Source: Candidatus Omnitrophota bacterium
Lineage (GTDB): Bacteria > Omnitrophota > Gorgyraeia > JAHJTE01
NCBI GenBank assembly: GCA_040753675.1
Contig: JBFMEB010000009.1
Location: 3,407 to 67,406 of the forward strand
Direction: 5' to 3'
Length of the DNA: 64,000 nt
Part shown: piece after piece, positions 1 through 64,000 of the stretch
Position numbering within the stretch: the first letter of the stretch is position 1
Layout of the letters: the number at the start of each line of letters is the position of its first letter
Notes under the pieces: model-generated
Told to the model about the DNA's origin: nothing
Seen by the model: the letters and a program-made list of their open reading frames with translations, nothing else
Database searches by the model: none
Position numbers and translations under genes: made by a program

Positions 1-1
1 G

Positions 2-870
2 GCATTTTCATTTGCCTCAAGTAGCAGGGCAGAGGAGATTGATGTTATTGTTAGAGTCCAGGATGATTTAAGAGATGATTTAGAGAGGATTCGTAATATT
101 CGCCTGGTAAATCGCGATGGCAATCTAATTTATTTAAGCCAATTTGCAAAAATAAATTATGAAAATCAATTTAACGAAGTTTATAGACAAGGTGGCAGAA
201 ATGCCATAAGCATTTTAATTGAACCTGATACTCGTCTGACTGATGAGAGAAGATTAAAAGCAGCAGTCAAAGAATTATGGGAGAAAGAAAAGTTAAATTA
301 CCGAGACCAAGATTTAAAATTTGGCGAGCTTGAACGAGAAGAAGATGAGGCAATGAAAAAGATTGGCTATAATTTTATTCTGGCAATAGTAGCCATTTGG
401 TTTATGACATTTTTAACTCTAAGAGCAAGTATTAGCCAGACATTTGTGGTGCTTTCAAGCATTATGTTCTCAACTTCTGGCGTTTTTGTTGCTTCTATTT
501 TGGTGGGTAGCCCATTTGAATTCTCTACTTTGGTGACAATTTTTGCTTTAGGTGGTTTAGTTGTCAACAATTCTTTGGTCTTACTTTATGAGATTAACCG
601 TTTAAGAGGCCAGGGATTAGAAAAAACTGCCTCAATATTAAATGCCAGCCAGTCAAGGATGAGGCCAATACTACTGACTTCGATAACCACATTGCTTGGA
701 TTCCTGCCTTTGGCAATAGGTATGAGCGGGAATATTCCTTTCTTTACTGCAATGGCTCAGGCCTTGACCTGGGGTTTAGGCATTGCTACTGCCTTAACCC
801 TCTTTATTACTCCTCTTCTTCAAGCAGTAGCTGATGATGTTATAGACTGGTTTACTCGGATTAGGAAAAG
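2..870 (+). other. Domain: RND (AcrB/HAE-type) efflux permease C-terminal half (periplasmic subdomain + TM7-12)
   Basis: The translated motif ...LLYEINRLRGQGLEKTASILNASQSRMRPILLTSITTLLGFLPLAIGMSGN... matches the conserved RND region (AcrB ...[21 protein letters not shown]...). Several TM helices flank it. Confidence 0.6.
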
Positions 871-3800
871 AAATAAGGATAAGACGATCACTAAGAACTT
901 TGGTTTTACGATGTTTGGTTTACCAATGGTGAGCCTTGTCGAGCCATTCTGGCTGCCTTTTGGTGCAGAGACAGTTGCTATATCTCTAATAATTCTAATC
1001 GGCCTCTATATTCTCGTCTCTTCCTTCAAGCAGCAGATATTGAATTTTGCATTAAAAAACAAAGCACCTCCAAAATTAATAAGAGCATTAAATCTCTCCC
1101 TCCTAGATTTGCATCAAGACGGAATTGCTATTATTGGTTTCGGAGATTGGTCCTCGAGAACATACCTTCCTAAATTAAGAGATGAATTCCCGCATATTCC
1201 TATCTATGTTGCCTTAACTGAATTTAATAAAGCAAAATTAAAAGCAATTAGACGCCAATATCCTACCATAAGAATTATTAGATGTGATGGAGATTTTAGT
1301 GGCAGGGCATCATATGAAGAGGTTTTTAAGAAGAGAAAAATAAAATCAGTGATTATTGCTACGCGCGATAAAAAATCCCACGATGAATTAGCCAAACAGG
1401 CAATTCTTGCCGGCAAACACGTTCTTGTTGAAAAGCCAATTGGAGGTGAGATAGCCCCAGAATTTGTAAGGCTTGCTAAAGAAAGACGAGTAGTTTTGGC
1501 TGTTGGCATACAGTATGTGTATGATGCTGCAGTGAATGCTCTTAGAGGCTATTTAGAGCAGATTGGCGAGCTGGAAGGCATAGCTTTGAGTTTGCTCAAT
1601 AAGCAAAAGAATAACAAGAAAAATATTATCCCGGTTTTTGATAATTTAGGCGTGCATCTCTTGAGCATACTACAGATAATCTTAGGCATTAGTGAAGCAA
1701 GAGACTTGAAAGTTGTCTCTGATGTAAGAGACTGGATGGACAGGGTTAGCTTAAAGTTTAATTATGCAGGCATTCCAGTGAGATTAGATGTAGATAGTGA
1801 TTATCAGGGGGAAGCTAATAAGCGAGAAGTATACATCAAGGGTAAAAAAGGATTCTTAATTTTAAACTTAGATACTGGCGAAATTCTGATACTTACGTAT
1901 GAGCCATTTAAGAAAGAAGTAATCAAGCCTGAAAGAAAAGATTTGATTTCTTTAGAATTAGCTGACTTCTTTAGGGCAATAGAGCAAGGCGCTAGCCCAA
2001 TCAACAGTGTCCAAAATACACTTTGGATTTGGCAGATAGCTGAAGAGGTAAGATCAAGAATTTTAGAGCAGGTAAATCTTAGGCTTTTATCAGGCCATAA
2101 TTGTCTGGTAATGCGCTTAATTGAGATTTTTGGGAGAGAATTCAAAGATGAGATTGTTGACTGGTATATTCGAGAAGGAATAAATTTAAAAATTGTTCCG
2201 GCATTCTGTTTAGCATTTATAGAAGCAGTCAAGTCTGGCAGAGAACGTCTGGGATTAAAAGGCGAAACAGTTAGCAGCATTATCGAAACAGCCATGCAAA
2301 AAACTAAACCTCTTGCTGAGAAGCCTACACAAGATTCTGATAATACTCAAGTTTTAAGCCATATCTTAGGAGTATTAACAAAAGCAAATTTAACAGAAGG
2401 TAAATTCATAGCTGATTGTTTAGTTAAGAGTAGGCCTGTTGATGAGGCAATTTTAGTTAGCGCTTTAGCTTTAAGAAGCGCTCAAAGCCAAGAAGTCCGG
2501 CGCATAGCAATAAATACATTATTGCACTACCAACCCTTAAGCCTGTTATTGCTAAGTCGTTATTTAGAAAATAGTGACGCTACTGGACGTAGGAGAGACC
2601 TTGTCGATGCAGCTTCATTAGCTAAATCGCCGTATGGGATTATTTCGCAAGTTGATTTTTCGCTTAATACTAATTACCACAGATTAAATGACAGAGAGAT
2701 TGCAGTTATTGAACAAAATGTGGGTTTAATAGAAGGAGCGATTAGCCGTCTATTAATTGAGTCTTCAGATGAGGCTTTAGGTCCAACCTATTACATTGTT
2801 TATCCTCAAAATGATAGTTATGGCGCAGAGGCATTTGCAAGCAGAGATTCTAAAGCAGGAGACCCGCACGTAATTAAGGCTCTTCTCAATGACTTTATGG
2901 CTGAAGAAATATTAGAAGATTTAGGCATTCATATAGAGTCTATAAGCTGGGATGATAGATTGTCAAGATTAGATATTAGAGAGTTCCAGCAAAAGCTAAT
3001 ACTTTTGGCAGATTCACAGGATGCTTCACAGGAAACTCGAATAAAGATTTTAAGATGGCTAATTATACTTGGGTTAGATGAGGCAACTGTCAGAGGTTTT
3101 AGAGATAGATGGAGAGTTGATGATTATCTTTTGGATATGTTTTTAGGCCGGCCAAGTGGGGCTAAACGAGATAAGGCCATTTTGTTATTACAGGCAAATT
3201 GCCTTATTGCTTGCCTGATACAAATCTTAGGCACTGAGCATAAAGATGAGGTTATTAAATGGTTTTTAGAGGCAGGCCTTGAGCCGATAGAAACCACAGT
3301 AATTCCTTTGCGGAAATCATTAGAGATTATTCATCAGAATTTAATGGGCAAGGTAATTGGGGGGATGAGGCTATTATGTATCAGCCGCATTGATGAAAAT
3401 ACAATACGCATGGTATTTGAAGATTGTAGTGGTGCTAATAGGCACAAAGTAATTTACATTACCAGAAAAGCAGAGATTCTCCATCATGCCCAAGTTCAAG
3501 ATTGGAAAGAGCCTAAAGTCCCCAGCGGCATAGCGTATCCTGATTTGGGAAATATGGTTAACGAAGATGCATTAGTAGGAGGTTCAACATCAGTTCATAT
3601 GCGGCACAGAATAAGAAAACCCTTTATAGATAGTTTGGCAAACCTGAAATTTATAGGCGGAGGTTTGGGTTTACGCGAAGTAAATGCTATCGTGAGGAAT
3701 ATTATAGAGGAATACAGAAACAGCGGCCTTAGTCCAGAGGAAGCGCTTTTGCGAGTTACTATGTTTATGCAAAGAGAAAAAGACGAGAGGTTGCTAATCT

Positions 3801-6800
3801 TAAATGAACTGGCGATTAAATTAAATATCGAAATTCTCTGGCAGGCAATAATAGAGCTGGATAGAGAGAGATTTTTAGCAGTGCGGAAAATCCTTGAAAA
3901 TAAATTTGGTTTTGTAATTTTTCCTTTTTTTGGTGAGAGAATAGACAATAGCATGAAGGGGACCTGGGCTGACAGGGCACTAACCAGCGAGATAATAGAA
4001 CAGTTTCCTCCTGAAAGCGGCACACGTTTTCCTTTTACCAAAAAATTAAAATTGGATGATTATTTTGAGGCAAGTAGGATTGACGATATAGAAATTTCTA
4101 CTTCTGAATTAAAAGAAGATATCCGCAAGCATGTCCCTGAGGGATTAGGCGTATTTATATTTAGGCTAATTACTGACGAAAATAACAAAACAGTACTTGA
4201 AACTATGGTTATCGATAACGGAAGAGGTTATGACCTGGAAAAATATTATGCCATTGGCCAGTCTGAAGAAGCGCCAAGAGAAACAACAGCAGCAGGTTAC
4301 GATGATGCAGACCATAGATTTAAAGAGGTTGGTCGAGGACATTGTATAGTTGCCTGCCTTATGCCGGATTTTGAAGTTAGGTCTCAAGATAAAATGTTTA
4401 TCCAGGAAGGTCGGACCGATTCAGTGGGTTTTGGAGCCACCGAAGAAATTGTCGGTAAATTTATTACTGATTTGCCTGTTATTGCTGGAACCCAGAAGCT
4501 TTTCCGCACATGGTCAGACAAGCCTGTTGCTACTCAGACAGCAACAGCCATTGAAACAATAGATGAAACAAACAAACAAGAAGTTGTCAAGCCAACTTTA
4601 ACAGAGCTATTAAAAACAAATGATGAAACATCTCAGATTAGAAGGTTATTAAGTTTTATATACACAGATAAAGATATTTTAACGCCTTCACGCAGAGAAT
4701 TATTTATTATTTATCAGACTTATGTGGAGACATATCATCATTATCCCTCACTTGCTGTATTAGCTGAGATTGCTTTGTTGACCAGAGAACGGGCAAGGCA
4801 GATTATAAAGGATGATATTAACCCTATTTTGCGATTTTTCGGCTTACCATTGCTTGAGCTTGATAAAGATTGCCAAAAAAAGACACTCTCGCAAGCAGAT
4901 ATGTTTAAGATGCAGGGGCTTTGGTATGAGTTAACATCAGGCATCAAGGTACCTGGAATTGAACTGAAGAATCTTAATAGCGTGTCACTTAGTGAAGAAG
5001 AGGCATTTCACACGACTCGGGTTAGGGAGTTGCTTATGGATATTGCCAATGAATTAGCGAGGACTCGTAAACCATTCAAAGAATTTGAAGAGATAAAAGA
5101 GAGGCTTTGGGGCTGCGGAAGAATAAAAATTGCTATTTTGAGGCGGTTTTATTATCTTGGTAAGTTAGAAGTTCCTATAAGCAATGAAGAAATAGCAAAT
5201 ATTATTCCTGTCGAGTTTTTGAATAGACTCCCTGCCTTGCCTGCTCGTAGAGGCCCTCGAGATGTGAACTGGAGAAGCCGCTCTGGCAGAGTTAAAAGCT
5301 TTAATGAGCCGTTTGTCGACTTAATTAAAAAGGCTTGTATTTCCGATGCTGAGTTAGAATTTATTTTAAACGTCGTTATTATTATTAAAGATTTACAGCG
5401 CAAATATTCGCTACATTCAATTTTCCGCAGACACAAAGGCATATTAAGCCCTGTTTTGGATGTTTTGGAAAATAATCTGGATTCGGCTCGCCACATTGCT
5501 ATAAAGCAGTGGTTAAGGAGGAAAGAATTAAAAGGAAAACTCGCAGAGTTAATCGAGGCCTTGGGCATAACCGAAAGAGATAAGCATGAACATAAAAGAG
5601 GTTTAAAAGATGCTGAGATTATTTGGCCAGAATTTAAGTTTCATCCTCGTACTATAACTGAAGAACAGGCAATGAGCCTGCCGTTAAGTAAGGGTGCTCG
5701 CCAGTTACTTATTGAATCTATAATATTGCAGCATCTAAAAGGTGGAATATATATAAGGCGCTGGGAAGATTTTTCTCAGATACGGGGTTACAGGCCATCT
5801 TACCTTGAAGAGTTTAAGCACTGTTTGCTTAATCCTACCATGCCTATTTCACAACGGATAAGAACATCTTCTGTTGCAGCAGTAGTTATGCCAGGGGCTT
5901 TGAATATATTTAACTTAGATAATCCGGATATTTTGACTTTACTCGTTTCTCTAATATTCCTCATTCCTTTTGCATTAGCATTTTATGGCGTTAACGCTAA
6001 TCCAACAGAATTATTAGTTAATAGTGCACCTGACTCAATAGAGAGAAAACGCTTAGTTTACATATATAGGGAATTGTTTGATGATTTAGACAGAGAGCGG
6101 TTCATAATCCACCAGGCCTATCTTTACAAGCATGGTCAGTATCCTAAATATGACTTAATTGCTCAGTTGAGCGCAGCGCCGGGCTCTAAGCCGGCTACTA
6201 AAGAAGCAATCCGCCAAAATATCGCAGAGATTAACGCGATATTCAAATTTTTCAATTTATCCGGTTTAGGAGTATTAAAACGAGGAGTATGGATTCCTAC
6301 AGAAAGAATCAGCAAAGAAGATATAAAAGAGATGAGAGAAATCTGGGAGGCATATACAAGAGGTGTTGAATATGTAGAGTCTGAAATTATTCCAAAGAGA
6401 GATAGCCGAGCTATTTCATTAGAAGAGGCCAGAGAACTTCCTCACAGATTTGGCCGCAATCTTATGGTTAGAATAATAAGAGCCAGACAGCGAGGTAGAA
6501 AATTTGCAAATATTAAAGAGGCGCTGGCTAAATTAAAATTAAGAGGAAATGAAGTAGGGATGGCGAAAATTTTAGAAAAACTCTTCTCTTCTATTCTATT
6601 TTTATTAGTGGCAGGAACGGCTTTTGATAACACCTATTCATTATTTGCCATACCTATTATTCTTGGCTTGACTGTTAAGGTTGGGGATATCTCTAAAGAA
6701 GCTAATGAAGCGTCTTTAAAGGATGCTATTGAGCAGTTAAGAGGAAGAGATATTGTTATACTTCAGATGGAATATGAGTTATCAATGAGATTTTTGAAAG

Positions 6801-9800
6801 AATTTTGCGGTTATTTAATAAGAGATTTGAGATGTTCATTAAAGGATGCAGTATATAACACAGGAGAAGTAGCTAAGATTCTTATGGCCGGCGGCTTGGG
6901 GAGTTTTAAACCTGATTTAGTAAAAGGTTGGTACGAGGTCTTAGGAGAACATTGGAGTGGAGTTGAAGCAAGAAAACGCCTGCATGTTTTTGGCATATTA
7001 TATTCTTCGGCTATTAAAGGTCAAGGACCTATAAAGCCACGGGGCTTATCATCGGATTCCAATATTATTAATCTGGTAAGAGGAGCTTTGCAGAAGGTTA
7101 AAGTTTATAGAGGCATAGAGCTTAATATGAATGGCGTAGGTAAGGTTGACGTAGAAATCTATATGAATCCTTATTCAGAATTAAATGAATATTGGCTTTA
7201 TTGCCCGCATGTTTTTCATGAGGCATATTGTGGTGAACGAGATGATGATTTTAGGGCTGTGCAGAGCTTATTATATAGAAAAGTGGTGTTAAGATTTATT
7301 AAAGAGGAAATGAATGAAGGCCGTATTAGTAGAGTCCTATTATTTTCAACCAGCGAGGTAAATACAACATTAGCAATTCCAGCCGTGGTAGACGATGAAT
7401 TTAAGGATGATAAAGATTTTAGCAATATCCTGATACATCATTACAATCACACAATAGTTCCTGCAGGAATCCCTCGCTATAACTGGTATCTTTTTGACGC
7501 ATTAAATATAGCTGAACAGCTCAGAAAAACCATCAAAGATGGAAAGATAGATTTAATCAGTATTACCGGAGAAGTCTGTGATTTTATTACCGGCTGCTCC
7601 AAAGCCCACACCAGAAAGCTTCGAGAAGAGATTTTTGCAAAATTTGCCCAAAAGGTGCTGGAGGATGATTTATTCGGAAACAGTGAAGGCTCGGATATAG
7701 AACGCTGGCAAGGCGAAGCAATTGGGGAAATTATTAAGAAATATATGAGAGAATCAAGTGTTGACGATTATAGCAGTTTGTTTAAAGCGTTAGAAAGAGC
7801 AGAGTCTCTCAAGCTTAAATTTATGGATGAGATATTAGCTGCTAAAAGGCAACAAAAGAGGGTTTTTATTGATGAATTATTGCAAGGGACATTTGGCCAA
7901 ATAAACTTTACCACTGAAGATTTAGAGACAGATGCAGTTGAGCTTGAAGATATGCCGTTCTTTCCATTTGTTAGGAGAATGGTGCCTTATAAGTGCGCCG
8001 ATCTTATTGTAGATATCCTTTATAACCCTGATTTTAGAGAGAGGATTATAAAGAGTAGGGCAATAATCTTTATTGGCGGAAGGAAATTCGATGGGTTTGC
8101 TGATATACAAAAGAGAAGGATTAAGAAATTAATTGAACTTGATAGAAGAATGAAATATCACATTATATTTATTGAAAATCACAATGTATTCACTTCTTGG
8201 ATTATTCAGCAAGGCACAGATTTTGGCGGAATGCTTTCCTGGAAGGATAAAGAGGCAGGACCAACCAGCCCTACCAATTCAGAGCAGAATTTTTCTCCTA
8301 CAGTCGCCACTAGTGACGGCGTAATTGATGAGAGGGTCGAGCAGATAAAGAGAGATAAGCAAGGTAAAATAATTAGCGGCAATGGATATATTGTGGCCTA
8401 TGGAAATGAACGCTCGCCTACAGGCGAGATTATGCCGGATAGAGAATCTTTAGTAAGCGAGATTGAACAGGCCTGCTCAGATTATTTTGATAGAGACAAT
8501 TATAAGGAAGTGGCTTTCAATGCCGGAAAAACCGGAATGCTTGACGGCGATATTCGTAATCAAGCCAAAGGCCTACTTCGGCTCTGGGGACAGCAGTTAG
8601 CTAAAAAGATAGCTTATCCTGCAACAATACCTGTCTCAGATGAGCCAGATAGAAAACCTACTCAGGGAGAATTAGATAAAGTATATGAGATTTTTGGCGG
8701 CTTTGGAAGGATAGATATTGATGAGAATAATTTAATAATCAGTCCCTCCTTAAATGCCCCTGCAGAAGTAAAAAATGGCTTACTTTACGTTAATCCTAAT
8801 ACACTACGAGGGCCGCCAGAACAATTAAGAGTAATTTTTGAAGGTCACGAATTATTCCACTTATTATATCCGCAAAAATCAGACCAAGAGGCCCGCCAAT
8901 TCACCATTCAATATCTCCTCAAAACTAATTTACTATTAAGCCATATAGAGTTTCTCACTAACAATAATCTCAGTTTAATTCCCAAAGCCGATTGGTTGGC
9001 CTCATTAAAGAATGAGGCAGTGGTTTTGCTATCTGATTTAGAGTGGATAAAAAATAACATCAGACTCGCAGGCTCAAATACCGATGAATTAAAAGCTGCC
9101 CTTGGGCTTAAGACATTGTTTGATGGACGCTCAACTATAGTATTTTTATCTTCTGATGAGCGTTACATTATAAAGGTTTACAAATATGCGACAGCTAAAT
9201 ATGAGAGAGAGAAAGAATTTCTACAGGAGCTAAATCCAACATTAAGGCCGATGCTCTATTATTATGATGATAAGGCACAGGCCTTAGTTACGGATAATCT
9301 AAAAGCCCTCGGCTTTACAAGTCTTTTTGAGTTCATGCAGTCGCCAGATATATCTATAGAAGAATTGAGAGTTGTTATGCGTTTAGCAGCCGGAGCATTA
9401 GCCAGAATTAATATACCTCAAATGCCTGCTCATTCAGCGCCAATACTTGATATCTCTGATGAAATAAGAATTTTAAGAGACGCAGGCTTTAATGATTTGC
9501 CCGATACCAATTCTGTTAAATTGCCACAAGATGATTTCAAAGAACAAAAGGTTGTTGCTCATGGCGACTTCTCTCCTTGGAATATATTTGTAGACCCAAA
9601 GAGTGGTCAGATAGAAGCAGTCATTGATCCGGAGTCCGAGCGTTTTAATACTCACAGTAGAGAACTTGTTGCTGCGATTGAAGGATTGATAGATGCGCGC
9701 AAGAATAATCATTTGTTAGTATTACATATAGGAGAGCTTGTATCTGAATTTATAGACGAATATACAAGGATAGCCAATATTGATAAAGAGAAATTATATG

Positions 9801-12800
9801 CGCGGCTGCATTACATTTTAGCCAGCCAACTGTTAATTGATGCATATCAATTTTATTGGAAGTGGGGAATGAGAGAATGGGCACAATGGAGAATAGCCCT
9901 GGCTAAAAAATTATTAGTCATGAAAAGATTTTCTATACCCGGCTTAGAAAATATCTTGAATGTTAATTTAGGACAAGATGTTATTGTTTGGGCAGGAGGC
10001 GTGGATACTGATTATGGACCGGTTTCTGGAGTTAGCATAAACTCTAAGATAGGAGAGAAAATAACTTTGTATGTCCGCCTTAATATGCGCGATGTAGATT
10101 ATGAACCACTTATTGCAACAAACATTATTGCTCAGGTTTGGACTGATATTAACTCTGGAATCTGGCATAGTGAAGGACTCCTCGAGTTCTATAAATATGA
10201 AGACGGAAATTACTTATTTAAGGGAAGCTTGATTCCATTTGTTCCAGGAAAGTCTGAGTTTACTGTTAGATTCTCTACTGATGGAGCTACTTGGCATTAT
10301 GCAGAAATGCCTTACGGCAACGGCATAATTATGGCTCAAGATAGTTCTGATGATGCCTTAGATAGATTCCAGGTAAGACTTCAAGAGATTATCGATAGAG
10401 GAAGTATGCCGATAGTTTTTGTAGATATGGATTATACAATTACTGAATCTTTTGGCTCAGAATTAGTTGATAGAGTAAAAGATGCACTTAAAGAACTTTA
10501 TCTTAGGGGTGGAATCTTTGGCTTAAATACTGCAACAGCTATTGATGGGGTAAAGAGGCAAGTACTAGATAGCTTAGGTGGATTATTTAACTTCTCATTT
10601 ATGATTATTGAGATAGGTAGAGAAATTTATGCCTGGAACGAAACTGAGAAAAGATATATTAAATTACCGATTACAGCTACGACTAAAGGAAAAGCAATGA
10701 GAAAGTTAGCACATTATTTAGGCGTAAGTTTAGAAGATTTTATATTTATTGGAGATTTCCCAAGCATAGGAATAGATGATTCAGTCTTAAGGGAGAAATT
10801 AGGAATAGTTGTTGCCATAGGCAAAAGTAGATTGCCTGAGACTATCAAGACAAAGCATTCAGAAACCTTGTTGATTAAACCTCTTAAATTAACTCCTCCG
10901 TGGGTGGGGCCAGAGGCAACAGTTCAATATATAAATCGACTTATTTTAGTTTTAGAAAGAAATAAAATTAACCAAACTCGAGGCCCACCATCTCCTCCAT
11001 TATTTAATTACCCAGCTAAAGTAAGGCGAACTGAATCAAAGAGAGAATTTCAAGATGTAGTTACGCTTGTTTGCTTTGATGAAGCAAAGAAAGTATATTT
11101 TAGCGGGCAAAACAACTTAAGAGAAAAAATCGGCAGGGCTGAGTTTATTAGGTTAAAAAGAGCGCTCCTGAAAGCCATAAGAATAATTTCAAGAGAATAT
11201 CCTTATATTTTTAATGCTTTAGTTAATAGAAAGATGCGCCTGCGCTTATCTACTGAAATTGAACAAGCCAGTTACGTGACTGCACACGAGTTGGTTATCA
11301 ACATTGATTGTTTAAGGCCTGCTAAGGAAGAAGCACAAGATTGGGAACTTGCCCTAATCGGCATATTAGAACATGAATTTGCCCACTTAGAAAATCCTCA
11401 CCTTCACGAATCCCAAGTAAGACAGCATAGTATTTATTTTTATCAAGGTCACCTTGATATCTTACAGGCAACAATAAGCCAGTTTGAAAAGGGCTTTCTC
11501 ATTGACCCAGAGTGGCTTGCAATCCTTAAGAATATAAAAAGAATAATTGTTTTAGAGAGATTCTGGTCTGAGGTAGCAAAGACTGAATTAGTAAAAGAAT
11601 TTTTAGAGATAAAATTAGACAGATATAGAAGCAGCAAAGCTCGAGCCCAAGACCTAATCGCTAAGGCCATAAAGAGATTTTCAAGCATACTCGCAGATTC
11701 CGGAGTAAACGAACAGCTGGTAAAGAAATTTGAACATATTTTCTTTGAATATGACAGCGTAATTATCGTCTATAAACTGGGCAGCTCAACTTACAAAATC
11801 ATCTGCATAGCGAAGAGAGATATATTAGATGCATATAGTTCAGATTCAGTCAGCCAGAATATTTTCAATGCTGAAGTGCGCACAAGCATTTTTAGGGACA
11901 ACGGTAAGCTTGCCTTTGGCTATATTAGGAAACTCTTGATATATCAAAATGACCCGCAACTGTATCAGATTATATCCTTGCTTATTTCTAATAATACTCA
12001 CGATGTAAGACGAGCAATAACTATCATAAAAACAAAGCTTGCTAGGGGGGAGAGTCCAGAGACCTTAAAAGAACTTTTGTACGCTAGTCTCTATTATTGT
12101 CACAATCCACAATGGGGAGTGAGTCAAGACATTAGAGTTATGATGAACAAATTGCTTGAAGATATAATAACTGAACGACCACTTACATTTCCTCAGAGTG
12201 TGATAAATTTAAGCGTGTTTAAAGGCCAAACCCAGACGATTAGAATTAGTTTGCCGGTTAACTTCAATCCTTTAGTTAATAAAAAGATGAGTCAAAGATA
12301 TCAGGCGAGAATCAGGCTATCAATAAACGGCAAATTAAAGAAGCAGGCCATACCCATGGCACTTGATTTGGATAATTCTAACGAGGCAGAGATAGCTTTT
12401 GCCACTGAGGTAAAAGCGAAAAAGGGCTGGATTCATTACACTATCCAGATCTCGAAAGATGCTGGAAAAACCTGGGAATATGAATTAGTTCATCCTTATT
12501 CAAATGGCTTGATAAAAGTTATCGCTGATGAGCTGGGTGAAAGAGTCTTAAGTACTTATGCAGATACTTGGAATTTGCATCTTGATGAAAAATTGTCGCC
12601 ATTAAAAGATGAAACTGGCACTTATGTGTATGGGGCATTCGATGATTTAGCAAATCAGCTTGAGGTGATTAAAAATGAAGGATATTCACGTATCTACCTT
12701 TTAGGTGCCTTGGAATTGGGTTGGGCAGGTGAAGCCGGTCCTGATCCTTCTGTATTCAGCATCTGGGATGGGGTAACTATTCGTCGGGACTTAGGCGGCT

Positions 12801-15800
12801 TAGAAGGTATGATTAGGTTAAGAGACAAAGCCAATAAATTAGGCATAAAGATAGTGCTGGATTTAATGTCGCATTTTGCCAGAGCAAATTATTCGTATGA
12901 ACCCATATTACCGGTTTATATTGCTGATAGGGAAAGGTTAGAGCGTCGTGCTGGCTGGGATGGGATTTCATCTGAATGGTTTGATTCATTTATGATAAAT
13001 ATGCGTCAATTAAAAAATGTAAATGCCTTGGTTAATATTTCTAAAGAATTGGCAAGCTTAGGAATTTATTTACGCGTTGATGTTGGACATGCCTTTGATA
13101 GCGTCTTTCCACTTCACTTTAGGCAAAACGAGCGTAGCCGTCTCTTAGGAGAAGTGGTCAGTACTGGTTTTGATTCATTAGATTTACGCGGAACTTGGGA
13201 GCCAAATATTTCTCTATTGGCAATTGCTTATGAAACACAAAAGGAATTCCATGGATCGGTTATGTATGCAGAGCAATGGCATGGAAATGAGGCGCGGATG
13301 ATTAAATCTGGTGTTACTGCTCCTTACAATCCGCTCCAAAAGGTATTAGAAAATACTGTTCATAATGGCGCAGGTGTTTATCAGCCGCAAGGTCTTTACG
13401 AAACCATGTGTTATCTTAACAAAATTTTATCTGCCTGCGGCGGACAAACCGTTAGTTTATTTAATTCTCAAGATGAAGAAGCGCCTCTAAGTAATTACCA
13501 GAATTCTATCTGGCCGGTAGCAAGTTTCCTGGTTTTCTCTACTTACGGACCTTTGCTTTATCATTTAAGTCGCTTACCCGGCCCTGAAGTTGGAGATTTA
13601 AAAGAGCGCTTTGCAGTAGCTTATTTAGAGAGTTGGAAGCATTGGGTAATGAATCGCTTAAATCATCCCTGGCAAGGAGAAGAAGAGGCGCGCAGAATGA
13701 TTTTGGATAAATATCCATTATTGAGGAATTATCCCGATTATATTAGGCAACTTTTTGACTTTGCAAAGCGCAATCGGATAATTACTCACGGTGAAATTAT
13801 ACCTCTTTTGACAGGGAACGAGCGCGTGGCTGGTTTTGCTCGCAGACAAAAAGGCGAAACTGTCATTTGTCTATTTAATTTTCCAGAGGTTATAGGTAAT
13901 GAGTTAGTTCCTATCGCACATCAAGTTAGTTTTAGTTTAGAGAACTTAGGTCTAAAGCCGGATAGCTTCTATTGGATTCAGGAAATCTACAACAATGAGT
14001 TAGGCCGAGCTAAGAGGTTAAGGAAGAAGTTCTATACCGGTGAAGAGTTGATACATCTTGGATTCTGGGCAAATATGGGTCCGGTAGCAACAAGGATATT
14101 CAGCATCAAAGAGATTCCTTCAGAGCCTAATAGGCAAACGCTGATAATGGAATCCCTGCGCAGATATCACAGGTATGGTAAAAATCGCATAGAGCATAGC
14201 TTTATAGCCAAACTAATCAAATCATCTTTAGTCAATAATCGCAAAAGTGGACGAGAGGCATTTATTGATATATTTGTAACAATAGTTAATTTAATTAAAG
14301 AAAGAAAAATTGATTTAGAAATCGGCAGTATAGCAAACCTTTTAAATGATATAACTAACCAGAATCCTCTTTTAAGGCAAAGATTGGTTGAACGATTAAC
14401 ATTGATAGCGGCAAACGAAAAACTTATACCCGATTCTTTCATACGCCAGCAGGCAGTTGCGACATTGCGGGTTTTAGAGGTAGGCACGATTGTTCTTATT
14501 TCTCCCGAGGCACGTTATGGCGGAGGCAAAGGCGGCGTAGCGCTTTACGTTTCAGATTTTGCCGAATCATTAGCTGATTTAGGCTTTGACGTTGTTGTGG
14601 TGACAGCGCTTTATGGCATAAACAGAGAATTTATTTTTAAGAATTTCCATCCGCGATTTAATGGGGCCTCTGTATTTATAAACTTTCCGAATGCCTATAA
14701 GGAAGGCGAACCGGTTACTTATGGTGCTGGCCAGAGAGTAAATATACTGAATTCAAAAGTGGGTAAAGTCAGAGTATTATATTTGGAGAATAGTTCATAT
14801 TTAGATTATCCTTACGGCGGGCTTACTGGAGAAGATAAGTTAAGACGTAGCCATTTATTTTCGTTAGCAGCCCTGCTGGCATTGCGTAATCAAAATATCT
14901 ATCCGTCAATAATTTTGACTAATGATTGGCCGACATTCTTAGCGCCAGCTTATTTAAAGTTATACAGCGAATTAGCCAGTGATGAACATTTTGTACACAC
15001 TAAGATAGGCTCAGTCTTGCATAATCCTCATCCGAATTACAGCATAACTATAAAGGAAGATAATCGTACGAGAAAAGATTACTTTATAAAGGTTATGGGT
15101 TTAGATCCTTGGCAACATTGGCGGGTAGTTACAGACCCAGATAGCGGTGAGTTGTCACTTACTAATTGTGCGCTAAAAATGTCTGATTTTCTAATTACAG
15201 TTAGTCAGCCGATAAGAGATAGAATTATTAATGAGCCGCATGTCTTTCGTTATCAAGCTGCATATAGCGAGAAACACAAAGCCGGATTATTCTATGGCAT
15301 ACAGAATGCTTTCAGGATGTCCGAAAGGCAGAGGGTATGGTTTATATCCAGAAGCAGTATGGCAGAGATTGCTGATGTCAAGACAAAACATCGCTTATTT
15401 GCAAGATGGTTGCATCTTAAAAAGACAGCTAAGCAAGCTCTGCAAGAATATTTTGGACTGGATAAAGATAGCCAAGATAGAAAACACATTCTTTACTCAA
15501 TGTTGCATCGCATCTCCAATCAAAAGGGATTTCAGTTATTGGTTTGGAAAGTCAATGACCCAGAGACAGGCAAGGAAGAAACGATTTTAGAGAGATTGCT
15601 GCTTTCCGATGAAAGGATACAATTTATTATTGCCGGAGAGCCAGAACATAGTCCTGATGGAGAATACTTTGATAAAGAATTCAGGCGAATCAGCCAAGAT
15701 GTTAGATTTAAAGGCAGATTTGCATATCGCAATACCTTTGTTAATCCTGTTAGCGAGAGAGCACTTTATCGAAATATATATTTGGGCGCTAATTGGTTTG

Positions 15801-18800
15801 TAATGCCTTCTGGCGGTGAAGTTGGTGAACCAGGGGGCTTGAGTAATTTAGAAGCTTTGGCAGCAGGCACACCTGTGATTGCCCATAATCAGGATGGCCT
15901 TAAAACTACAATTCACGATCCATATTTTGGCGATAGCGAGCCGATAAACGGTATAAAGTTTGAAGGCTTTAATGGTCCGGCATTGCTGGCGATACTTATT
16001 GAGGCAAAAAGAATTTATTTTGACGAGGTGCATAGCCGTACAGACAGACGAGGCAGGCCAATAAAGTATCGCACTATAAGTTTTAATGCCGCTAACACAG
16101 ATAGTCGCTGGATTAATCCCCTTAGAGAATATATTGGAATTTTTGAGAATATTATTTCAGGTAAAATTCCAGAGGATGTCCAGGCGATTGAGCTCTTGAG
16201 CGCACTTTCCAGTATACCCGAACAGGAAATCGCAGACGTAATAATAAAGAAAGGCTATAAGCCTTCCAAAGCAGCTGAGATTATTGTTTGGGCGTTATCT
16301 CATCCGATAAATATAGTGCGCAAAAAGGCAGCACAGATAATCTGGCATATGCACAGAGCTGGCGTACAGGATATGCGCAGACTCCTCGAACGAGTTGATA
16401 GATGGGCTAATGAATCGATTAAGCATTCAGCAGAAGTTCTCCTAAGAAGAATAGTTATGCTCGCTTTACTGGCTTTACCTATATTAGGCGCTGCTGGCGT
16501 TGATATAACTGGTATTTTTAGTATTGATTCTACTCCTTATTTGGTCCTTGTAGCTGCGGTATATAAGAGGGGCCATAAAAAGAGAGATAGCCGACATCAG
16601 GTTAGTAAGCACCGTGCAGTAGCTCAAATTCAACGAGATATACGAATCCTTAAACATAGCCAAGGCACCCGACAGGTTCATCGAAATTTAGTTAAAGATA
16701 TACTTAGCAGGCTTGAGTCAGGCAAGTTGGATTTCGATTTGATTAAAAAGTTAGATAATTTAATTTGGCTAAAACATTTGATAAGCGAGATTAGTTGCAA
16801 GAAGAAGTTCACAGAGGTATCTTTCGATTTGCATTTAGAATTACTTAACTTCTTGCTGGGCCTTGATGAGTTTAAGGAAAAACTTGCCAGAACAGTCGAA
16901 CACTTAATTACTGATAAGACAACTTCCCTTTTAGTTAGTCCTAATTTCAAAGCCGCAGCCGCGAGGGCGCTTGAGCAATTTAAAGCGCAAAAGGAAAATG
17001 GCAGTAGCGTTAACTTGCATCCTTTGGTTTTAATATTAGCTTTACTTATTAGTGTTGGTTTTGTCCTTCTAGCTCACAACTCACTACCGATAGCTCATAA
17101 CTTTTCTGCATTTATCCTCTTCGGTTTTATATTCTCTCCAAGCCACAATCCTCACTATAGGAGAGTCAAAGCAATAATCAGGAGAGATTCCATAGATTTT
17201 GAAGGAGAAATAACGATAGAAGAAAAATTTGGCCTGAGAATTAGCTTATCTTGCCTGAGAGATCTTTTACCTGAAAATGGAGAACTTAGAGTTTTGGTTA
17301 TTCATGAGAAAGATGGGCTTAATGTTTCTTCTGTTGGCTATCACAAACTCGCAGCTATATTATACGAACTTTCGAAGGTAAAAGAAAACATCGACCCGCT
17401 CACAACTTTTTTAATTAATGGTTTTAGCATATCTCCTGAGAAAAGTCTGTATCTACAAATTAGATTAGCTCAAATTTATCAGGAAAACTCATCTGTGGTT
17501 GCAGTTAAGTTGATATTCGCCCTCGATGAACAAAGTGAGGTTAGTATACTCAAAGGTGTAATAGATACAATTTCCACATTAGTTAATACAATTGTGCCGC
17601 CGGATTCTCAATCGCTGTTTCTTGAGAAGTTAAGTAAAAAATTACTTAGAAAATTATTCGATGGATTAACTATATTAGTCAGATCTCATCCTAATGAAGA
17701 TATAAGAGCCGAGGCCTTAATGTTGTTTACCGACATATATGTAATGCAGCAGTTAGTTAAAGCAATTGCAGAAGACAAAAGACACATTACAATATTGCCT
17801 TTTTCGTCAATAGAGTTGTTATCGCGGGCCTTAGGAGATGATAGTTATAGAGTTCGAGAAGTGGCGATAATAAGTTTAATTAAGTTAGGGATAAAGTATA
17901 ACCTGCCAGATGAATTAAGAATTCCGATTATTGAGTTATGCCTAAGGGAAGATATGTTAGATTTAGAAAGAGACAACTTAGGAATATTATTTAGCAACCT
18001 TGACTCTTTGGAAGCAGTTCTAATGTTAGAACGAGTTCTCGAGATAGAACTTTCATCGGAAAATCCAAGGCCAGAAAAGATATATTTCTACCTTAGGACG
18101 CTACAAGAATTGACTCCGGTAAGTTATTTTCTACTAAAAAGAATTCATAGCCAAAGACCTGAGCTTGAAATTAGCTTACCAGAAGATAATCCGGAAAAGG
18201 CTATAGGAGGAATAGTAGTTTTATTCGAAGATAGCGAGTCAGGAATTTTTTACAAACTCGTTACAGAACCGGAAAAACCACAGGATATTCAGAGTCTTGA
18301 GCTTAATTTAACTTCGGGGATAATTTTTAATGAGGCGCGCGGTTTAACTGATAGAGATAGAGTTAGGGCATTGGCTTGGTTAAATATTTTAGGCGCTAAT
18401 AAAGATACATTAAGAAAAATCCAGACAGAGGCAAAGATAAAAAGTGCAATCTGGTTTTTATCCGCAATTATAGTTTTGCTTGTGGCTTTCGGCTTTATCC
18501 ATCATCTAGTCCCGAATGTAGAAACTGCTTTAGCTATTCTTCGGGATCCCGAAGTTATTCTTAAGGGGGTAGCTTCATTCGGGATATCTTTCCTTCCATT
18601 TTTCTTTGGATTCATAAGATCGCCAAATGTTGTTCTGGAGAGAATACTACCTTCTTATCCCAAACGGGTTCTGGCAAAAATAACCAGAGAGGGTATTGCA
18701 TTTAAGGTTGAGGAGGGTAGAGAGCTAAGTCCAATAGATAAACGGAATTTAAGGGATAATTTATATTGTTTAATGAAGTGGTTAAAAGTTGGCAGTTACC

Positions 18801-21800
18801 TAGAAGTATGGGTAATTTACGATGACATTGTTAATTTGTCAGTTCCCGGACTTAGTAACTTAGGATGCGTATTAAATCATCTATTAGTGGTTCAGAAGAA
18901 TGAAGAACAAGTGGCAGGGTTTTTGATTAATGCTTTTATTGTTGCTGCCGGAGCCGAGGCCCTATTTATTAAGGAAGCATTGGTAAATGCTTATCGTAGA
19001 AATCCGCCGCTTATACAGAATCGTTTAATAAACTGTTTAGATAGCAGAGTGCATTCACAGATTGTTTCCGGGGCAATAGATGTAATAAGCCAGTTGCTTG
19101 ATAGGGAAGAACTAGAATTCCTCTGCAATGTAAAAGATAAATTGGGCTGGCTGATAGAAAATCATCCAAATGATTCTGTACGAATAGTTGCATTAGAACT
19201 TTGGACAAGTATAGATTTAATTTTAAAGCAAAAAGAAAATGAAGACGACAGTCCGAATAATAGTCTTGGCTTTGAACAAATTCAAATATTTGAAAAAGCG
19301 CTAAAGGACCAGAATTCAGGGCTTAAGAATATGGCATTACTAAGTATAAGGCGCTCAGGTTTTATGTTTAATATGCCTAAGGAATTAATCAAGCCAATCA
19401 TTGACTTGATAAGGGATCCTCCATACCAAGATGTTGAAGAGTTAGAAGCTTTTCTGTTGGCGATTGATAACATTGAGGCGGTTTATCTGGTTGTTGAGGC
19501 AATTGATAACTTAGAATATTTAAAGCTTCCTGCAGTAGATTTTCGCATGAGGACACTAGAGAGATTATGGCCAGTCAGTCATTTTGTTTTAAAGCGCCTT
19601 AAAAGTGAGAGGCCTGATTTGCCTCTTTATTTTAAAAGAGATGACCGAGAGGCAATTAAGGCAATAATAGGGTTACTTGAGTCAGAGGAGGGAGAGATAT
19701 TTGGCGAGGTACTTATAAATGAACCTGTAAGCCCTGAAGAGCTAAGGCATATTTTGATAGATAGGATTATCTTTGATAGCCAAACACTAATTTCTCATCA
19801 ACGTATAACTCCAAAAGCAACGAGAAGGGCATTAGCTACTTTAAGAATTTTAGGTGTTAGTAAAGGAGAATTGGAATCGATTATTAAATCAGTAGGACAT
19901 GGCCAGTCTTTGCTTTTATCAGCAAGCTTACCTCCTTTAGGACTTGTTGATTTTAGAGAAAGTATATTTGGCTACTTGGTTGCGTGGGGAATAATTACCT
20001 TAGCTACAGTTGTTTTTGCAATTTGGGTATACAGCATTATTTCTAAGAAACACAGATATTATAAACAGAAGAAAGAGCTTGAGAAAAAACGAGAAGACAA
20101 GATTTTATCTGCTTTTGTTCCAGACGAGGAATTAACCAACATCAGGAGAATACGGTTTAAAACTTTAAAGAAGCCGACAAATACTATTGCAGGAGAAATA
20201 AGTGGAATTGAGAAGTATTTAGCTTATATTCTGGTTCAGGCAAAGATTGTGGCAAGCATAGTTGAAAGACGCTCCTTCAATAAGTTGAATTTTGTTCCGC
20301 CTTACCTGTTAGAAAGAGCGGGTATTGTTGCAAGACAAGCTTTAGAGAAAGTAACGTCTCAGACTAATCAGACCGTTAGAATAACCAACGCTGTAGAAGA
20401 GCGGGAATTAGCTATGAGAGCCACTGCTTTATTTGAAGGAATGGTTATTGGTCAGGATAGGCTTGATCCTGGAACACATGTTGGGCTTGACGTTATTGAA
20501 TGTAGCGCTGGTTTAAATTCTTCAGTTAAGTTAGGATTATGCTCTCTGGGTATTTATTCAAGCTACTTTCCAGAACATGAGTTTCCAATGGAGCGTACCA
20601 GGGGCGCTGTTTATTATGAAAAATTCATATTGTCTCCGAGGCTCTGCAGAGGCCGTCCTAGCATAGATCTTTCCGGAGATTATAATAAAGTCCTTGAGGA
20701 ATTAGCCAGGGTTAAATATGAGGAGTCTTTGCCAAAGAGAATACTTGACCCAATATTTTCTCTTACCGGTGAAAAGTTTAAGCGAGTTGTAAAAAGTATT
20801 GTAGGTTGGTTTTGGCTTCCCGCAGATAAAATTATTTGGAGATTTATTAAAGTTGGGATGCTGGCAAGGCCTAGACATAAATCTCGATTTGACGAATTAG
20901 TCAGAAGAGGTGTGCCGGTAAAAGAGAAAGATTTCGAGCGCGCTTTAGAGATTGCCAGAGAAAGAGGCATATATAAAAATGGTAACATTATTTTAGTGGC
21001 AGAAGGAGATTGCACGCCCGCCCTAGATTTAGCCTTAGAAAGAGGGACAATAGATTGCTTTATTGGAGCTGGCAGGACGTTAGAAAGTGTATTTGCAGCG
21101 GCAGTGCTTAAATTTAATGGCGGTGAGATTTATACCATACCTGCATCTATTGCCGCGTTGAGCAGAAAAGAGGCAGATATCAATACAGACAGGGATAAAT
21201 TCAATACCACTGAGATAGCCGAAATGAAAAGAATCGGAATCGTTGAGCCGGGAACGGAAAAAGGCAAACAAGTCTCTTGGAATAAGACACGTTCAGCAGG
21301 AGATTTGTTTAAAGCTGATAAAGAAACATTGTTCTCATTCGGATTTATTGAGGATAATCCATGGGGTTTTAAAGGCGCGAAGATGGATTTAAGAACAGGC
21401 CTCATTACTGTTCCGGTTCTTTTTGGTGACGAGACTGGCGAAATAACTATTGCCTATATAAGTTTTGAGACTAACATAACCCAGGAAATCAATAATTTAA
21501 AAGTTGCCAAAGGAAAAGATAGATTTCTGCCAATGTTTCGCCTGGCACAATATTATTGTAAGCGCGGTCTTATTGAACAAGCAAGCATACTCTATGTGGG
21601 AATAAAAAGATTGGCCTCAAGGCATAAAAGCGGTTTTGGTGATTTAATAATTGCTTTGGAAGCATATATTACTGCAGTAAGAATAATAAAAATTGATAGT
21701 CCTGCGGATTATAAGAAACAAGAGGTTAAACGAAGAAGGTATAGAGGACAATATGATGCAGCCCTGCAGCAATTAAGAAAAGTTGCTAAGTATGATCCGG

Positions 21801-24800
21801 ATGATGACTTAGATTCAAGACAGCTTTTAATATCATTAATAAAATTTATTTCATTGTTTATTTTTGACCTCTCAATAAAACAGTTTAAAAATTTGGAAAT
21901 TAAGAGAAAGATAGAGGCCAGTCCCGAGGATATCAGAGAATCCAGGAGCCAAGCCAGGAAAATTAGTTTTAATACTGTTAAAGCACTAAATACCCTGCTT
22001 GAAATAGGAAAAGAATGCGGCCTGCCCCAGGCAGACATTGATTTAATAGAATTGCAAGTTAATGTAATTAAATTGCTTCGGAAAGCAAAAGATAGCCAGC
22101 AAAAATTTGCTACACTTGCTAATATTTTTGCAAAACTTCATGATAAATACAGAAGGATGCATCTAAATGATACTGCATATAAGATGTACGAAGAAGGTAT
22201 GCTTTATTGTCAGAGAGTTATTGATGATTATGGCGGCTCATTGCTTGTGAGTAGCGCAATGCAGATGGCAGAAATTCTTATGGACTCAGCGAGACATCCC
22301 GAAGCAATTGAATGGTTTTTAAATATTTTAGATAGGAAAAGAAGAGCAGGTTTAGTTGCTTTCAAAGGCAAAGAACCTGAGAAGGTGCTTGCAATTATGC
22401 CTGATGAGTTTGCTGCGAAAGAAGAAATTGTCTGGCCGCCATTATTAGAGAAAGCTGTAACTGGTTTAATAGATTCGGCAATAAGTTTGTTTGGATATGA
22501 TGATGTGGAGGCGATATGTAGCCGTTTAGAAGTGCTTTTCTTTAACGAAGATGCAGTTGTCCGCATGATTACTATCAAGGTTTTTGCAGAGAGGAAAAAT
22601 TTGATAAGTAGTCGAATCCTGATTCATTTCTTGGGAAATCCTCTATATATAGAGAAAATATTTGCGGATTTCGATTTGCCAGAATTTAGAGATCGCTTTA
22701 TTATTTATGACAAACGCGATGTTAATTATCCGGGTATTTTGAAGATTATCAAACGAACTGTTGCTACGAGAGCAGTGTTAAATGTTTTAAGGCGCTATCT
22801 TTTAATAGAAAATTTGCCTATAGTAAGGCAGACGTTGAAGATTTTCACGCGAGTTGGCTCAAAAGTTGATTTAGTTATCTTAAGAGAATTCATGGCGAGG
22901 CTAACGGCAAAACCAAGATGGTTAAAGACAGAAGAGAGAGATTCTTTGATAAGATTAATAGCTGGCAAGGGTCTAAAAAGCGGTGTTAAGCGTCGAATAA
23001 ATTCAAGAGCAAAATTCGCAGAAGAAATATTTAGTTTATTTTTAACTGCCGCTTTTAAGCCCAGGGCAGCAAGCGCAAATGTAGTATTAGGAGAAAATGA
23101 AACTGATGAAGAGCTAAAAAGATTGTGGCGTTGGGTAACTAAGATGTTTACTCTAAGTGGAATTAATACAAATAATATTTGTGCAGTTGAATTTGAATTA
23201 GGGTTAACCGATTATCAAATAGAGCGCGTATTTGATTCATTGAATTTAACGCTAATAAATGCAGCCATCAATCGGTTTAATGCGATGAAGGAATTGCCTG
23301 CAGAAATTCCAGTATATGATTTGACTGATGATATGTGCGTTAGTTTGATACCGATGTATGAGAGAGTGCCTCTTGAGCCGGATTTGACTTACAGTACCAT
23401 ATTTAAAATTAAAATTGGCAAACAGAAAGCAAAATTACAAACAACAGTTTTTTGTCTTGCTCCTTTGTTCTTTTTTAATTATTTTGCTTTCGACTATTGG
23501 CTATCAACCTTTATTTTTGGTTTGTTAATGTTTATATTAGCTAACACTAAGTTACTAGGTCCAAGTTGGTGGGAGTGCGACGCAGAATCAACCACAAATA
23601 AACCTGAGCAGAGACCGCCAACTCTGCAACCCAGAAAAGTTGGGCGCTTAACAGAGGCGGGCGATAAAGCGCCACAGCTAATAACAAGACCAGCTGTCAA
23701 CAAGGAAAAGTCAGCTTCAAGTACTGTTGGTAAAGATCAAAAACCTGATATAGGAATAGTTAGAGAGCGGCTAATAGAAGCGGTTAAGGCTTGGAAAAAA
23801 CAAAATAAAAAGCCAGTGATTAATGTTGAGGCTGCTGAAAGACTTTTAATTGGTATTTTAGAAGAATTGGGTTGGCGAGGAAAGATATCGAAAAATGTGT
23901 TTGAAGATTTGGTTATGAAGGTGGTATTTGAAAAACCTAAAGGCGGATTTCTTACATCGTTTATAATTTTAACTAGCATCTGGTATCTAGCATCCAGTAT
24001 CTCAGATCTTTTAGCCCTTAGCTCATTGTTCTTAGCTCCTAGCGCATTTTTATCCAGCATCCAGCATCCAGCATCTAGTATCTCAGATTTTCTAGCCCAT
24101 GGCTCACAGCCCATATCCCATAGCACCCTTGCCTTTTTGCCATTTATATTCGGCATGGCTGCTAAAAACGAAGATAATCCAGACGGTAAGAAGGACCAAT
24201 TAATAAATTTGTTGGTCGATAAAATTGGCATTTTAAATATCAAATTTACGCAAATTTTAGATTTATATCGCAATATCCCAGATGTATTAGAGCGTGCACT
24301 ACAACTGGACCTGGCTTCTTATATCATAGCTAATAAATTAGGCCTTGATGAACGACGTAAGAGAATATTAATAACTGCCTCGTTACTTTTACCTGTAGAC
24401 GACTTCGTAACTTTGAGTGGAGTCAAAGAAGTAATAAGCGAGACCCTAAAGGATGATGATATAAGAGAAGCAGTATCTATTCTTAATTTAAGCCATAAGG
24501 AGTTCAAAACAGGTAAACAAGGCATATTAGTCGCTACAGCAGGAGTTAATTTCGACTTAGTGATTTTACAGCAAGCTCTTTATGTATTAGATTCTCTTAT
24601 TTCACCTGAAGTTAGCGATATAGATAAGTTTCTTAAAGGGTTAGAGAAAAGGCTTCCAACAGGCGAGATTGATAAAGAGCTATTTAAAGCTGTCTTTAGT
24701 TTATGTAAAGATACCAGTAACAGATCAAAACGCTTCAGAAGCTTGTTAGATATTCCGCATATCACTTGTCATTTTGCTGCAGATGTGCCGCAAAAGATAA

Positions 24801-27800
24801 GGCCGAAAATCTCTGATGCCTTGAATAATTTAAGGGATGAAACAGGCGTTGGTAATTTCCATATTGAGTTTATTGGAGAGGGGATTAGTGATTATGTAGC
24901 TTCAGAAATTCATTCCCTACATCAGGCAGGCTTAGATATTGGCCAGAGTAACGAAGATTTAGTGAATTGGTTTGTTAACCGCTTTGGAGAGGAAGCAAGA
25001 GAAAAAGCGCAGAGAATGAGGAGAGATCAGCTTTTTGCTATTCAATGCCGTACTGCTGTAGTTGATACGATGCATAATGCCATACTGGCAAGGCAAGTTC
25101 AACGTTATATTATAGGTTATTCAATTGATGTACAGCCTCTAGCTAAAATTTTAACTATTAAAACCTCCAAAGAAAAGCAGATTGAGATAGACATAGCTGA
25201 TGTGCCGCAAGCACTCAAACCGACTGATTTACAAATTCAAGATGCTGTTACCAGGCATTTTAAATATTTAATAACCAGATGGCAGGAATTAAATCCTAAA
25301 AGTCCTCTTACCATTAATATAAGAGCGCTTTTCTTCAGGCAGGCATATACTCACTATGCAGCAAAACTTAATCGTCTGCGCGGCTCGCCCCTCGATACCC
25401 TTTGGCCCTCTTTTTACGCTGCCTGCGTTATTTATCCTGCCATAAGACAAAAAACACTTGAGTTAATTGACCTTTTCAAGCAAATATCCCAATTATCTAA
25501 CGAAAAACAAATAGACGACGTTATTAGCGGATTCATCTCAACTCTTACTTTAAAACGTCCGCTTACAGAGAAAATAATCTACGAGCATATCCGTAGGGCA
25601 ATCAATCCCAACTGGCAAAAGAAACCCAAACAAAAATCATCTCTTAGGCTTCCTGCGCAAGGCGAACTTTTCGGCGTCTCTATTCTTATGATTGGATTAG
25701 GCCTTGCCTTAGTTTACAATCTAATACATTCAGGGACAAATCCAGAAGTATTTGCTGCTGGTTTTGTCTTTCTTGCAAAGTCTGACAATCTGAAATCTAA
25801 ATTGGTAGAAAAATTAGAGAGGTGGAAAGATACAAACCTAGGCGGGACAATTTTAAATAGGCCATTATTGTTGGTAGGCGCAGTTATGAAATTACTTGCT
25901 GCTAATTCTTCAGTATTTTTGGCAATAATTATTTATAACACGTATTTTACCAACGAACCCTTATCAGACTTTAAACAAATTTTCTATCCTTCGGTTATTA
26001 TGTTATCTTTATTGGTTATGGAATCATTTGAGCCAGTGCAACATTTAATTTTTCCAAAATTTGCCAAACTTTTCTATCCTAATCTCTTTTACTTTAGCAT
26101 TAGTAATTGGATGGCAAGAATTTTGGGAGCAGAAATTCAAAAGGTTCAGAGAAACACTAAGACTGTTGAGGATCTCGATGACTTAGCATTAATTGACGAA
26201 ATTAAATTAAGACATTCGGTTAGATTTTTAAATACACAAAGATTCTTACCAAAGCATATTGTCAGATCAAAATTATCTAAGATACGGGAACTGATCATTG
26301 AGGTAATTGGCATTCTTATCGGAAGTGCCATCTTAAGTTTAGTGGCATTTTCTCTTGTATGGGTGATGGAGTCTAGAGAATCATTGATAGATACTTTTGG
26401 ATACCTATATTTTACGCCACTAGTTTTATTATTCGTAATTATTATATTTAATCTGGGCAATTTCGGTATCCATTTTATCTTTTATCATTTCCATCTTCTT
26501 TATGATGAAGGAAAGATTTTTGTAGGTGCACAGACTATAAATACAAATATTGATCCACGCTTGGTTACTAGGACAGGAGAAGAGACGTCTGAGGATGAAT
26601 TAAGAGGATTATTAGTAAGGTGGCTTTATAGTGTAGACGTAAAGCGCTCTTTAATTACAAGCTTGGATCATCTGATCAGTATACTTCAGGCCAAGGTTGA
26701 AAAATTCGGTGGGAGAAAAATCGGCCGGTTGGTTTTGTATGGGCACGGGGCTACGGGGACTTTTACATTTAATAATGAATTTTATCTTTGCCTATCTAAT
26801 ATGGATGATTTGGATGTGGTAGCTAAACTAAGTAAGATAGGCGAATTCCTTGTAGAAGGGGCAACTGTCGTAATTAGCAGTTGTTATGTCGGAGAAGGCA
26901 AGCGCGGCGATAGATTTATGATTGCTTTTGCTAGAAGAGTCTTTGGCAGTAAAAGAGGCGCATTGATTACCTATTCAGATTCTAATATGTGGCAGGGTAA
27001 AAGATATGAGTATGAGCCTTCTTATTTAGCCGTACCTAAAATTCAAGAGGTGGTTATCCATCGCATCGGACTTCTAGGCTACAAGACAACTCCTTTGGAA
27101 CAAAGGAATTTAGCAATAAGTCCACAGCATGATAGGGTAGTGCAGGAGATTCGAGGCCGGACAATAAGAGACATGCTTACTAGAGGGTTGTCGGTGATCT
27201 TACTTATGTTTGGGGGTTTATCTTTCATTTCTTCAATCCTTTGGCCACAGGCAAGCCTTGCCCCGCCGCTTTTAGCTCATAGCTCGTCGCTCATAGCTCA
27301 TAGCCCGCTTTTATCTAGCATCCAGCATCCAGCATCTAGTATTCAGTATCTGGCATCCAGTTTTCCGTTCCTCATCCCTGCCTCGCCGGCAGATGGATTA
27401 TCGGCCATAAGCTGTGGGCTGATTGCTGGCTTTATAGGTTCGATTTTCCAAAATCAACAGGCACAGTTTGCTACTATAAAAAGAGGCGATGGTTCTATTG
27501 AAGAATGGGAAAGAGGAAAATTAGTTCGAGCACGGGTGCCTTATCGGGGAGAATATCTTGAAATTGTCCGCGTCTCTAAAAGGCATCCGGATTCTTATGA
27601 AATTTGGTTTGCCGGCAAGCGTATAGATGAGGATTTGCCTTATGGATTTGCTTTTAAAGAAAGATTTGATTTTAGGAGAGGGCGCATTTTGGAAGTTGGA
27701 GCTCTATTCCTAAAACCCGATTATCGTAATAATGGCGTAGGTTTTGTGTTGGTTAAATGGCTCGCTCAACATGCGGCAGAAAGGGGCATAACAACACTTA

Positions 27801-30800
27801 GCAATTGCAGAACCGCTAATTTAGATGTTCTTGATATATTTTTAAAAGTGCTAGAACCAGATTCTGTCGGGTTTTATTTACAGCCAAGAGTTGGATTTGG
27901 CGTAAGTCGTTGGAAGAAGATTCCCCGGGAAGCGCTCTTAGCTAATTTAGGCAAAATTTCTGTCTATGCTGATCAGAATGGTAGTTTTTATGAAGTAAAA
28001 GTTGAGCCAACCGGAGTGGCAATTATTGATGCGCCAAACCTTAGCGTAGAGATAGTAAATGGGGCATCTATCCGGATAATTGATAGAGATGGTAATGTTC
28101 TTAGATGTCACAGGACCACAGAAAACTTACTACGTATTAGCGGCAGGCCGAAAGTAATAAGAATTCATGATAGCACCTGTGAGACAACAGGGATTTTAGG
28201 CGCGGATCTTCCCCGTAGACTGATTCATCGGGTGCAACTTGTTGCGAGAATATTAGGGTTAATGCCGGCTCCAAAATTTGACCGGGCCGTTAAACTCATA
28301 GGATTATTAATTCTCCTTTGGCTGGGCTTGAGCTTTGCGACCCATCTTTCCTTCTTCTTATATACTCCCTTTATCTTAGGCATGGTGGCTGTCCGGGCTA
28401 ATCAAGCTAAACGTGTCAACGAAGAAGGATTAACTGCCTGGCTAAAAGAGCGGCTACATCAAATAAACCGGCAGTTGGAGCATGTTTCTACGCAAGTCGC
28501 GAGATATAGAAACAAGCCAGAGAAACAAAAAGAGCTCTCTGGGTTAAGAAGACAGTTCAAATCAATAAGAAAACAAATTGAATTTCTCATCGGAGAAATT
28601 CCTGAAGAAGTGCCTCAAGAAAAATTCTCTGATTTAAGAGGATTTAATAAAGAGTTAAAGAATGAGATTGAAGTTTTAGATGAGAAAATTCTTGCAGCTG
28701 ATAAGCGCGAAGATGATGAGACATTGACTAAATTAAATAGCGAAAAACAAGAAAAACTTTGGCTTAGAACAAAGGCGCAATTATTATTGGCTTTAGAATT
28801 TATGAATAAAAAGGAAAGATGGGGCTTTTTTGTTTCTACAGCGCTCGTTTTAATCATTGGCGCTCGCAATAATATGCAGACTTTGCAAAATGTAGAATTT
28901 TTCTGGTTTAAGGTAAGGAAGTTTAAGGAGGCAAGACGAATAGATATTGAGCTTAAAGATTGGTTGGCTGCAGTAGTAAGGTCAGTTGAAATTGGCGAAT
29001 GGAAAATAGAAGCGCCAGAAGAGCAGGGGTGTAATCTTGTTACACATCCATGGGTAAATCATTACGGAAGACTACAAGACGGAACTATTCGAGTATCTAA
29101 AAAGCAGATAGATATCACGCTTAATTTATCCACCCTTTCCGAAGGCCTGCGTAGTATTATTCATAAATATATAGGCCAATGTAAGGAATATATGGTCTTA
29201 ATTGATATGGCAGCGCATTTACGCCATATCATTATTAATATTAGTAATTATAAAACTGCCGTGGTTTCTCAAAGGACTCAAGATGAGGCATTAGAGATTA
29301 TTAAGAGAGTAAAAGCGTGGGTCAGCCGTGGCATTTCACCTTATGCAAGAAAGAAAGTTTACGCTGATTTAGAAAATGCCTCTAAATATTTAGAGTCAGA
29401 AGGTTACGGTAAGGTTATCGAGTATTTAGAATATACGATTTCTAAATTTAAGAAGAGGATGGCTAATCTTGATAACAAACGCACAAGTTCTATTGAGCAG
29501 ATTTCTATTTTGTTAGAACAATTAAGGACGAAAATTTCTACCCAGGAGGATATAAAAGCAGGCCTGCGTCTTGCTTTACAGTCAGTAGAAAGAGATAGAC
29601 GGCTTGACTGGTGCATAAATATTTTAACTGATTTAAAAGAAAGACATTTCCTGCAAGGAAAAATTTATGAGGATAAGGCATTAGATAAAATCAATCTTGG
29701 CTTAAGTGCTGCTATCTTAATTGCAAAAGCGACTAAAGAGGAAGGCGCTTCTTTTGAGGGTATAATTTTACAAATAAGCCAGCTGCTTTCTTATTTTATT
29801 AACGAGGTTACAATCTCTACTAATCGTTATAAGCCGCAATTACCATCTGATATTAGAATTCACCTTGAAAAAGGTGATAGGGTTATCTTAGACACGAAAT
29901 TTGAAGTAGCTAAGCAGGTATTCTATTATTTATTACGGATTAAACTTAGTAGTGAAACTTTGCCTTTAGAAAACCTTTATTTAAAAGTGAGAGATAAAGA
30001 GATTTCGCCCCAACTTAAGGCACGGGTTGAGCGCTTAGAAAAAGATGGCCCAATTCAAGCTGAAAAACTAATATTATACAGAATAATAAAAACGAAATCC
30101 GGCAAAACTGCGATGCTGCGCTGGCAGGTTGATACAAGCAAAGAGGCAAGAGAACTTAGCCAGGTAAACAACAGAATCTGGAAAAACAAAAAAGAATATA
30201 TTAATCCTCGAGTTGCCAGAAGGCGTAATCGCGAATACCCAACCGGCCAAGTTGTAGCAGAAGTTGACGGAGGAATTATAGGTAAAGTATTTTCAAAGGT
30301 TATCCATACAAAAGGCGATGCTAATAGCATACCTACTCCGGTTAATAAATTAATTCATATTCCTCATGGGGACTCTAAAATTTGCTATGCAATGGGCACA
30401 GTGCCTGAATTTAACGGCGATGGGATTATTAAGCATTTCATTGGTGTTCAGATGGAACTTGCGCTTAATGAAGGAATGGAATATTTGTTTACCCATAGTC
30501 CTATTACAGCACAGCCTCTGCACGAGCGTTATGGAGCAAGGAAAGTTCGAGATGTAACTCGTTGGAAAGGCCGCCCGCCTGTTCCCGGTGTAATAATGCA
30601 ATATAGTTTAGGTCAGCTAATTTGTATCATTAGCCCATCTGCAGCAGGTACAGACTCACTAATAGGAAGGCTTATCCAGGAGTTTAGTCAGATAGGTAAA
30701 ACAGTCAGGTATACCACAAGACCTCAGCGAACCGGTGAGATTGAAGGACGCGACTATTATTTTATTTCTGATGTTGAATTCGAACAAAGATTAGCAGCTA

Positions 30801-33800
30801 ATGAGTTTTTAGCCGTGGAAAGTAGTTACGGCGCTCGCCGCGCAGTGTCAATGTCAGAATTAAAAGAAAAACTGATTACTTCAAAAATCCTTATCTTGCC
30901 ATTGGGAAGTAAAGATTCTGAACTAGAAAAAATATTAGGCACTCGCCTTACTTACGTTTATATTTCCCCGGTCAGTGAAGACCAATTACGAGATGCAGAG
31001 TTTATTAGAAAAGAACTTAAATTTAGGCATAATATGCGGCAAACATCGCCAGATGAGAATGTTGAAGAGCGCATTAGGACCGGCATTGAAATACTCGCTA
31101 AAATAACACCTGACGATGCGGTTATCTATAATCTAAGAGATAAGCAAGAAGATGCTTACAAACAACTTAAGGCAACTCTTGGCAGCCGCCTGCCAAATTT
31201 CCCGCCACTACGCTCTACATCTAATAATATTCATCTTCTCGGAGGCAAAGCAGCAGAAAAGGAGTTGGCTGTGGTTGCTTTGGGTGGGAATGATTTCAGG
31301 AAAGAAGGCCAATCGCGCGAGACTTTAGGTGATGGTATTGACCAGGCTGAACAAGAGAATATTAGAGAACGAGCAATAACTATGGTCGATTTATTGACTG
31401 ATTACCGGCTTGCATTCGTACATGGGAACGGTCCCCAGTCAGGCGATTTCTTAAATAAAGCAGCTAAGAGCGAATACGAAGCTGTAAGGAATTTGACGAG
31501 TGTCGAAGCAAATGCCAATACACAATTTGACTTGGGCAGAAAGATAAGAAATGCCTTAGTTAACGAATCAGAGAGAAGAAACCTCGCCTTAAAGGATAAA
31601 GTCCGCTTTTTACTTACTTATGTAGAAGTATCCCAGGAGAGTTTAGCTAAAGAACCCACAAAGCCAATCGGGCCTTGGTTGACTTTGGTTGAAAAACAAG
31701 AAGCAGAGCAACAACATACAGATAGAGTTTATGCACAGAAGCGGCAATCTGAAAATGGCAAAACTTGGCGTTGGCTAGTGCTATCTCCTGAACCTGTTGA
31801 TATACCAATGTCCGATAACATTAAAGCTATGATAGATGAAGGAATGATTCCAATTTGCTGCGGAGGCGGCGGCATACCTGTAGTCAGAATCGGTAAAAAT
31901 TTAGTTAAACCAGTGCAGGGAGTTATTGATAAGGATTTAGCAGCACAAAAATTAGCAGAGAAAGTCGGCTCTAAAATATTAATTATTCTTACTAATGTGC
32001 CATCTGCATTTATTAATTTTGGCAAACCGGAACAGGAACCTTTAGGAGAAATTACTGTTTCGCAAGCAAAGGCATATATGGCTAAAGGTTATTTTGGCGT
32101 AGGCAGCATGTTTGAGAAAGTCAAGGCAGGAGTTCTGCATATTGAGGCAGGTGGAAGAATTGCCATCATCACTGATATTGATCACGTAGAAGATGCTCTG
32201 GCTGGCAAAGCCGGCACGCGTATAGTTGCGGATAAAAAATCCCAATCCGGCACCATAATCTTAAAGACTCTTTTATTACTTTTTGGTATTAGTCTTGTAG
32301 GAATTGTTATTACATTTAGTTTGGGCCACGCTTGTGCGATTGTCCCTATGTTTTTATTAGGGGTGAACATAAAAAATAGGCGCTCCAGCCAGAAATCAAG
32401 AAGGCATACGGCTATACTTGCAAGCAGTAAAAATTCAGATGACATAGGATCAATTCACGAAGTTATTCGTAGCTTATTTAAGGAAGTGGTACCTCAGCTT
32501 AAGTCTTTGAGACAGTCAAGAAAAGCATATGAACAAATTTTAAGAATTTTACGTAATAAACTTTCAGGACGTTCTAGAGAGCTTATATTAAAAATAAGAG
32601 AAGCCTTGAAACATCTATTCATCTTTTATCCAGTTAGAAAAAGAAACTTTTTGAGCCTTGAATTTACTTTATTTATTCTTCTAAGTGTCCTAAAACAATC
32701 AAAAAATAATAATATAGCAAAGGCTAAAGTGACAGATGCGCTAAAGGGCTATTTGCAGTACCTCCAAGGTTATATCCTTCGTTTAGCTCCTCAAGATAAC
32801 TCTGTAATAGTTAGTTTCTTTAGTCCGAGAGGACCGATAGATGCAGGCAGTGAAGTAGAAGAGGCATTGAGATTCAAAACCTATAGCCCAAAGCCCATAA
32901 CCAAGGACACTATTGTTTTAACTCCAGACGGAGAATTCTCTTTTAGTTTAGTGTCGAATTGCACAGAAAACTGGTTCGAATTATTCTCTGCCATAAGAGA
33001 AATTAATATTAGCACTGGTAAAGAGCGCTGGAACAAAAAACAGCATAAGACACTGCGTTTTATTTGTCGTAAATGGCTTATGATGCCTCAAATCAAGATA
33101 TTCGTTGCAAGGAATGCTCAAGGTAAAATTATTGGTTACTTGATATTTCTCGATTCTGATAAAGCTTTGCGTAAAGGATGCCTTGTTCGATATATAGCGT
33201 ATTCTGGTGTCTATCCAGATTATCAGCATAAAGGAATTGGCATTGCCCTACTTAGAGCATTGGTTAATTATGCCAAAAATAAAGGCCTTAGAGATTTACG
33301 TTGTTACACAAGCGCAGACCCAGCGAGTAGCTTTAGCCAAATAGACTTTTTGCGCAAGACTGCCATTAGGTTAAACATAGAAATCAAAGAAGAGCTTATT
33401 AAGCCAGATGACGAGTATTACAGATACCCTGATGGAAGTAAAATATTAAAAGTCACCCTCGGTTCAATTCAATCTAAAGTTTATACGATTGGGACTGGCC
33501 GAAGACGCATGAGCTTATTATTTGGAAGACTTAGGCCTCTATTAGCTGACTATAGGAGCTTGTCTGCATATCAGCCTCAAGCCATAAAAGGCCTTGATAG
33601 ATTTCATTTATTAAAAATTCCTAAGTGCAATTTATCTGTTTCGCCGCCGATTACGGGATTAGAGTTTCAGCCGCTTGAAGGCTTACATCGGATAGTTAAA
33701 GGTTCTTATCATATCTCTTACGAAGAAATGGGTTGGGGAGCATTAACTGATAATGATGTAATCAGCACTTATCCTTTTGGTAATTGCTTGGCAATTGCCT

Positions 33801-36800
33801 TCCAGGGCAAAAAAGATGGCCAAACCATAACAGGTTTAGCCCATATTAACGAGAGGGTTTGGCTAACTAATGAAAATTACTGGGCAGTTAAATCTTTGAT
33901 TACATATCTAAGAGACGATTTAAAATTGCAGGCAATAAGATTATTTTTACAAGGCAACAGCCAAGATACTACTAAATTGCTTACCTTAGAAGAGGAGATG
34001 GCCACAGAGCAGGATATAGAAATATTTGTGTTGCCAGGAAGAATTTACCCTCTTTATAAAAACCACATAACACACCTGTTGGTTACAAGCTTTGCCTGTC
34101 TTTTTGTTACTGCCGGTGTGCCTTTGTGTCTATTCTGGGATAGTTCAAGCAGGCAAATAGAGAAGGAAATAGAAAAGTATAAGAAAGCATTAGAGTTGGC
34201 GCCGAAGGTGCTTAATCGCGAACATCCACAAGGTGAGCTCGGCGGTGTTTCACAAGCTTCTCAACCTTCGGGCAATAACCTTAACCGAATTCCTTTCGAA
34301 GGCTTTACCTGCCTTTATACTAAGGATGGGTTTATAGATTCTATAGTTGATAGCAAAGGCCAGTTATGGGCAGAGTATGAATATTATCCTCGAGAGCGGC
34401 AGAGAGATTTATTTAGGAGTATTAGGTTAAAGAATATTTTTGGAGCAGATGATAGTGATATATTTTTAAAGCCTTCGATATGCGATGAGGAAGAAAGAGT
34501 CCAGAGATTTTCAATTGTTCTTGGAAATAAAACTATAGGACTTGTTACATATAGAATAGACAAAAAACAGCATACTATTGAGATTTTGGCCTTCTCAATT
34601 TTAGAAGAGTATAAAGACATATCAATTATTGAGACAGTATTAAACTGGTTGGCAATGGAGGCAGCGAGAACCAAGCTGAGAGTGCAACTGTCTTTAGAGG
34701 ATGCTTTCTTAATAAGAATTGCCAGACGCTTTATTAGCGCTAAAGGCTGGCCTATACCAAAGACCTTCGTTTCCAGAGAGGTAAATGTAAGGAATTTGCT
34801 TATTAAATACAGTCGCTTCCTGTCTGATTCAACTTCTCGCATGCGAAGACGCTTAAGTTCTCAAGATATACATGAGGCGAGATCAATAATTTATGAGTTG
34901 TTGCAAATAGAGGAGCTTTACAGAAGAGGACTTAGGTTAGAAGCCATTGATGTTTTTGTTCCAACGCAGTCAGGGGAGTTAGAAATAGATGCGTTTGTAA
35001 GAAGCGCAGAAGATGAAATATACATGGTTGAAATTTTTAATTTGAGTTGGCACCACAATTTAAGACATAAATTATTTCATATATTTATTAGACATAGAGA
35101 AGATATTGAAAGATATTCAAAAGATAAATTTGGCCGTAGTCCCAAAGGATTTATTCTCTTGGTTTTTAGTAGCCATAATGAGGCGATTAATAGCGCTGAG
35201 ATAGAGAGGAGAATTCGTAGCATAGAATGTGTTCCAGAAGGATATATAGAATTAATAATTACACAGCCAAATGCCCACCAGTATTTACCTGATAATGAAA
35301 GTCTGAAAATAGCAGTTGAATCAGTGATTGGGTCATCTAATGCAGGAAATTTGCAAGGAGCAAGACAAATTTTAAGTGCTGTATTTCCTTTAGCGTTTTT
35401 TGGCTTAAGCATTAATTTGTCAACCTTAGGCATAATCGCCTTAAGTGCAATTTTGATTTATTTTATTCTTAGTGCCTCAACAAAAACTAAAAATACCATC
35501 AATGCCAGTTTAAAAAAGCCAATTGATAATCATTCAAAGAGAATTATTGTAAGGCATCTAAACGAAGGTATTGAGGCCTTGGACCGATTAGTTGGACAAA
35601 GATTGAAAGCCAGCTCGCAAGATGAATGCTTGGTTGTGGTAATCACTGGCAAAAGCGGGGCTGGCAAGACCACTCTAGGAAAAGTTATCGCAAAACGCGG
35701 TATAGGAGAGATACGAGCCGACAATGTTGAAGTTATAGCTGCAGATAGATTTTTGGCATTTTGGGCATTAGAAGATACAATAAAGCCAAAGGCATTCTTA
35801 AGAGTGTTTAATCGTGTTTTAAAAACAAAAAAAGTAATAATAGTAGACGGCATATTTAGTTATCGTCTATTTGAGGACATCCGTGGTATTGATTTAATAG
35901 ATATTCACGTCCTCCTCGAAACCCATGAAAGAATCAGGCAAAACAGATTAAAAGAGCGCGATGGAAAAAAGTACGACCCGAATAAAGGTTTAAGTGAATT
36001 TTCAAGACAGCATAGAGAATTGCCGAATTTGGTTGGCAGAGATTTAATCGTAATTAACGATGAACATGTTGATATAGAAGCATTAGTTAGCCAGAGGTGT
36101 CATGTTATGCGCCAGACCTCATTCAATAAAGGGATGGCCGGCAAGCAATTAAGCAAAAATATAAATGAATTATCGCTATCAGAGATTATTAAGAGATTGC
36201 GTTTAGCAGACAAATACTTCGAGATTGATGGGGTCAGCAAAGAAGATGAGATTTTAGTTGCTGAGGTTTTAGAAGAGCTTATTCAGCAGGGCTTGGCAGG
36301 TGCCAGGGATGTAGAGATAATAAACATCTATAACAATTTATATTCTGCAGAGCCATTTTTTGCAGCGCGCAGAGATAAAGAACTCTACTTAGGCATCAGT
36401 ATTTTTACGAATAGAAGACTTAACCGAGAGCAAAAGAAGGGTTTATTGAAAGTGTTTATATATGAAGAGATTTTATCTAAAAAATATTTATCTAAAGATT
36501 CTTCGGCTCGGAGCCAACAACTTTTATTAGAAAAAATACTTGTTTTATATAGGTTGATTCAGGCGCTTTCTAAAAATAGGCGTACTGATAAGCAATTATT
36601 TGATTTGCACTTATTTTTGACTGGTCTTATGCGATTTCCACAAGTTACACAGGAGCAGATCGCGGCATTTGAACGGCTCGTTGATACCTTTAGTCATAGT
36701 GAACATATTGACACTGCGTTAAAAGCAATAATTAGTTATATAAGAGATTATTATCCAGATTTGGATGTGCGAAGAGCTGCCTCTTTAAGAGGCAATTCTT

Positions 36801-39800
36801 TGTTAAAGGCGAGGACAATCCTTCTTGATGAAGACTTGATGGCAATGTATGAGGATAGAGAGCTTTCAGAACATGCCAGACAAGAACTTCTTGTTTTATC
36901 AAAGTCAAAAGAGACTGTTAAGCAACTTATCAGCACAATGTTAGAGCGCCATAAAGGTGATAAGGAAAGATTAGTATCTGTTGGCATAGCTATTGCTAAC
37001 TCTCTTTCTTATAGCGCTGCACTTTATGCAAGAGTTACCCAAAGACTAATGGAGATATCTCGGGATAATGGTGAATCAGCAGGGTTAGCCATTGAGATCT
37101 TAAAAGGTATTGGAGTTTTAGAAAACAGGATTACCAGTTTTGAAGAGACAAGAGAATTGATAGACAAACAAGTAAGCAGTGTAGATCCAAGCAGTCTGAG
37201 ATTTCCGGCATTTGTAGCAGAAATTCTATGCCCGGTTCGAGGGTTGCAATGTGTATACGATAAACCAAGGAGGAATTATAGCGCAGTTATGGTTCCACAC
37301 TTTTTACGTGATACAAAGGGGCCGGTTATGGTTAGGATAGACTGTTATTTTGACTCAAAATTAGGTTATTATGTCTTCAGATGGCAGAACGTACAGGGCA
37401 AAAAGAAAGAATATGTTTATTATCGAATTGTTAGTGATTCGATTGGGTTTGAACTATTCTTGCCTCAGTTTCCTAATTTAAAAGGTAATAAACATGAGAT
37501 TGCTGAACAAATTTCTAGTCAGGACCTAAATTCTAAGCAGTTTGGCGACAGGGAATATATTTTGCCAGCTAAGGATAGAGGGCTACTTACGTTCAACATA
37601 AATATAGGCAAGCGCTCTGTGACAGCTTGTATGGCAACAGGCGACATGAAAAGGGGAGTCGTAAAATTAAGAGTAATTCTTATCGAAGAGTTAGTATGTT
37701 ATTTATTCTTCCCAGTTCATAAAAGATATTCAAGTCATCAAATCCGAGACTATGAAAAAGAAGGCTTCCCCAGCATTTCTCGCGTTAAGCAGAATCCTTC
37801 TGATTATTTGTTACCGGTTAGCTTTGAGGAAATTGGGAATGCCGATCTTGAGCACTGGAGAATGGACAAGCCAATAATCTTTAAGAAAATCAGAGAAAAA
37901 TATCAGCGCGGCAAGCTTGCTCAAACACTTGGCGCATTTTCGGGAATGATAAAACCAGTAGAGATGCAGATTAATGAATATTTTGAGAGATACGGGAAGG
38001 CATTTGAAGAACTGCAAATGAGTCAGCATAATTTAACAAGTCCGAATGAGGCATTTTCTGGAATTTACAGAGAATTGGCTTCTTTGGGTATAATCCAGCT
38101 ATATTTACATAGACTAATTAATGATTATGATGTGGAATTTGGTATTGCACTGCAGGAAGTCAACCAAAACTTAGCATTAGTTGGCAATAGCTTACGTCTA
38201 TTAAAGCATAAAATAGATGATAAGCGGCAAATCGTCCAAGACGCAGAGTATCAAGTTTATGCCTTTAAGAACCGGCTCGGAATTAAACCCAAGTTTAGAA
38301 GAAAGAGTGGAAAAAGAACTAGGCCCGATGAGAGAAAACAAAAACAGGATGCGTTAGCTGCAGCGCAATTCATTATTAGGCTTATCGAATTTATTAAATT
38401 AGGCAGAATATTTAAACTTGGTAAAATAGTCACTGGTTTTGAAGAGCTGATTGCTCAAAGTGTAAGAAATGGTATAAAAACAGAAGAGGATTCAAATAGA
38501 TTAAAGACATTAACTACAACATTGCTTTGCTGGCTTTCGCCTTTAATCATTGGCTACTATACAAGAAGCATACCAATTATGGTTGGATTATTGGAAAAGA
38601 TTTCGCAGATAGAAGAAAGAGATTTTAGTGAGGTTATTAGGAGAGGGCAGGACATACTTTTAAACTTAGAGCAGATTAGGCCTTATTGTCGTCAGGTAGA
38701 ACTTTTAAAGCAAGCTTTAGATGAGTCATTAAAATGGTTCAAAGAGGTAGATAGATTAATTTCTGAAGCTTTAAAAAATTTACAAAATAAAATTAGAGGC
38801 AGATTAAGACAGCTTAATAGGAATAGCAAAGATTTGATTAAAAAAGCGCAAGACATATTCGGGATGCCCTTAAATACATTTGCCGAGAAAGAGAATTTTC
38901 TGAATTTAGCTTCAGATTGGTTAGAAGATTTTGAAATAGAAATTACTAAAAATAGATTAGGAGGCCTAACCAGAAAAAAAGGAGCGGCATCTTCCTTCCT
39001 TGATTCTCCATTTTTGCCGTTACTTTTTCTTGGTTTAGGCTTAGCAGGTTTTGGCGCATTTTATCTTTACAATTTACTATTCGGTTCCCAGGCCACTCTT
39101 GCTCCACCGGAATTAATATCACAAGCCATAACTCATCTGTCACATGTTCTAGTATCGAGTATCGAGCATCTAGTATCTATCATCTCCAATTTCCTTTCCA
39201 CCAACTACCAACTACCAACTACAAACTACTTCTTTTTGCCTTTTATCTTCGGCTCCATCTTCAGTCTCTACGATGGACTTAAAGATGATGAGCAGCCAGA
39301 TTTATTTAAAACCATAGAGGAATTATTACCATTTGCCAGGAATAGTTTTCATCCAGAAATCATAAATAAATTCCAGGAACTTTTTAATAAGGCAATAAGA
39401 AAAGCAAGGACTAATGCTGATGTAGCCTTGGCACTATCTGTAATATTAGAGGATTTATTACAACATCCGGGCAGTGGTTGTCTTAAAAACTTCTCTATAA
39501 GAACCTTAAGAATTTTGCATTCTTACTGGCCTGATATTGTCAGCGAGGCAAAGATGGCGGAGGTCTCTATTTCTAAGGCTTCATTTGAAGAAAGGCGTAG
39601 TAACCTTGAAAGAGAGTTTATAACATTTGTTAATCCCGCTAATGGGGAGGTTTTAGAGTTTAAGCATCCAAAATCAGGACAGGTTCAGAGATTTTGGCAA
39701 GGAAAGCGTGACCGTTTATTTTTCTATAAGATTCTAACAAGTCTATTATTAACAAACGGACAACTTATGGTTGAGGGCATAGAGTCTATAGGTGATGGCA

Positions 39801-42800
39801 GGATACATTTAAGCGCGCCAATCAATAAAACTATAACATTTACCCCTGGCACAAAGACAAGGATTCTGATAACCAGAATAAACATAGAACCATTAAGAGC
39901 CGGTGTGCGTACTGTTAGCGCAATACCTATAACAGATTTTTCTAAAGATGCTGATACCGATATTTTTAGGGAGAGGTTTAGTTTAGATGGTGAACTTTTA
40001 GATACGTTCTGGTTTGATTTTCCAGGACAAGACGCTGATTTAACAGTCTCAATAGGAATAGAATCATCAAACGATGCATATAAACGGAGAATATCTGTGG
40101 CTGGCAAGCCCTATTTGGTATTTGCAAAGGCGAAGAAGCATATGGTGTTAAAAGAAGCTGATGAGCCCCTCTTCGCTATGCCGATAGAAAGTATTGGGCT
40201 GGCAAGGAGGGTTGCTCGTATAACCTCATATACCCAGAGGAAGATATTTACCTTGATTAGGGTATTTCCAGGCGACGACGGACTACCAAGCATATTGTGG
40301 CGCATAGCAAATAAAATGTCCGATAGAGATAGTATATCGATAGCGAAAGTGGAGAATTTAACTATTCGTAAGTATCAGAGAAAAGATTCAGCGAGAAAAC
40401 TGGATACAAAGGGCGTAACGAGATATATAGTTGCCTTTGATGAGAGATTCTTTTTGAAGAGTGGCGCAGATATTAAAGGATGCGTTGATGGTTGGTTTTT
40501 AATTAGCAAAGATCAGCCACCAGCGCTTATTTTTTATGCGCAGTCTGGAAGAAATGATGAAAATAATTTATTTGGGAATATTTTATTATTTGACCGTTTT
40601 GGGGTTTTTGTCCGTACCGGTAATGCTGTGCCAAACGTTGATGAGATTAATGAACAGCCTTTTAATGGCAACTTTCTTATTAGTAGAAAGCAATTGTTTG
40701 GCAGCAGTAAAGCCTTGTATTGGAAGATAAGAACATCGAAAGGAAGACTTAAAACCTTGAGATGGTGTTTAGGCAGCTCTTTTAAAGAGAACGAAGTTAC
40801 GCTCTTAGTAAAGGATGGTTTTCCCCGGATAGCGCTTAGTTGCCCTGATTGGGAAGCAGGTAATCTTGATGCAGAAATATATTTATTAGAATTCAACGAA
40901 AAAACTCATCAGCGCTCAAAATCAATTGTTTCGCTCTTTGATCTGACAAAAGTTGATTATGAAATAGGCGTAAGATTATGCGCGGAATTAATCCTCCAGG
41001 ATATATTATCAATAGTTATGGAGAAGATTTATATCTCTACAGGCTACAACCACAATAATTCAGATTTAAATGTTAGAAGAAAAATGTTTATTTTAGCCAT
41101 CAAATCAGCTCTTATGCCTAAATTAAATATTTTTTCTCTTTCTAAGAAGACGTATTCGCAATTATTGCGATATTTAGTTGATGAGATAATAAGAAATATC
41201 GATGCGGCAATAGAAGGATTAGATGTAACTGAGCAAGAAAAAAAGACGGTTTGCAATTTAGTTAAAAATGTTGCTTTAAGGAGAATAAAAGCGCTCGCAC
41301 CGGAACTTTCAATTTTGGCAGATTTAGAAAAACTAAAGGATATCGCTATTCCTAAAGCTAAAAAGAGTTTTCTTGATTCTATGGCCAATAGGATGAAACC
41401 AGAGTTTGCTCAAGCATTCACAGATTTGTTTGGCTCTAAAATGGATTACGAAACCAGGCTGGCAATTTTATATTTATTATTTAAGACATTCTCATCAGCG
41501 GAAGCGCTGGGACAGGAATTGATAAGTCATCTAAGAAGCACTTTGTTAGAGAATATTGAGGCAGATATCAGAATGGCTAAGCAGATGAGCGAAGAATCAG
41601 ATTTAGGTAAGCTTGTTCAGACAGAAAAAATTCTTGAGAACATTAATTTGATTATAGGCTTAAATTCAGAGTTGGCTGTGTTTAATATAAATAAAAATAC
41701 TTTAGAAGAAATTACAGACCTATTAAGCAAGGTTAAAGCTAAAATTAGACAAATTAAAGAAGAGCAGTCAGGATTATGGTTAAAGAGAAGAGAGGTAAGT
41801 TTCTTATTAGATAAAGTGAATATTCTGCTTGATAATCAACAAAGATTAAAAGCAAGTACGCTATTGGCAGCCATAAAAACAAATTTATCAGAACAAGCTT
41901 CTTTAGAAAGAGAGATCTTAGGCGAGAGAAGCGATGAGCTTAAGGCTTTGGTAGCTAGATTTCATGTTGCTGAAGAACGATTAAAAGCAATTTCGCAATA
42001 CCGCACAAGAAGACCAGGACCGATATATGGTTTATTATTTTTAGTGTTTGCCGCCGAGTTAATTCATAATTTAATCCACCCTGCCACAAGTCCACAAGTA
42101 CTCACCGCTGGTTTTGGCAGTCTGCCACTCTGGGGAATGATAATTGGCTTGGGAGTGGTTGTAGGGTTTGGTTATTTATTAAGAAAGCAGATTTTGAAAT
42201 ATCTGATTAATCACATATTTAGACAACCTCACTGGGTATTCCATGGTGGTACGCTTAATAGATTACCTCTCATAGTTAGATACGGACAACTTATGTCTTA
42301 TTCAGCATCTGCCTTGCTGTTTAATAGAGAGGTAACAAGAAACAGACAAACCGAATCGCAGAGATTGACTCTTAAATATAAAGAAAAAGGATATGGGAGG
42401 ATTAGAACTTTTGCTCATTTATTTTGGAATATAAACATAATGTATAGATTTAGAACCAACTTCAATTATGTCTATTTAACAAATACCTTAAGACATGCCT
42501 GCTATGAGAGCAAAAAAAAACTTAATGCTTTACATGTAAGCAATGAAAGTAGGGGAGAAATTTTTGATGGGGAAATAATTCTGATATTTTCTGGAAAAGC
42601 CATTGAAAATTCTTTAATTGATTATTCATTTGGCAGACTTTTCTCTGCTCTAAAAGGTTACCTGCGATTTTCTTCTCCAGTTGATTTATCTTATTTAAGG
42701 GCGGTTATTGTAGTTAATGGACGCAAGAAGGTTATTGAGGAACTCTTGGTTCAGAGTGGTTATGATGATGTAGAGGTCATTGGAGTTGAGTCTTTTGATT

Positions 42801-45800
42801 TATTACAAACAGAAGAAGGCCAAAGCTACATCAGTGCACAGTTGAGAGGCCGCGGTCGCCAACTGGCGGGCCTTTCCAACCTCCGTGCCCGTGCAGCGGA
42901 TTACAGCAATTTATTAAAAGGCATCTCGGCATTGCTATTAAGTTCTATCTTAGCTGGGGCAGTGTATGTTCTTGCAAAGCCGATTATGCAGGAATATGCG
43001 AATATGGGCGAAGCAGCTGGCTGGGTGCCGATACGTATGCTATTTACCTTTGCCTTAGTTGCAACAACAGTTTTATTTATCTATCAGTTAGCTAAAGAAA
43101 AGTCAATAAAGACAGTATTTAGACCTAAACTTAAACACAGTGAATTTGGATGGATTGTTTTAGTCGGCGTTTTTGGTTCATTCCTGGCGGCAACTTGTAT
43201 TTACAGCGCGGTTAATCTTAGCACGCCGTTTCTGGCAGCGCTTTTTTATTCACCATTTGTTCCAATAATAGTTGCTTTACTCAAGCATAAACTAAATATT
43301 CCGAAGACAGTATTCTTTGGCGTGCTGTTTGGCGCATCCGGGATTGCGCTTTCAATTATTGCAGGTAAGGGTAGTGCTGAAATAGTTACGTTTAGCGTTT
43401 TAACTCTATTAGGGATTGCTGTAGCATTTATAGGCACTTTCTTTTTCGCAACAAGCTTACTTCTTATTCAACGTAAATTCTCATCTAATCAAGGTATTGC
43501 CTCTACACAGATTTTGTTTTTTAGCTCAATAACTTCTTTGGTTTTGTTTGGTATAGTTTTATTAGTTTCTAAACTTTCCCCTATTTTTGAATGGAAGATT
43601 CTTGGTTTAGGTTTAATGCGCGCTACATTTTTATTATGTAGTATTTATGGAATCCGCCTTTTGCCAGCTTCTTTGGCTGGCGTGTTAGCAGGAACAATTC
43701 CGATATCAGTATTGTTATTTGAGCAGGCAAGTTTAAGCGCCAGCGCTTGGTTTTTAGAGGCGCTTGCCTTGTCAATGGTTCTGTTCAGCGTCTGGCTTCT
43801 TTCGCCGAGAAATGAGAATACGCAATTATTTGAGAGAATTCAGAAGTTAATTAACAAAGGTAGGCAAAATGAAACTTCAGCCTACGAGCTAATGGATGAG
43901 ATTGAAGCTCTGGGTGAGGCTTCTGACGTTGTCCGGGCATTAAAAACCATAAAACCAGCTGATGAATATGAAGAGACAATAATTTTAAATTCAATATTAA
44001 AATTAGGGAGCTTAGAAGATTTAGAAGAGTTGGGAGAGGAAAAAATAAAGGCTTTGATTGAAGAAGGTAAATTTGGCTTTACAGTAACAAACGAAAATAG
44101 CAAAGAAAAGATTTGGATTCATCTCAGAGCTCTGGAGCATATTTTGGCAAGCCATAGTGAAAACTATTTAAAATTAATGAAGTTGTGGAAAAACTTTGTC
44201 TTTTCTAACCAGGTTACTTTAGATCAGATTATTATTTTAATTAGAGAAACTTGTCAAGAAGGTTATCCTATCTATTACAGAGGAGCGAACCACTGGTTTA
44301 CATATGTTTGGTATGTAGCAGACTATTTAGCTAAAAAAACTGGAATACGCCGTATGGAAGCGAGAGTTAGAAAGCGCAAGAAAAATACATCATTTTCAAG
44401 CTTGGCAACTGCCTTACCAACTGCTGGTAAAAACTTCTTGATATTAATTAGAGGAGAGAAATGTTCTAACTTTGAAAATGATCTATTTCCAGCGAGAGTA
44501 AAGAACATATTTGATTTGCGACGGATTAATTTATCCTGGTCGAATATGAGACTGATACTTAAGCGCATAGGTAAGAAACGAACTGGCGGTAGATGGTTTT
44601 GGTCAGGAGCTGCGCCAGAATTAATTGAAAAGGCAATATATTTAACAGCCAGATTTGGTAGGTATGCTGGCAATTTTACAACACCTAAAGGCAGAGATTG
44701 CGCCGTTTGTAGAAACTACCGCTTACCTCTTAAATTGCGATTTAAACTAAGAATTTTTGCTTTAGAGATACTGGTTGCAGAAAATGGATATGTGCACGAT
44801 GCCTTTCCAGTTGGTATCAGACATCTTATCAGAGATACGATTAAATCAATCCCAGAGAAGCTGGGTGGTAGCACTTTAAAAAATAGATTGTTAAAGGTAA
44901 TTTTATTTTCAGCTATTTTGAGTGTGGGGTTATATTACAGTGGAATTTTTTCATTATATTGGTCGTTAAAAGATACAAATCAGTTTTTCTTTAATATAAT
45001 TACAGCGACTATATTTACTGCGCTCTCAGATTTGCTATCAGTGTATCTTTCTAAAAAAAGACAGCATTATCCAATTCTAAGACTACCTTTTGAGCTGGCT
45101 ATAGGTGCTGCCGCGGGTCTTATCTTTACAATCTTTCAGCATTATATTATTGAAGCCTATTTTCCTAAAGACCAATCTTCTTACTTCATTTATTTTGTAC
45201 GGACCTCACTACTATTTTCAATTTCAGTATTCAATATGCTTATATATGCATTTTACAAAAAATTTGAAAAACGGTTATTTAAGATTTTTGACAATGCAAA
45301 TTTAGGAAAAATTATATTTGATGTTCTTGTTTTTAAAGCACTTATTGGTTTATTCAAATATCCTTTCGCTGCAATAGTACTCGATCAGAAAGACGTATTG
45401 GTTTTCTTTTATGGCTTGGATATGCTTAAGGTTGGGGTTATGGTTTGGGCGATAAATAAAGGTGTACCATTTTGGAATTTGTATGACAAGTGGGGCATTA
45501 ACAAAATAATAGCTTCATTAAAGAGACTATTTACTGGGAGAAAAGATGCAAAAGAGAAAGAATTGTCGATTGATATAACTAAAGTTAAATTAGAAGGACA
45601 GGAAGACGTTATTAACAATTTAGCTGAAGCTTTAAGAAGACTATATGAAACAATGCCATTTAGAGCTGCTTATCTTGTTGGTTCAAGGGCAAAAGGCAGA
45701 CAATCAAATTCTTCTGATGTTGACCTAAGGATAGTAATTAATGATAGGTCTGACGAAGCCAGTTTATTAGAAGCAATAAATAAAATATGGTTGGAAATTG

Positions 45801-48800
45801 GTGGCGGCAGGACAAAGTTAGATGCACATATATTCAAACAAAGCGATATTTCATGGTTTATCTGGGAAAAGATTTGCAATTTACTTTCTCTTAATATCGC
45901 AACTTGGCTTTGTATGAAGATTATGGATTATAAGGTTAAGGTCGCACAAGAGAAACCCGTGAATTCTTCCGAAACCGCCAACAACTTTATTCAAAGGCTC
46001 TGGCAACGGATTAGGAGTCATTGTGTTATTGTAAGCTTTGGCTTGGCGATATTGTTATCAGCGCTTTACCATCTTATTCGAGGAGGGACGTTGGGAGAGC
46101 TAGCTCAAGGCTCAATCCTCGCCTTTGCCGCGACAATAGGCATCGCCACAGGGAATTTAGCACAAAGCACTTATTATGATGAGCGAAAAGTAATGAATAT
46201 TCTTGGCGGAAGGATGTGGGTAGAAAGCAGAGAGATGAGTAAGGAGCAGCAATTACAATTAGCGCGAGAAGTTCAAGAGAAAGGCAACCTGGCAGCGTAT
46301 TGGGCGCTTGTTTATTCTTTACAATGGTATGCAGAGGACTTTGCAGCCAAACATAATTCAAAGGATTTGCCTTACGATGATTGTCTCGATGTCTGCATCA
46401 GCGCTATCTATTATGTTGCCAGGATATATAACTCCACCGCAGGTGCTCGCATAGAAACATTGGCTTTCTTAAAATTTAACTCTAACTTAAGGACAGCATG
46501 GAAGGATAGACAAAAGGATATCTCTATCGGAGACTTGTTAGAGGAAATTTATAAGGATAAGGTGGGTGAAAAGAAACATCCCGATGAATCAAGTATTCTG
46601 TTGACTCGTCAGCAAGCAGAAAATTATTTAATTAGACTATTAGAACCTCTTGGATTAGATCCTTTTGGGAGAAACCAAGAGGTATTTATTTTAACAGCTA
46701 TGCATAAGGCTGGAATAATTAAGATGCCTCGCTACCAGATAGCTGCTCGCTATGGTTTAAAACCCTGCAGTATTTCAGATATATGGGAAAAAGTCAGAAC
46801 AAAATTCTTATTTTATTATAAAAGGCATGCCTTGCCGCATATTTGGGAATGTCAGATTAGTAGGAACGGAATTTCCAATAATAGCTCACTGGTGTCAAAT
46901 CAGGCTCAACATCATCATCAGCCGAATATCTGGGAATCTGAACTCGGGCCGACTGATGGGAATAGGTTTGGCAGATGGGCATTTTGGCCGGGGTCAAATT
47001 CAGATGGTAGATTGGAGATGGCAGATGGCAGTTCTCGGTTGTCGGATATGGCTGTGGATGGATTGATTGAAAAAATTGAGAAGGAATCCAAGCCGCCAAA
47101 GAGAGAAGAAGATACGAATAGCCGCAGGCGGCGATTAATAAGATTTTATGAGGCCCTGTTAGCGCTTTTAGCAAAACAAGGTATTTTTGAGGGTCAGACG
47201 CTTATCTATCCTGCTGCTGGCCTTGATATTGTTCCAGGCGCTTATGTTGATACTATAGTAATTAATCGCGATGAGTTATACAGTGCTGCTTCTGGTTTAT
47301 TTATTCGCGATTTTGAAAGATATACTAAGCGATTGAGATATGTTGCTGGAGTGTTTGCAGGAGAATATGGAGGTGAAATGGTTAATGCATTACGGGTAGA
47401 TTTATATAATAGATATATTGGCCCAATAAGAACTTCACATAAAACAGTTCTCCTGAAAGGATTTTTTGATTATGCTGCACAGATTCCCGAAGATTTCTTT
47501 GTTTATCTTGCTGAGCTTGATAGTTTTTTAAATCCAGGTGACAGAATTATATTAATGAATCTTAACGAAGCAAAGCACGTATTAAGCCATTTATTGCCTG
47601 ATAGATATAGAATAGTAGATAGTTGGTTATCCAGAGAACAAAAATCAAAATTGCAAGCTGCATTGGCAAGGATGGTTTCTAGAAGAGCAAACTATAAAAA
47701 CCAGTTCCCGAGTTATTCGAATAAAAAAGATTCATGTTGGCATTTTCTAATGCCAAATACGGTTGTTATTTTAGAGAAAGTAGGCGAGCCGGGTTTAAGA
47801 GGGCATTCTTTAGTCCAGCGACATGGGTTAGAGGGTTTAGATTTTCCTAATCCAATGGCTTCTGAATTTTCTTCTCATCGCGTTGCGAATTGGCCTGGGC
47901 CTGAAGGATGCAACGGCAATGATTACGGCACGCAGGTGCCAGGATCGTGGAGACGTTCAAATAAGCCAACAAGGAGAATTCCTGTATTTAATTGGAATAA
48001 TTGTACTATCTCTTTAGGGGCGGTGGGAATGGAGAAATTTACGTTCTTTGCTCAACCGTTCAACGAGCCAATAACGTATGAGGGACAGGTATCCAAGTCC
48101 CTTGCGAGAAGCAATTTCTTTGAGAGAGGTAATCTGGTTGGTATCCAATCGCAGAGAGATAAGTTTCTTTTTTGGCCTGACGAATTCTACCTTAACTGGT
48201 TTGAGTTCGTCCAAAAATTCAGTGATGCTATGGGTATCCCAGAATCGGCGTTCTTCTTCCAGGGATTTTCCCGACAAAGTCGGGATCCCGCTGACTTTTT
48301 TACCTCTACTGGTGCGGGAAAATTTAGGGATATGTTTAATCTTTTTCATTTTTATTTACCTCCTCGCATATCTTCGACGCCAAGTATATCTGTATATACA
48401 AAAGATGTCAAGAAAAATCTAGGAGAAGACAGGAATCGCGGCTGGGATGGCCCAGATCCAATGGCCTGCGAATTCGGACCTCATCGCGTGGCGAATTGGC
48501 CGGGATATAATTCAGTAAAGGATAAGAGTATTAAGATTTTTAGAAGCGAAGGAAGAATAATAGTCCAGGGCGAACCAGGGGCGTTTAGTGTTTTTGAAGA
48601 AATTTTAGAGTTAGACCAAGTCTGGGTTACTGGGCTTATAAAGAAGTCAATTGAAGTTAGAAATCGAGAAGATTTAGAAGATATGTACGGATATGATAGG
48701 TTGCCACAAGCTTGGATTTTAGATAAAGAAATTAATATTTGGTTTTCAGAAAATCTTTCTGAGCCGTTTATTTGTCTTAATAATAGGGCTATTGCTGTCA

Positions 48801-51550: not shown

Positions 51551-51612
51551 ATGATTACATCTGTGTTTATCTGTCGCATTTGAATCTGTGTTCATCTGTG
51601 GGAGAACTTAGT
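51551..51612. repeat. Word-repeat array: (c/t)atctgt(g/c) x4 at about 10-nt spacing
   Basis: catctgtg, tatctgtc, aatctgtg, catctgtg between the giant-ORF stop and the PilZ-ROK start. Confidence 0.6.
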
Positions 51613-51614
51613 TA

Positions 51615-52925
51615 ATGTATAGTAACTCAATGATTAACAACGAGAAAAGAAAGTTCCAGCGCATAAGCGAGACGCTGCCGGTGCGGTTTAGATTCTCGGA
51701 TAGGCAGGGCTCTGTCTGGTATGATGCAAAGACCCAAAATATCTCTGAGGGTGGTTTGTTTGTTACCAATAATTTGAGCTTAGATGAGATTGGCGATGTT
51801 GTGCATGTTGATTTGAATATTGATAATAGCTTATTGCGAATTATATGTCAGGTTGCTTGGGTAAAGAGAGAAAATGATATAGCAGCTGGCTTTGGTTTAA
51901 AAATAATCCAAATAGAGCAAAAACATAGGCAAATTTTCCTTACCTATATATATAGCAGAGTCAAGCCAAAGAGAATGCCCTGCAAGATAAAATTCTTAAG
52001 GCAGCCCATATCTAAACTGCCAGATAAAGAGCGCAGGTGTTTCCAAATCTTAGATTATATTCGTAGATTTGGTCCGGTTTCAAAGGCAGATATCTGTAAA
52101 GAAATAGATTTAAATGCTGTTAGCGTTGGCAAGTTTATTGAAGACTTTTTAAGATTAGGAATAGTATTTGACTGCGGCCTTGATTTATCCAGCGGCGGCC
52201 GCAGAGCCCAGCTATTTAGAATTAATAAAGATTTTGGGTTTATTTTAGGCATAGATGTTGATAGAGATAGCGGAAATCTCTATGCTTTAGTTGCTAATAT
52301 GGATTTAGAAATCATTATGGAAGAAACAAAACCCTTTGGGAAACAGGATGATATAAAAAATATTTTAATTAATTTCATCAATGCAATTAAATTTAAGATA
52401 GCTAATAATGGCAATAATATCTTAGGAATTGGAATCGGCCTTGGTGAATCGCACACTGACCATAGATTAGCAGATTATTTATCAGAAGCTGTTGGCCTAC
52501 CTGTTATTATTGAGGAGGGTTTTCACTTAGAGTCTTTTGCGCAGAGTTGGATTACCAGGGCATTGTCGAATAAGAATATACTTTACATACATTCCAAACA
52601 TCACTTAAGTTTAATCTTGCAAGGTGATATCTATAAACCTGAGAGAGAAATTGAGAATAAAGTTGAATTAACTCCAATAGATTTGCAGGATAAGGTATTG
52701 GCTTTATTAGAGTTGCTAGGTCCAGATATAGTTTATATTTCAAAGAAAGCTGAGAAAGAGTCCCCTCTTTTGAAACAGGCGCTTACGGAACGCTTGAAGA
52801 GAACTGATATTAGCGAAACTCAGGGTATTAAAGTGCTTAGCTCAGACGTTGACGAGAAAAATGCTATAGCTCTCGGGGCTATAAGCCTGGTGATGAAGGA
52901 GATATTTGTGGCAATCTGCGGATAG
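51615..52925 (+). CDS. PilZ-domain / ROK (NagC/XylR)-family regulator-like fusion protein
   Basis: N-terminus RKFQRISETLPV ... TQNISEGGLFV carries the PilZ RxxxR + DxSxxG motifs. A wHTH (ILDYIRRFGPVSKADICKEIDLNAVSVGKFIEDFLRLGIV) and a ROK-like sugar-kinase fold (ILGIDVD...) follow. The ROK Cys zinc motif is not evident. GGGAGA RBS lies 11 nt upstream of the ATG. Confidence 0.6.
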   Translation: MYSNSMINNEKRKFQRISETLPVRFRFSDRQGSVWYDAKTQNISEGGLFVTNNLSLDEIGDVVHVDLNIDNSLLRIICQVAWVKRENDIAAGFGLKIIQIEQKHRQIFLTYIYSRVKPKRMPCKIKFLRQPISKLPDKERRCFQILDYIRRFGPVSKADICKEIDLNAVSVGKFIEDFLRLGIVFDCGLDLSSGGRRAQLFRINKDFGFILGIDVDRDSGNLYALVANMDLEIIMEETKPFGKQDDIKNILINFINAIKFKIANNGNNILGIGIGLGESHTDHRLADYLSEAVGLPVIIEEGFHLESFAQSWITRALSNKNILYIHSKHHLSLILQGDIYKPEREIENKVELTPIDLQDKVLALLELLGPDIVYISKKAEKESPLLKQALTERLKRTDISETQGIKVLSSDVDEKNAIALGAISLVMKEIFVAICG

Positions 52926-52975
52926 GGCACAGATGATCGCTGATAATTGAACAGATGATCACAGATTGATACATA
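52926..52975. repeat. Word-repeat array, inverted orientation of the same word (cacagatgatc)
   Basis: cacagatgatcgctga...aacagatgatcacagattgat. Together with 51551-51612 it brackets the PilZ-ROK gene as inverted arrays. Confidence 0.55.
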
Positions 52976-52994
52976 GAACGAATTCTTGTATAAT
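52966..52994 (+). promoter_or_regulatory. Sigma70-like promoter for the PilZ gene pair
   Basis: -35 TTGATA (52966-71), 17-nt spacer, TG-extended -10 TGTATAAT (52987-94). About 40 nt upstream of the RBS/ATG at 53034. Confidence 0.4.
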
Positions 52995-53033
52995 GATATT
53001 TAAGATTTAACCTACGATAGCGGGGGATGGATC

Positions 53034-53414
53034 ATGGAAGATAAAAGAAGACATAGCCGTTGGCAGTTGGCAAGTAATCTTTTAGTAAGAGAATCTGGCA
53101 CAGATAGCGAAGGATTCCAGGCAAAAACGAACGATATTAGTATTGGGGGATTATGTTTTCTTTCTCCCAGGATGATTGTCCATCAGACAGAATTAGATTT
53201 TGTTATTGATTTTCCAGATGAGAAAAATTCCATCTTTGCCAAAGGCAAAGTGGTTTGGGAGAAAGAGAAGATCTTGGACGACCAACAACGGGTTATTATG
53301 ACAGGGGTTAGTTTTGATATCCTTCGCGATGCTGATAAGGAAAGAATTTTTAATTATGCCTATAAATTTTGCCGAGAGGATTTGGCAAAAAAATGGTGGC
53401 AGGGGGTGAAATAA
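53034..53414 (+). CDS. PilZ-domain protein (c-di-GMP receptor-like)
   Basis: KRRHSRWQLA and TNDISIGGLCF motifs. GGGGGA RBS. A good sigma70-like promoter lies upstream. Confidence 0.65.
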   Translation: MEDKRRHSRWQLASNLLVRESGTDSEGFQAKTNDISIGGLCFLSPRMIVHQTELDFVIDFPDEKNSIFAKGKVVWEKEKILDDQQRVIMTGVSFDILRDADKERIFNYAYKFCREDLAKKWWQGVK

Positions 53415-53415
53415 A

Positions 53416-53745
53416 ATGCAAGACGAGCGGCGCTTATTTGAGCGGTTGTCAACAAAGTTACCTGCAGTAGTCAGGGCACAGACTGATGGTTCGGTATTCG
53501 AGGCACAAATCCAGGATTTGGCAGCTAAAGGGCTTGGTATAACCAGCAGAGACAGGATTCCTCAAGAAGGCCGGGTGAATTTGAGAATAGAAATTCCTGG
53601 CCAGAAAAATTACCTCAATCTTGTCGGCCAGATTGTCTGGTCAAGAGAGAATTTTCCTGACGGCTGGCGAGCAGGAATTTGGCTAAGGGAACAGTCAACT
53701 GATTTGGTTAGTTTTTCGGTGCTTTTAGATAAGGCTAACCGCTAA
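53416..53745 (+). CDS. PilZ-domain protein
   Basis: ERRLFERLS and IQDLAAKGLGI motifs. The start sits 1 nt after the preceding stop, suggesting translational coupling. Confidence 0.6.
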   Translation: MQDERRLFERLSTKLPAVVRAQTDGSVFEAQIQDLAAKGLGITSRDRIPQEGRVNLRIEIPGQKNYLNLVGQIVWSRENFPDGWRAGIWLREQSTDLVSFSVLLDKANR

Positions 53746-53749
53746 AACG

Positions 53750-53800
53750 CAAAATCACTAATCGCAAAAACGCAAAATTATTATCTTTGCGGTTGCAAAA
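53750..53800. repeat. Word-repeat array (acgcaaaat / ttgcgg, direct + inverted)
   Basis: aacgcaaaatcactaatcgcaaaaacgcaaaattattatctttgcggttgcaaaag. Confidence 0.45.
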
Positions 53801-53804
53801 GTGC

Positions 53805-53833
53805 TTGACCCGCCTAAAGATTTATGGTAAATT
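53805..53833 (+). promoter_or_regulatory. Candidate promoter upstream of the GH94 gene
   Basis: -35 TTGACC (53805-10), 17-nt spacer, TGgTAAATT extended -10. Confidence 0.3.
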
Positions 53834-53892
53834 TTTTCTTTGCATCTCGTAATAGATAATCAATCTTAAAAGAAAATACCAAAATATTTTAA

Positions 53893-53935
53893 ATTATTTA
53901 TCAGTGATCATCTGTTCAGTTATCTGTGATCATCT
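53893..53935. repeat. Word-repeat array (atcatctgt x2) upstream of GH94
   Basis: tcagtgatcatctgttcagttatctgtgatcatctgtg. Confidence 0.5.
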
Positions 53936-53965
53936 GTGCTAAAAAGAAAGGAGCAAGTTAAAAAT

Positions 53966-56407
53966 ATGAAGTACGGCCACTTTAGTAAAGACAACACAGA
54001 GTTTATCATCACTGACCCGCTAACACCCCGTCCCTGGATTAATTATTTGACTAACGAAGAATATGGTTCAGTTATTTCTCACTGCGCCGGCGGATATAGT
54101 TTTTTTAAAGACTGCCGCTCTGACAGAGTCCTACGCTGGCTTCCGGAAAATTGGCAAACAGACAGGCCAGGGCGATATATTTATGTTAAGCAGAAAGCAG
54201 AAAGCAGAAAGCAGAAAGCAAAAGTTTGGTCCTTGACTTACCAGCCGGTGAGAGAAAAATTAGATTTTTATGAAGCAAGGCATGGATTAGGTTATACACA
54301 AATCAAAACAAAATATAACGGGACTTCTTCCGATATTACTTATTTTGTCCCTGTCCATGACCATTGTGAAATCTGGTTAGTAAATATCAAAAACGAAACT
54401 AAGCAAACCAAACATTTAGAACTCTTTCCTTATTGCGAATGGCTTTTAGGAGATTATCATTTGGAACTACGCTATCGCAATATTCTGAATTTATATAATC
54501 GTGTCTGGTTTGATAAGCAGCACTCTGCGATTTTTGCCAAAAAGACGGCTAGTTGGGGAGATATGGACATCCAGCCATTTGCCTATCTGGCATTTTTTGC
54601 TTCATCATTAAAAGTAGACGGCTATGTAACTCAAAAATATCCTTTCTTAGGCAGGCATAATACCTGTGAACGTCCGCAAATGATATTCGAAGATAATTTT
54701 AAAAATATTGATTTCTGTTCCGGAGAAGATGCAATAGGTTGCTTTAGGCATAAACTCACTTTAGCCCCCGGAAAAAATAAAGAATTTGTAATCATCTTAG
54801 GTCAGACCGAGGGCCAAACCACTGTTTCAAAATTGCTTACTAAATACCGCAATTTAAAAAATTCAAAGAAGGAATTAGCAGCGGTAAAATCCTTGTGGCG
54901 GATGAGGATTTTAGATAATATCTGGATACAGACTGCGGATAAAGACTTTGATTTTATGATGAATATCTGGGTTAAGTATCAGCTTTATATTTGTAATTTA
55001 TGGAGCCGCTCGCCGAGTTACTACCATGAAGGTAGTGGAGGAAGAGGCTACCGGGATTCTTGCCAGGATTCAGAAAGCCTTTGTTCGATAAATAGCGAGT
55101 TTACCCGTAAGCGCATATTGCATATTGCCTCTTTAATCCGCAAAGACGGCACTTCTGCTCCGGGTTGGGGCGATACTACTGGGCCGGCAGGCCATAGGCC
55201 GAATAAAGACCATCAGATTTGGCTTACCGCAACAGTGCATGCCTACATTAGGGAGACAGGCGATAAATCTATACTTAGCGAATATGTGCCATATTTGAAA
55301 GATAGATGGATTGGCGGATGGGAAGTAGATGTAAATTATAAAGGCGGGGCTACCACCGACGGAGAAGGAACGCTTTTAGAGCACTTAGAAAAGAATTTAA
55401 ATTTCTGCTTTAATGACGTTGGCGAGAGGGGTTTTCCCTTAATTGGCCATGCGGATTGGAATGATGCTATTGATGCAGCAGGCAAAGAGCACAAAGGCGA
55501 TAGCGTCTGGTTGGCGCAGGCTTTGGTAAGAAGTTTGCGGCTTTTTGCCGACATCTGCGAGCTTATCGGTGAGAAAGGCAAAAAAGAAGAGTTCTTGCAT
55601 AAAGCAAAGACAATGAGCGAGCGGATAAACGATGTTGGCTGGGACGGTGCCTGGTATAAGCGGGGCTTTACTGATGATGGCACAGTTTACGGCAGTAAAG
55701 TAAATAATGAAGGAAAAATTTTTATCAATACCCAGGCCTGGGCGCTTTTATCCGGGGTGAGCGATGACGGCGGTAAAACCAAACAGGTTGTTGATTCGAC
55801 AATGAAATATTTAGACGGCAAGCACGGTTTTGCTTTATTCTACCCCGCCTACAGTAAATTTAATCCTAAACTCGGACGTATCAGTATGTTTTCCGAAGGC
55901 ACAAAAGAAAATGCAGCAGTGTTTTGCCACGCTGCAACATTTATGATTGTTGCATTATTATCAGAAGGCTTTGGAAATATTGGCTATCAGTCAATGCGAA
56001 AACTTATGCCAAATTTACAGCAAGATTATGAATTATATAAGACTGAGCCATATGTCTGGTCTGAATATATTGTGGGGCCCCAGCATCCTTACCTATATGG
56101 AGAAGGAGCGTTTACCTGGATTACTGGCACAGCTGGATGGACTTTTATGGCAGCAACTGAGTGGCTGTTAGGCGCGCGCAGAGATTTTGATGGCTTAAGA
56201 ATAGACCCTTGTATTCCCAGTCACTGGAAACATTGCCGTATTAGAAGGCCTTTTCGAGGAGCAATATACGATATTGAGATTGAGAATCCAAGAGGAAAAC
56301 AAAAAGGCGTAAGCGCTGTTTATGTTAACGGCGAGTTGATAGACGGGAATTTAATAAAACCAGGACAAGCTGGAAAGACTTATAAAGTTAGAGTGGTGAT
56401 GGGATGA
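53966..56407 (+). CDS. GH94 glycoside phosphorylase (cellobiose/cellodextrin/beta-1,2-glucan phosphorylase-like)
   Basis: N-terminus KYGHFSKDNTEFIITDPLTPRPWINYL is typical of GH94. GHADWNDAIDAAG carries the catalytic DWND motif. About 810 aa. The ATG at 53966 has an AAAGGAG RBS; the track's GTG at 53936 is an alternative start. An in-frame heptamer tandem lies at 54191-54218. Confidence 0.75.
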   Translation: MKYGHFSKDNTEFIITDPLTPRPWINYLTNEEYGSVISHCAGGYSFFKDCRSDRVLRWLPENWQTDRPGRYIYVKQKAESRKQKAKVWSLTYQPVREKLDFYEARHGLGYTQIKTKYNGTSSDITYFVPVHDHCEIWLVNIKNETKQTKHLELFPYCEWLLGDYHLELRYRNILNLYNRVWFDKQHSAIFAKKTASWGDMDIQPFAYLAFFASSLKVDGYVTQKYPFLGRHNTCERPQMIFEDNFKNIDFCSGEDAIGCFRHKLTLAPGKNKEFVIILGQTEGQTTVSKLLTKYRNLKNSKKELAAVKSLWRMRILDNIWIQTADKDFDFMMNIWVKYQLYICNLWSRSPSYYHEGSGGRGYRDSCQDSESLCSINSEFTRKRILHIASLIRKDGTSAPGWGDTTGPAGHRPNKDHQIWLTATVHAYIRETGDKSILSEYVPYLKDRWIGGWEVDVNYKGGATTDGEGTLLEHLEKNLNFCFNDVGERGFPLIGHADWNDAIDAAGKEHKGDSVWLAQALVRSLRLFADICELIGEKGKKEEFLHKAKTMSERINDVGWDGAWYKRGFTDDGTVYGSKVNNEGKIFINTQAWALLSGVSDDGGKTKQVVDSTMKYLDGKHGFALFYPAYSKFNPKLGRISMFSEGTKENAAVFCHAATFMIVALLSEGFGNIGYQSMRKLMPNLQQDYELYKTEPYVWSEYIVGPQHPYLYGEGAFTWITGTAGWTFMAATEWLLGARRDFDGLRIDPCIPSHWKHCRIRRPFRGAIYDIEIENPRGKQKGVSAVYVNGELIDGNLIKPGQAGKTYKVRVVMG

Positions 56408-56914
56408 CCTTATAGAACTTATCTATAATTAAACCCTAAATTCAAAACTCTAAACTCTAAATAAACTCAAATGTCCAAAACCCCAAATTCAAAACCATAT
56501 GATTTAGGAGCCAGGACCCTTAAATTTGCTAAAAGAGTAAGGGATTATGTAAAAGCTTTACCAAAGACATTGGCTAACATAGAAGATGCTAAGCAGCTTA
56601 TTAAAGCTTCTGGTTCAGTTGGTGCCAATTATATAGAAGCTGAAGAGGCTTTGAGTAAAAAAGATTTTATAATGAGAATAAAAATTTCAAGAAAAGAGGC
56701 AAAAGAAAGCAGATACTGGTTAGAATTAACCGAGCACAGAGAAGATCAGAAGAGTGAGCAGGAGGCTTTAATTAATGAAGCGGTAGAATTAACAAAAATT
56801 TTTGGTTCAATAGTTGAACGATCCAAATAATTCTTTTGAGTTTTAGATTTTGCGTTTTGTATTTGTTTAGGATTTAGGTTTAGGATTTAGAGTTTATATT
56901 TAAAAAGAATAGAT
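56408..56914. mobile_element. Inverted-repeat-bounded cassette carrying the four-helix-bundle gene (IVS/MITE-like)
   Basis: The left arm 56415-56470 (aaaccctaaattcaaaactctaaactctaaat...) is nearly the reverse complement of the right arm 56845-56900 (...atttaggtttaggatttagagttta). A miniature ORF-less copy lies at 60297-60480. Confidence 0.5.
56471..56830 (+). CDS. Four-helix-bundle protein (23S rRNA intervening-sequence protein family, TIGR02436/PF05635-like)
   Basis: DLGARTLKFAKRVRDYVKALPKT ... GSVGANYIEAEEALSKKDFIMRIKISRKEAKESRYWLELT matches the family pattern (..IGANIAEG...S.KDF..KL.IA.KEA.ET.YWL.L). Flanked by long inverted repeats. Confidence 0.7.
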   Translation: MSKTPNSKPYDLGARTLKFAKRVRDYVKALPKTLANIEDAKQLIKASGSVGANYIEAEEALSKKDFIMRIKISRKEAKESRYWLELTEHREDQKSEQEALINEAVELTKIFGSIVERSK

Positions 56915-58210
56915 ATGAAGAGATTGTCTACATTGTTTATTATTGTTTGTTTTTCATTGAGTCTTATTGGCTGTGTTGCAGAAGATAGTGCTTCAGCCAA
57001 AAAAACCATAACCGTTTGGCATTGGATGACTGACCGGGAGGCGGCCTTTCAAGAATTAGCTAAACGCTACGAAGATGATACCGGCATAAAGGTTAATTTT
57101 GAACTCTATGCCCCTTCTGATATCTATAGCCAAAAGGTGCGCGCTGCTGCTCAAGGGATAACCTTGCCAGATATATATGGGCTTCTGGGCGAAAAGAGAG
57201 ATTTTGCCGCATTTATAAAAAGTGGCCACGTAGCAGATTTAAGTGAGCCAATGTTTGAGGAAAATGGCGCTTGGAAAGAAAGTTTCTTTTCTAAAGCTCT
57301 CGAGGTGGTGGAATTCAAGGAGAATAATGCCTATGGCATAAAGCCAGGCATCTATGGTGCTCCCATTGATATAATGAACATCCAGATGCTTTACAATAAA
57401 AAATTATTTAAAAGGGGAGGCCTTGACCCAGAGAGGCCACCCTTAAACTGGAAGGAATTTATTGAGGATATCGAAAGCCTAAAAAAAGTGGGCGCGCCGG
57501 GTTTGGTTTCAGGGTGGGGAGAGATTTGGATGATTGATTGCTTTGCCTCCAATTATGCATTTAATATTATGGGGGAAGATAAGGTTATCGCTACTTTAAA
57601 AGGAGAGGTACCTTATACGGATCCGGATTGGATTAAGGTCTTTTCATTATTTAAAGAACTGGCAGATAAAGATGCCTTAGCATCCGGCGTTGTGATAATG
57701 AAAAACAAAGTCGCTGAGCAGACTTTTGCTAATGAAAGAGCGGCATTTGCATTTAATGGTTCATGGTGTATTAATGTTTATGAGGGGATGAATCCTAATT
57801 TAGAGTATGCTCCATTTTTACCGCCAAAAGTAAATATGAAAAAACCTATGTATATTTGGGGAGGAGGCTCTTCATTCTCATTTCTGGTAAATGATAGATC
57901 TACTAAGAAATTAGAGGCAATAAAGTTTTTAAAGTGGTTAACCGATAAAGACCAACAGGCATATTTATCGAATGAAACTAAGAACTTACCTTCCAACAAA
58001 TTTGCGCTTGCCCAAATACCTAAGATTTTGGCTCAGTTTGCAGCGGGTATGGATAACACTACTCATCCTAGCATTTGGCCAGTGAGTGAGTCTTCGATTG
58101 TGATTGAGGCAATGGGTAAAGGCATTCAGTCAATATTGATTGGAGAAAAGACTCCTCAAGAGTTAGGAGAAGAATTGCAGGCTTTAAAAGAGAAAGAGTT
58201 ATTTAAGTAG
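56915..58210 (+). CDS. ABC transporter extracellular sugar-binding lipoprotein (family 1 SBP)
   Basis: Signal peptide with lipobox LIGC. The body is SBP-like (TITVWHWMTDREAAFQELAKRYEDDTGIKVNFE...). Confidence 0.7.
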   Translation: MKRLSTLFIIVCFSLSLIGCVAEDSASAKKTITVWHWMTDREAAFQELAKRYEDDTGIKVNFELYAPSDIYSQKVRAAAQGITLPDIYGLLGEKRDFAAFIKSGHVADLSEPMFEENGAWKESFFSKALEVVEFKENNAYGIKPGIYGAPIDIMNIQMLYNKKLFKRGGLDPERPPLNWKEFIEDIESLKKVGAPGLVSGWGEIWMIDCFASNYAFNIMGEDKVIATLKGEVPYTDPDWIKVFSLFKELADKDALASGVVIMKNKVAEQTFANERAAFAFNGSWCINVYEGMNPNLEYAPFLPPKVNMKKPMYIWGGGSSFSFLVNDRSTKKLEAIKFLKWLTDKDQQAYLSNETKNLPSNKFALAQIPKILAQFAAGMDNTTHPSIWPVSESSIVIEAMGKGIQSILIGEKTPQELGEELQALKEKELFK

Positions 58211-58227
58211 TTTCTAGTTAGTTCTGA

Positions 58228-58345
58228 AAAAATATTTTTTAACGCAGATATACGCAAATCTAACGCAGATTTTCGCAGATTTCTCTACTAAATATCTGCG
58301 ACCATTTGCGTTACATCGGCGAGAATCTGCGTTCAAGAAAAGGTT
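58228..58345. repeat. Imperfect palindromic word array (cgcagat x4 then atctgcg / tttgcgtta)
   Basis: taacgcagatatacgcaaatctaacgcagattttcgcagatttc ... atatctgcgaccatttgcgttacatcggcgagaatctgcgtt, between the SBP gene and the first permease. Confidence 0.55.
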
Positions 58346-58373
58346 TTTTAGAAATCTCTTCTAAATTAGACGC

Positions 58374-59405
58374 TTGATGATATTTAAAAATATCTATGTA
58401 AAATCAATCATAGTTACCTCCTGTATCATTTTAGCAGAATTAATTTATCAAAAATTCCACAACCTCAGATTCATATCTCCTCTGTTAATATTATTGGCAG
58501 TCTTGATTTCTATTATCCTCGTCATTAAAATTATTTCAGCAAGACAATTCAAAAGTTTTCTTTTTATAGTTCCTGCCTTAGCAATTTTTTCAATATTTTA
58601 TATTTATCCTTTTATAAAAGTTTTACAACTGGCTCACTACAGCTGGGATGGAATATTACCTACAATGAAATTCGTGGCCTTTTATAACTTTTTAGAGGTC
58701 TTAAAAGATAAAGTCTGGTGGCAGTCGATGTTCAACGCCGGTTACATTACCTTTATCGCATTGACCTTCCAGAATGCCCTGGCTTTGATTTTGGCATTAG
58801 CCTGCGATAGGCAAATGAAGGCAGGGAATTTCTACCGCGTTATATTTTTTATACCTCCGGTATTGTCAGAGGTCGTGGTGGGTCTGGTATGGCAGTGGCT
58901 GTACAACGCAGATTACGGTCTGTTAAACCACTGGCTTTACACAATAGGTTTCCCTAATCTTGCCAGGTCTTGGCTGTCTGATCCAAAGACCGCTCTTACC
59001 TGCGTGGCTATCGTGCATTCCTGGAAAGGTTTTGGCTGGGGATTTGTAATTCTCTTGGCTGGATTACAAACTATACCCCGCCAGCTTTATGAAGCTGCAC
59101 GTGTTGACGGAGCGAATACTTGGCAGGTATTTAAAAATATTACCGCGCCTTTGATGATACCCGTATTCGTGCTGGTGGCGATACTGACAGTGCTAGGTTC
59201 TATGCAGTCGTTTGTTTTAATACTTACTATGACAGACGGCGGGCCGGCATTTCATACCGAGGTGCCGGTAACCAGAATTCTAACTTCTATGATCGGCTCT
59301 TCTAGATTTGGGTATGCTTGTTCACAGAGTATAGTATTCGGTGCAATCCTCCTTGCGATTTCCTTTATACAGAAGAGGCTCTCCCAAAATATGAGGCAGG
59401 CATAA
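58374..59405 (+). CDS. Carbohydrate ABC transporter permease (MalF/UgpA-like)
   Basis: Six TM helices. EAA loop YEAARVDGANTWQVFKNITAPLM. Confidence 0.7.
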   Translation: MMIFKNIYVKSIIVTSCIILAELIYQKFHNLRFISPLLILLAVLISIILVIKIISARQFKSFLFIVPALAIFSIFYIYPFIKVLQLAHYSWDGILPTMKFVAFYNFLEVLKDKVWWQSMFNAGYITFIALTFQNALALILALACDRQMKAGNFYRVIFFIPPVLSEVVVGLVWQWLYNADYGLLNHWLYTIGFPNLARSWLSDPKTALTCVAIVHSWKGFGWGFVILLAGLQTIPRQLYEAARVDGANTWQVFKNITAPLMIPVFVLVAILTVLGSMQSFVLILTMTDGGPAFHTEVPVTRILTSMIGSSRFGYACSQSIVFGAILLAISFIQKRLSQNMRQA

Positions 59406-60244
59406 TGCTTAATTTTAGCGTAAAGAAAACAACTACAAACATCCTAGTTCATCTTTTATTGATTTCAGTGTCGATTACCTGTCTTTTCCCGCTATTGTGG
59501 ATGTTTGGTTCTTCTTTAAAGACTCAAGGCACGGTTTTTTCTGACTTGAGCATAATTCCTCAACATCCGCATTTCGAGAATTATATAAAAGCCTGGACTG
59601 ACGGGGGTTTCGGCAGGTATTTCTTTAATAGTTTAATATACACCATCGCTGTAGTGTTAGGTATAGTTTTGGTATCGTCGCTGGCCGCATTTGCGTTTTC
59701 GCGATTGGAATTTCCTGGAAGAAACGCATTTTTTATCATGTTTCTTGCCGCGATGATGATACCGCTGCCGGGCAGTTTTGTTCCTTTATATGTGCTTATG
59801 GTGAAACTTCATTTGGTCAATACGCGCTTAGGCTATTGTTTATGCCTTATTAACGTGGGGCTGTCTTTTAGCATATTTTTGCTTAAGACGTATTTTGATA
59901 AGATGCCTAAAGAGTTAGAGGATGCCGCGAGAATTGACGGTTGCAACAGATTGGGAATTTATAGACACGTGGCTCTGCCCTTTGCCAGGCCGGCTCTTGC
60001 AGTGGTAGTGGTTTTTAACGCCCTGAATGTTTGGAACGAATATGTGCTGGCTTTGATAATATTTAGTAGTAAAGACCTGATGCCTCTTCAACGTGGGTTG
60101 ATGATGTTTCGGGGAGAATTCCTGACTAATTACCCACTTTTGATGGCAGGGCTTACTATAGCGGCCTTACCTATAATTATCTTATACCTGTTGATGCAGA
60201 AGTATATTGTCAAGGGAGCAACTTCTCAGGTGGTATTTCCATAA
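59405..60244 (+). CDS. Carbohydrate ABC transporter permease (MalG/UgpE-like)
   Basis: The start ATG overlaps the upstream stop (TAATG). EAA loop LEDAARIDGCNRLGIYRHVALPFARPAL. The track start at 59318 is an upstream in-frame extension overlapping the previous gene. Confidence 0.7.
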   Translation: MLNFSVKKTTTNILVHLLLISVSITCLFPLLWMFGSSLKTQGTVFSDLSIIPQHPHFENYIKAWTDGGFGRYFFNSLIYTIAVVLGIVLVSSLAAFAFSRLEFPGRNAFFIMFLAAMMIPLPGSFVPLYVLMVKLHLVNTRLGYCLCLINVGLSFSIFLLKTYFDKMPKELEDAARIDGCNRLGIYRHVALPFARPALAVVVVFNALNVWNEYVLALIIFSSKDLMPLQRGLMMFRGEFLTNYPLLMAGLTIAALPIIILYLLMQKYIVKGATSQVVFP

Positions 60245-60296
60245 TGCCTTATCAAATAAATAAGGGTTTAATTCAAAAATTAAAGTGCAAAAATCT

Positions 60297-60480
60297 ATTA
60301 CATAAATTTATATAAACTCTAAACACTAAATTCTAAATCCTAAATAAATCCAAAATTCAAAACATAAAACTCAAAACCTCATTTGACCTCTCAGGCATAA
60401 AATGTCTTCATACGCTTTTGGATTTTAGGTTTTGGACATTTGAGTTTGTTTAGAGTTTAGGGTTTCGGATTTAGGGTTTC
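60297..60480. repeat. Miniature ORF-less inverted copy of the four-helix-bundle cassette (both IR arms + 5' gene remnant)
   Basis: 60297-60350 matches the reverse complement of the cassette's right arm. 60425-60480 matches the reverse complement of its left arm. The middle retains the reverse complement of tcaaATGtccaaaacc, i.e. the MSKT start of the gene, then a stop. Confidence 0.55.
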
Positions 60481-60589
60481 TAATTTTTACATTTTACATT
60501 GTCATTTTGATATTTAATTTTTGATATTTGCATTTATAAACCAAATGCAATTGTCATTTAGTTGACAAGGCACCATAAGAAAGGTATTT

Positions 60590-60622
60590 AATCTTGCTTA
60601 CGCCAAGATTAATTGTTATAAT
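60590..60622 (+). promoter_or_regulatory. Candidate promoter + palindromic operator upstream of the MFS gene
   Basis: -35 TTGCTT (60594-99), 17-nt spacer, extended -10 TGtTATAAT (60614-22). The palindrome aatcttgcttacgccaagatt (60590-60610) overlaps the -35. A second TTGACA lies at 60562. Confidence 0.35.
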
Positions 60623-60664
60623 TACCATATTTATCACTAATTCAATTACAAGAATGGAGATCAA

Positions 60665-62191
60665 ATGACGACACACCATGTCACCGCCCCCCAAGACCGC
60701 ATTCCTTTTTTTCAGAAATTCATATACAGTATAGGAGCATTTGCGAATACTGCCCAGGCAGCTTTTATCGGACAGATGGTCATTGTTTTAAACCTGGGGT
60801 TAGGCGTAAATCCCGCCTTAGTGGGTTTAGTCGGAGCCCTACCCCGTATTATTGACGCCATATCTGATCCTATAACTGGATACTTTTCTGATAATCTACG
60901 GACCCGTTGGGGACGCCGAAGGCCGCTTATATTCTTTGGCGCTGTTACCGGCGGAATTACTTACGCATTGATGTATCAGCTCTATAAGGGCCATAGCGAA
61001 GGTTTCTATGTCTGGTATTTCGGAATATTCCAGGCCCTTTATTTTATTGGGTTTACCTGTTTTTCCATTCCCTGGATAGCGCTGGGATACGAAATGACCC
61101 CTGATTATCATGAGCGCACACGCTTGCAGGGGGCTAGTAATTTTGTTGGCCAATTACCCTGGCTTATCGCTCCTTGGTGCTGGGCCATTATGCACAACCA
61201 GAACTGGTTCCCAGATATAGTTTACGGCGGAAGAGTTCTTGCTATCATTATCGGCAGTGTTATCATCGGTTGTGGTATCCTTCCTGCTATTTTTAATAAA
61301 GAATACTTCCACACCTTACCAAAACCTGATGTTAGGGGCGCTTGGAGCGTGACGAAAGACTTCTTTGCTGGGGGTTTCGTAACTCTTAAATGTAGGCCAT
61401 TCTTGAAGCTGTGCCTATTTACCTTACTGATCTTTGGCGGATTCATGTGCGCTTCAGCTTTTACCATCTACGTTGTTTTCTTCTATGTCTTTGGAAATGC
61501 TCCAGTGCTTGATCAAGCCTATGCAAACGGCGGTCGCCTGCTCGGTATCTATGGGACTTTTTCTGCTATTTGTACTATGGGAGTCATTTATTTAACCACA
61601 TGGCTATCTAGAAGGCTCGGCAAGAGAAATACATTTTTTATAACTCTGCCTCTTTCAATCATCGGTTACGCTTTGAAGTGGATTGGTTATAATCCTGCGC
61701 ATCCGTACTTACTTTTGGTCGCCGCTCCGTTCATCTCATTCGGTCTGGGATCACTTTTCACATTAGTCAGCTCCATGGTAGCTGATGTATGTGACCTTGA
61801 TGAACTTACTACCGAAACACGCAGAGAAGGCATGTTTGGTGCTATTTACTGGTGGATGGTAAAATTAGGAGTCGCGCTTTCATCGTTTATCTCCGGAATT
61901 CTACTGAATGCAACTGGTTTCAAAGTTACATTAGGGCTTGCTCAAACAACGCAAACATTATTAAATTTGCGGCTGTGCGATATCGGTATCCCGATTGTGA
62001 CCACTTTAATCGCCATTTTTGTTATTATGACTTTTGATATCACAGAAGCTAAAGCCTGTGAAATCCGTGTCCATGTAGAGCGCAGAAGAGGAGAAAGACG
62101 AGTAGAAGAAGAAAGACGCAGAGAAGAAAGACGAGTAGAAGAAGAAAGACGAGTAGAAGAAGAAAGACGAGAAGAAGAAAGACGGGAGTGA
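60665..62191 (+). CDS. MFS transporter, glycoside-pentoside-hexuronide (GPH):cation symporter family
   Basis: GYFSDNLRTRWGRRRPLIFFGAV is the GPH DRT..RWGRRRP signature. 12 TM helices. GGAGA RBS. The C-terminal ERRVEEERR low-complexity tail is encoded by an 18-nt tandem repeat at about 62090-62188, so the functional C-terminus is uncertain. Confidence 0.7.
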   Translation: MTTHHVTAPQDRIPFFQKFIYSIGAFANTAQAAFIGQMVIVLNLGLGVNPALVGLVGALPRIIDAISDPITGYFSDNLRTRWGRRRPLIFFGAVTGGITYALMYQLYKGHSEGFYVWYFGIFQALYFIGFTCFSIPWIALGYEMTPDYHERTRLQGASNFVGQLPWLIAPWCWAIMHNQNWFPDIVYGGRVLAIIIGSVIIGCGILPAIFNKEYFHTLPKPDVRGAWSVTKDFFAGGFVTLKCRPFLKLCLFTLLIFGGFMCASAFTIYVVFFYVFGNAPVLDQAYANGGRLLGIYGTFSAICTMGVIYLTTWLSRRLGKRNTFFITLPLSIIGYALKWIGYNPAHPYLLLVAAPFISFGLGSLFTLVSSMVADVCDLDELTTETRREGMFGAIYWWMVKLGVALSSFISGILLNATGFKVTLGLAQTTQTLLNLRLCDIGIPIVTTLIAIFVIMTFDITEAKACEIRVHVERRRGERRVEEERRREERRVEEERRVEEERREEERRE

Positions 62192-62198
62192 TAGTAGG

Positions 62199-64000
62199 AT
62201 GAAAATTCGTAGATACTCGATACTCGATACTCGATACTCGATAATTTATTTGCTAACGTTTTTTTTGCTAGCATCTAGCATCTGGCATCTAGCATCGAGC
62301 CATGCAGAAGTTCTTCCATCCACTGAATACGTGCGAAATGCCTGGGATGCGTCAAGTAAAAAGGACCTTGAGTCGTTGGAAAAGATCGTGAACACCTGTA
62401 TTGAAAACTATTCGGAAGAAGCATTAGAGCAGCAAGCCAGTTTGCATGCCCTTGCTACGAAAGATAAGGCACAAGATTATCCAGCTCTAAATGATGTAGC
62501 AACATGCTATTTTATTCGCGGCGAGGCAAATTTTAAAGCCGGCAAGTTAAAAGAAGCAAAAGTCGACCTTAAAGAAGTAATTGATAATTATCATTATGCT
62601 CAAGCTTGGGATCCGCGGGGTTGGTTCTGGTCAGTAGCCGAGAAGAGTCAAGCGATTCTTGATAAAATTAAAGTGATGGAAGAAGGAGAACTTACCCCTG
62701 GAAATTTAGAGACAAGACCACTTGAAAGACCCGCAACAAAATTGACACTTTATGATTCTGGAAAAGAATCAGTCGTAAATTATGAAAAATACGGAAAGTT
62801 TATTGGCAGGGGCAGCAAAGATTATAAATATGAAATTACTGACCAGGAAGGCCTGGTCCAGGCAGTGGGAGAAGGCATTTATCCGAATACTACGAGCGTG
62901 CGCTGGGATCCTAATTTCAGGAAGGCGATGAAGGCAGGCAGATTAGAAGGCAGTCATTGGGATTTTGTGTACACTCCTGATTTAGAAGCAAACTTTTATA
63001 AATGGGCCACGGCCAGTGAACCCGAAGGAGTAAAACTTTTTTATATCGGGCTGGCTTTAGAGCGGGCTGGCTTCATCGAGCATGCCATAAAAGCCTATTA
63101 TGCCATTGTGGTACATTTTCCTGCGAGTTACGGCTGGACTTATTGGCAGACGCCTTGGTATGTAGGACCAGCAGCAATTGGCAAGATAAAGTATTTGACT
63201 TTCCGGTATCCGAAGTTGGGTATAAAACTTGAAGGGGCAAAGGTGAGGATAATTAATGCCTTTGATAAGAATATTAGTAATGACCTGGTTATTGCTGACC
63301 CTGGCAAATTGGTTAAAAAAACTATGTTAGATAAGGTTAGTCTAGCGCAGACTAGCGAGAAGATTAAGGTAAAGGTGGTAAAGAAAATCGGGGGGACACG
63401 GATAAAGCTCGTTCAGTTCGATAATCGCCATTGGCGGCTCTACGTAAACTCTAAACCCTATATAATTAAAGGTATATCCTATGCGCCTACAAAGGTGGGT
63501 CAGAGTCCGGATGACGGGTCGCTCTCCAACTGGATGGATTATGATTATAACCATAATGGTCTCTGCGACGGACCATTTGATTCCTTTATAGATAAAAATT
63601 TGAATAATAAACAGGATAAGGATGAATTTCCTATCGGAGATTTTCAGTTGATGAAGAATATGGGCGTTAATACCATTAGAGTTTATCATCAGCCTTTTAC
63701 CTTTACGAAGGCCAACAAAAAACTCTTAAGGAAACTTTACGATGATTTTGGAATTATGGTGATTATGGGCGATTTTTTAGGTAAATATGCCATTGGTTCA
63801 GGAGCGAGTTGGTACGAAGGCACGGACTATGAGAATCCCGAACATCAAAAGAATATGTTAGATTCAGTTATTAAGATGGTGAATGAATTTAAAGATGAGC
63901 CCTATATTCTGATGTGGTTATTGGGTAATGAAAATGTTTACGGAATTGCGTGTAACGCCGATAAAAAGCCGCAGGCCTTCTTCGCGTTTTGCGATAAAGT
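62199..64000 (+). CDS. Secreted glycoside hydrolase, clan GH-A TIM-barrel (GH5/GH2-like), 3'-partial
   Basis: Open frame from ATG 62199 to the window end; the track omits it for lack of a stop. N-terminus MKIRRYSILDTRYSIIYLLTFFLLASSIWHLASSHA|EV is a signal peptide with an AxA site. The C-terminal region GVNTIRVYHQPF ... ILMWLLGNENVYG carries the GH-A NE(P) acid/base motif. Confidence 0.55.
   Translation, partial: MKIRRYSILDTRYSIIYLLTFFLLASSIWHLASSHAEVLPSTEYVRNAWDASSKKDLESLEKIVNTCIENYSEEALEQQASLHALATKDKAQDYPALNDVATCYFIRGEANFKAGKLKEAKVDLKEVIDNYHYAQAWDPRGWFWSVAEKSQAILDKIKVMEEGELTPGNLETRPLERPATKLTLYDSGKESVVNYEKYGKFIGRGSKDYKYEITDQEGLVQAVGEGIYPNTTSVRWDPNFRKAMKAGRLEGSHWDFVYTPDLEANFYKWATASEPEGVKLFYIGLALERAGFIEHAIKAYYAIVVHFPASYGWTYWQTPWYVGPAAIGKIKYLTFRYPKLGIKLEGAKVRIINAFDKNISNDLVIADPGKLVKKTMLDKVSLAQTSEKIKVKVVKKIGGTRIKLVQFDNRHWRLYVNSKPYIIKGISYAPTKVGQSPDDGSLSNWMDYDYNHNGLCDGPFDSFIDKNLNNKQDKDEFPIGDFQLMKNMGVNTIRVYHQPFTFTKANKKLLRKLYDDFGIMVIMGDFLGKYAIGSGASWYEGTDYENPEHQKNMLDSVIKMVNEFKDEPYILMWLLGNENVYGIACNADKKPQAFFAFCDK
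62205..62300. repeat. Word arrays gatactc x4 and agcatctag x3-4 (overlap the 5' end of the secreted GH gene)
   Basis: gatactcgatactcgatactcgatactcg ... tagcatctagcatctggcatctagcatcgagc. They encode the signal peptide ...LLASSIWHLASSHA. Confidence 0.6.

Follow-up and report, generated by a model that had tools for sequence, protein, structure and literature searches.

The window, i.e. the whole stretch of 64,000 nucleotides of Candidatus Omnitrophota DNA analysed here, contains a genuine and very long protein-coding gene, whose product appears to be made of units strung together in frame, each of which exists elsewhere as a whole, separate gene; alignments establish this for several modules and suggest it for the rest. 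The best explanation overall, with a probability of about 0.6, is that this gene encodes a single-chain membrane-tethered metabolon built from whole-gene modules and belonging to the giant class of the Omnitrophota.

A coding frame of at least 17,182 codons

Frame +2 is free of TAA, TAG and TGA from nt 2 to 51547, that is over 17,182 sense codons or 51,546 nt (Table 1). The remaining five frames, which the preliminary description had called saturated with stops, indeed carry 814 to 2,118 of them each over the whole window, and within nt 1 to 51547 the two other forward frames are interrupted by a stop every 9.6 and 11.3 codons. Given the base composition (38% GC, 0.0726 stops per codon), the chance of such a stop-free run is about 10^-562, and the longest run found in 200 shuffles was 149 codons, so that the claim that a 51-kb open frame cannot arise by chance is well founded. 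Regarding the coding signal, GC per codon position and 3-nt periodicity were plotted, as had been proposed, and every 1.5-kb block of the giant ORF exhibits GC1 > GC2 > GC3 together with a period-3 signal, with no non-coding stretch. When the ORF is divided into 3-kb segments, the codon usage of any one of them correlates with that of the remainder at 0.89-0.96; between the entire ORF and the six genes that follow it the correlation is 0.91, against 0.40-0.46 for off-frame controls. Besides, both the tetranucleotide profile and the codon usage are even across the giant ORF and agree with those of the neighbouring genes. The uniformity of these signals confirms real coding throughout, as first proposed.

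It is very improbable that the giant ORF arose through chimeric joining of unrelated contigs or is an open frame without function. The sequence does come from a metagenome assembly, 73% of the chain is unmatched and the assemblies of all four relatives presented below break within their own giant ORF; nevertheless, the chance figure given above, the uniform composition shared with neighbouring genes, the conservation of catalytic residues and a locus organisation repeated in four independent assemblies all argue against an artefact, and a chimera would further need in-frame, stop-free joins each time.

Table 1. Features of the giant ORF and of its downstream neighbourhood (nt, positions in the window; residues, positions in the visible chain).
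Feature	nt	Strand	Residues	Evidence or remark
Giant ORF	2-51550	+		17,182 codons visible; 5' edge of window open; TAA at 51548-51550
RND (AcrB-type) permease, C-terminal quarter	2-892	+	1-297	Pfam ACR_tran 754-1018/1021, E 1e-43
Junction caveat	866-913	+		A4 run 866-869; next in-frame ATG 911 (M304) opens hydrophobic anchor MFGLPMVSLVEPFWLPFGAETVAISLIILIGLYILVSSF
Gfo/Idh/MocA-type sugar dehydrogenase, UDP-GlcNAc 3-dehydrogenase-like	1124-2020	+	375-673	GFO_IDH_MocA E 4e-13; NF040723 29-287/302
Alpha-glucan phosphorylase-like fragment	7934-8365	+	2645-2788	TIGR02094 E 2.5e-5; weak Pfam Phosphorylase; similar to P0135 4854-5064
APH-type kinase domain	9143-9694	+	3048-3231	Pfam APH E 1.3e-6
HAD/Cof-type hydrolase (weak)	10415-10756	+	3472-3585	Hydrolase_3 E 5e-4; TIGR00099
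Module equivalent to a whole free-standing gene elsewhere	11054-16456	+	3685-5485	P0121 (1,849 aa) residues 14-1849, 41% identity
Divergent GH13 alpha-glucan enzyme	12119-14491	+	4040-4830	No Pfam match; alignment and structure model
Glycogen/starch-synthase-like GT5 + GT1	14525-16156	+	4842-5385	Glyco_transf_5 E 1e-22; Glycos_transf_1 E 2e-9
Internal duplication	17117-19882	+	5706-6140 / 6201-6627	32-39% identity; HEAT-repeat match inside; TM helices on flanks
Class II fructose-1,6-bisphosphatase (GlpX)-like fragment	20984-21241	+	6995-7080	FBPase_glpX E 6.5e-7; TIGR00330
GNAT acetyltransferase 1	27629-27829	+	9210-9276	Acetyltransf_1 E 1e-6
Guanylate-kinase-like domain, full-length	30611-31177	+	10204-10392	TIGR03263 1-177/180, E 7e-22; PDB guanylate kinases
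Carbamate kinase, full-length	31268-32227	+	10423-10742	TIGR00746 3-308/309, E 1e-68; PDB 1e19_A 5-313/314, E 3.5e-45
GNAT acetyltransferase 2	32993-33310	+	10998-11103	Acetyltransf_1 E 1.5e-8
Nucleoside/nucleotide-kinase-like P-loop domain	35630-35977	+	11877-11992	AAA_18 E 5e-9; NCBIfam kinase models; GKSGAGKT intact
EamA/DMT-type transporter	42917-43801	+	14306-14600	Two EamA repeats (Pfam); 9-10 hydrophobic helices (hydropathy)
Pol-beta-type nucleotidyltransferase domain	45614-45949	+	15205-15316	Pfam NTP_transf_2 and Polbeta
LysM-YkuD L,D-transpeptidase	50108-50818	+	16703-16939	LysM E 3e-6; YkuD E 1.6e-20; PDB B. subtilis YkuD
C-terminal domain, ...WLKETFPEVF end	50912-51541	+	16971-17180	Shared with the L011 giant
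Downstream neighbourhood	51615-64000	+		Same strand as giant ORF; conserved order
PilZ-HTH-ROK regulator	51615-52925	+		
Two small PilZ genes	53034-53414 and 53416-53745	+		
GH94 phosphorylase	53966-56407	+		
Sugar ABC binding protein	56915-58210	+		
Two permeases	58374-60244	+		
MFS_2	60665-62191	+		
GH2	~62157 to window end	+		

Module content of the chain

The gene had been described as a mosaic, and 17 unrelated Pfam families are indeed found between residues 9 and 16,939, none in more than two copies (GNAT; the EamA halves). Motifs had also been said to be spread along the whole length, which holds for their span but overstates their density, as Pfam covers 14% of the residues (E <= 1e-3) and all evidence combined 27%. 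The units corresponding to whole genes, several of them through end-to-end matches with free-standing genes, are the RND permease, a 1,800-residue GH13-like plus glycogen-synthase-like protein, the guanylate-kinase-like domain, the carbamate kinase, the nucleotide-kinase-like domain, the EamA transporter and LysM-YkuD; between them lie long stretches with no detected family match and some 30 isolated hydrophobic helices. No homologue was found for residues 560-3000 (2,441 aa) at E <= 1e-5 in a search with a word prefilter, PDB sequence searches with residues 4801-9600 found nothing, and no Rfam family or tRNA was detected anywhere in the window. Weak TPR matches are also present. That about 73% of the chain is without assignable fold or family is an observation that speaks against the metabolon.

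Several modules may have retained their function, as suggested by the conserved residues of the GH13-like domain, the intact signature motifs of the carbamate kinase, the AAA_18 P-loop and the His and Cys of YkuD. The guanylate-kinase-like domain has a degenerate P-loop (SPSAAGTDS), and the modules are therefore not all catalytic. Towards the end of the chain, a relic Met precedes a twin-arginine-type signal (MGRRDFLVGGLGFLVGLALTPLDVLAA), itself followed by LysM and then by YkuD with its catalytic motif HG...DGCIRM; the Met-Gly-Arg-Arg-Asp-Phe-Leu sequence lies directly N-terminal to LysM-YkuD and holds the sole RRxF[LIVM] motif of the whole protein. The region resembles an entire gene for an exported L,D-transpeptidase that has been joined to the ORF in frame.

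The alpha-glucan block

The giant ORF shares its GH13-like plus GT5/GT1 block with free-standing multidomain alpha-glucan enzymes such as P0121, P0125 (4,485 aa) and P0135 (7,625 aa), with which it is collinear over 1,500-1,800 residues at 27-41% identity. The P0121 gene is bounded, with an in-frame stop just upstream and a TGA at its end, in an organism of 56% GC, and the giant chain continues into a TM helix at the exact point where P0121 ends. All three are ordinary bounded genes, 2-10 times shorter than the giant and carried on contigs of 47-57% GC; that of P0125 is surrounded by housekeeping genes, and the alpha-glucan block makes up only 10% of the giant chain. P0135 comprises NUDIX, guanylate kinase, GT5, phosphorylase, GH77 and GDE_C domains and, like the giant, joins the alpha-glucan block to guanylate kinase and phosphorylase.

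The GH13-like part consists of a barrel between two beta-sandwiches, one N-terminal and the other C-terminal. Across 13 homologues, H4291, R4358, D4360, H4363, E4424 and D4491 are near-invariant, the catalytic Asp/Glu/Asp and the His being kept, and the top Foldseek matches in the PDB for the AF2 model (pLDDT 67.7) are all GH13, among them neopullulanase (1j0h, E 1.6e-16) and GlgE (4u33). As for the GT5 and GT1 domains, GlgA models jointly cover nearly the full profile, TIGR02095 from position 15 and NF001898 up to 476/477.

The 5' end and its junction

At the 5' edge the frame is open within an RND permease contiguous with the rest of the ORF, exactly as reported in the preliminary description. 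The part in the window corresponds to TM8-12 and the second porter loop, with 32% identity to free RND permeases; the N-terminal three quarters of a full 12-TM architecture of roughly 1,040 residues with two porter loops would lie upstream. Residues 1-297 align by BLASTP with residues 750-1036/1037 of the stand-alone RND permease P0001, which ends at residue 297 of the giant; RND chains of the PDB match the same residues, and in a homologue search with residues 1-1200 the best 120 matches are without exception free-standing RND permeases, about 1,040 aa long. Scans of genome and metagenome contigs with residues 1-700 gave distant Gfo/Idh/MocA matches only. The further claim that the gene is larger than what is visible stands for the sequence as assembled, which is open, but it depends on the RND junction and its A4 run at nt 866-869. 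With a complete RND permease at its beginning, the gene would reach about 17,930 codons, of which 17,182 are visible, and the source contig of 68,204 bp leaves room for at most about 1,400 further codons of the giant ORF.

Alternatively, the RND permease could be a separate gene and the giant a complete protein of 16,879 aa starting at ATG 911 (M304) with an N-terminal hydrophobic anchor, in which case the assembly would have lost a single base of the A4 run and so produced the apparent fusion. One added A would terminate the RND frame at ...TRIRKKK*, precisely where free-standing RND permeases end; an open frame over the 7-13 or so codons between the RND end and M304 comes cheaply, a signal-anchor-like segment begins at M304, and the best RND homologues, 120 out of 120, stand alone. 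Against this, the sequence as given has no stop at the junction, short-read assemblies seldom miscall an A4 run, no Shine-Dalgarno motif was found upstream of ATG 911, and in-frame capture of whole genes is seen elsewhere in the ORF, with the EamA transporter in mid-chain and LysM-YkuD with its Met and signal. A separate RND gene is thus unlikely, while keeping a sizeable minority chance.

Translation, predicted membrane insertion and possible processing

Shine-Dalgarno-like motifs precede 4.6% of the in-frame ATGs versus a background of 7.4%, and in the absence of enrichment the reading of the ORF as a string of separately translated genes was therefore rejected. Expansion driven by repeats was rejected as well, since the ORF contains no tandem repeats of note and self-BLAST reveals a single sizeable duplication, whose copies have diverged.

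From a hydropathy scan, the giant protein is predicted to be membrane-spanning or membrane-anchored. Around 50 non-overlapping hydrophobic 19-mers (Kyte-Doolittle >= 1.6, a crude predictor) are distributed along the entire chain, about 32 of them not belonging to the RND or EamA bundles, and helices with K/R on their upstream side directly follow GlgA (5484) and the carbamate kinase (10752-10770). According to the K/R bias in this crude scan, 19 of the 32 isolated helices are N-in versus 11, and several adjacent helices are both N-in, which is not what a strictly alternating single-chain topology predicts.

This pattern raises the question of a polyprotein, i.e. one translated chain subsequently cut into an RND pump, an EamA transporter, soluble enzymes and an exported L,D-transpeptidase, with signal peptidase cutting after the internal signal-like helices and another protease acting on the cytoplasmic side, much as in membrane-threaded viral polyproteins; the ORF would then play the part of an operon whose products are made from one start and in a fixed ratio. 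In its favour, the modules correspond to whole genes that bring their own topogenic signals, such as the relic Met, RRxFL and A-A site before LysM-YkuD, and the N-in excess with its consecutive N-in pairs is signal-anchor-like. RND permeases act as trimers and EamA is a compact 10-helix unit, and both are easier to picture after release. Cleavage by C39 or S8 domains was also raised as a possibility by West-Roberts et al. (10.1101/2023.11.21.568195). However, no protease domain other than YkuD was detected in the visible 17,182 residues (E < 0.5), the module borders are without recurring cleavage motif or linker, and the charge-bias count is crude, with helices possibly missed. Peptides of Velamenicoccus archaeovorus map to its giant ORF, which attests translation only and is silent on processing. 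On balance, a processed polyprotein is unlikely.

The conserved locus and its relatives

The preliminary description had likened the gene to the giant genes of the Omnitrophota, and the downstream proteins agree: the GH94 phosphorylase, PilZ and binding protein are, as a set, 100% identical to MEW6008669.1, MEW6008672.1 and MEW6008674.1 of a Candidatus Omnitrophota bacterium MAG in GenBank. For GH94, which has the locus tag AB1629_03465 in GenBank, every named match among the 120 listed is from Omnitrophota, at 64-86% identity. The same order, namely giant ORF, three to four PilZ genes, GH94, sugar-binding protein (SBP), two permeases, MFS and GH2, is found at L008/L009, L011 and L015, and the flank proteins share 62-91% amino acid identity with those of L008 and L011.

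The giants themselves are another matter. The last 1,637, 2,484 and 2,348 residues of the relatives' giants share nothing with the giant of the window or with one another (BLASTP E < 1e-3), with the sole exception of a 210-residue C-terminal domain common to the window and L011, where 26-37% identity is observed to the C-terminus and to one internal copy of the L011 giant. The module content at this fixed locus turns over very fast relative to the flanking genes. The C-terminal domain (residues 16971-17180) has no Pfam or NCBIfam match, and its AF2 single-sequence model is unusable (pLDDT 50). The 3' ends of the relatives' giants being unalignable with that of the window, dN/dS against syntenic relatives is impossible.

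Relationship to described giant ORFs

Giant ORFs have been defined as ORFs > 20 kb (Seymour et al. 2023), and West-Roberts et al. (2023) distinguish 'large' (>= 10,000 aa) from 'giant' (>= 30,000 aa) proteins. The present ORF, found in an Omnitrophota genome, exceeds 20 kb and 10,000 aa, has many TM helices and few annotated domains and is poorly conserved; it is a further example of the published Omnitrophota giant-ORF class, a known hallmark of this phylum of tiny bacteria. With 17,182 visible residues, it is at least 'large' in West-Roberts terms; the visible part is below the threshold for 'giant', and the protein could be longer if the frame reaches the end of the source contig.

As to its architecture, the comparison with published giant-gene catalogues that had been suggested for this locus points to class 1 of Nielsen and Lui (2026, 10.64898/2026.06.07.730766), the 'multi-enzyme metabolic clusters', as the best fit, with an Archaeovorin-like content (GT5, GT1, HEAT, GNAT, FBPase-like). 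The paper also describes recurrent GH2 flanks and 80% singletons at 30% identity. The present gene belongs to the same phylum and is essentially unique in sequence, it has a GH2 gene in its flank and scattered TM helices at low density, and its Pfam families tile the chain without any being dominant; its predicted anchoring in the membrane also agrees with the TM-only or SP+TM topology of class 1. The starch-synthase PF08323, GT1 PF00534, GNAT and HAD domains are among the sugar-metabolism and regulatory modules of that paper. It differs by its size (at least 17.2 k residues against a catalogue maximum of 147 k), by its RND, EamA, LysM and YkuD modules, unmentioned by Nielsen and Lui (2026), by a visible flank without type II secretion or pilus genes, and by the prominence of carbohydrate import, a weak signal in their study.

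The Archaeovorins, whose type protein is the 39,678-aa product of Velamenicoccus archaeovorus LiM, combine HEAT, GT5, GT1, GNAT and FBPase domains with many TM helices, near carbohydrate-import genes (West-Roberts et al., 2023, 10.1101/2023.11.21.568195). All of these have a counterpart here, the adjoining import genes included, and weak TPR matches are a further resemblance, although the HEAT_2 match (E 7e-6, 26.7 bits) is slightly below its 27.7-bit cut-off and the FBPase is only FBPase-like; a putative counterpart of their glycosyl hydrolase domains would be the GH13-like hydrolase/transferase, recognised via alignment and structure only. As in Archaeovorins, no dockerin was detected in the visible part, and neither was TSP3 (E < 0.5). 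Unlike in Archaeovorins, SecA_DEAD, NUDIX and methyltransferase domains are absent from the visible part: no SecA match, whether SecA_DEAD or preprotein-binding, was obtained at E < 0.5 over 20 overlapping tiles, a search that very divergent copies could escape, and neither NUDIX nor methyltransferase at E < 0.1, YkuD being the only peptidase-like fold. A divergent SecA_DEAD was described for most, not all, Archaeovorins (West-Roberts et al., 2023). Archaeovorins carry a C39 or S8 peptidase close to the N-terminus; C39 is absent here from the visible part (same tiles, E < 0.5), the true N-terminus being outside the window.

For Archaeovorins, extracellular wall degradation was proposed as the role, whereas the modules found here look mostly cytoplasmic. 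The corresponding possibility of a predation or attachment coat, in which the bulk of the chain would be extracellular and would attach to the wall of host or prey cells and digest it, has in its favour the published interpretation of the class (Velamenicoccus archaeovorus, Archaeovorins), the presence in the gene of peptidoglycan-acting LysM and YkuD and of a GH13-like glycosidase, the flanking GH94, GH2 and sugar importers, and a rapid module turnover fitting an arms-race surface molecule. Enzymes with cytoplasmic cofactors nevertheless dominate among the recognisable modules, i.e. kinases including carbamate kinase (ATP/ADP), GNAT (acetyl-CoA), Gfo/Idh/MocA (NAD(P)) and the GlgA-like enzyme (sugar nucleotide); the visible part yielded no repeats of the adhesin type (dockerin, TSP3, discoidin, laminin_G_3) at E < 0.5, nor were there type II secretion or pilus genes within 12.4 kb downstream. 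YkuD enzymes cross-link the cell's own wall rather than degrading walls. Such a coat is, all in all, distinctly unlikely.

By analogy, the gene can also be set beside multi-enzyme fusion proteins, membrane-threaded viral polyproteins and NRPS/PKS megasynthases. With the first two it shares several complete enzymes per chain and internal signal or anchor helices between units; it departs from them in having no evidence of a shared pathway order, a dedicated protease or processing, and in a scale 10-50 times larger. The repeated module logic of the megasynthases is not present.

Proposed functioning and significance

In the metabolon favoured here, one start on one mRNA would give a single chain entering the inner membrane co-translationally. 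Its helices would act as start- and stop-transfer signals and thereby place the enzymes dependent on ATP, NAD, acetyl-CoA or sugar nucleotides on the cytoplasmic face. The RND porter loops would lie in the periplasm, as would the LysM-YkuD terminus, which may there attach to the peptidoglycan of the cell itself or cross-link it. In this way the chain would couple sugar handling and the storage of alpha-glucan (GH13-like, GlgA-like, phosphorylase-like, FBPase-like, sugar dehydrogenase) to ATP and nucleotide housekeeping (carbamate kinase, other kinases) and to transport (RND, EamA), possibly under co-regulation with the adjoining set of c-di-GMP-sensing (PilZ) regulators and the operon for beta-glucoside uptake and phosphorolysis (GH94, ABC importer, MFS, GH2). 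Of note, a twin-arginine signal preceded by 16,700 residues of the chain could not have a Tat function unless the chain is cut; otherwise its helix would be an anchor only.

While giant ORFs occupy several percent of very small Omnitrophota genomes, this one is unusually readable, as its module-by-module assembly can be followed from genes that stand alone elsewhere, namely a pump and a transporter, enzymes of the glycogen type, a carbamate kinase that yields ATP, and a wall enzyme for export that retains its former signal peptide, at one conserved locus where the module sets are fully different between close relatives. It also offers testable handles, the module borders for scaffold versus polyprotein, and the membrane side of kinase, GlgA and GNAT for cytoplasmic metabolon versus predatory surface coat. 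A bolder and quite improbable reading is that of an "operon in one polypeptide", in which whole genes are captured in frame at a fixed locus and exchanged so fast that relatives whose neighbouring genes are roughly 60-90% identical have hardly any module in common, the chain being membrane-threaded and cut at internal signal-like helices; the captured genes may then include transporters and an exported enzyme still bearing its initiator Met and twin-arginine signal. If true, it would be a cellular counterpart of the viral polyprotein and a hitherto undescribed mode of organising and evolving bacterial gene expression.

Reality and extent of the open frame

In the window, frame +2 stays free of stops over nt 2-51547 and is closed by the TAA at 51548-51550, which amounts to 17,182 sense codons, as against 814-2,118 stops in each of the remaining five frames across the window and, within nt 2-51547, one stop per 9.6 and 11.3 codons in the two other forward frames. 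Since 0.0726 stops per codon are expected at 38% GC, a run of this length has a random probability of about 10^-562, and across 200 shuffles stop-free runs reached 149 codons at most. The 51.5-kb stop-free frame among five stop-saturated ones, as claimed in the preliminary description, is thus borne out, and codon-position GC and 3-nt periodicity, the check proposed there, give a coding signal (GC1 > GC2 > GC3 and a period-3 peak) in all 1.5-kb blocks of the giant ORF. In addition, codon usage correlates at 0.89-0.96 between every 3-kb segment and the remaining ORF, and at 0.91 between the whole ORF and the six ordinary downstream genes (off-frame controls, 0.40-0.46), and the tetranucleotide profile is flat along its length. 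Neither tetranucleotide profile nor codon usage bears a compositional signature of a chimeric join, and it is very unlikely that the giant ORF is an artefact; the giant mosaic gene of Omnitrophota type proposed earlier is real and was correctly interpreted.

Regarding its source, the downstream GH94 protein is 100% identical to MEW6008672.1 ('MAG: hypothetical protein AB1629_03465 [Candidatus Omnitrophota bacterium]'), the PilZ protein matches MEW6008669.1 and the solute-binding protein MEW6008674.1, all three being encoded on one 68,204-bp contig. The window represents 64 kb of this 68.2-kb Omnitrophota MAG contig, so that at most 4.2 kb more sequence is present in the latter. All the named proteins among the 120 GH94 matches listed (64-86% identity) are from Omnitrophota.

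The suggestion that the gene is bigger than its visible part stands for the frame as assembled, which is fused to RND permease sequence and runs off the window, but hinges on an A4 run at nt 866-869, where one more A would yield an RND end '...TRIRKKK*', at which free RND permeases stop. The join between RND and the remainder spans only about 7-13 codons, and a signal-anchor-like segment begins at nt 911 with the following in-frame ATG. Shine-Dalgarno-like motifs lie before 4.6% of the 239 in-frame ATGs vs. 7.4% of all in-frame positions, with none ahead of M16703 or M304; as they are not enriched at ATGs, there is no sign of separate translation of the modules.

Modular organisation

For domain tiling, the protein was divided into twenty overlapping pieces of 1,000 residues, which were compared with Pfam and NCBIfam, and into four pieces for comparison with PDB sequences (Table). 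Pfam (E <= 1e-3) covers 14% of the giant residues and all evidence combined 27%; residues 560-3000 (2,441 aa) gave 0 homologues at E <= 1e-5 among 5.8 billion proteins in a search with a word prefilter. About 50 hydrophobic 19-mers are scattered along the chain, some 32 of them outside the RND and EamA bundles. No meaningful tandem repeat was found within the protein, which has one sizeable diverged duplication (32-39% identity).

Table. Coordinates of features in the giant ORF (residues numbered from nt 2) and its downstream flank
Feature	Giant residues	Window nt
RND permease, C-terminal quarter	1-297	
Gfo/Idh/MocA sugar dehydrogenase	375-673	
Alpha-glucan-phosphorylase-like fragment	2645-2788	
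APH-type kinase	3048-3231	
HAD hydrolase, weak	3472-3585	
GT5 plus GT1, glycogen-synthase-like	4842-5385	
Region of neighbouring same-side helices	5484-10770	~16451-32311
Diverged duplication	5706-6140 vs 6201-6627	
HEAT	about 5892-5963	
GlpX-type FBPase fragment	6995-7080	
GNAT acetyltransferases, two	9210-9276 and 10998-11103	
Guanylate-kinase-like domain	10204-10392	30611-31177
Carbamate kinase	10423-10742	
Nucleotide-kinase-like P-loop domain	11877-11992	
EamA transporter	14306-14600	
Pol-beta nucleotidyltransferase	15205-15316	
LysM plus YkuD L,D-transpeptidase	16765-16939	
C-terminal domain		50912-51541
Giant-to-PilZ spacer		51551-51612
PilZ-HTH-ROK and two PilZ genes		51615-53745
Repeat arrays around 119-aa gene		56431-56896
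119-aa four-helix-bundle gene		56471-56830
Second inverted repeat pair		~60290-60480
Tandem repeat, MFS/GH2 junction		62087-62188

Several modules correspond to whole genes. A stand-alone permease of 1,037 residues aligns over its residues 750-1036 with the RND segment, hence its end falls at giant residue 297, and the best 120 RND homologues all stand alone, with lengths of about 1,040 residues. For residues 4801-6000, an exhaustive HMMER search retrieved 474 relatives, the best of which, P0121, is a free-standing alpha-glucan-type protein encoded by a 1,849-residue gene (contig of 56% GC) delimited by a TGA at its end and, shortly ahead of its start, by an in-frame stop. Giant residues 3685-5485 align with P0121 from residue 14 to the last residue at 41% identity, and at the P0121 terminus the giant carries on into a hydrophobic helix. 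The N-terminal half of this GH13-like/glycogen-synthase module, without a match in Pfam, is kept in about 12 large proteins, and the GH13 signature (H4291, R4358-x-D4360-x-x-H4363, E4424 and D4491) is near-invariant in a 13-sequence alignment. The top PDB matches of an AlphaFold model of the GH13-like region (8-sequence alignment as input; mean pLDDT 67.7) are all GH13 enzymes, namely neopullulanase 1j0h (E 1.6e-16), GlgE and maltogenic amylase, with TM-scores of only 0.3-0.4 because the model is mediocre. Besides, GlgA models jointly cover profile positions 15 to 476 of 477, the carbamate kinase matches positions 3-308 of 309 of its NCBIfam model (E 1e-68) and 5-313 of 314 of solved carbamate kinases, and the guanylate-kinase-like domain matches positions 1-177 of 180 of its profile.

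Motifs are intact for the carbamate kinase, the AAA_18 P-loop, the YkuD His/Cys and the GH13 triad. The P-loop of the guanylate-kinase-like domain is degenerate (SPSAAGTDS in place of GxxGxGK[ST]), as it is in the GK domains of MAGUK proteins, which are non-catalytic and bind proteins; MAGUK GK domains are among its PDB matches.

Other large proteins also carry the GH13-like plus GT5 block. In one of 7,625 aa (locus L007, 8982-31859), NUDIX, guanylate kinase, GT5, phosphorylase, GH77 and GDE_C are combined; another, of 4,485 aa (locus L005, 3423-16880), is encoded with rpsP-trmD-rplS-rnhB on one side and folate genes on the other. Large alpha-glucan 'super-enzymes' are thus also found on contigs of 47-57% GC, unlike the window.

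Ahead of LysM-YkuD, the sequence 'SSSSS-MGRRDFLVGGLGFLVGLALTPLDVLAA-TKKK' comprises an initiator Met, RRxF[LIVM], a hydrophobic core and an Ala-Ala site and reads as a relic twin-arginine-type signal peptide. RRxF[LIVM] occurs once in the whole protein, and an estimated one occurrence is expected by chance at its size and composition; it is informative because of where it lies, behind a Met and with a helix and an exported enzyme immediately following.

Genomic context and syntenic relatives

Downstream of the giant and on the same strand, the gene order is PilZ-HTH-ROK, two small PilZ, GH94 phosphorylase, sugar ABC importer, MFS_2 and GH2. The first gene, directly after the giant, encodes a PilZ, HTH and ROK (NagC/Mlc-like) fusion regulator, and the next two are single-domain PilZ genes; with 3-4 PilZ genes at the same position in all syntenic relatives, this set hints that the giant or the sugar operon may be controlled by c-di-GMP. 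The 64-nt spacer between giant and PilZ carries a GGGAGA ribosome-binding site, immediately preceded by an imperfect direct repeat (ATCTGTGTTTATCTGT ... ATCTGTGTTCATCTGTG).

A giant ORF followed by the same gene order was found in three independent relatives, L008/L009, L011 and L015, whose GH94 is 79, 81 and 70% identical to that of the window, respectively, the flank proteins of L008 and L011 being at 62-91% identity. The visible giants of these relatives (10,268-11,957 residues) are all truncated, since each reaches to 0-133 nt from a contig end. Their last 1,637, 2,484 and 2,348 residues have nothing in common with the window giant or each other by BLASTP (E < 1e-3), with the sole exception of a 210-residue C-terminal domain ending in ...FPEVF, common to the window giant and L011. 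The recognisable modules are different too, the L008 giant having LOG/lysine-decarboxylase-like domains and the L011 giant Tpt1/KptA. The locus is conserved whereas the content of the giant gene turns over.

The C-terminal domain, all-helical and of about 210 residues, exhibits invariant HPxWxExxWKW, AYYYxDPxN and WLxxxFPEVF motifs, matches nothing in Pfam and NCBIfam, and occurs in L011 as an internal (4288-4950) and a terminal copy (6778-7452). In all four assemblies of relatives (L008/L009 1-4914, L011 1-7455, L015 1-7046), the contig ends inside the giant, 30.8-35.9 kb upstream of the stop, and in the window giant about 31.7 kb separate the sole sizeable duplication from the stop downstream of it; these breaks are possibly repeat-induced assembly breaks.

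The conserved flank takes up insertions, such as a gene for a 1,157-aa protein with a Hint/intein domain, which separates GH94 from the binding protein in one relative (flank locus L014, 3212-6685), or a toxin-antitoxin-like HEPN and nucleotidyltransferase pair plus an AAA_14/DUF4143 gene between PilZ and GH94 (L008/L009, 7158-9749). In the window, inverted arrays of 7-nt repeats of the CTAAA/TTTAG type flank the gene for a 119-aa four-helix-bundle protein (TIGR02436, E 3e-20), and another inverted pair of these repeats, gene-free, lies before the MFS gene; together these units resemble a MITE-like element or a small cassette. Where the MFS gene meets the GH2 frame, a K/E/R-rich stretch is encoded by a tandem repeat with a period of 18/33 nt (about 3-5 copies, 85-87% matches).

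Proposed function and relation to known giants

The window ORF is almost certainly an Omnitrophota giant multi-enzyme membrane ORF. How it would work is a more tentative matter, a scaffold being slightly short of an even bet, and an overall confidence of roughly 0.6 takes account of these two estimates. In this best supported scheme, a single chain would enter the membrane co-translationally and its helices would fix the topology, with the cofactor-dependent enzymes on the cytoplasmic side and the RND loops and LysM-YkuD on the periplasmic side. The resulting membrane-tethered assembly would combine transport with the handling of sugars and alpha-glucan and with ATP and nucleotide housekeeping, its gene adjoining a beta-glucoside uptake operon and PilZ regulators.

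Complete genes bearing their own signals, the putative relic signal peptide, and the K/R charge bias of the isolated helices (N-in 19 vs. 11, several consecutive ones being N-in) favour the main rival, a processed polyprotein; no protease and no recurrent cleavage site were found in the visible giant. Neighbouring isolated helices with upstream-side K/R are those at 5484 and 5672, at 8557 and 8622, and at 9062, 9429 and 10752. Same-side K/R on neighbouring helices is at odds with an alternating topology and points either to overlooked helices or to internal signal-anchor-like elements.

Giant ORFs of Omnitrophota are described as sparsely annotated and poorly conserved (PMC10066038). The window giant resembles the Archaeovorins, defined by HEAT, GT5, GT1, GNAT, sugar-phosphate enzymes, many TM helices and adjoining carbohydrate importers, for which extracellular wall degradation was proposed (West-Roberts et al., 10.1101/2023.11.21.568195). 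A predatory surface coat would agree with the literature and with fast content turnover, yet it is a poor match to the cofactor needs of the recognisable modules. Among 916 catalogued proteins of at least 10 kAA, Nielsen & Lui (10.64898/2026.06.07.730766) defined a 'multi-enzyme metabolic cluster' class, with PF08323, PF00534, GNAT and HAD among the commonest families, recurrent GH2 flanks, and singletons making up 80% of clusters at 30% identity; the window giant agrees with this class on every feature tested. By Pfam tiling, SecA_DEAD, NUDIX and methyltransferase domains are absent from its visible part, upstream of which lies the N-terminus, the expected place of a C39 peptidase. RND, EamA, LysM and YkuD modules are not mentioned in either of these two studies.

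The giant is a further example of an already known gene type rather than a new kind. What goes beyond published descriptions is the evidence from within one giant ORF that modules equal genes, the contrast of a conserved locus with a variable gene, and the probable relic of a signal peptide inside the frame.

Follow-up and report, generated by a model that had tools for sequence, protein, structure and literature searches.

Here, we describe what is probably a genuine in-frame gene fusion, in which an RND permease module has been joined to a giant multi-enzyme membrane protein of the Omnitrophota type. Both parts lie in one stop-free frame of the window (the whole 64,000-nucleotide stretch of DNA that was analysed), as an earlier note on this DNA had read from its letters. 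Profile searches bear that reading out, with a match to ACR_tran (E 1.5e-44) for the RND part and to PF01408 (E 9e-14) for the Gfo/Idh/MocA oxidoreductase that follows it. As far as the sequence comparisons go, the junction appears to be known from a single sequence, and no homolog seems to share it. The frame and its RND part are laid out below; residue numbers count from the first codon of the frame inside the window.

2 to 51550, + strand: giant open reading frame (ORF), 17,182 codons inside the window, with an open 5' end and a TAA stop at 51548-51550.
26 to 826, + strand: C-terminal part of an RND permease module, residues 9-275, equivalent to ACR_tran positions 754-1018 of 1021.
377 to 832, + strand: helices TM8-TM12 (residues 126-144, 149-172, 177-198, 223-241 and 255-277), from hydropathy and AF2 helices.

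Frame 2 of the window (nucleotides 2 to 51547) has no stop across its 17,182 codons, and because the remaining two frames meet a stop about every 10-11 codons, it is the real coding frame. Stop-codon reassignment was considered and does not apply, since the standard code (table 11) already leaves the frame free of stops. The ORF continues off the 5' end of the window, and the giant protein is at least 17,182 residues long. At a Pfam E-value of 0.001 or below, about 20 domain families are found along the chain, including phosphorylase-like, APH, starch-synthase GT5 and GT1, HEAT, glpX-type FBPase, GNAT, guanylate kinase, amino-acid kinase and nucleotidyltransferase domains, with PF08323 and PF00534 among the entries matched. 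At the same threshold, no peptidase domain is found within the window, and no SecA or C39 family in its 17,182 giant residues. Additionally, about 50 hydrophobic segments are spread along the chain, some 45 of them beyond the RND part. With at least 10,000 codons, many TM helices and a mosaic of metabolic Pfam domains, the protein has the makeup of an Omnitrophota-type giant.

The window holds the last third of the RND pump, since the ORF leaves its 5' end at ACR_tran position 754. The match of residues 9-275 to this Pfam entry (PF00873) scores 152.5 bits against a cut-off of 28; the top NCBIfam model is RND_permease_2, and the top PDB sequence match is TriC (6vej, E 2.8e-24). In a complete RND permease there are twelve TM helices, and TM1 and TM7 are each followed by a large periplasmic loop. 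What the window contains of the pump is the C-terminal end of periplasmic loop 2 and the five helices TM8-TM12. The earlier note had described this part as the periplasmic subdomain and TM7-12, which is borne out for the end of the loop and for TM8-TM12; TM7 is not in the window and, as the model coordinates and knowledge of AcrB indicate, lies upstream of it. The AF2 model of the RND part has a pLDDT of 86-97 over residues 20-290, its Foldseek matches in the PDB (E ≤ 0.001) are RND pumps only, and TM8-12 superpose on solved pumps with an rmsd of 1.5-2.0 Å over 150-170 residues.

In RND pumps, the proton-relay residues are an Asp pair in TM4, Lys940 in TM10, and Arg971 and Thr978 in TM11 (AcrB numbering). 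In an alignment with 60 standalone RND proteins, TM10 of the window protein bears 'VVNNS' and TM11 bears 'RMRPILLTSITT'. The TM11 motif RxRPILLTSITT, the most conserved of the clade, is retained (it reads RMRPILLTS here), and both the Arg971 and the Thr978 equivalents are present inside it. Asn occupies the position of Lys940, as it does throughout the nearest clade, which reads N-D or N-N at this site.

Between the RND and Gfo/Idh/MocA domains lie about 90 residues without a stop (residues 278-367), and the permease does not run straight into the oxidoreductase, contrary to what had been proposed. The intervening segments and the oxidoreductase itself are the following.

833 to 895, + strand: basic cytoplasmic tail, residues 278-298, ADDVIDWFTRIRKRNKDKTIT.
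896 to 964, + strand: weakly hydrophobic, proline-rich stretch, residues 299-321, Kyte-Doolittle value about 1.0.
965 to 1036, + strand: extra strong hydrophobic helix, here called 'TM13', residues 322-345, Kyte-Doolittle value 2.4.
Residues 346-367: basic linker between 'TM13' and the oxidoreductase.
1103 to 2101, + strand: Gfo/Idh/MocA-type NAD(P) oxidoreductase, residues 368-700, with GFGDWS and EKP motifs.

The tail is where the fusion point lies, because all of the standalone homologs end at the equivalent of query residues 290-298 (nucleotides ~870-895, from the alignment of 60 RND proteins). Placing the RND end at nucleotide 870, as was done from the letters alone, therefore came near the mark. 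Standalone RND proteins end 10-25 residues past a DD(I/V) motif behind TM12, and the chain in the window does not share this habit of ending soon after TM12 but runs on. The proline-rich stretch that follows the tail is modelled by AF2 as coil with a pLDDT below 50, residues 296-321 are predicted to be disordered, and three start candidates lie in frame in the stretch (ATG 911, ATG 926 and GTG 929). AF2 then places a helix at residues 322-352, with a pLDDT of 66-86. 'TM13' is probably a signal-anchor kept from the downstream module.

The oxidoreductase is identified by a match to the profile of its N-terminal Rossmann domain, PF01408 GFO_IDH_MocA, at residues 375-502 (52.6 bits against a cut-off of 24) and by the GxGxxx and EKP motifs, present as 'IIGFGDWS' and 'VLVEKP', which can be read straight from the translation. 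Its homology spans residues 368-700, with 31-32% identity over about 330 aa to the proteins P0121 and P0124, and no NCBIfam equivalog cut-off is reached by the module. N-terminal signal peptides are found in many of its standalone relatives (P0124, P0157, P0165, P0197 and P0228). If 'TM13' is a single extra TM helix, the oxidoreductase would be periplasmic, which fits with these signal peptides and is favoured by the low-confidence AF2 coil at residues 296-321. If residues 299-345 form a hairpin instead, the oxidoreductase would be cytoplasmic, and this is favoured by two observations. The charge around 'TM13' is -2 in the 15 residues before it and +3 in the 15 after, and in P0121 no TM helix separates the oxidoreductase from the kinase module right next to it.

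The most likely origin of this arrangement is that the stop codon of an RND gene was lost, so that translation would have continued into the next gene. The joining site would be the cytoplasmic C-terminal tail of the RND module, the N-terminal signal-anchor of the downstream gene would persist as the 13th helix (residues 322-345), and the first module of that gene, the Gfo/Idh/MocA oxidoreductase, would come after it. Some 750 N-terminal residues upstream of the window would complete the pump. The RND module may still be a proton-driven exporter that trimerises, thereby bringing three giant chains together, and the sugar-metabolism, kinase and transferase modules downstream would hang from it. 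Since the giant embeds a complete EamA transporter internally (see below), the RND module may just as possibly be internal to the chain as N-terminal.

Two further units in the same frame bear on whether whole membrane or exported proteins can become part of such a chain.

42917 to 43801, + strand: complete 10-TM EamA (DMT) transporter, residues 14306-14600, with two Pfam EamA matches (E 5.9e-11) and ten hydrophobic segments.
50108 to 50818, + strand: twin-arginine-like signal, LysM and YkuD L,D-transpeptidase, residues 16703-16939, MGRRDFLVGG...VLAA.

The EamA unit sits in the middle of the ORF with other modules on either side, and because it is flanked on both sides, its embedding is not explicable by a single frameshift. 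The second unit consists of the internal twin-arginine-like signal 'MGRRDFLVGGLGFLVGLALTPLDVLAA', then LysM, then YkuD, and looks like a formerly separate exported protein that was joined in frame at the C-terminus. The relative P0121 has two comparable YkuD units. In-frame fusion of whole membrane or exported proteins is part of how the giant chain is built, and the reality of the RND fusion gains support from the fact that these two units are also in frame.

Several explanations compete with a real fusion that behaves as such. One is that two adjacent, co-oriented genes are linked by nothing more than a 1-nt mistake of sequencing or assembly, or by a frameshift allele that one strain carries, so that an ordinary RND permease would be followed by a giant gene that starts at ATG 911 or 926 with an N-terminal signal-anchor. 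We consider this distinctly unlikely, although the place where the standalone homologs end speaks for it. The tail also contains runs of four and three A at 866-873; a 1-nt indel there would end the RND gene at the frame-1 TAA at 874, the first of three (874, 880 and 892), and a restart would be possible at ATG 911. The strong TM helix after ATGs 911 and 926 resembles that of N-terminally anchored relatives such as P0124, and the in-frame coding score drops over residues 283-318. Additionally, the fusion is seen in no relative: no protein matching residues 276-1200 was found among 5.8 billion protein clusters in a word-indexed search, and RND homology is absent from the best 150 representatives in a full HMMER search of 1.84 billion representatives, which did yield relatives of individual modules. 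Protein-pattern scans of genome, metagenome and viral contigs turned up just unrelated loci of the Gfo family, and exact look-ups of three proteins encoded downstream had no match. Against such an error stands the quality of the rest of the frame. The ORF contains 993 homopolymer runs of at least 4 nt, including 69 of at least 6 nt and one A9, and because none of them breaks the 51.5 kb frame, indel errors must be rare in the assembly. The frame-1 TAAs weigh little, since off-frame stops come every ~10 codons or so. No Shine-Dalgarno-like motif is found upstream of ATG 911, ATG 926 or GTG 929 (GGAG or GGGGG precedes several genes downstream of the giant ORF), and the corresponding M304 and M309 have no basic n-region of the kind found in signal peptides, the basic residues there belonging to the RND tail. 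It is rather unlikely that the long ORF is real but that internal initiation or proteolysis frees the RND pump and the downstream modules from each other, leaving the pump an ordinary trimer. Complete in-frame units that bring a Met and a signal sequence of their own, such as the MGRRDFL... LysM-YkuD unit, would be compatible with this, and the disordered residues 296-321 could be a cleavage site. Cleavage by a C39 or S8 peptidase was raised as a possibility for giant proteins by West-Roberts et al. (10.1101/2023.11.21.568195), but the peptidase domains are absent from the window at the threshold given above, and the lack of Shine-Dalgarno-like motifs at the internal ATGs near the junction counts against initiation there.

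We are also rather doubtful of a real fusion in which the RND module would be a decaying, non-transporting relic that serves solely as a multi-helix anchor or insertion leader. The module keeps 36 of the 47 strongly conserved columns (≥80%), with the standalone homologs keeping 29-47 (median 44); the 11 columns that are lost include three prolines and two glycines. TM10 has NN against the clade consensus ND, and the 12 kb that follow the giant ORF contain no MFP or OMF partner gene. On its sequence, the module thus seems divergent and near the low end of its family, yet inside the family range. Moreover, nothing is lost from the motif that the clade conserves best, NN in TM10 is also found in several standalone members, and the confident AF2 model superposes on solved pumps. 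Partner genes of standalone relatives usually lie upstream of the permease (loci L004 and L005), which in this case is outside the window. Nor is an RND anchor needed, since the chain has ~45 hydrophobic segments besides those of the RND part, and a 10-TM EamA unit. The suggestion of the earlier note that the RND part might act instead as the membrane anchor of the giant is weak for this reason, and the retained clade motifs and the model fit better with a working, or recently working, transporter than with a relic. Very improbable, at the other extreme, is that the RND trimer is a working exporter heading a membrane-tethered assembly line of three giant chains, in which sugar-nucleotide, glycosyltransferase, kinase and acetyltransferase modules would make a glycan or glycolipid, the pump would export the product to the envelope, and LysM-YkuD would tie the chain to peptidoglycan. 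If true, this would be a new way of coupling synthesis and export in one polypeptide.

Other candidate explanations for the junction were tried and rejected. A chimeric assembly join was rejected because the RND part does not differ from the remainder of the ORF in GC, GC3 or synonymous codon use. We dismissed programmed frameshifting on the A-rich tract, as no canonical slippery heptamer was seen by eye and the RNA structure at the junction is not unusual (z 0.21). The frame-1 TAA trio at 874-892 was considered as the remnant of an old stop and rejected, since 2.5% of 21-nt windows contain three off-frame stops. Promoter- and terminator-like sites near the junction are no commoner than in shuffled sequence.

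The rest of the window offers several observations on the surroundings of the giant gene. Every substantial gene in the window (1-64000) reads along the + strand, nearly all 2 kb windows have a positive GC skew, and cumulative skew climbs steadily, a pattern to be expected of a single replication arm whose genes lie on the leading strand. No tRNA genes are found in the window. Directly downstream of the giant ORF are three consecutive genes for PilZ-domain proteins (51615-53745) of 436, 126 and 109 aa, the first with a long C-terminal extension, and the trio may point to regulation by c-di-GMP around the giant gene. A gene for a '23S rRNA-intervening sequence protein' (PF05635) at 56471-56830 stands between GH94 and sugar ABC transporter genes; in the Omnitrophota MAG GCA_018818105.1, PF05635 genes are interleaved with RND genes (locus L007, 13284-13640 and 18439-18795). 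The 3' end of an MFS_2 sugar-transporter gene (60665-62191) contains 18-nt and 33-nt tandem repeats (62087-62188), and the tail that they encode is rich in Arg and Glu (RRGERRVEEERRREERRVEEE...). Tandem repeats of a heptanucleotide, in 4-5 copies, occur at 27273-27360, 39200-39229, 54188-54224 and 62212-62300; those inside the giant ORF give the peptide repeats SSIQHPA and PTTNYQL, and the further ones are within the GH94 gene and in intergenic DNA. They could be phase-variation switches, because adding or removing a single 7-nt unit would change the reading frame.

If the fusion is real, Omnitrophota giants absorb whole polytopic transporters (RND and EamA) besides soluble enzyme domains. It would also suggest that they grow by stop-codon read-through, with the signal-anchor of the next gene kept as a membrane-crossing helix. 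This gives a concrete and testable mechanism both for the growth of giant genes and for the weaving of the chain through the membrane, and it raises a question of oligomeric state, with an obligate trimer that would sit at one end of a chain of ~18,000 residues. What is known of RND pumps is unchanged by the fusion, the support for which is a single unreplicated sequence.

Among known systems, the standalone ACR_tran / RND_permease_2 permeases are the closest to the RND module, with P0001-P0010 as the best matches and TriC (PDB 6vej) as a solved relative. They have the same fold and TM8-TM12 helix order as the window module, at 30-34% identity over 267 aligned residues, and have in common with it the RxRPILLTSITT motif in TM11 and, throughout the clade, the TM10 Asn at the position of AcrB Lys940. 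They differ in being 1000-1265 aa long and in ending 10-25 residues after TM12, whereas the window chain has ~16,890 residues more. Their loci typically have an MFP gene directly upstream, the equivalent position here being outside the window. P0001, P0005 and the Omnitrophota protein P0110 lie in ordinary efflux loci, with no giant gene beside them, and ordinary Omnitrophota RND genes are likewise standalone and in efflux clusters.

The earlier note had called a 12-TM pump in such a chain topologically odd, but full RND permeases with C-terminal fusions are known from public databases. They include RND-OEP proteins of 1440-1493 aa with a TolC-like OEP domain, such as P0329 (Maribacter dokdonensis, 1466 aa), P0283 and P0285, and RND-ABC ATPase proteins of ~1564-1588 aa, such as P0341 (1564 aa). 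We found these with a chimeric query (RND plus five modules), which returned only long RND proteins and missed P0121. There are many clusters of such natural fusions at 1440-1590 aa, and those of the RND-ABC ATPase type have extra TM helices. In the RND-OEP layout, a short basic tail comes after TM12, then the signal peptide of the OEP as a 13th helix and then the partner domain. Residues 255-345 of the window protein have the same order up to the extra helix, and the window arrangement is thus not odd in its topology. The partners in RND-OEP and RND-ABC fusions are efflux components that add ~400-550 residues; in the window, the partner is a mosaic of metabolic enzymes ~30 times longer. The window fusion, moreover, is known from one sequence. 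As its partner is neither an OEP nor an ABC protein, the window fusion works like the RND-OEP type but stands outside that group.

On the other side of the junction, the closest multi-module relatives are the Candidatus Omnitrophota proteins P0121 (MDD5566152.1, 3019 aa, partial), P0122 and P0123 (7967 aa), and the best of these relatives reach 42-52% identity per module. P0121 and the window giant have six modules in common, at 28-52% identity and in a completely different order, without RND; the regions shared are giant residues 368-700, 1210-1507, 6659-6989, 10424-10768 and 16767-16991, and in P0121 the oxidoreductase comes after an amino-acid-kinase module. Because the closest relatives order their modules differently and do without RND, nothing indicates that the fusion has been under selection. 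'SSSPL' and 'SSSPV' linkers stand between the modules of P0121 and P0123, and none was noticed in reading the translation of the window giant. The window protein otherwise resembles the Omnitrophota giants described so far (West-Roberts et al. 2023; 10.64898/2026.06.07.730766; Seymour et al. 2023, PMC10066038) in having more than 10,000 codons and TM helices spread along the chain. They have in common a Pfam mosaic that includes starch-synthase GT5, GT1, kinase, GNAT and HEAT domains, and both are unique in sequence, with modules shuffled among relatives. In line with the 2026 preprint, in which 80% of sequence clusters are singletons (10.64898/2026.06.07.730766), the giants are mosaics of shuffled modules. 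A divergent SecA-DEAD domain is reported for 'most' giants (West-Roberts et al., 10.1101/2023.11.21.568195), whereas neither SecA-DEAD nor C39 was detected in the part of the giant inside the window. RND, AcrB and efflux go unmentioned for giants in 10.1101/2023.11.21.568195, 10.64898/2026.06.07.730766, PMC10066038 and PMC11573180, the second of which names a 'transport / membrane architecture' module without specification, and no paper in the literature searched unites Omnitrophota, RND and giant proteins. The fusion is best seen as joining two known things, C-terminal fusions on RND permeases and the giant mosaic proteins of Omnitrophota.

Follow-up and report, generated by a model that had tools for sequence, protein, structure and literature searches.

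The enzyme modules encoded in this region are confirmed to be real and to lie in one unbroken reading frame, which probably represents part of a single Omnitrophota giant gene of the class encoding membrane-anchored 'multi-enzyme metabolic' giant proteins. In the window (the whole 64,000-nt stretch of DNA that was analyzed, with all features given below on the + strand), frame 2 translates without interruption from nt 2 to a stop codon at nt 51548-51550. The resulting giant ORF (nt 2-51550, no stop up to nt 51547) comprises 17,182 codons, none of them a stop, a lower bound given that its 5′ end lies beyond the window, and the remaining two + frames contain 1,791 and 1,520 stops. The Pfam domain map places the first part of the ORF in the window inside an AcrB-like domain and its C-terminal end in LysM and a YkuD L,D-transpeptidase domain, and a hydropathy scan detects ~33 hydrophobic transmembrane-like segments. 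The composition of the ORF is uniform throughout, and the genes located 3′ of it (PilZ, GH94, sugar ABC transporter, and MFS) have normal ends under genetic code 11. The giant ORF showed no ADP-glucose pyrophosphorylase (GlgC) domain, promoter- and terminator-like sites in the region show no excess over shuffled controls, and collections of genome and metagenome contigs yielded no close homologue of the ORF. A sequence-only reading had earlier placed five enzyme modules colinearly in this frame, with coordinates that are right within about 50 nt, and had described them as normally separate enzymes, for which corresponding separate genes indeed exist elsewhere.

The alpha-glucan block of this ORF (aa 2232-5476, nt 6695-16429) extends over 3,245 residues without a transmembrane segment in the hydropathy scan and is composed, in order, of a GT35-like module lacking the PLP lysine, an APH-fold kinase, a HAD-IIB phosphatase, and a full copy of a ~1,840-aa GH13+GT5 protein. 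It is enclosed by two transmembrane-like hairpins, one at its N-terminal edge (nt 6554-6694, aa 2185-2231), formed by two adjacent hydrophobic segments, and one closing it (nt 16427-16561, aa 5476-5520), and K/R-rich stretches follow on both sides. Two ~440-aa HEAT-like spacers (nt 17117-19882; aa 5706-6140 and 6201-6627) lie further along, each flanked by transmembrane hairpins and sharing 32% identity with each other by self-BLAST, with HEAT_2 at 24.4 bits falling below the Pfam threshold. Topology was assigned from a simple Kyte-Doolittle hydropathy scan and the positive-inside rule rather than a trained predictor; the block enzymes would require ATP and nucleotide sugars, and the K/R-rich segments follow the hairpins. 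Many comparable domains are predicted to be extracellular by West-Roberts et al. (2023; 10.1101/2023.11.21.568195).

The GT35 (alpha-glucan phosphorylase)-like module (nt 6692-8611) scores 27.3 bits against PF00343 (threshold 27), its family profile matches plant and animal phosphorylases at E 6e-11, and it carries EAGPTSPSN in place of EASGTSNMK. Its Omnitrophota homologues have a module boundary in common (aa 2227-2241), and stand-alone homologues of 886-1,002 aa exist. This sixth module, just upstream of the five, was absent from the sequence-only reading. The APH/protein-kinase-like phosphotransferase core, previously read at nt 9100-9870, is matched above threshold by PF01636 at nt 9140-9634 (31.3 bits against a gathering threshold of 23.2; E 2.3e-7 with the segment scanned alone) and keeps the β3 lysine (YIIKVYK), HGDFSPWN (aa 3187-3194), and VIDPE, so that HGDxxxxN and IDxE are both intact. 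This generic APH model is the sole model that matches the kinase, and a PDB sequence search returned no match. The HAD-IIB (Cof-type)-like phosphatase (nt 10403-10876), previously read at nt 10400-10870, is recognized by PF08282 (Hydrolase_3; 24.1 bits against a threshold of 20.9, over the motif III-IV stretch only) and by the NCBIfam Cof-type HAD-IIB model TIGR00099 (E 9e-5), and its four motifs are visible by eye: I (DMDYT, aa 3475, nt 10424), II (GLNTAT), III (TKGK), and IV (GDFPSIGIDD). A word-indexed search of 5.8 billion proteins found no detectable homologue of the APH-HAD stretch (aa 2871-3684), which is flanked by the only two HExxH motifs of the giant ORF.

The remainder of the block (nt 11054-16432), termed here the PVC module, is an embedded full copy of a ~1,840-aa family that is annotated in Planctomycetota as 'glycogen/starch synthase' (P0001-P0099) and is arranged as an N-domain, beta-sandwich, GH13, linker, GT5/GT1, and C-terminal helices. 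The alignment is colinear over the whole length, with residues 2-1827 of the stand-alone Planctomycetota protein P0004 matching aa 3685-5477 of the giant at an identity of only about 43%, directly after a Pro-rich linker (GPPSPPLFNYP). Both copies share the complete domain series and the GH13 triad, and of the 402 positions that do not vary among 31 homologues the giant-ORF copy retains 331 (82%; 90% in the GH13 catalytic domain). In Planctomycetota, however, the protein has a gene to itself, in some cases placed directly after a T2SS/pilus-like operon, whereas the giant-ORF copy is internal and has neither a start nor a stop of its own. The 395-aa N-domain (nt 11054-12235; AlphaFold model pLDDT 87) contains HExxHx6H at aa 3791-3802, where the Planctomycetota family has R-x-x-x-H, and had no significant fold match in the PDB, the best being selecase (4qhi, E 0.24).

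The GH13-type unit (nt 12236-14125), previously read at nt 12600-14100, was recovered through structure rather than Pfam, in which PF00128 gave no match even at E<=5. An AlphaFold model of nt 12236-14173 (m9dd0d164bab8; pLDDT 74, pTM 0.79) resolves an N-terminal beta-sandwich (about nt 12236-12562), a (beta/alpha)8 catalytic domain (about nt 12638-13790), and a C-terminal beta-sandwich (about nt 13793-14116), and Foldseek matches it to neopullulanase, TVAII, MalZ, and GlgE in the PDB at E 3e-19 to 1e-13; the family profile also matches GH13 chains at two colinear places. The catalytic residues D676, E740, and D807 (codons at nt 13079, 13271, and 13472) are invariant and sit in region II/III/IV-like motifs. 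The Asp/Glu/Asp triad is thus intact, and the region IV His is Gln in the giant-ORF copy. The glycogen/starch-synthase-like GT-B domain (GT5 and GT1, nt 14489-16030; previously nt 14480-16040) is matched by PF08323 (nt 14489-15235, E 1e-21) and PF00534 (nt 15500-15919, E 2e-8), by PDB glycogen and starch synthases, and by TIGR02095 glgA (E 6e-29), although at 101 bits against a trusted cutoff of 328, and its GT5 E-x7-E region is intact. The kinase, HAD, GH13, and GT5 domains look catalytically competent. The GH13 and GT5 parts belong to one pre-existing protein family and were not brought together here as two enzymes. The comparison with an operon translated into one polypeptide is fair, as a complete ~1,840-aa stand-alone protein aligns end to end.

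The GlpX (class II FBPase)-like module (nt 20324-21586; previously nt 20300-21170) lies ~1,200 aa past the glucan block, with several transmembrane hairpins and the two HEAT-like spacers between, and so does not belong to a consecutive enzyme set as had been proposed. Its assignment stands by PF03320 (35.6 bits, threshold 27, over 53 residues only) and by a profile of giant-embedded homologues that matches E. coli GlpX (1ni9) at E 4e-44 and the giant-ORF copy at 206 bits; such homologues occur almost only within long proteins. The DxxE(G/C)(T/S), GD, and GxGxxxE motifs of class II GlpX (1ni9, 7js3) are shared, including the E213-equivalent residue, but the N-terminal metal-binding motif GEGExDEAPML is degenerate or lost, the D33 region is not alignable, and the giant-ORF copy scores 17.5 bits against an NCBIfam equivalog cutoff of 259. 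This copy also contains an insertion of ~50 aa, and a family-specific extension adds ~150 aa at its C-terminal end, after which TPR repeats follow. Because the GlpX-like and GT35-like domains lack canonical catalytic residues, they may be inactive or repurposed. The nearest homologues of both are from Omnitrophota, mostly fragments of long ORFs, and have other neighboring domains (ROK, PGM, PRK, and ribulose-5-phosphate epimerase).

Omnitrophota giant proteins, or 'Archaeovorins' (West-Roberts et al., 2023; 10.1101/2023.11.21.568195), as described in two preprints, share with this ORF a length above 10,000 aa, many transmembrane segments, HEAT-like spacers, adjoining carbohydrate importer genes, and the tiling of GT5/GT1, HAD, FBPase, GNAT, and kinase domains on one polypeptide, several modules of which have Omnitrophota relatives here. 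Among the domains of these giants GT5 ranks second in frequency, with FBPase, PGM, and HAD domains also reported (10.1101/2023.11.21.568195), and Nielsen and Lui (2026; 10.64898/2026.06.07.730766) define class 1 'multi-enzyme metabolic clusters' and a sugar-metabolism module, count PF08323 in 153 long proteins, and describe a membrane-anchored cytoplasmic topology class. Comparable giant ORFs are transcribed as a single mRNA, and a 39,678-aa homologue was detected by proteomics, according to the literature. By contrast, the SecA-DEAD domain given for most full-length giants (10.1101/2023.11.21.568195) is missing from as much of the ORF as the window covers, as are dockerin, C39, and S8 peptidase domains in the Pfam map. 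Neither the order GT35-like, APH, HAD, [N-domain, GH13, GT5] nor the end-to-end capture of a ~1,840-aa Planctomycetota-type protein is described in the available text of both preprints. The eukaryotic multi-enzyme polypeptides CAD, AROM, and type I FAS, and also viral polyproteins, likewise place several pathway enzymes on one translation product, but are soluble, far shorter, and of fixed architecture, whereas the giant ORF has membrane hairpins between modules and neighbors that vary among related organisms.

Of the alternatives, a merger of adjacent genes, produced by errors in assembly or sequencing or by an unusual genetic code, is effectively refuted and extremely improbable. Errors do happen in this family, as some long-read assemblies of Planctomycetota break the homologous gene into two neighboring calls, but they interrupt ORFs rather than lengthen them; chance cannot give 17,182 sense codons in a row where the other frames carry ~10% stops, the uniform composition and the code 11 termination of downstream genes speak against it, and giant ORFs are independently documented in complete genomes. 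The pathway proposed earlier, in which a maltokinase would supply maltose-1-phosphate to a GlgE-type maltosyltransferase fused with glycogen synthase and FBPase, is very unlikely. TreS-Mak gene fusions are known in the actinobacterial GlgE pathway (TreS-Pep2/Mak fusion, GlgE), which has in common with this ORF an APH-superfamily kinase and a GH13 enzyme bearing a beta-sandwich at its N-terminus, both acting on alpha-glucan. The kinase here also lies upstream of GH13, GlgE structures are among the Foldseek matches with the top TM-scores (0.51-0.52), and TreS and other oligo-1,6-glucosidase-like GH13 models match weakly at the barrel end. The 'GlgE/maltokinase-type' label nevertheless finds no support: the maltokinase N-cap (PF18085) and GlgE N/S domain (PF11896) are unmatched in Pfam even at E<=5, no TreS domain is found, the kinase lacks any PDB sequence match, neopullulanase-type enzymes outrank GlgE by Foldseek E-value, and the GH13+GT5 family also occurs without a kinase neighbor. 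GlgE/maltokinase pathway identity is thus not demonstrable.

A polyprotein, translated once and then cut at the junctions into conventional-sized enzymes, would make the fusion a strategy of gene expression with no functional mega-enzyme, and is the less remote of the two other possibilities, if still unlikely. It would account for modules that match complete stand-alone proteins end to end and for short Pro-rich linkers such as that before aa 3685, C39 or S8 peptidase cleavage has been proposed by West-Roberts et al., and one of the two HExxH motifs around APH-HAD lies in a weakly minigluzincin-like domain. That selecase match is not significant, however, no C39 or S8 domain or recurrent cleavage-site-like motif was identified in the ORF within the window, and the inter-module hairpins are better explained as permanent tethers. 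Less probable still is a scaffold of mostly catalytically dead modules, in which a surface or envelope protein for prey attachment would use them for carbohydrate binding or as structural units. The loss of the PLP lysine, GEGExDEAPML, and the region IV His, and NCBIfam scores that all fall far below equivalog cutoffs, would fit such a scaffold, as would the extracellular locations and predation role predicted by West-Roberts et al. (10.1101/2023.11.21.568195), but the intact GH13 triad, GT5 E-x7-E, APH catalytic loop, and four HAD motifs oppose it, and the GH13 conservation fits retained function.

The preferred reading, a membrane-anchored multi-enzyme giant, would have enzyme-sized units, separate genes elsewhere, joined in frame, with transmembrane hairpins, HEAT-like spacers, and short linkers rich in Pro lying between them. 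The giant ORF is a further example of the described Omnitrophota giants, not a new kind of system. Although we infer the substrate specificity of every module, the tethered enzyme set would use imported sugars to build or remodel a glycogen-like alpha-glucan, a role consistent with the genes immediately downstream, which encode a GH94 phosphorylase and sugar importers.

All of the alpha-glucan modules considered here lie in frame 2 of the forward strand, which is open from the first codon of the window to a stop at 51548-51550. Translation from nt 2 yields 17,182 codons with 0 stops, against 1,791 and 1,520 in the other two forward frames, and at about one stop per ten codons in those frames an open frame this long cannot be a product of chance. 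Because the frame is open at its first codon, the ORF extends past the 5' end of the window; ORF calling likewise returned one ORF (353-51550, 17,065 aa) that spans all modules. The rival in which an artefact of assembly or of the genetic code created the giant ORF can effectively be excluded; GC content is uniform along its length (0.34-0.41), and with zero in-frame stops an alternative code or readthrough is irrelevant. The sequence-only reading had placed five enzyme modules in this one frame, at coordinates that proved accurate for 5/5; the APH kinase, HAD, GT5/GT1 and GlpX modules were recovered by Pfam and the GH13 module by structural modelling. PF01636, PF08323, PF00534 and PF03320 (the last over 53 aa) scored above threshold, whereas PF00128 had no match in the GH13 region even at E<=5, where only weak NCBIfam and PDB profile matches were obtained. 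As a description, the comparison with an operon read as one polypeptide is apt, because units of gene size are embedded in their entirety. Within nt 6000-22000, neither promoter-like sites (52, versus 48.4±7.3 in shuffled controls) nor terminator-like sites (15, versus 11.6±3.6) were in excess, and internal promoters and terminators were not enriched at the module junctions relative to shuffled controls.

A Pfam scan of the whole ORF in four pieces, and then of individual segments, identified at least 15 distinct families tiling the polypeptide, many of them enzymes, GT5/GT1 included. The first ~275 aa (nt 2-830) correspond to the C-terminal half of an AcrB/RND transporter (ACR_tran profile positions 868-1018), so that an RND pump domain forms part of the same polypeptide and the full ORF must exceed 17,182 aa. 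In the C-terminal part (50126-50818), a transmembrane-like segment precedes a LysM domain (50294-50419) and a YkuD L,D-transpeptidase (50438-50818, E 9e-20), which give an otherwise enzyme-rich giant protein a peptidoglycan-directed and presumably periplasmic C-terminus. Within 27638-35977 and 42917-45946 the same ORF also encodes two GNAT acetyltransferases, an AAA_18 P-loop kinase, a Pol-beta-type nucleotidyltransferase, a guanylate kinase directly followed by an amino-acid kinase, and an EamA transporter with ~8 transmembrane segments. Weaker internal repeats pair aa 1529-1702 with 1997-2175 and aa 7989-8133 with 9076-9240.

Omnitrophota have been described as carrying giant genes whose products reach 85,804 aa and contain HEAT repeats and many transmembrane regions; in these the GT5 'glycogen synthase' is the second most common domain, and FBPase, PGM and aldolase-like domains occur together with neighbouring carbohydrate import systems (10.1101/2023.11.21.568195). 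Nielsen and Lui recognise 'multi-enzyme metabolic clusters' as a class, delineate a co-occurrence module for sugar metabolism that comprises PF08323 (in 153 long proteins), PF00534 (in 127), PGM and ROK, and assign a transmembrane-only, membrane-anchored cytoplasmic topology to 46% of long proteins (10.64898/2026.06.07.730766). The window ORF fits this described class of giant multi-enzyme proteins (Archaeovorins, or class 1) and does not constitute a new class of system: like them it has at least 10,000 aa, numerous transmembrane-like segments by hydropathy and tiled enzyme domains including GT5/GT1. The best homologues of its GT35-like and GlpX-like modules carry Candidatus Omnitrophota or Omnitrophica names. 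The ORF differs in that a divergent SecA DEAD-like domain (PF07517), which most full-length Archaeovorins possess, was not found in the window's 17,182 aa, although the N-terminal part of the ORF beyond the window could hold it; Pfam detected no C39 or dockerin domain in the part within the window. Downstream on the same strand (51615-62191) lie genes of ordinary size under code 11, encoding a PilZ-domain protein, a GH94 enzyme of the cellobiose/cellodextrin phosphorylase type, a sugar ABC transporter with a binding protein and two permeases, and a sugar transporter of the MFS_2 family. The importers and the GH94 gene accord with the association of giant genes with carbohydrate import that has been reported.

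The expectation that the modules are normally separate enzymes must be revised for GH13 and GT5, which on alignment evidence are not separate units but parts of one stand-alone ~1,840-aa protein family. Its members come mostly from Planctomycetota and bear the annotation 'glycogen/starch synthase'; the family shows ~45% identity to the window over 100% of the query, and BLAST aligned residues 2-1827 of the 1,843-aa homologue P0004 colinearly with giant aa 3685-5477 (nt 11054-16432). The Planctomycetota gene stands alone with its own start and stop, and is split into two adjacent calls in two long-read assemblies. Across 31 homologues 402 positions never vary; the embedded copy keeps 331 of them, with 90% retained inside the GH13 catalytic domain, a degree of conservation that points to retained function.

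The GH13 assignment was borne out by an AlphaFold model of nt 12236-14173, built on a 37-sequence alignment (pLDDT 74, pTM 0.79), in which a (beta/alpha)8 domain lies between an N-terminal and a C-terminal beta-sandwich. Foldseek returned 390 PDB matches at E<=1e-3, and all 50 of those listed are GH13 (alpha-amylase family) structures, led by neopullulanase, TVAII, MalZ, acarbose hydrolase and GlgE (E 3e-19 to 1e-13); the family profile also matches alpha-amylase 3dhu and alpha-glucosidase, TreS and sucrose-isomerase chains at two colinear positions. With regions II, III and IV assigned by motif resemblance to the canonical regions, the Asp/Glu/Asp residues D676, E740 and D807 are invariant (32-37 sequences) in RVDVGH, AEQWH and NSQDE. 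This catalytic triad is intact; the region IV His, invariant in 31 homologues, is Gln in the embedded copy. A more specific identification as GlgE was not upheld: the PF11896 N/S domain is absent by Pfam, no TreS domain was detected, and GlgE structures have no edge over neopullulanases in the fold comparison. The GT5 domain (PF08323, nt 14489-15235, 78.1 bits, E 1e-21) and GT1 domain (PF00534, nt 15500-15919, 34.1 bits) both exceed threshold; an equivalog-level GlgA match was not reached (TIGR02095 / NF0019xx trusted cutoffs; TIGR02095 101 bits versus a cutoff of 328), and the KTGGL lysine is missing from the family consensus. Searches of PDB sequences with single modules by phmmer were nearly uninformative, and profiles were required.

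A profile scan of metagenome contigs found only Planctomycetota-type stand-alone copies of the ~1,840-aa module (36-52% identity) and no second giant containing it. On two unrelated contigs of this type (L001, 2331-9778; L005, 2556-9768) the stand-alone gene lies directly 3' of a T2SS/type-IV-pilus-like operon with T2SSE, two T2SSF and N_methyl pseudopilins, an arrangement reminiscent of the T2SS genes reported near giant genes in Omnitrophota. On a third (L002, 7556-12199) it adjoins a gene for a 1,547-aa fusion with GT5, GDE_C, MGH1-like GH and Alpha-amylase domains, and large alpha-glucan enzyme fusions seem to be common in the Planctomycetota-type lineage. The closest homologue of the GH13-side half, the partial 820-aa protein P0104 (55% identity), is labelled Candidatus Hodarchaeota archaeon at NCBI, probably reflecting a binning error or transfer.

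Upstream of this unit, the kinase (PF01636, nt 9140-9634, 31.3 bits versus a threshold of 23.2) retains, as read in the sequence, the beta3 lysine, the catalytic loop HxDxxxxN as HGDFSPWN, and IDPE with the metal-binding D. Its proposed identity as a maltokinase found no support, generic PF01636 being its sole Pfam match: the maltokinase N-terminal cap PF18085 is absent, and there is no match among PDB sequences, maltokinase 4u94 included. The HAD module (PF08282, nt 10631-10756, 24.1 bits versus 20.9) is matched over the motif III-IV stretch only, and motifs I-IV can be read as DMDYT, GLNTAT, TKGK and GDFPSIGIDD (IIB, Cof-type). A word-indexed protein search detected no homologue of the APH-HAD stretch. 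Nor did a close relative of the giant ORF emerge from genome_contigs, searched with an exact 45-mer and, at protein level, with the APH-HAD segment, from a protein scan of metagenome_contigs, or from an exact-product query with the adjacent PilZ gene. The segment preceding the kinase (aa 2949-3012) was considered as a paralogue of the N-domain of the ~1,840-aa module, but the match is marginal (-0.5 bits, conditional E 0.023) and is not claimed.

A rival view holds that the enzyme modules are partly degenerate scaffold domains. Against the catalytic residues kept in GH13, GT5, APH and HAD must be set two modules in which such residues are lost, wholly or in part. Directly upstream of the other block modules lies a sixth carbohydrate module, missed by the sequence-only reading, a GT35-like domain at nt 6692-8611 (PF00343, 27.3 bits; family profile versus PDB phosphorylases, E 6e-11). 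In its family (14 sequences, Omnitrophota) the PLP-binding lysine is absent, EASGTSNMK being replaced by EAGPTSPSN with Asn aligned to the Lys of 4bqe, and the module is therefore not a canonical phosphorylase. Its homologues, almost all named Candidatus Omnitrophota, are either stand-alone proteins of 790-1,100 aa with one N-terminal transmembrane helix or fragments of long ORFs that share a sharp boundary at aa 2227-2241; the domains flanking it in the latter vary (ROK, PGM, PRK-like, HATPase, ribulose-5-phosphate epimerase), and a transmembrane hairpin is not its constant predecessor in other giants.

The second such module, the GlpX-like one (nt 20324-21586), scores 35.6 bits against PF03320 (threshold 27) across 53 residues only. 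A word-indexed search found one relative, an Omnitrophica 'fructose-bisphosphatase class II, partial'; an exhaustive HMMER search found 33, mostly stretches within 1,000-5,000-aa proteins or fragments of such, and none of the 33 is a conventional ~330-aa GlpX. A profile of 13 relatives and the window copy, against which the latter scores 206 bits, matches E. coli GlpX 1ni9 at E 4e-44, and the family is therefore homologous to class II FBPase. The metal-binding and catalytic residues of GlpX are D33, E57, E59, D61, D85, E88, T90, D186, D188 and E213 (E. coli numbering). The window copy retains the DxxE(C)S, (E)GD and GAGxxxE motifs, with D85, E88, D188 and E213 kept, T90 replaced by Ser and D186 by Glu, and the D33 region not alignable. 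Its GEGExDEAPML segment (E57, E59, D61) has become NAVEERE...RATAL; relatives carry VVIGEGERDEAPMLYIGE at the site where the window copy has NAVEERE...RATALFEGMVIGQDR.

Hydropathy alone (Kyte-Doolittle >=1.9) marks 33 strong hydrophobic segments in the giant ORF. Those near the modules are paired at aa 2185-2231, 5476-5520, ~5667-5715 and 6143-6205, with a long one at 6653-6682, and most of these are followed by a K/R-rich stretch. The same scan found no transmembrane-like segment in aa 2232-5476, so that the GT35-like module, kinase, HAD and ~1,840-aa module lie together, as 3,245 uninterrupted residues, on a single side of the membrane. From the positive-inside rule, together with the enzymes' need for ATP and nucleotide sugars, we infer that this alpha-glucan block is cytoplasmic. 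Between it and the GlpX-like module lies a tandemly duplicated HEAT-like spacer of ~440 aa (nt 17117-19882; aa 5706-6140 and 6201-6627, 32% identity), both copies of which are bracketed by transmembrane-like hairpins with K/R-rich segments after them.

A further rival, post-translational cleavage of the giant product into separate enzymes, is left undecided by West-Roberts et al., who cite single-mRNA transcription and the detection by proteomics of one product of 39,678 aa (10.1101/2023.11.21.568195). The 17,182 aa contain only two HExxH motifs (0.36 expected from shuffles), at nt 8846-8860 and 11372-11407, in similar local contexts; the pair could represent a junction protease or chance. The second is an HExxHx6H in the N-domain of the ~1,840-aa module, a 395-aa region whose model is confident (pLDDT 87) but has no significant counterpart among PDB folds; its first ~115 aa bear a weak resemblance to the minigluzincin selecase (4qhi, E 0.24, prob 0.97). 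Among 36 homologues, the first-His position is Arg in 29 and His in one, and the catalytic Glu is present in none of them; among the sequences compared, the motif is complete only in the embedded copy. Set beside both the cleavage and the scaffold rivals, the block is most likely a membrane-tethered enzyme set whose predicted substrate is a glycogen-like alpha-glucan and which would be supplied by the GH94 phosphorylase and sugar importers encoded next to it. In a broader proposal, giants would arise by capture of whole enzymes that were already membrane-anchored or multi-domain, such as the ~1,840-aa GH13 and GT5 protein; the alpha-glucan block would be an active, membrane-tethered polymer factory storing sugars from prey; and the minigluzincin-like HExxH domain might release or regulate that factory. 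That capture, factory and HExxH release or regulation all apply jointly seems to us rather unlikely.

To what is described for these giants, the present residue-level dissection of one sugar-metabolism block adds an apparent end-to-end capture of a Planctomycetota-type GH13 and GT5 protein, a pattern of kept and lost catalytic residues, a hairpin-bracketed, transmembrane-free block, and an HExxHx6H that is intact in the giant alone. At least two of the modules are complete copies of proteins known as ordinary genes elsewhere, and catalytic residues are kept in GH13, GT5, APH and HAD but lost in the GT35-like module and, in part, in the GlpX-like one. Whether an Omnitrophota giant protein works as a mega-enzyme, a polyprotein or a scaffold thereby becomes a concretely testable question.

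Follow-up and report, generated by a model that had tools for sequence, protein, structure and literature searches.

The tracts of short recurring words found in the giant open reading frame are best read as heptanucleotide simple-sequence repeats, i.e., features of the DNA that were kept only where the encoded protein tolerated them, and a probability of about 75% was assigned to this reading. Arrays of this kind are a common feature of this Candidatus Omnitrophota lineage. The DNA analysed was a stretch of 64 kb (the window) from a contig of a metagenome-assembled Candidatus Omnitrophota genome.

Period-7 arrays in the window

TRF showed the words noticed in the preliminary description to be units of tandem arrays with a period of 7 nt. 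The window contained 11 period-7 arrays in comparison with none in shuffled sequences and 0–2 for periods 4–15; a looser threshold gave 14 arrays versus at most two at any other period. The arrays comprised at least eight distinct units and were found between genes as well as inside a conserved enzyme gene and the giant ORF, which indicates that the array-forming process is generic and not bound to a peptide. AGCATCYAG occurred nine times in the window, always on the + strand (1.05 expected), and GAGTATCGAG with up to one mismatch seven times (1.7 expected). GCTCATAGC, also with up to one mismatch, was not enriched window-wide (21 versus 15.4 expected). No RNA structure was detected in the coding tracts (z = -0.2 to +1.5) and no hairpin potential in the tracts, whose ends were undefined.

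Table 1. Arrays, junctions and host genes in the window.
Feature	Position	Strand	Description
Giant ORF	2..51550	+	mosaic of enzyme domains and dozens of hydrophobic segments
J1	17070..17104	+	decayed family-B array (TAGCTCA-type), LAHNSLPIAHN; after strong TM helix aa 5550-5581; weak evidence
J1b	18428..18615	+	paralogous junction aa 6026-6088: TM helix, ~20-aa loop, FLPFFFG; no heptamer array
J2a	23973..24002	+	family-A CTAGCAT CTGGTAT CTAGCAT CCAGTAT; SIWYLASSI
J2b	24048..24084	+	family-A ATCCAGC x3.4 plus variants; LSSIQHPASSI
J2 degenerate period-7 segment	24095..24121	+	GCCCATG GCTCACA GCCCATA TCCCAT; AHGSQPISH
FLPFIFG hydrophobic segment after J2	24134..24154	+	DNA 20/22 identical to 39232-39253
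J3 family-B array	27273..27304	+	TAGCTCA x4.6; LAHSSSLIAHS
J3 family-A array	27308..27361	+	7 units; encodes LSSIQHPASSIQYLASS
J4 first array	39148..39185	+	TCTAGTA/TCGAGTA x5.4; encodes LVSSIEHLVSII
J4 second array	39200..39229	+	ACCAACT x4.3; TNYQLPTTNY; directly 5' of FLPFIFG (39233-39253)
Array CAGATGG x4.4	47001..47031	+	in frame, SDGRLEMADGS; non-hydrophobic (polar) giant-ORF stretch
Array AAGCAGA x5.4	54188..54224	+	within GH94 phosphorylase gene
GH2-like signal-peptide-coding region	62199..62306	+	MKIRR...SHA|EV, 36 codons
GATACTC x4.6, perfect	62212..62243	+	RYSILDTRYSI, between signal-peptide n- and h-regions
Family-A CTAGCAT x4.7	62268..62300	+	LASSIWHLASS, end of h-region and c-region

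The giant ORF codes for more than 17,180 aa and is open from the window start, hence 5'-incomplete. It combines an AcrB-like C-terminal TM domain with GFO/IDH/MocA, phosphorylase, APH, glycogen-synthase/GT1, FBPase_glpX, GNAT, guanylate kinase, amino-acid kinase, AAA, EamA, nucleotidyltransferase and LysM+YkuD domains. The locus is conserved in Omnitrophota, with orthologous giants ranging from more than 10,000 to 69,710 aa.

Chance low complexity or a repeat-driven assembly artefact was also considered. In its favour, the window derives from a metagenome assembly, breaks in related contigs coincide with arrays (L142 begins within one and many metagenome matches lie at contig ends), and a 34-nt near-identical direct repeat might in principle mislead an assembler. 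Against this stand the absence of period-7 arrays from the shuffles, the 51-kb frame running uninterrupted through all tracts, the independent assembly L135, which reproduces both arrays of the GH2-like leader, and the presence of arrays inside more than 120 independent contigs. Such an origin is extremely improbable and, as a general explanation, essentially refuted.

Shared repeat DNA at the junctions of the giant ORF

The preliminary description had listed four tracts of recurring words in the giant ORF. Three of them (23973-24121, 27273-27361 and 39148-39229) were built from recurring words and were tandem 7-nt arrays. The fourth site, 17065-17160, retained only a decayed trace (TAGCTCA CAACTCA CTACCGA TAGCTCA) with a single 10-nt match, to 27293-27302 (E = 0.26). 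The peptides quoted for the tracts were correct. The similarity also exceeded generic low complexity, as word order was shared: 24048-24081 (J2b) and 27309-27342 (J3) were direct copies identical at 33 of 34 positions, 62275-62296 in the GH2 leader matched 23973-23994 (J2a) at 21 of 22, and 39179-39151 (J4) matched the GATACTC array at 62210-62238 as reverse complement at 27 of 29. In addition, J2a and J2b lay within an 81-nt internal duplication (23989-24017 versus 24070-24098, 26/29). The two 33/34 copies are 3261 nt, exactly 1087 codons, apart, and such a pair makes the suggested alternative of a recombination-prone junction physically plausible.

As 7 is not divisible by 3, each 21 nt of an array are translated in all three frames, and the resulting peptide has a period of 7 residues and is set by the unit, CTAGCAT/CCAGCAT giving [LP]ASSI[QWE][HY]. 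The peptide ASSIW[HY]LASS, previously taken as a sign of a common leader, loses this meaning, as every reading of (CTAGCAT)n results in LASSI(stop)H, the stop being repaired. Its presence both at the giant-ORF junctions and in the GH2 signal peptide follows from the all-frame reading of a common unit, and a peptide stemming from shared repeat DNA is no evidence for a shared leader function. Nor was a common leader peptide supported by the array shared between 39148-39185 and 62212-62243, which is translated from opposite strands at the two sites and gives the unrelated VSSIEHLVS and RYSILDTRYSI. In family-A arrays, the in-frame TAG position always read CAG, TGG or GAG, and out-of-frame units often retained TAG.

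At the tract junctions, a strong TM helix is followed by the tract and then by a short hydrophobic FLPFIFG-type segment. This rare context was shared by three of the four array sites of the giant ORF. As a point against the repeat reading, such a context is narrower than mere tolerance would require; it may reflect function or simply the common descent of a duplicated junction. The family-A array of J3 was preceded by a TM helix (aa 8944-8966) and QASLAPP and followed by FPFLIP and a further hydrophobic segment. The conserved flanks claimed for all tracts were not general: within the giant ORF, [ST]LAPP was confined to two sites (aa 8968 and 12915), FLPFIFG to two (aa 7928 and 12961) and DG.K[DE][DEQ] to two, and the related FLPFFFG at aa 6080 had no array.

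The tracts had been interpreted as signal-peptide-type leaders marking module starts. In its present form, this explanation would make the tract segment an internal "leader" of signal-anchor or hairpin type, needed to insert each enzyme module into or across the membrane, or else a processing mark, with the repeats as its mere raw material. What stood of it includes the hydrophobic, membrane-type character of the junctions. The tracts always adjoin strong TM helices between enzyme-type modules, family-A arrays in the giant ORF always have the one orientation that gives a Ser/Ala/Leu/Ile-rich peptide, the J2a array is itself part of a borderline-hydrophobic segment, and the same arrays form parts of real signal peptides in the phylum. 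Giant Omnitrophota proteins carry about one TM helix per 370 aa (10.64898/2026.06.07.730766). The upstream motif Q-A-[ST]-L-A-P-P, common to J3 and J4, contains after the TM helix a Q-A-[ST]-L-A resembling a signal-peptidase c-region. However, this motif sits 5' and not 3' of the tract and is followed by Pro-Pro, which after an A-x-A-like motif normally prevents cleavage by signal peptidase I. The internal tracts lack both an N-terminal position and a basic n-region, junction loops vary from ~14 to ~50 aa with different units (A, B, A', D), and the array at 47001-47031 lies in a polar context. The arrayless paralogous junction J1b precedes a module (aa 6084-6510) that duplicates aa 5589-6023 with 30–36% identity, and a fragment of another Omnitrophota giant protein (P0121/L137, 4346 aa) had no arrays. 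A role as leader modules is thus unlikely.

The GH2-like signal peptide and related loci

The array region at 62205-62300 had been described as intergenic. It is located inside the GH2-like gene, the ATG of which (62199) is the start given in the record of the source (P0001, 100% identical) and recurs in three orthologues; arrays at 62212-62300 form codons 5-34 of a genuine signal peptide, as the preliminary description had correctly proposed for these words. The GATACTC array occupies codons 5-16, and in the CTAGCAT array the sole unit with a would-be in-frame TAG reads TGG.

At one position of the GH2 signal peptide, four units were found: CTAGCAT in the window and L135 (90% identity), TTGTCAT in L142 (80%), TGGACCA in L134 (74%) and CTATCAG in L136 (73%). 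The conservation of the array position while the unit changes is an observation that a model of mutation plus filtering does not specifically predict, and it counts against the preferred reading. The window array (GATACTC)n corresponded to (GATACTGGATACTC)n of equal length in L135, which looks like homogenisation within the array. The leaders of 111 orthologues showed 15.2% residue identity at a lag of 7, versus 5.6–10.6% at other lags between 1 and 15; in the mature parts the value was 6.5%. In related loci (L134-L141), 17 of 24 arrays were placed in the first 40 codons of signal-peptide genes, with signal-peptide-coding regions as their characteristic site; six lay beside stop codons, one was C-terminal and none was deep in a gene. 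The GH94 array of the window accounts for 7 additional residues (21 nt) in a loop, as compared with L134, the nearest orthologue, and with PDB 3qde.

This distribution bears on two further explanations. The arrays could be contingency (phase-variation) switches, in which the frameshift caused by gain or loss of one 7-nt unit would silence or restore secreted proteins such as the GH2-like protein and SBP; for the giant gene, truncation just past a membrane junction would give a population with mixed giant-protein lengths. The unit length, not a multiple of 3, and perfect runs of up to 4.6 units within the GH2-like codons 5-16 favour this. So does the clustering of arrays in relatives towards the 5' end of coding sequences for secreted or surface proteins, a classical contingency-locus layout. 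A shift of +/-7 nt led to a stop codon 2–45 codons on at each array, and Omnitrophota are host-associated or predatory (10.1101/2023.11.21.568195). On the other hand, copy numbers are low (3–7), point variants break up most internal arrays and so damp slippage, and all orthologues were in frame, although the sample came from a protein search and is biased. Both leader arrays were identical in length between the window and L135, the only close pair, and this identity also weighs against slippage within the preferred reading. Switching is accordingly a doubtful explanation.

The tracts might also be fossil gene boundaries, if the giant gene had grown by fusion of neighbouring genes, with each tract being an old spacer plus the array-bearing leader of the next gene, read through. 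The near restriction of arrays in relatives to the vicinity of stop codons and the first 40 codons of secreted-protein genes fits this, as do the string of normally independent enzyme families and the size range of the giants, which implies accretion; the MFS-to-GH2 boundary (stop 62191, ATG 62199, then arrays) minus its stop would be such a junction. However, the motif common to J3 and J4 and the FLPFIFG shared by J2 and J4 even in DNA (20/22) indicate junction-cassette duplication within the gene and not independent gene boundaries. No consistent relic start codon or Shine-Dalgarno pattern was present at the tracts and no relative with genes split at these points was found, making fusion relics quite improbable.

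In the preferred reading, the 7-nt units would be made and homogenised in DNA, replication slippage together with local copying being the most plausible mechanism. We infer that slippage generated the arrays, that selection filtered them and that sites were copied from one another: the copies at 24048, 27309, 23973, 39148 and 62210/62275 would be related by junction duplication, gene conversion or recombination, as suggested by their shared variant order and even flanks. Arrays within genes would survive only where nearly any moderately hydrophobic or flexible peptide is tolerated, such as signal peptides, the variable GH94 surface loop and the giant-ORF segment between the TM helix and the FLPFIFG-type stretch; others would occupy intergenic spacers. 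Selection would maintain an in-frame net length and exchange in-frame TAG for CAG, TGG or GAG. The preliminary description was partly confirmed as an observation and partly supported in its interpretation.

Comparison with known repeat systems

The coding CTCTT repeats in the leader peptide of Neisseria opa are a classical contingency locus, reportedly treated by Stern in 1986 and by Lin and Kussell in 2012 (both cited by PMC4692102). As in the arrays studied here, a unit with a length not divisible by 3 falls within the hydrophobic core of a signal peptide and gives a hydrophobic peptide in all frames, so that a surface or secreted protein is switched between frames when the length changes. 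Unlike the opa pentamers (7–28 copies, proven hypervariability), the heptamers have 3–7 copies, are often interrupted and did not differ in length between the window and L135. Rickettsia palindromic elements and cyanobacterial small dispersed repeats (20–150 bp, palindromic, thought to be mobile) are inserted in frame into genes. They resemble the present arrays as in-frame repeat DNA at structurally tolerant positions, one element occurring in unrelated genes and adding peptide without evident function, but are defined elements, in contrast to tandem arrays with neither hairpin potential nor defined ends.

The host gene resembles the Omnitrophota giants called "Archaeovorins" (10.1101/2023.11.21.568195; 10.64898/2026.06.07.730766): a gene for more than 17,000 aa in an Omnitrophota MAG, many TM helices amid carbohydrate and central-metabolism enzyme domains including FBPase, and adjacent carbohydrate-degradation genes. 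Unlike them, the part of the ORF within the window had no SecA_DEAD or C39 domain. The searched text of both papers contained no mention of heptamer or tandem repeats in giant genes.

Heptamer simple-sequence repeats have been described in bacteria, occasionally also inside ORFs at the periphery of the protein (PMC4679880, PMC2700814, PMC4692102). Cyanobacterial examples comprise the Calothrix STRR, an over-representation of heptamers was noted in 2007, and GGGAATC arrays are known from Xanthomonas/Nostoc (PMC4692102); some of the Geobacter heptanucleotide elements are intragenic (PMC2700814), as here. Common features are the specific over-representation of period 7 among long repeats, a location within about 50 bp of gene ends and the turnover of length and sequence between related genomes. 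The present arrays differ in being not G-rich and without quadruplex potential; Calothrix STRR, GGGAATC and Geobacter units were not found in tandem in the window, and no description of enrichment in signal-peptide DNA was found in the literature for these systems.

A further close parallel is offered by the TAACTGA direct-repeat arrays of Beggiatoaceae, cyanobacteria and Bacteroidetes (MacGregor 2015, PMC4679880), although the window contained no TAACTGA tandems. In both systems, tandem 7-nt units (2–6 copies, or more) occur at many places in a genome, mostly intergenic near start or stop codons with occasional in-ORF copies at a tolerant periphery. Both have forward units with stops in all frames and encode 7-residue periodic peptides (LSVISYQ there, LSAISYQ in the orthologue P0005 here). 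In contrast to TAACTGA, many units coexist in one genome here, in the phylum Omnitrophota, and unlike arrays situated just upstream of start codons, the present ones are frequently coding, in signal peptides and at giant-gene junctions.

Heptanucleotide arrays in the window

In the window, whose G+C content is 38%, the recurring short words pointed out in the preliminary description turned out to be real and non-random. AGCATCYAG occurred nine times, always on the + strand, versus 1.05 occurrences expected, and GAGTATCGAG (with up to one mismatch) seven times versus 1.7 expected; GCTCATAGC was not enriched across the window. The TRF analysis identified the enriched words as units of period-7 tandem arrays. 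Arrays of period 7 were in excess over both other periods and shuffled sequences: a periodicity scan detected 11 such arrays versus none in shuffles and 0–2 at periods 4–15, and a looser threshold gave 14 versus at most two for other periods. TRF and the register view placed 3.4–7 units, thus at least three head-to-tail copies of a 7-nt unit, at 24052, 27273, 27313, 39148, 39200, 62212 and 62268. Many loci were involved, mainly in or beside intergenic spacers, with four intergenic arrays within 51.5–62.2 kb. CTAGCAT/CCAGCAT-type arrays are referred to as family A and TAGCTCA-type arrays as family B.

Coordinates of the arrays and associated features (window numbering)
Feature	Position	Content
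Giant ORF	2–51550 (+)	
Site 1 (J1)	17065–17160	decayed TAGCTCA-type trace only
J2	23973–24121	family A twice and degenerate B-like units
Antisense ORF, 178 aa	23737–24273 (−)	overlaps J2 tract
J3	27273–27361	TAGCTCA x4.6, then seven family-A units
J4	39148–39229	TCTAGTA/TCGAGTA x5.4, then ACCAACT x4.3
Fourth array place in giant ORF	47001–47031	polar stretch
GH94 array	54188–54224	AAGCAGA x5.4
Long-range stem around IVP ORF	56430–56897	
Upstream stem arm	56430–56465	(TAAACTC)n
23S_rRNA_IVP ORF, 119 aa	56471–56830	PF05635, E = 3e-14
Downstream stem arm	56860–56897	(GTTTAGG/GAGTTTA)n
SBP leader	56933–56959	MKRLSTLFIIVCFSLSLIGC; weak period-14/7 repeat (TTGTTTATCATTGT x1.9)
Permease-MFS spacer	60314–60478	inverted degenerate arrays (TAAAYYC)n and (GRRTTTA)n
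MFS transporter C-terminus	62087–62188	18/33-nt tandem repeat; charged tail RRGERRVEEERRREERRVEEERRVEEERREEERRE
GH2-like N-terminus	62199–62306	MKIRR / IIYLLTFFLLASSIW / SHA|EV (by inspection)
GH2-like leader array 1	codons 5–16	GATACTC x4.6
GH2-like leader array 2	codons 24–34	CTAGCAT x4.7

Among the four tract sites proposed in the giant ORF (J1–J4), three carried strong arrays, and J1 fell short of one. The tracts had also been said to share their words with the segment 62205–62300, and the shared word order indeed went beyond generic low complexity. Segment 24048–24081 was identical to 27309–27342 at 33 of 34 positions, non-repeat flank TTTTAT included, 62275–62296 matched 23973–23994 (21/22) with the TGG variant at the same position, and 62210–62238 matched 39179–39151 on the opposite strand (27/29). 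An 81-nt internal duplication was detected within J2. The antisense ORF overlapping this tract is most likely not a gene but a consequence of how few stops the repeat sequence contains.

The matching peptides follow from this DNA. A 7-nt unit passes through all three frames in 21 nt, and therefore (CTAGCAT)n reads L-A-S-S-I-stop-H in any entry frame. In every family-A array, the unit with the in-frame TAG reads CAG, TGG or GAG, and units out of frame often retain TAG, the peptide after TAG replacement being [LP]ASSI[QWE][HY]. The peptide ASSIW[HY]LASS, earlier put forward in favour of leaders, is thus shared because the repeat DNA is shared and does not serve as such evidence. Arrays 39148–39185 and 62212–62243 represent one repeat DNA on opposite strands, coding for VSSIEHLVS and RYSILDTRYSI, respectively, and therefore what is inherited is the DNA repeat, not the peptide. 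The matching peptides of the giant protein and the signal peptide gave no sign here of a common targeting signal, only of the automatic translation of a 7-nt repeat. As UAG with a 4-nt spacer also gives period 7, HutP/TRAP-like binding of a protein to UAG-spaced RNA was considered and set aside, because most copies elsewhere carry CAG and their orientation to genes is mixed.

No Rfam match was found in the window. The RNA structure of the coding tracts was no better than that of shuffles (z = −0.17, +1.51, +0.01 and +0.48), for which reason hairpin, attenuator and RPE-like readings of these tracts were dropped. Pairing between the two GH2-like leader arrays was likewise no better than in shuffles.

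Intergenic arrays of this genome form inverted pairs; coding arrays do not. The arms of the stem enclosing the ORF of the 23S_rRNA_IVP/four-helix-bundle family are inverted degenerate heptamer arrays, and the stem was present in both the MFE and centroid structures (z = −2.4), a layout resembling an rRNA intervening sequence. In the related Omnitrophota locus L138, the IVP gene lies between GH94 and SBP and is likewise flanked by inverted arrays, with the unit GCTATAT. The arrays of the permease-MFS spacer form one long imperfect hairpin (−48.2 kcal/mol, z = −4.9, 0/200 shuffles as good).

The giant gene, its neighbours and the positions of arrays

The giant ORF is a single open frame with its 5' end outside the window and encodes a protein of more than 17,180 aa. 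The window start falls inside an AcrB-like C-terminal TM domain and the gene extends upstream. Besides this domain, the Pfam matches comprised GFO/IDH/MocA, phosphorylase, APH, Glyco_transf_5/GT1, FBPase_glpX, two GNATs, guanylate kinase, amino-acid kinase, AAA, EamA, nucleotidyltransferase and LysM with YkuD, that is, a string of normally independent families, and a Kyte-Doolittle hydropathy scan gave dozens of TM-like segments. The downstream genes encode a PilZ protein, a GH94 phosphorylase, the small 23S_rRNA_IVP protein, an ABC sugar-uptake system, an MFS transporter and a GH2-like hydrolase, the latter (P0001) matching a Candidatus Omnitrophota MAG protein at 100% identity. For the 436-aa PilZ protein, no exact database match was found, probably due to a differing annotated start. 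The order giant gene, PilZ, GH94, SBP, permeases, (MFS), GH2 is found again in further Omnitrophota contigs (including L134, L138, L139 and L140), with giant genes of >10,268, >7,428, 24,677 and 69,710 aa in syntenic contigs. Giant multi-enzyme membrane proteins are already known from Omnitrophota (10.1101/2023.11.21.568195; 10.64898/2026.06.07.730766). Given its domains, TM segments and recurring locus, the host gene is one of them: its ORF exceeds 10,000 aa, belongs to an Omnitrophota genome and encodes many TM helices along with metabolic/carbohydrate enzyme domains. A SecA_DEAD helicase domain, reported for most giant genes, was absent from the Pfam matches over 17,065 aa, the N-terminal part lying outside the window.

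No relatives of the giant gene were returned by a word-indexed search with aa 7780–8380 or by an exhaustive HMMER search with aa 12330–13529. The latter did not return the window's own protein either, and this null result does not indicate an orphan region, because very long proteins are apparently missing from the libraries searched. Scanning genome contigs gave generic amino-acid-kinase matches only (33–38% identity). The C-terminal 2965 aa detected only P0121 (49% identity, EamA part) and P0122; the P0121 locus (L137) carries no period-7 arrays. The last ~80 aa of the giant protein showed weak similarity between the window and L134. Full-length self-BLAST gave only the identity match, and the internal comparison was done by chunked BLAST, which revealed a duplicated module of ~430 aa (aa 5589–6023 vs. 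6084–6510, nt ~17117–19882; 30–36% identity, E to 1e-25), each copy being preceded by a TM/FLPF-type junction. A weak HEAT_2 match was located at aa 5775–5846.

Arrays occupied only four places in the 51 kb of the giant ORF. Three followed a strong TM helix and preceded a short hydrophobic segment of the FLPFIFG type. The paralogous junction at aa 6026–6088 has the same architecture and no array, junction loops range from ~14 to ~50 aa, and the five junctions can be aligned only across the TM/loop/FLPFIFG core. That the tracts form a functional hairpin-anchor loop at these junctions is considered unlikely. The coding flanks described earlier as conserved around all tracts were each found at two sites only. 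Gene fusion might have left the tracts as fossil gene boundaries, but motifs common to J3/J4 and J2/J4 on both sides of the tracts weaken this very improbable origin.

Segment 62205–62300 had been called intergenic. It corresponds instead to codons 5–34 of the GH2-like gene; the ATG at 62199 is conserved across four loci and agrees with the annotation of the source. The other part of that claim, that its words encode a genuine N-terminal signal peptide, was supported by inspection and by the leader plan of orthologues, which end in FAQE, FAEE or similar. The plausible 36-residue signal peptide runs MKIRR, array 1, IIYLLTFF, array 2 and SHA before the mature EV, with an N-terminal position, a basic n-region, a hydrophobic h-region and small residues at −3/−1; these features and all TM assignments are based on hydropathy, on inspection and on the patterns of orthologues. 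The internal tracts do not share the features of such a signal peptide: they lie at aa 5570–12960 of a >17,000-aa ORF, with no basic n-region directly before them, and the A-x-A-like QA[ST]LA stands ahead of the tract and has PP directly after it.

In the GH94 gene, the array coincides exactly with 7 aa of a variable loop that are inserted in comparison with PDB 3qde and with the closest orthologue, in L134. The length of this loop varies across Omnitrophota (no insertion in L134, +7 aa in the window, +9 in L138 and ~+17 aa in L139), and the insertions of L138 and L139 are unrelated in sequence.

Arrays in relatives and metagenomes

In GH2-like orthologues, the signal peptide contains a heptamer array at the same point, but with differing units. 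CTAGCAT of the window recurs in L135 (90% identity to the window protein), and beyond this distance the units are different: TTGTCAT in L142 (80%), TGGACCA in L134 (74%) and CTATCAG in L136 (73%). Both leader arrays are kept in L135 with lengths identical to those in the window, the first one being a (GATACTGGATACTC) 14-mer repeat compared with perfect GATACTC in the window, which suggests that units are homogenised within an array. In 111 orthologue leaders, residue identity at lag 7 was 15.2% versus 5.6–10.6% at other lags from 1 to 15, and the mature parts of these proteins gave no lag-7 signal.

In eight related loci (L134–L141), 17 of 24 period-7 arrays fell within codons 1–40 of genes whose products evidently have signal peptides (GH2, SBP and two unnamed families), a count biased by the choice of several loci for their periodic GH2 leaders, the eight non-GH2 leader arrays being unaffected. 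The remaining arrays were located beside stop codons (six) or at a C-terminus (one), and none deep in a gene. L140 uses a CTTACAG unit, giving LTAYSLQ, in two different signal peptides, much as family A is used repeatedly in the window. The earlier notion of leader-like tracts was thus justified in part, insofar as arrays typify leaders in this lineage and are located at hydrophobic junctions in the giant ORF; leader action of the internal tracts found no support. The weak repeat in the lipoprotein-type SBP leader of the window agrees with the leader arrays of the L138 and L139 SBP genes. Repeats resembling the one that encodes the highly charged MFS tail occur in the corresponding position in L134, L135 and L136.

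Three family-A units were found in at least 120 metagenome contigs, with a G+C content of 32–68% among the matches listed. Among these matches, most copies lay in intergenic/short-ORF DNA or near gene ends and some were in frame in linkers, TM loops and lipoprotein leaders. The listed contigs contained 286 period-7 arrays compared with 35, 17 and 11 at periods 8, 9 and 6, and control loci contained one period-7 array in 163 kb. In these contigs, (CCAGCAT)n/(CTAGCAT)n arrays often had ACTCGAT (=GATACTC) arrays as neighbours at a distance of a few tens of nt (L015, L024, L027, L070), which is also the pairing of 62212–62300.

The leader arrays could act as frameshift switches in phase variation. 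Their unit is not divisible by 3 and lies in the 5' coding region of a secreted GH2-like gene, the same layout occurs in SBP, x2 and x3 genes of relatives, a slip of ±7 nt reaches a stop within 2–45 codons, and the arrangement mirrors the CTCTT leader repeats of opa. However, array lengths are equal in the sole close pair, the window and L135, and switching of this kind is considered improbable.

Heptamer arrays and known repeat systems

The best-supported reading is that the tracts are heptanucleotide simple-sequence repeats, a DNA-level phenomenon. On this reading, selection filters such arrays, so that within genes they stay only in permissive segments, the survivors being those with a net length in frame and repaired in-frame stops.

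The direct copies matching at 33 of 34 positions are 3261 nt (1087 codons) apart, so that homologous recombination between them could delete or duplicate a module without loss of the frame. A broader proposal, rated as quite unlikely, is that the arrays form a built-in variation system of Omnitrophota, in which repeats in signal-peptide DNA serve as frameshift switches and in-frame junction repeats such as this pair allow modules of giant genes to be deleted, duplicated or truncated. If true, it would explain how giant genes attain and vary over 10,000–150,000 codons. Slippage or recombination of the arrays in vivo, if it takes place, would offer a simple mechanism to switch secreted enzymes and remodel giant genes. 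The arrays are also a warning for MAG assembly and gene calling, because contigs break there and a ±7 nt error would split a giant ORF; the present sequence is itself a MAG contig, in which local rearrangement between near-identical arrays is conceivable.

Among known systems, RPE-like in-frame selfish palindromic elements possess a hairpin or palindrome that the coding tracts lack (z −0.17 to +1.51). The named heptamer families were ruled out, as TAACTGA, STRR CCCCAGT/TTGGTCA/CAACAGT, GGGAATC and GGACCGG have no tandem copy in the window. The richness of Omnitrophota genomes in heptamer arrays was not found described in the literature searched. Heptamer repeats as such are known but poorly understood in bacteria, including occasional in-ORF copies at protein peripheries (PMC4679880, PMC2700814, PMC4692102). 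Compared with these, what appears to be new is the phylum, the many units that a single genome combines, the near-identical copies that a giant gene has at its membrane junctions, and the concentration of arrays in DNA coding for signal peptides, where their position is conserved and the unit turns over rapidly.

Follow-up and report, generated by a model that had tools for sequence, protein, structure and literature searches.

A giant reading frame of an Omnitrophota bacterium that probably grew by whole-protein cassettes, with an internal twin-arginine helix ahead of a LysM-YkuD unit and an antisense antitoxin gene

The last ~2,900 codons (nt 42900-50830) of a giant open reading frame (ORF) from a Candidatus Omnitrophota bacterium were analysed in their context, a stretch of 64,000 nt here called the window. 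The reading that we consider probable, though by no means secure, is that the gene has grown by cassettes and encodes one membrane-tethered chain, in which a helix preceded by two arginines (the RR helix) would export a LysM-YkuD unit and one antisense segment would be carried as a passenger. A preliminary description of the region had instead taken several of its modules for complete autonomous proteins, pointing either to a polyprotein or to a recent in-frame fusion with relic modules. The features are collected in Table 1.

Table 1. Coordinates of the features of the giant ORF and its 3' neighbour (nt positions in the window).
Feature	Position	Strand	Remarks
Giant ORF	2..51550	+	17,182 codons; runs off the 5' end of the window; stop at 51548-51550
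EamA/DMT-like block, ten hydrophobic helices	42917..43810	+	Pfam EamA E 1.5e-10, 41.9 bits (cut-off 28.2), two stretches
Block of about six hydrophobic segments	44888..45445	+	hydropathy only
Polymerase-beta-type nucleotidyltransferase module (NTP_transf_2, MntA-like)	45614..45949	+	Pfam E 1.5e-5 to 5.5e-6
All-helical segment	46184..46810	+	sigma-like residue spacing by eye
Module B, whole-protein unit	47012..47830	+	class I SAM-methyltransferase-like fold
49-nt direct repeat, copy 1	47850..47898		giant frame reads ..PMASEFSSHRVANWPG
CopG/BrnA-type antitoxin gene, intact	48014..48349	-	111 aa; Pfam PF12441 E 2.4e-14, 54.3 bits, cut-off 28
Predicted promoter of the nested antitoxin	48383..48411	-	TTGACA, 17 nt, TATACT; 11/12 consensus positions
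49-nt direct repeat, copy 2	48456..48504		80% identity to copy 1; spacing 606 nt = 202 codons
RR-helix + LysM + YkuD cassette	50024..50902	+	limits set by homology
Signal-like segment	50108..50200	+	M, G, RR 50114-50119, h-region 50126-50182, AA 50183-50188, T, KKK 50192-50200
LysM peptidoglycan-binding domain	50294..50419	+	Pfam E 2e-6, 28.1 bits, cut-off 20.9
YkuD L,D-transpeptidase catalytic domain	50438..50818	+	Pfam E 7.9e-21; His 50699-50701, Cys 50747-50749
C-terminal tail domain	50912..51541	+	matches the L001 giant twice (37%, 26% identity), one match lying at the extreme C-terminus of that giant
pilZ	51615..52925	+	directly 3' of the giant gene; Pfam PilZ E 2e-13

The in-frame context of the modules, on which the earlier reading depended, was borne out. 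At 38% G+C, frame +2 is free of stops throughout nt 2-51547; the remaining five frames contain 814-2,118 stops each, with a stop per 10-26 codons. When 342 segments of 300 nt were scored with a codon-usage model that had the six normal genes downstream of the giant ORF as training set, 340 favoured the giant frame. At the 5' edge of the ORF, the AcrB-like domain matched by Pfam ACR_tran (E 9.5e-45, profile positions 754 to 1018 out of 1021) starts before nt 353 and exits the window, so that the ATG found there is not the start codon and the 16,580 residues previously given between the N-terminus and the signal-like segment are a lower bound. As to internal translation starts, a Shine-Dalgarno motif was found at one of the 239 in-frame Met codons, the normal genes of the window being likewise without such motifs, and no embedded RNA was retrieved from Rfam at gathering thresholds.

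About 15 distinct Pfam families are distributed along the chain with none of them dominant, internal repeats are few across the ORF, and between 52 and 93 hydropathy peaks are counted, varying with the threshold. The locus runs from the giant gene through pilZ to GH94; PilZ orthologues hold the same position in L001 (62% identity) and L070 (58%), and one Omnitrophota MAG shares 80% identity for GH94 and 62% for PilZ. About 40 of the best 42 loci were from Omnitrophota or PVC MAGs, and in 15 related loci, from independent assemblies, an open frame lies upstream of GH94 and leaves the locus edge. L001, the closest syntenic giant gene, has the C-terminal tail alone in common with our ORF; this tail had no Pfam match.

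By its sequence the ORF fits the published class of Omnitrophota giant proteins termed "multi-enzyme metabolic cluster" (West-Roberts et al. 2023, bioRxiv 10.1101/2023.11.21.568195; Nielsen & Lui 2026, bioRxiv 10.64898/2026.06.07.730766), for which PF08323, PF00534, PF00583 and a pilZ gene directly downstream are typical (the latter a rule in West-Roberts et al. 2023) and most members of which carry a SecA DEAD-like and/or a C39/S8 peptidase domain. The frame of more than 10,000 aa, the Omnitrophota genome, the pilZ gene directly downstream, the many Pfam families without dominance (PF08323, PF00534, GNAT, kinases and HEAT included), the numerous putative hydrophobic helices and the sugar-handling neighbourhood are shared with that class. 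The part within the window differs in lacking a SecA-DEAD or C39/S8 domain by Pfam over its 17,182 aa, the N-terminal part being outside the window. The internal RR helix with LysM-YkuD and the nested antisense toxin-antitoxin genes are mentioned neither by West-Roberts et al. 2023 nor by Nielsen & Lui 2026.

The first module of the region had been described as a whole EamA transporter with ten transmembrane helices, in agreement with the two Pfam stretches and with ten hydropathy peaks at 42923-43800, whose K/R flanks alternate. From these flanks the block is predicted to be N-in/C-in, and the chain would therefore stay on the same side of the membrane. For the nucleotidyltransferase module, matches were also obtained with NCBIfam MntA_antitoxin (E 7.9e-6, under its cut-off) and PADLOC PDC-S09 (E 3e-7), weak nucleotidyltransferase matches being all that the PADLOC defence-system models returned.

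The ECF sigma factor with regions 2 and 4 proposed at 46190-46810 was not recovered. Segment 46184-46810 gave no Pfam family at E<=1, no NCBIfam family at E<=0.1, nothing below E 0.86 among PDB sequences and zero matches when 1.84 billion proteins were searched exhaustively with phmmer; the single-sequence AlphaFold model is helical, with an unusable pLDDT of 39. A BLASTP comparison with the genuine sigma region-4 segment of P0041, which stands beside a copy of module B, was not significant either. Inspected by eye, ten further proteins showed nothing sigma-like upstream of module B, so that no conserved pairing of a sigma segment with module B is seen. Module B itself has relatives in at least 15 proteins, mostly of 1,600-7,640 aa, one of them being standalone at 254 aa (P0044) and aligned end to end with the module, the N-terminal Met included. 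Its AlphaFold model (pLDDT 74, pTM 0.79) has methyltransferases for all of its best Foldseek PDB matches (E 2e-4 to 1e-3, TM-score 0.3-0.55).

Downstream of module B the giant frame crosses the antitoxin gene of the opposite strand, which is 64-79% identical to the copies found in loci L066-L069; among the brnA copies, substitutions at codon positions 1/2/3 amount to 22/15/51%. The predicted promoter is followed by GAGGAGG and the ATG at 48349, and alignment A2 shows the promoter block conserved upstream of brnT at four further loci. As in BrnT/BrnA operons (PF04365/PF12441), the match to the PF12441 profile is near-full and the gene has its own predicted promoter and ribosome-binding site; unlike them, it is nested antisense in a giant ORF, it has no brnT toxin partner in the window (brnT is present in L066, L067, L068 and L069, directly upstream of the brnA relatives) and it is devoid of TTA, CTA and TCA. 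Each of the six brnA/brnTA copies, from five loci, sits antisense in a long ORF and in codon register with it, and none of the 879 codons of the nested copies is TTA, CTA or TCA, codons that make up 5.5% in the normal genes of the window. Since these three codons on the antisense strand are stops in the giant frame, their absence argues that continuity of the frame is under selection.

A third, weaker copy of the 49-nt direct repeat was seen at 46970-46993. A "module C" considered as a protein domain in this part of the chain was rejected, its database "homologues" being antisense translations of brnA genes. Judged on these comparisons, nt ~47899-48455 is to be read as read-through of an antisense antitoxin cassette and not as a protein module.

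The unit close to the C-terminus had been described as a Tat signal followed by LysM and YkuD (50108-50830). Both domains were confirmed by Pfam, with the YkuD catalytic motif HGT...GCIR intact and its His, Gly, Cys and Arg (HGT...GC.R) invariant in alignment A1; the Tat signal was not. In the RR segment, where MGRRDFLVGGLGFLVGLALTPLDVLAATKKK is present in the translated sequence, MGRRDFL is followed by a hydrophobic stretch, giving the motif G-RR-D-F-L-V where Tat signals have S/T-R-R-x-F-L-K. The motif, the weak hydrophobicity (mean hydropathy of the h-region 1.9) and the basic c-region (AATKKK) are those of a Tat signal, the position, at over 16,700 residues along the frame, is not N-terminal, and RR-x-F-L with a hydrophobic stretch occurs at one site in 17,182 aa. 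The sole match of the segment was to Pfam TAT_signal (PF10518), at 8.7-9.4 bits (E 1.4-2.4) against a cut-off of 22.7, and NCBIfam (TIGR01409) gave none. As a Tat signal the segment is thus only suggestive.

All 37 proteins homologous to the LysM-YkuD unit were standalone (269-552 aa), the best being an Omnitrophota L,D-transpeptidase with 40% identity, in accordance with the suggestion that the modules match whole proteins elsewhere, as module B also does. Standalone LysM-YkuD proteins (e.g. P0001 of Candidatus Omnitrophota bacterium, 330 aa) share with the cassette the order of hydrophobic signal/anchor, linker, LysM and YkuD as well as the catalytic motif, and end where the cassette ends. 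They differ in an identity of at most 40% and in signals that are N-terminal and, in the closest relative, not of RR type, whereas the cassette lies in frame within the giant ORF, with a tail of 210 aa after it. Two further giant ORFs contain the cassette, that of L007 at 55% identity over 299 aa and that of L070 at 64-65%, in both between unrelated flanks. The modules therefore do not behave as conserved structural repeats devoid of autonomy, L001 again sharing the tail only. Conservation in all three giants extends to the RR, the h-region, the (V/L/I)-x-A-A sequence and a set of three basic residues, further modules follow the cassette in L007 and L070, and the Met of the cassette is absent in L007, thus it is not a translation start there.

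On these grounds we propose that the gene grew by in-frame uptake of whole-protein cassettes, with selection keeping the frame unbroken and maintaining the sequence of the useful modules, and that the product would be a single membrane-tethered chain. Hydropathy gives many helix pairs and a single unpaired final helix, from which the topology of the chain is inferred, the helices between the EamA block and the RR helix numbering 8 or 9, ambiguously by hydropathy. Blocks whose helices are even in number (the EamA ten-helix block, helix hairpins) would serve as anchors without change of side, so that kinase, acetyltransferase, methyltransferase and nucleotidyltransferase-like modules would stay cytoplasmic. 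The final hydrophobic segment, which is moderately hydrophobic and has RR before it and KKK after it, may act as an internal export signal that brings LysM-YkuD, together with the tail, into the periplasm and so within reach of the peptidoglycan on which YkuD could act. The route would probably be a hand-over from Sec to Tat, as in polytopic proteins with dual targeting; a signal peptidase cut at VLA↓ATKKK may free the end piece and would not be needed for the signal to function.

It had been argued that a twin-arginine signal so far from the N-terminus could act only if the polypeptide is cleaved. This argument fails because internal twin-arginine helices work uncleaved, by Sec-to-Tat hand-over: Tat-dependent helices inside polytopic proteins, of low hydrophobicity and with C-terminal positive charges, have been established by experiment (Tooke et al. 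2017, PMC5449189), the Sec plus Tat cases being the actinobacterial Rieske protein Sco2149, Sco3746 and polyferredoxins, with 3-5 helices and cofactor-bearing domains. Our segment resembles them in the twin arginine before the last helix, the modest hydrophobicity, the positive charges just past the helix and the globular C-terminal domain. It differs in its place at over 16,700 residues along the chain, before a cofactor-free LysM-YkuD unit, in missing the Tat HMM and in the modules that follow the cassette in L007 and L070. The Tat HMM score, far under the threshold, counts against the proposed export, and the Radical_SAM domain that follows YkuD in L070 with no obvious helix between is awkward for a simple in/out model. 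The C39/S8 domains and the cleavage preference published for the class likewise count against an uncut chain, the N-terminal part of our ORF being outside the window.

A true polyprotein, which we hold possible though unlikely, would be cut into module-sized proteins by a built-in or partner protease of C39/S8 type or by signal peptidase, with the EamA block, the methyltransferase-like units and LysM-YkuD acting as separate proteins. The match of the modules to whole proteins elsewhere agrees with it, as do the Ser/Gly/Asp-rich linkers at the homology-defined junctions and, in all three copies of the cassette, a (V/L/I)-x-A↓A sequence after the RR helix, followed by basic residues. This sequence conforms to the -3/-1 rule of signal peptidase I, and the candidate site in our ORF, VLA↓ATKKK (nt 50180-50200), is a possible, sequence-wise plausible target of that enzyme. 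In flavivirus-type polyproteins, host signal peptidase cuts at internal signal peptides; these share with our ORF a single long frame, a signal-like helix in its interior with a small-x-small site after it, and the alternation of membrane segments with soluble enzymes, and differ in that no equivalent of the viral protease was found in the window and the gene is bacterial and chromosomal. C39/S8 peptidase domains do occur in Omnitrophota giants, and cleavage has been proposed for them (West-Roberts et al. 2023). Against processing into modules, no protease domain was found within the 17,182 aa of the window, the helix hairpins that separate modules are readily understood as tethering a single chain, and the RR helix needs no cleavage to function. 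A cleavage motif shared by the module boundaries, which the polyprotein reading had led one to look for, was not found: no 5-residue word occurs four or more times in the ORF and none was seen by eye at the few defined junctions, which is a weak test. A WPG motif was discarded as a general junction or cleavage motif, its three copies being all local and none occurring in related proteins.

We regard as doubtful a related model in which giant ORFs of this kind would be obligatorily read-through "cargo rails", taking up frame-preserving cassettes and antisense toxin-antitoxin operons, translated as a polyprotein and releasing exported units, the RR-helix + LysM + YkuD cassette among them, by the action of signal peptidase on internal signal peptides in the manner of flavivirus polyproteins; the antisense operons would be purged of TTA, CTA and TCA.

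A recent in-frame fusion of adjacent genes, with some modules decaying as relics, appears very improbable. A heptanucleotide repeat family is common to the interior of the ORF (23973-24075, 27273-27360, 39148-39229) and a true intergenic spacer (62268-62300), which suggests former spacers turned into linkers, and the Pfam scores of several modules are weak, as expected from such a fusion. However, between our cassette and that of L007 pN is 0.284 and pS 0.855, synonymous sites being saturated, and by this comparison the cassette is to be regarded as under purifying selection; with saturated pS and kept catalytic residues, it counts neither as recent nor as a relic. Identity to the best standalone relative is moreover only 40%, codon usage is host-like throughout, and the cassette is also embedded in two other giants, so that for the YkuD unit the recent fusion, as one half of the earlier proposal, is largely refuted by the sequence comparison. 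That the long frame is not translated whole, being an assembly chimera or separate genes that seem continuous, is scarcely conceivable: the window DNA and the PilZ protein have no exact match in the searched public collections and a real opposite-strand gene lies within the ORF, but against this stand the 17,182 stop-free codons at 38% G+C, the long syntenic frames of 15 independent assemblies, the antisense cassettes free of exactly the three frame-breaking codons, and the occurrence of the gene class in complete nanopore genomes.

Both West-Roberts et al. 2023 and Nielsen & Lui 2026 raise the question whether giant bacterial ORFs of 10,000-150,000 codons are translated in one piece and whether cleavage of the product follows, and the polyprotein idea for giant genes is already in the literature (West-Roberts et al. 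2023). To this question the cassette conserved in three giants adds a precise candidate site of processing or export, VLA↓ATKKK. For annotation it is a warning that some "domains" of giant proteins are real small genes read backwards, which gene callers suppress. The nested brnA/brnTA genes keep their own protein sequence yet avoid the three stop-making codons, which argues for selection on continuity of the frame and for the uptake of mobile cargo by giant genes.

The ATG at nt 353, the start of the ORF as listed, marks only the visible part of the giant frame. An AcrB/RND-type domain (ACR_tran, profile positions 754–1018 of 1021) begins before this ATG and runs off the window, so the true start of the ORF lies upstream; by its Pfam match, this segment appears to be a second module of the complete-transporter type embedded in the giant ORF. 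The six-frame stop count gave 814 to 2,118 stops for each of the window's remaining five frames, and the region 42900–50830 lies wholly inside the stop-free one, as part of a single frame instead of several genes. Of 342 windows of 300 nt, 340 were assigned to the giant frame by a codon-usage model built from six ordinary downstream genes, and the ORF therefore resembles host coding sequence and not a chain of spacers. Apart from one duplication, the giant protein is nearly devoid of internal repeats. A heptanucleotide tandem-repeat family was also observed at three sites within the ORF, alike at the protein level too, and in a genuine intergenic spacer; in the ORF units the in-frame TAG is replaced by CAG or TGG, with TAG units in 0/3 cases in phase versus 4/9 out of phase (small sample).

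Features of the window (positions in nt)
Feature	Position	Strand or frame	Remarks
Giant ORF	2–51547	+2	17,182 codons, no stop
AcrB/RND-type transporter domain, last ~265 residues	2–838	+	Pfam ACR_tran, E 9.5e-45
Internal duplication, ~430 residues	17117–18421; 18602–19882		32% identity
Weak HEAT repeats	~17675–17890		Pfam; within duplicated region
ATCTAGC/ATCCAGC heptamers, ORF	23973–24075; 27273–27360; 39148–39229
ATCTAGC/ATCCAGC heptamers, spacer	62268–62300
Homologous helix-hairpin linkers	25616–25765; 41972–42115		34% identity
Polymerase-beta-type nucleotidyltransferase module	45614–45949	sense frame	MntA-antitoxin-like (weak); between two hydrophobic blocks
Module B	47012–47830
Direct repeats, 49 nt	47850–47898; 48456–48504		606 nt (202 codons) apart, 80% identical
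Third, weaker repeat copy	46970–46993		ahead of module B
CopG/BrnA antitoxin, intact, 111 aa	48014–48349	-	Pfam PF12441, E 2.4e-14
Antitoxin promoter, near-consensus	48411–48383	-	TTGACA, 17 nt, TATACT; then GAGGAGG ribosome-binding site, ATG
RR-LysM-YkuD cassette	50024–50902
PilZ protein gene	51615–52925	+	62% identical to Omnitrophota MAG L001
GH94 phosphorylase	53936–56407	+	E 6e-100; 80% identical to L001
Sugar-handling cluster	53936–62191	all +	GH94, solute-binding protein, two ABC permeases, MFS_2 transporter
TAAACTC/complement GTTTAGG arrays	56430–56496; 56865–56896; 60313–60486		in spacers of sugar-uptake genes; last one a long inverted repeat

The giant ORF can be assigned to the known class of Omnitrophota giant genes, since both its pilZ neighbour and its Pfam family content match published descriptions. 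Giant genes of this phylum are followed by pilZ and encode many transmembrane segments (West-Roberts et al. 2023, bioRxiv 10.1101/2023.11.21.568195), and in a 'multi-enzyme metabolic' class many different Pfam families tile the chain, including starch synthase PF08323, GT1 PF00534, GNAT and HEAT (Nielsen & Lui 2026, bioRxiv 10.64898/2026.06.07.730766), all four of which were found by Pfam in the giant ORF. The window's DNA had no match in the collections searched, and its placement comes from the genes that follow the giant ORF. The order giant gene, pilZ, GH94 is common to the window and L001, the closest syntenic giant locus, and 15 related Omnitrophota loci carry upstream of GH94 an open frame reaching past the fetched DNA. 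Two standalone relatives of the YkuD unit (P0025 and P0034, 502–505 aa) join PilZ and YkuD domains in one protein, and at the window locus pilZ lies directly 3' of the YkuD-ending giant gene.

Among the autonomous modules proposed in the preliminary description, the EamA transporter was confirmed by Pfam (E 1.5e-10, two repeats, score over the curated cut-off) and by ten hydropathy peaks with alternating K/R flanks, as for an N-in/C-in ten-helix transporter; the block has diverged strongly, and a phmmer search returned no relatives. The ECF sigma factor was not confirmed by any of the methods used: its segment had no match in Pfam, in NCBIfam, among PDB sequences or among 1.84 billion representative proteins, it did not resemble the genuine sigma region-4 segment of a related multi-module protein, and its AlphaFold model was unusable (pLDDT 39). 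As to the putative Tat-LysM-YkuD unit, LysM (E 2e-6) and YkuD (E 7.9e-21, catalytic HGT...GC.R motif intact) were recovered with Pfam; the Tat signal was not, the RR segment reaching 9 bits against TAT_signal, its only Pfam match (cut-off 22.7), and no family in NCBIfam. The segment, MGRRDFLVGGLGFLVGLALTPLDVLAATKKK, has no second example of its kind (RR-x-F-L followed by a hydrophobic stretch) among the 17,182 residues. It is a twin-arginine, signal-like helix, only suggestive of a Tat signal and not certified as one.

The same RR helix, linker, LysM and YkuD were found in two other giant ORFs (L007, 55% identity; L070, 64–65%), the similarity beginning at the RR motif and ceasing just past YkuD, with unrelated flanks: a hexapeptide acyltransferase precedes the cassette in L007, while in L070 it stands between a methyltransferase and a Radical_SAM domain. 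The L070 giant ORF (L070:1–9960) itself ends in an Alginate_exp domain, of outer-membrane barrel type. In all three giants the RR is conserved (GRRDF, SRRAF, FRRTF) and a Gly-rich h-region is followed by (V/L/I)-x-A-A and three basic residues; in L007 an Ile stands in place of the Met before RR, which speaks against translation starting internally. Per-module substitution analysis, run for this cassette against L007, gave a saturated pS of 0.855 with a pN of 0.284, and because synonymous differences are saturated while pN stays this low, the cassette is old and constrained; neither a recent fusion nor a relic, as had been suggested, fits these values.

The last 480 residues matched 37 proteins, every one a standalone LysM-YkuD protein (269–552 aa) with the C-terminus at the end of YkuD, the closest being an Omnitrophota enzyme (40% identity). 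Module B, whose model (pLDDT 74) is like class I SAM methyltransferases, aligns end to end, initial Met included, with a standalone 254-aa protein and turns up in at least 15 long proteins, not always at the same place. Homologous modules thus do exist as separate proteins, module autonomy and accretion are supported, and the modules are autonomous units in the evolutionary sense. Their content turns over quickly among relatives: the last 2,490 residues of the L001 giant have only a 210-aa C-terminal tail in common with the window, and the cassette flanks are unrelated in L007 and L070.

A plus-strand protein module considered at 48017–48275 was rejected, the minus strand there encoding a CopG/BrnA antitoxin. 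In four other loci a conserved copy of its promoter block precedes brnT; the toxin itself has been lost from the window. Intact brnT-brnA pairs lie antisense within ORFs of 3,964 (L068) and 1,959 codons (L069), and another pair lies within a 276-codon frame of a 1.4-kb contig (L066). In L067 one brnA copy is antisense within an open frame of 2,420 codons, and the long open frame that follows contains a brnT-brnA pair; this locus may represent a giant gene that is interrupted at the toxin-antitoxin cassette or starts anew across it. An annotated pair was observed there (L067:7225–8055) where one long ORF stops (7262–7264) and the next frame is open from 7225. The L068 giant ORF (L068:3001–14895) has a precomputed Pfam Intein_splicing match. 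The nucleotidyltransferase module of the window is a second toxin-antitoxin-related element, in the sense frame, unlike the antisense brnA.

In all six brnA/brnTA cases the long frame runs antisense with its codons aligned to those of the nested genes. Substitutions among antitoxin copies fall at 22/15/51% on antitoxin codon positions 1/2/3 and amino-acid differences amount to 28% in the antitoxin frame vs 56% in the giant frame, therefore it is on the antitoxin that protein-level selection acts. TTA, CTA and TCA, codons read as stops on the opposite strand, are absent from all 879 antitoxin/toxin codons, against a share of 5.5% in the ordinary genes of the window (P 0.002 for the window gene alone, about 3e-22 overall, the copies not being independent). 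The antitoxin cassette lies between direct repeats, encoding ..PMA(S/C)EF..HRVANWPG in the giant frame, that may be insertion or recombination scars. Antisense alignment, antitoxin constraint, stop-codon avoidance and the repeat-flanked cassette together indicate, at the sequence level, that selection acts to keep the giant frame itself unbroken and that self-contained cassettes are taken up by the giant gene.

We consider it fairly probable that the product is a single tethered chain whose end piece is exported internally, with cutting optional. Polytopic proteins routinely have their translocation begun by internal helices. The argument that a signal 16,580 residues into the chain can act only if the chain is cut fails on this point (Tooke et al. 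2017, PMC5449189): in Sec-Tat polytopic proteins, Sec inserts the upstream helices and frees the last one, of low hydrophobicity and with positive charges on its C-terminal side, which Tat inserts, and the RR segment of all three giants carries these helix features. By hydropathy, soluble modules are often separated by paired helices. Two such pairs are clear homologues of each other (..LIH(S/P)xT(N/S)P(E/Q)V..AGF..) and many others are similar, which suggests a reused membrane-tether element. EamA contributes an even number of helices and the RR helix at the end has no partner, the overall count being ambiguous. On our reading, the inner membrane would hold the chain, modules that use ATP, acetyl-CoA or SAM would remain in the cytoplasm, and export would be confined to the C-terminal LysM-YkuD and the tail. 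The Radical_SAM downstream of YkuD in L070 is awkward for this export model.

Real processing of the giant product into separate proteins seems less probable. The polyprotein idea is already stated as an open hypothesis for the class, with cleavage by C39/S8 peptidase domains proposed (West-Roberts et al. 2023). Across the 17,182 residues in the window Pfam recognised no protease domain, and a cleavage motif common to module boundaries was not found: no 5-residue word occurs four or more times anywhere in the giant ORF and the few homology-defined junctions have no common motif by eye. The WPG repeat, tried as such a motif, is local, belongs to the stretches flanking the antitoxin cassette and does not occur in related proteins. 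In favour of limited processing, the (V/L/I)-x-A↓A conserved behind the RR helix fits the signal peptidase I cleavage rule, and a cut at this candidate site would, in this organism, free a ~450-aa periplasmic LysM-YkuD protein.

Neither West-Roberts et al. (2023) nor Nielsen & Lui (2026) mentions an internal RR-LysM-YkuD cassette or antisense, stop-purged antitoxin cassettes. These two kinds of cassette make the translation and processing of giant genes directly testable.
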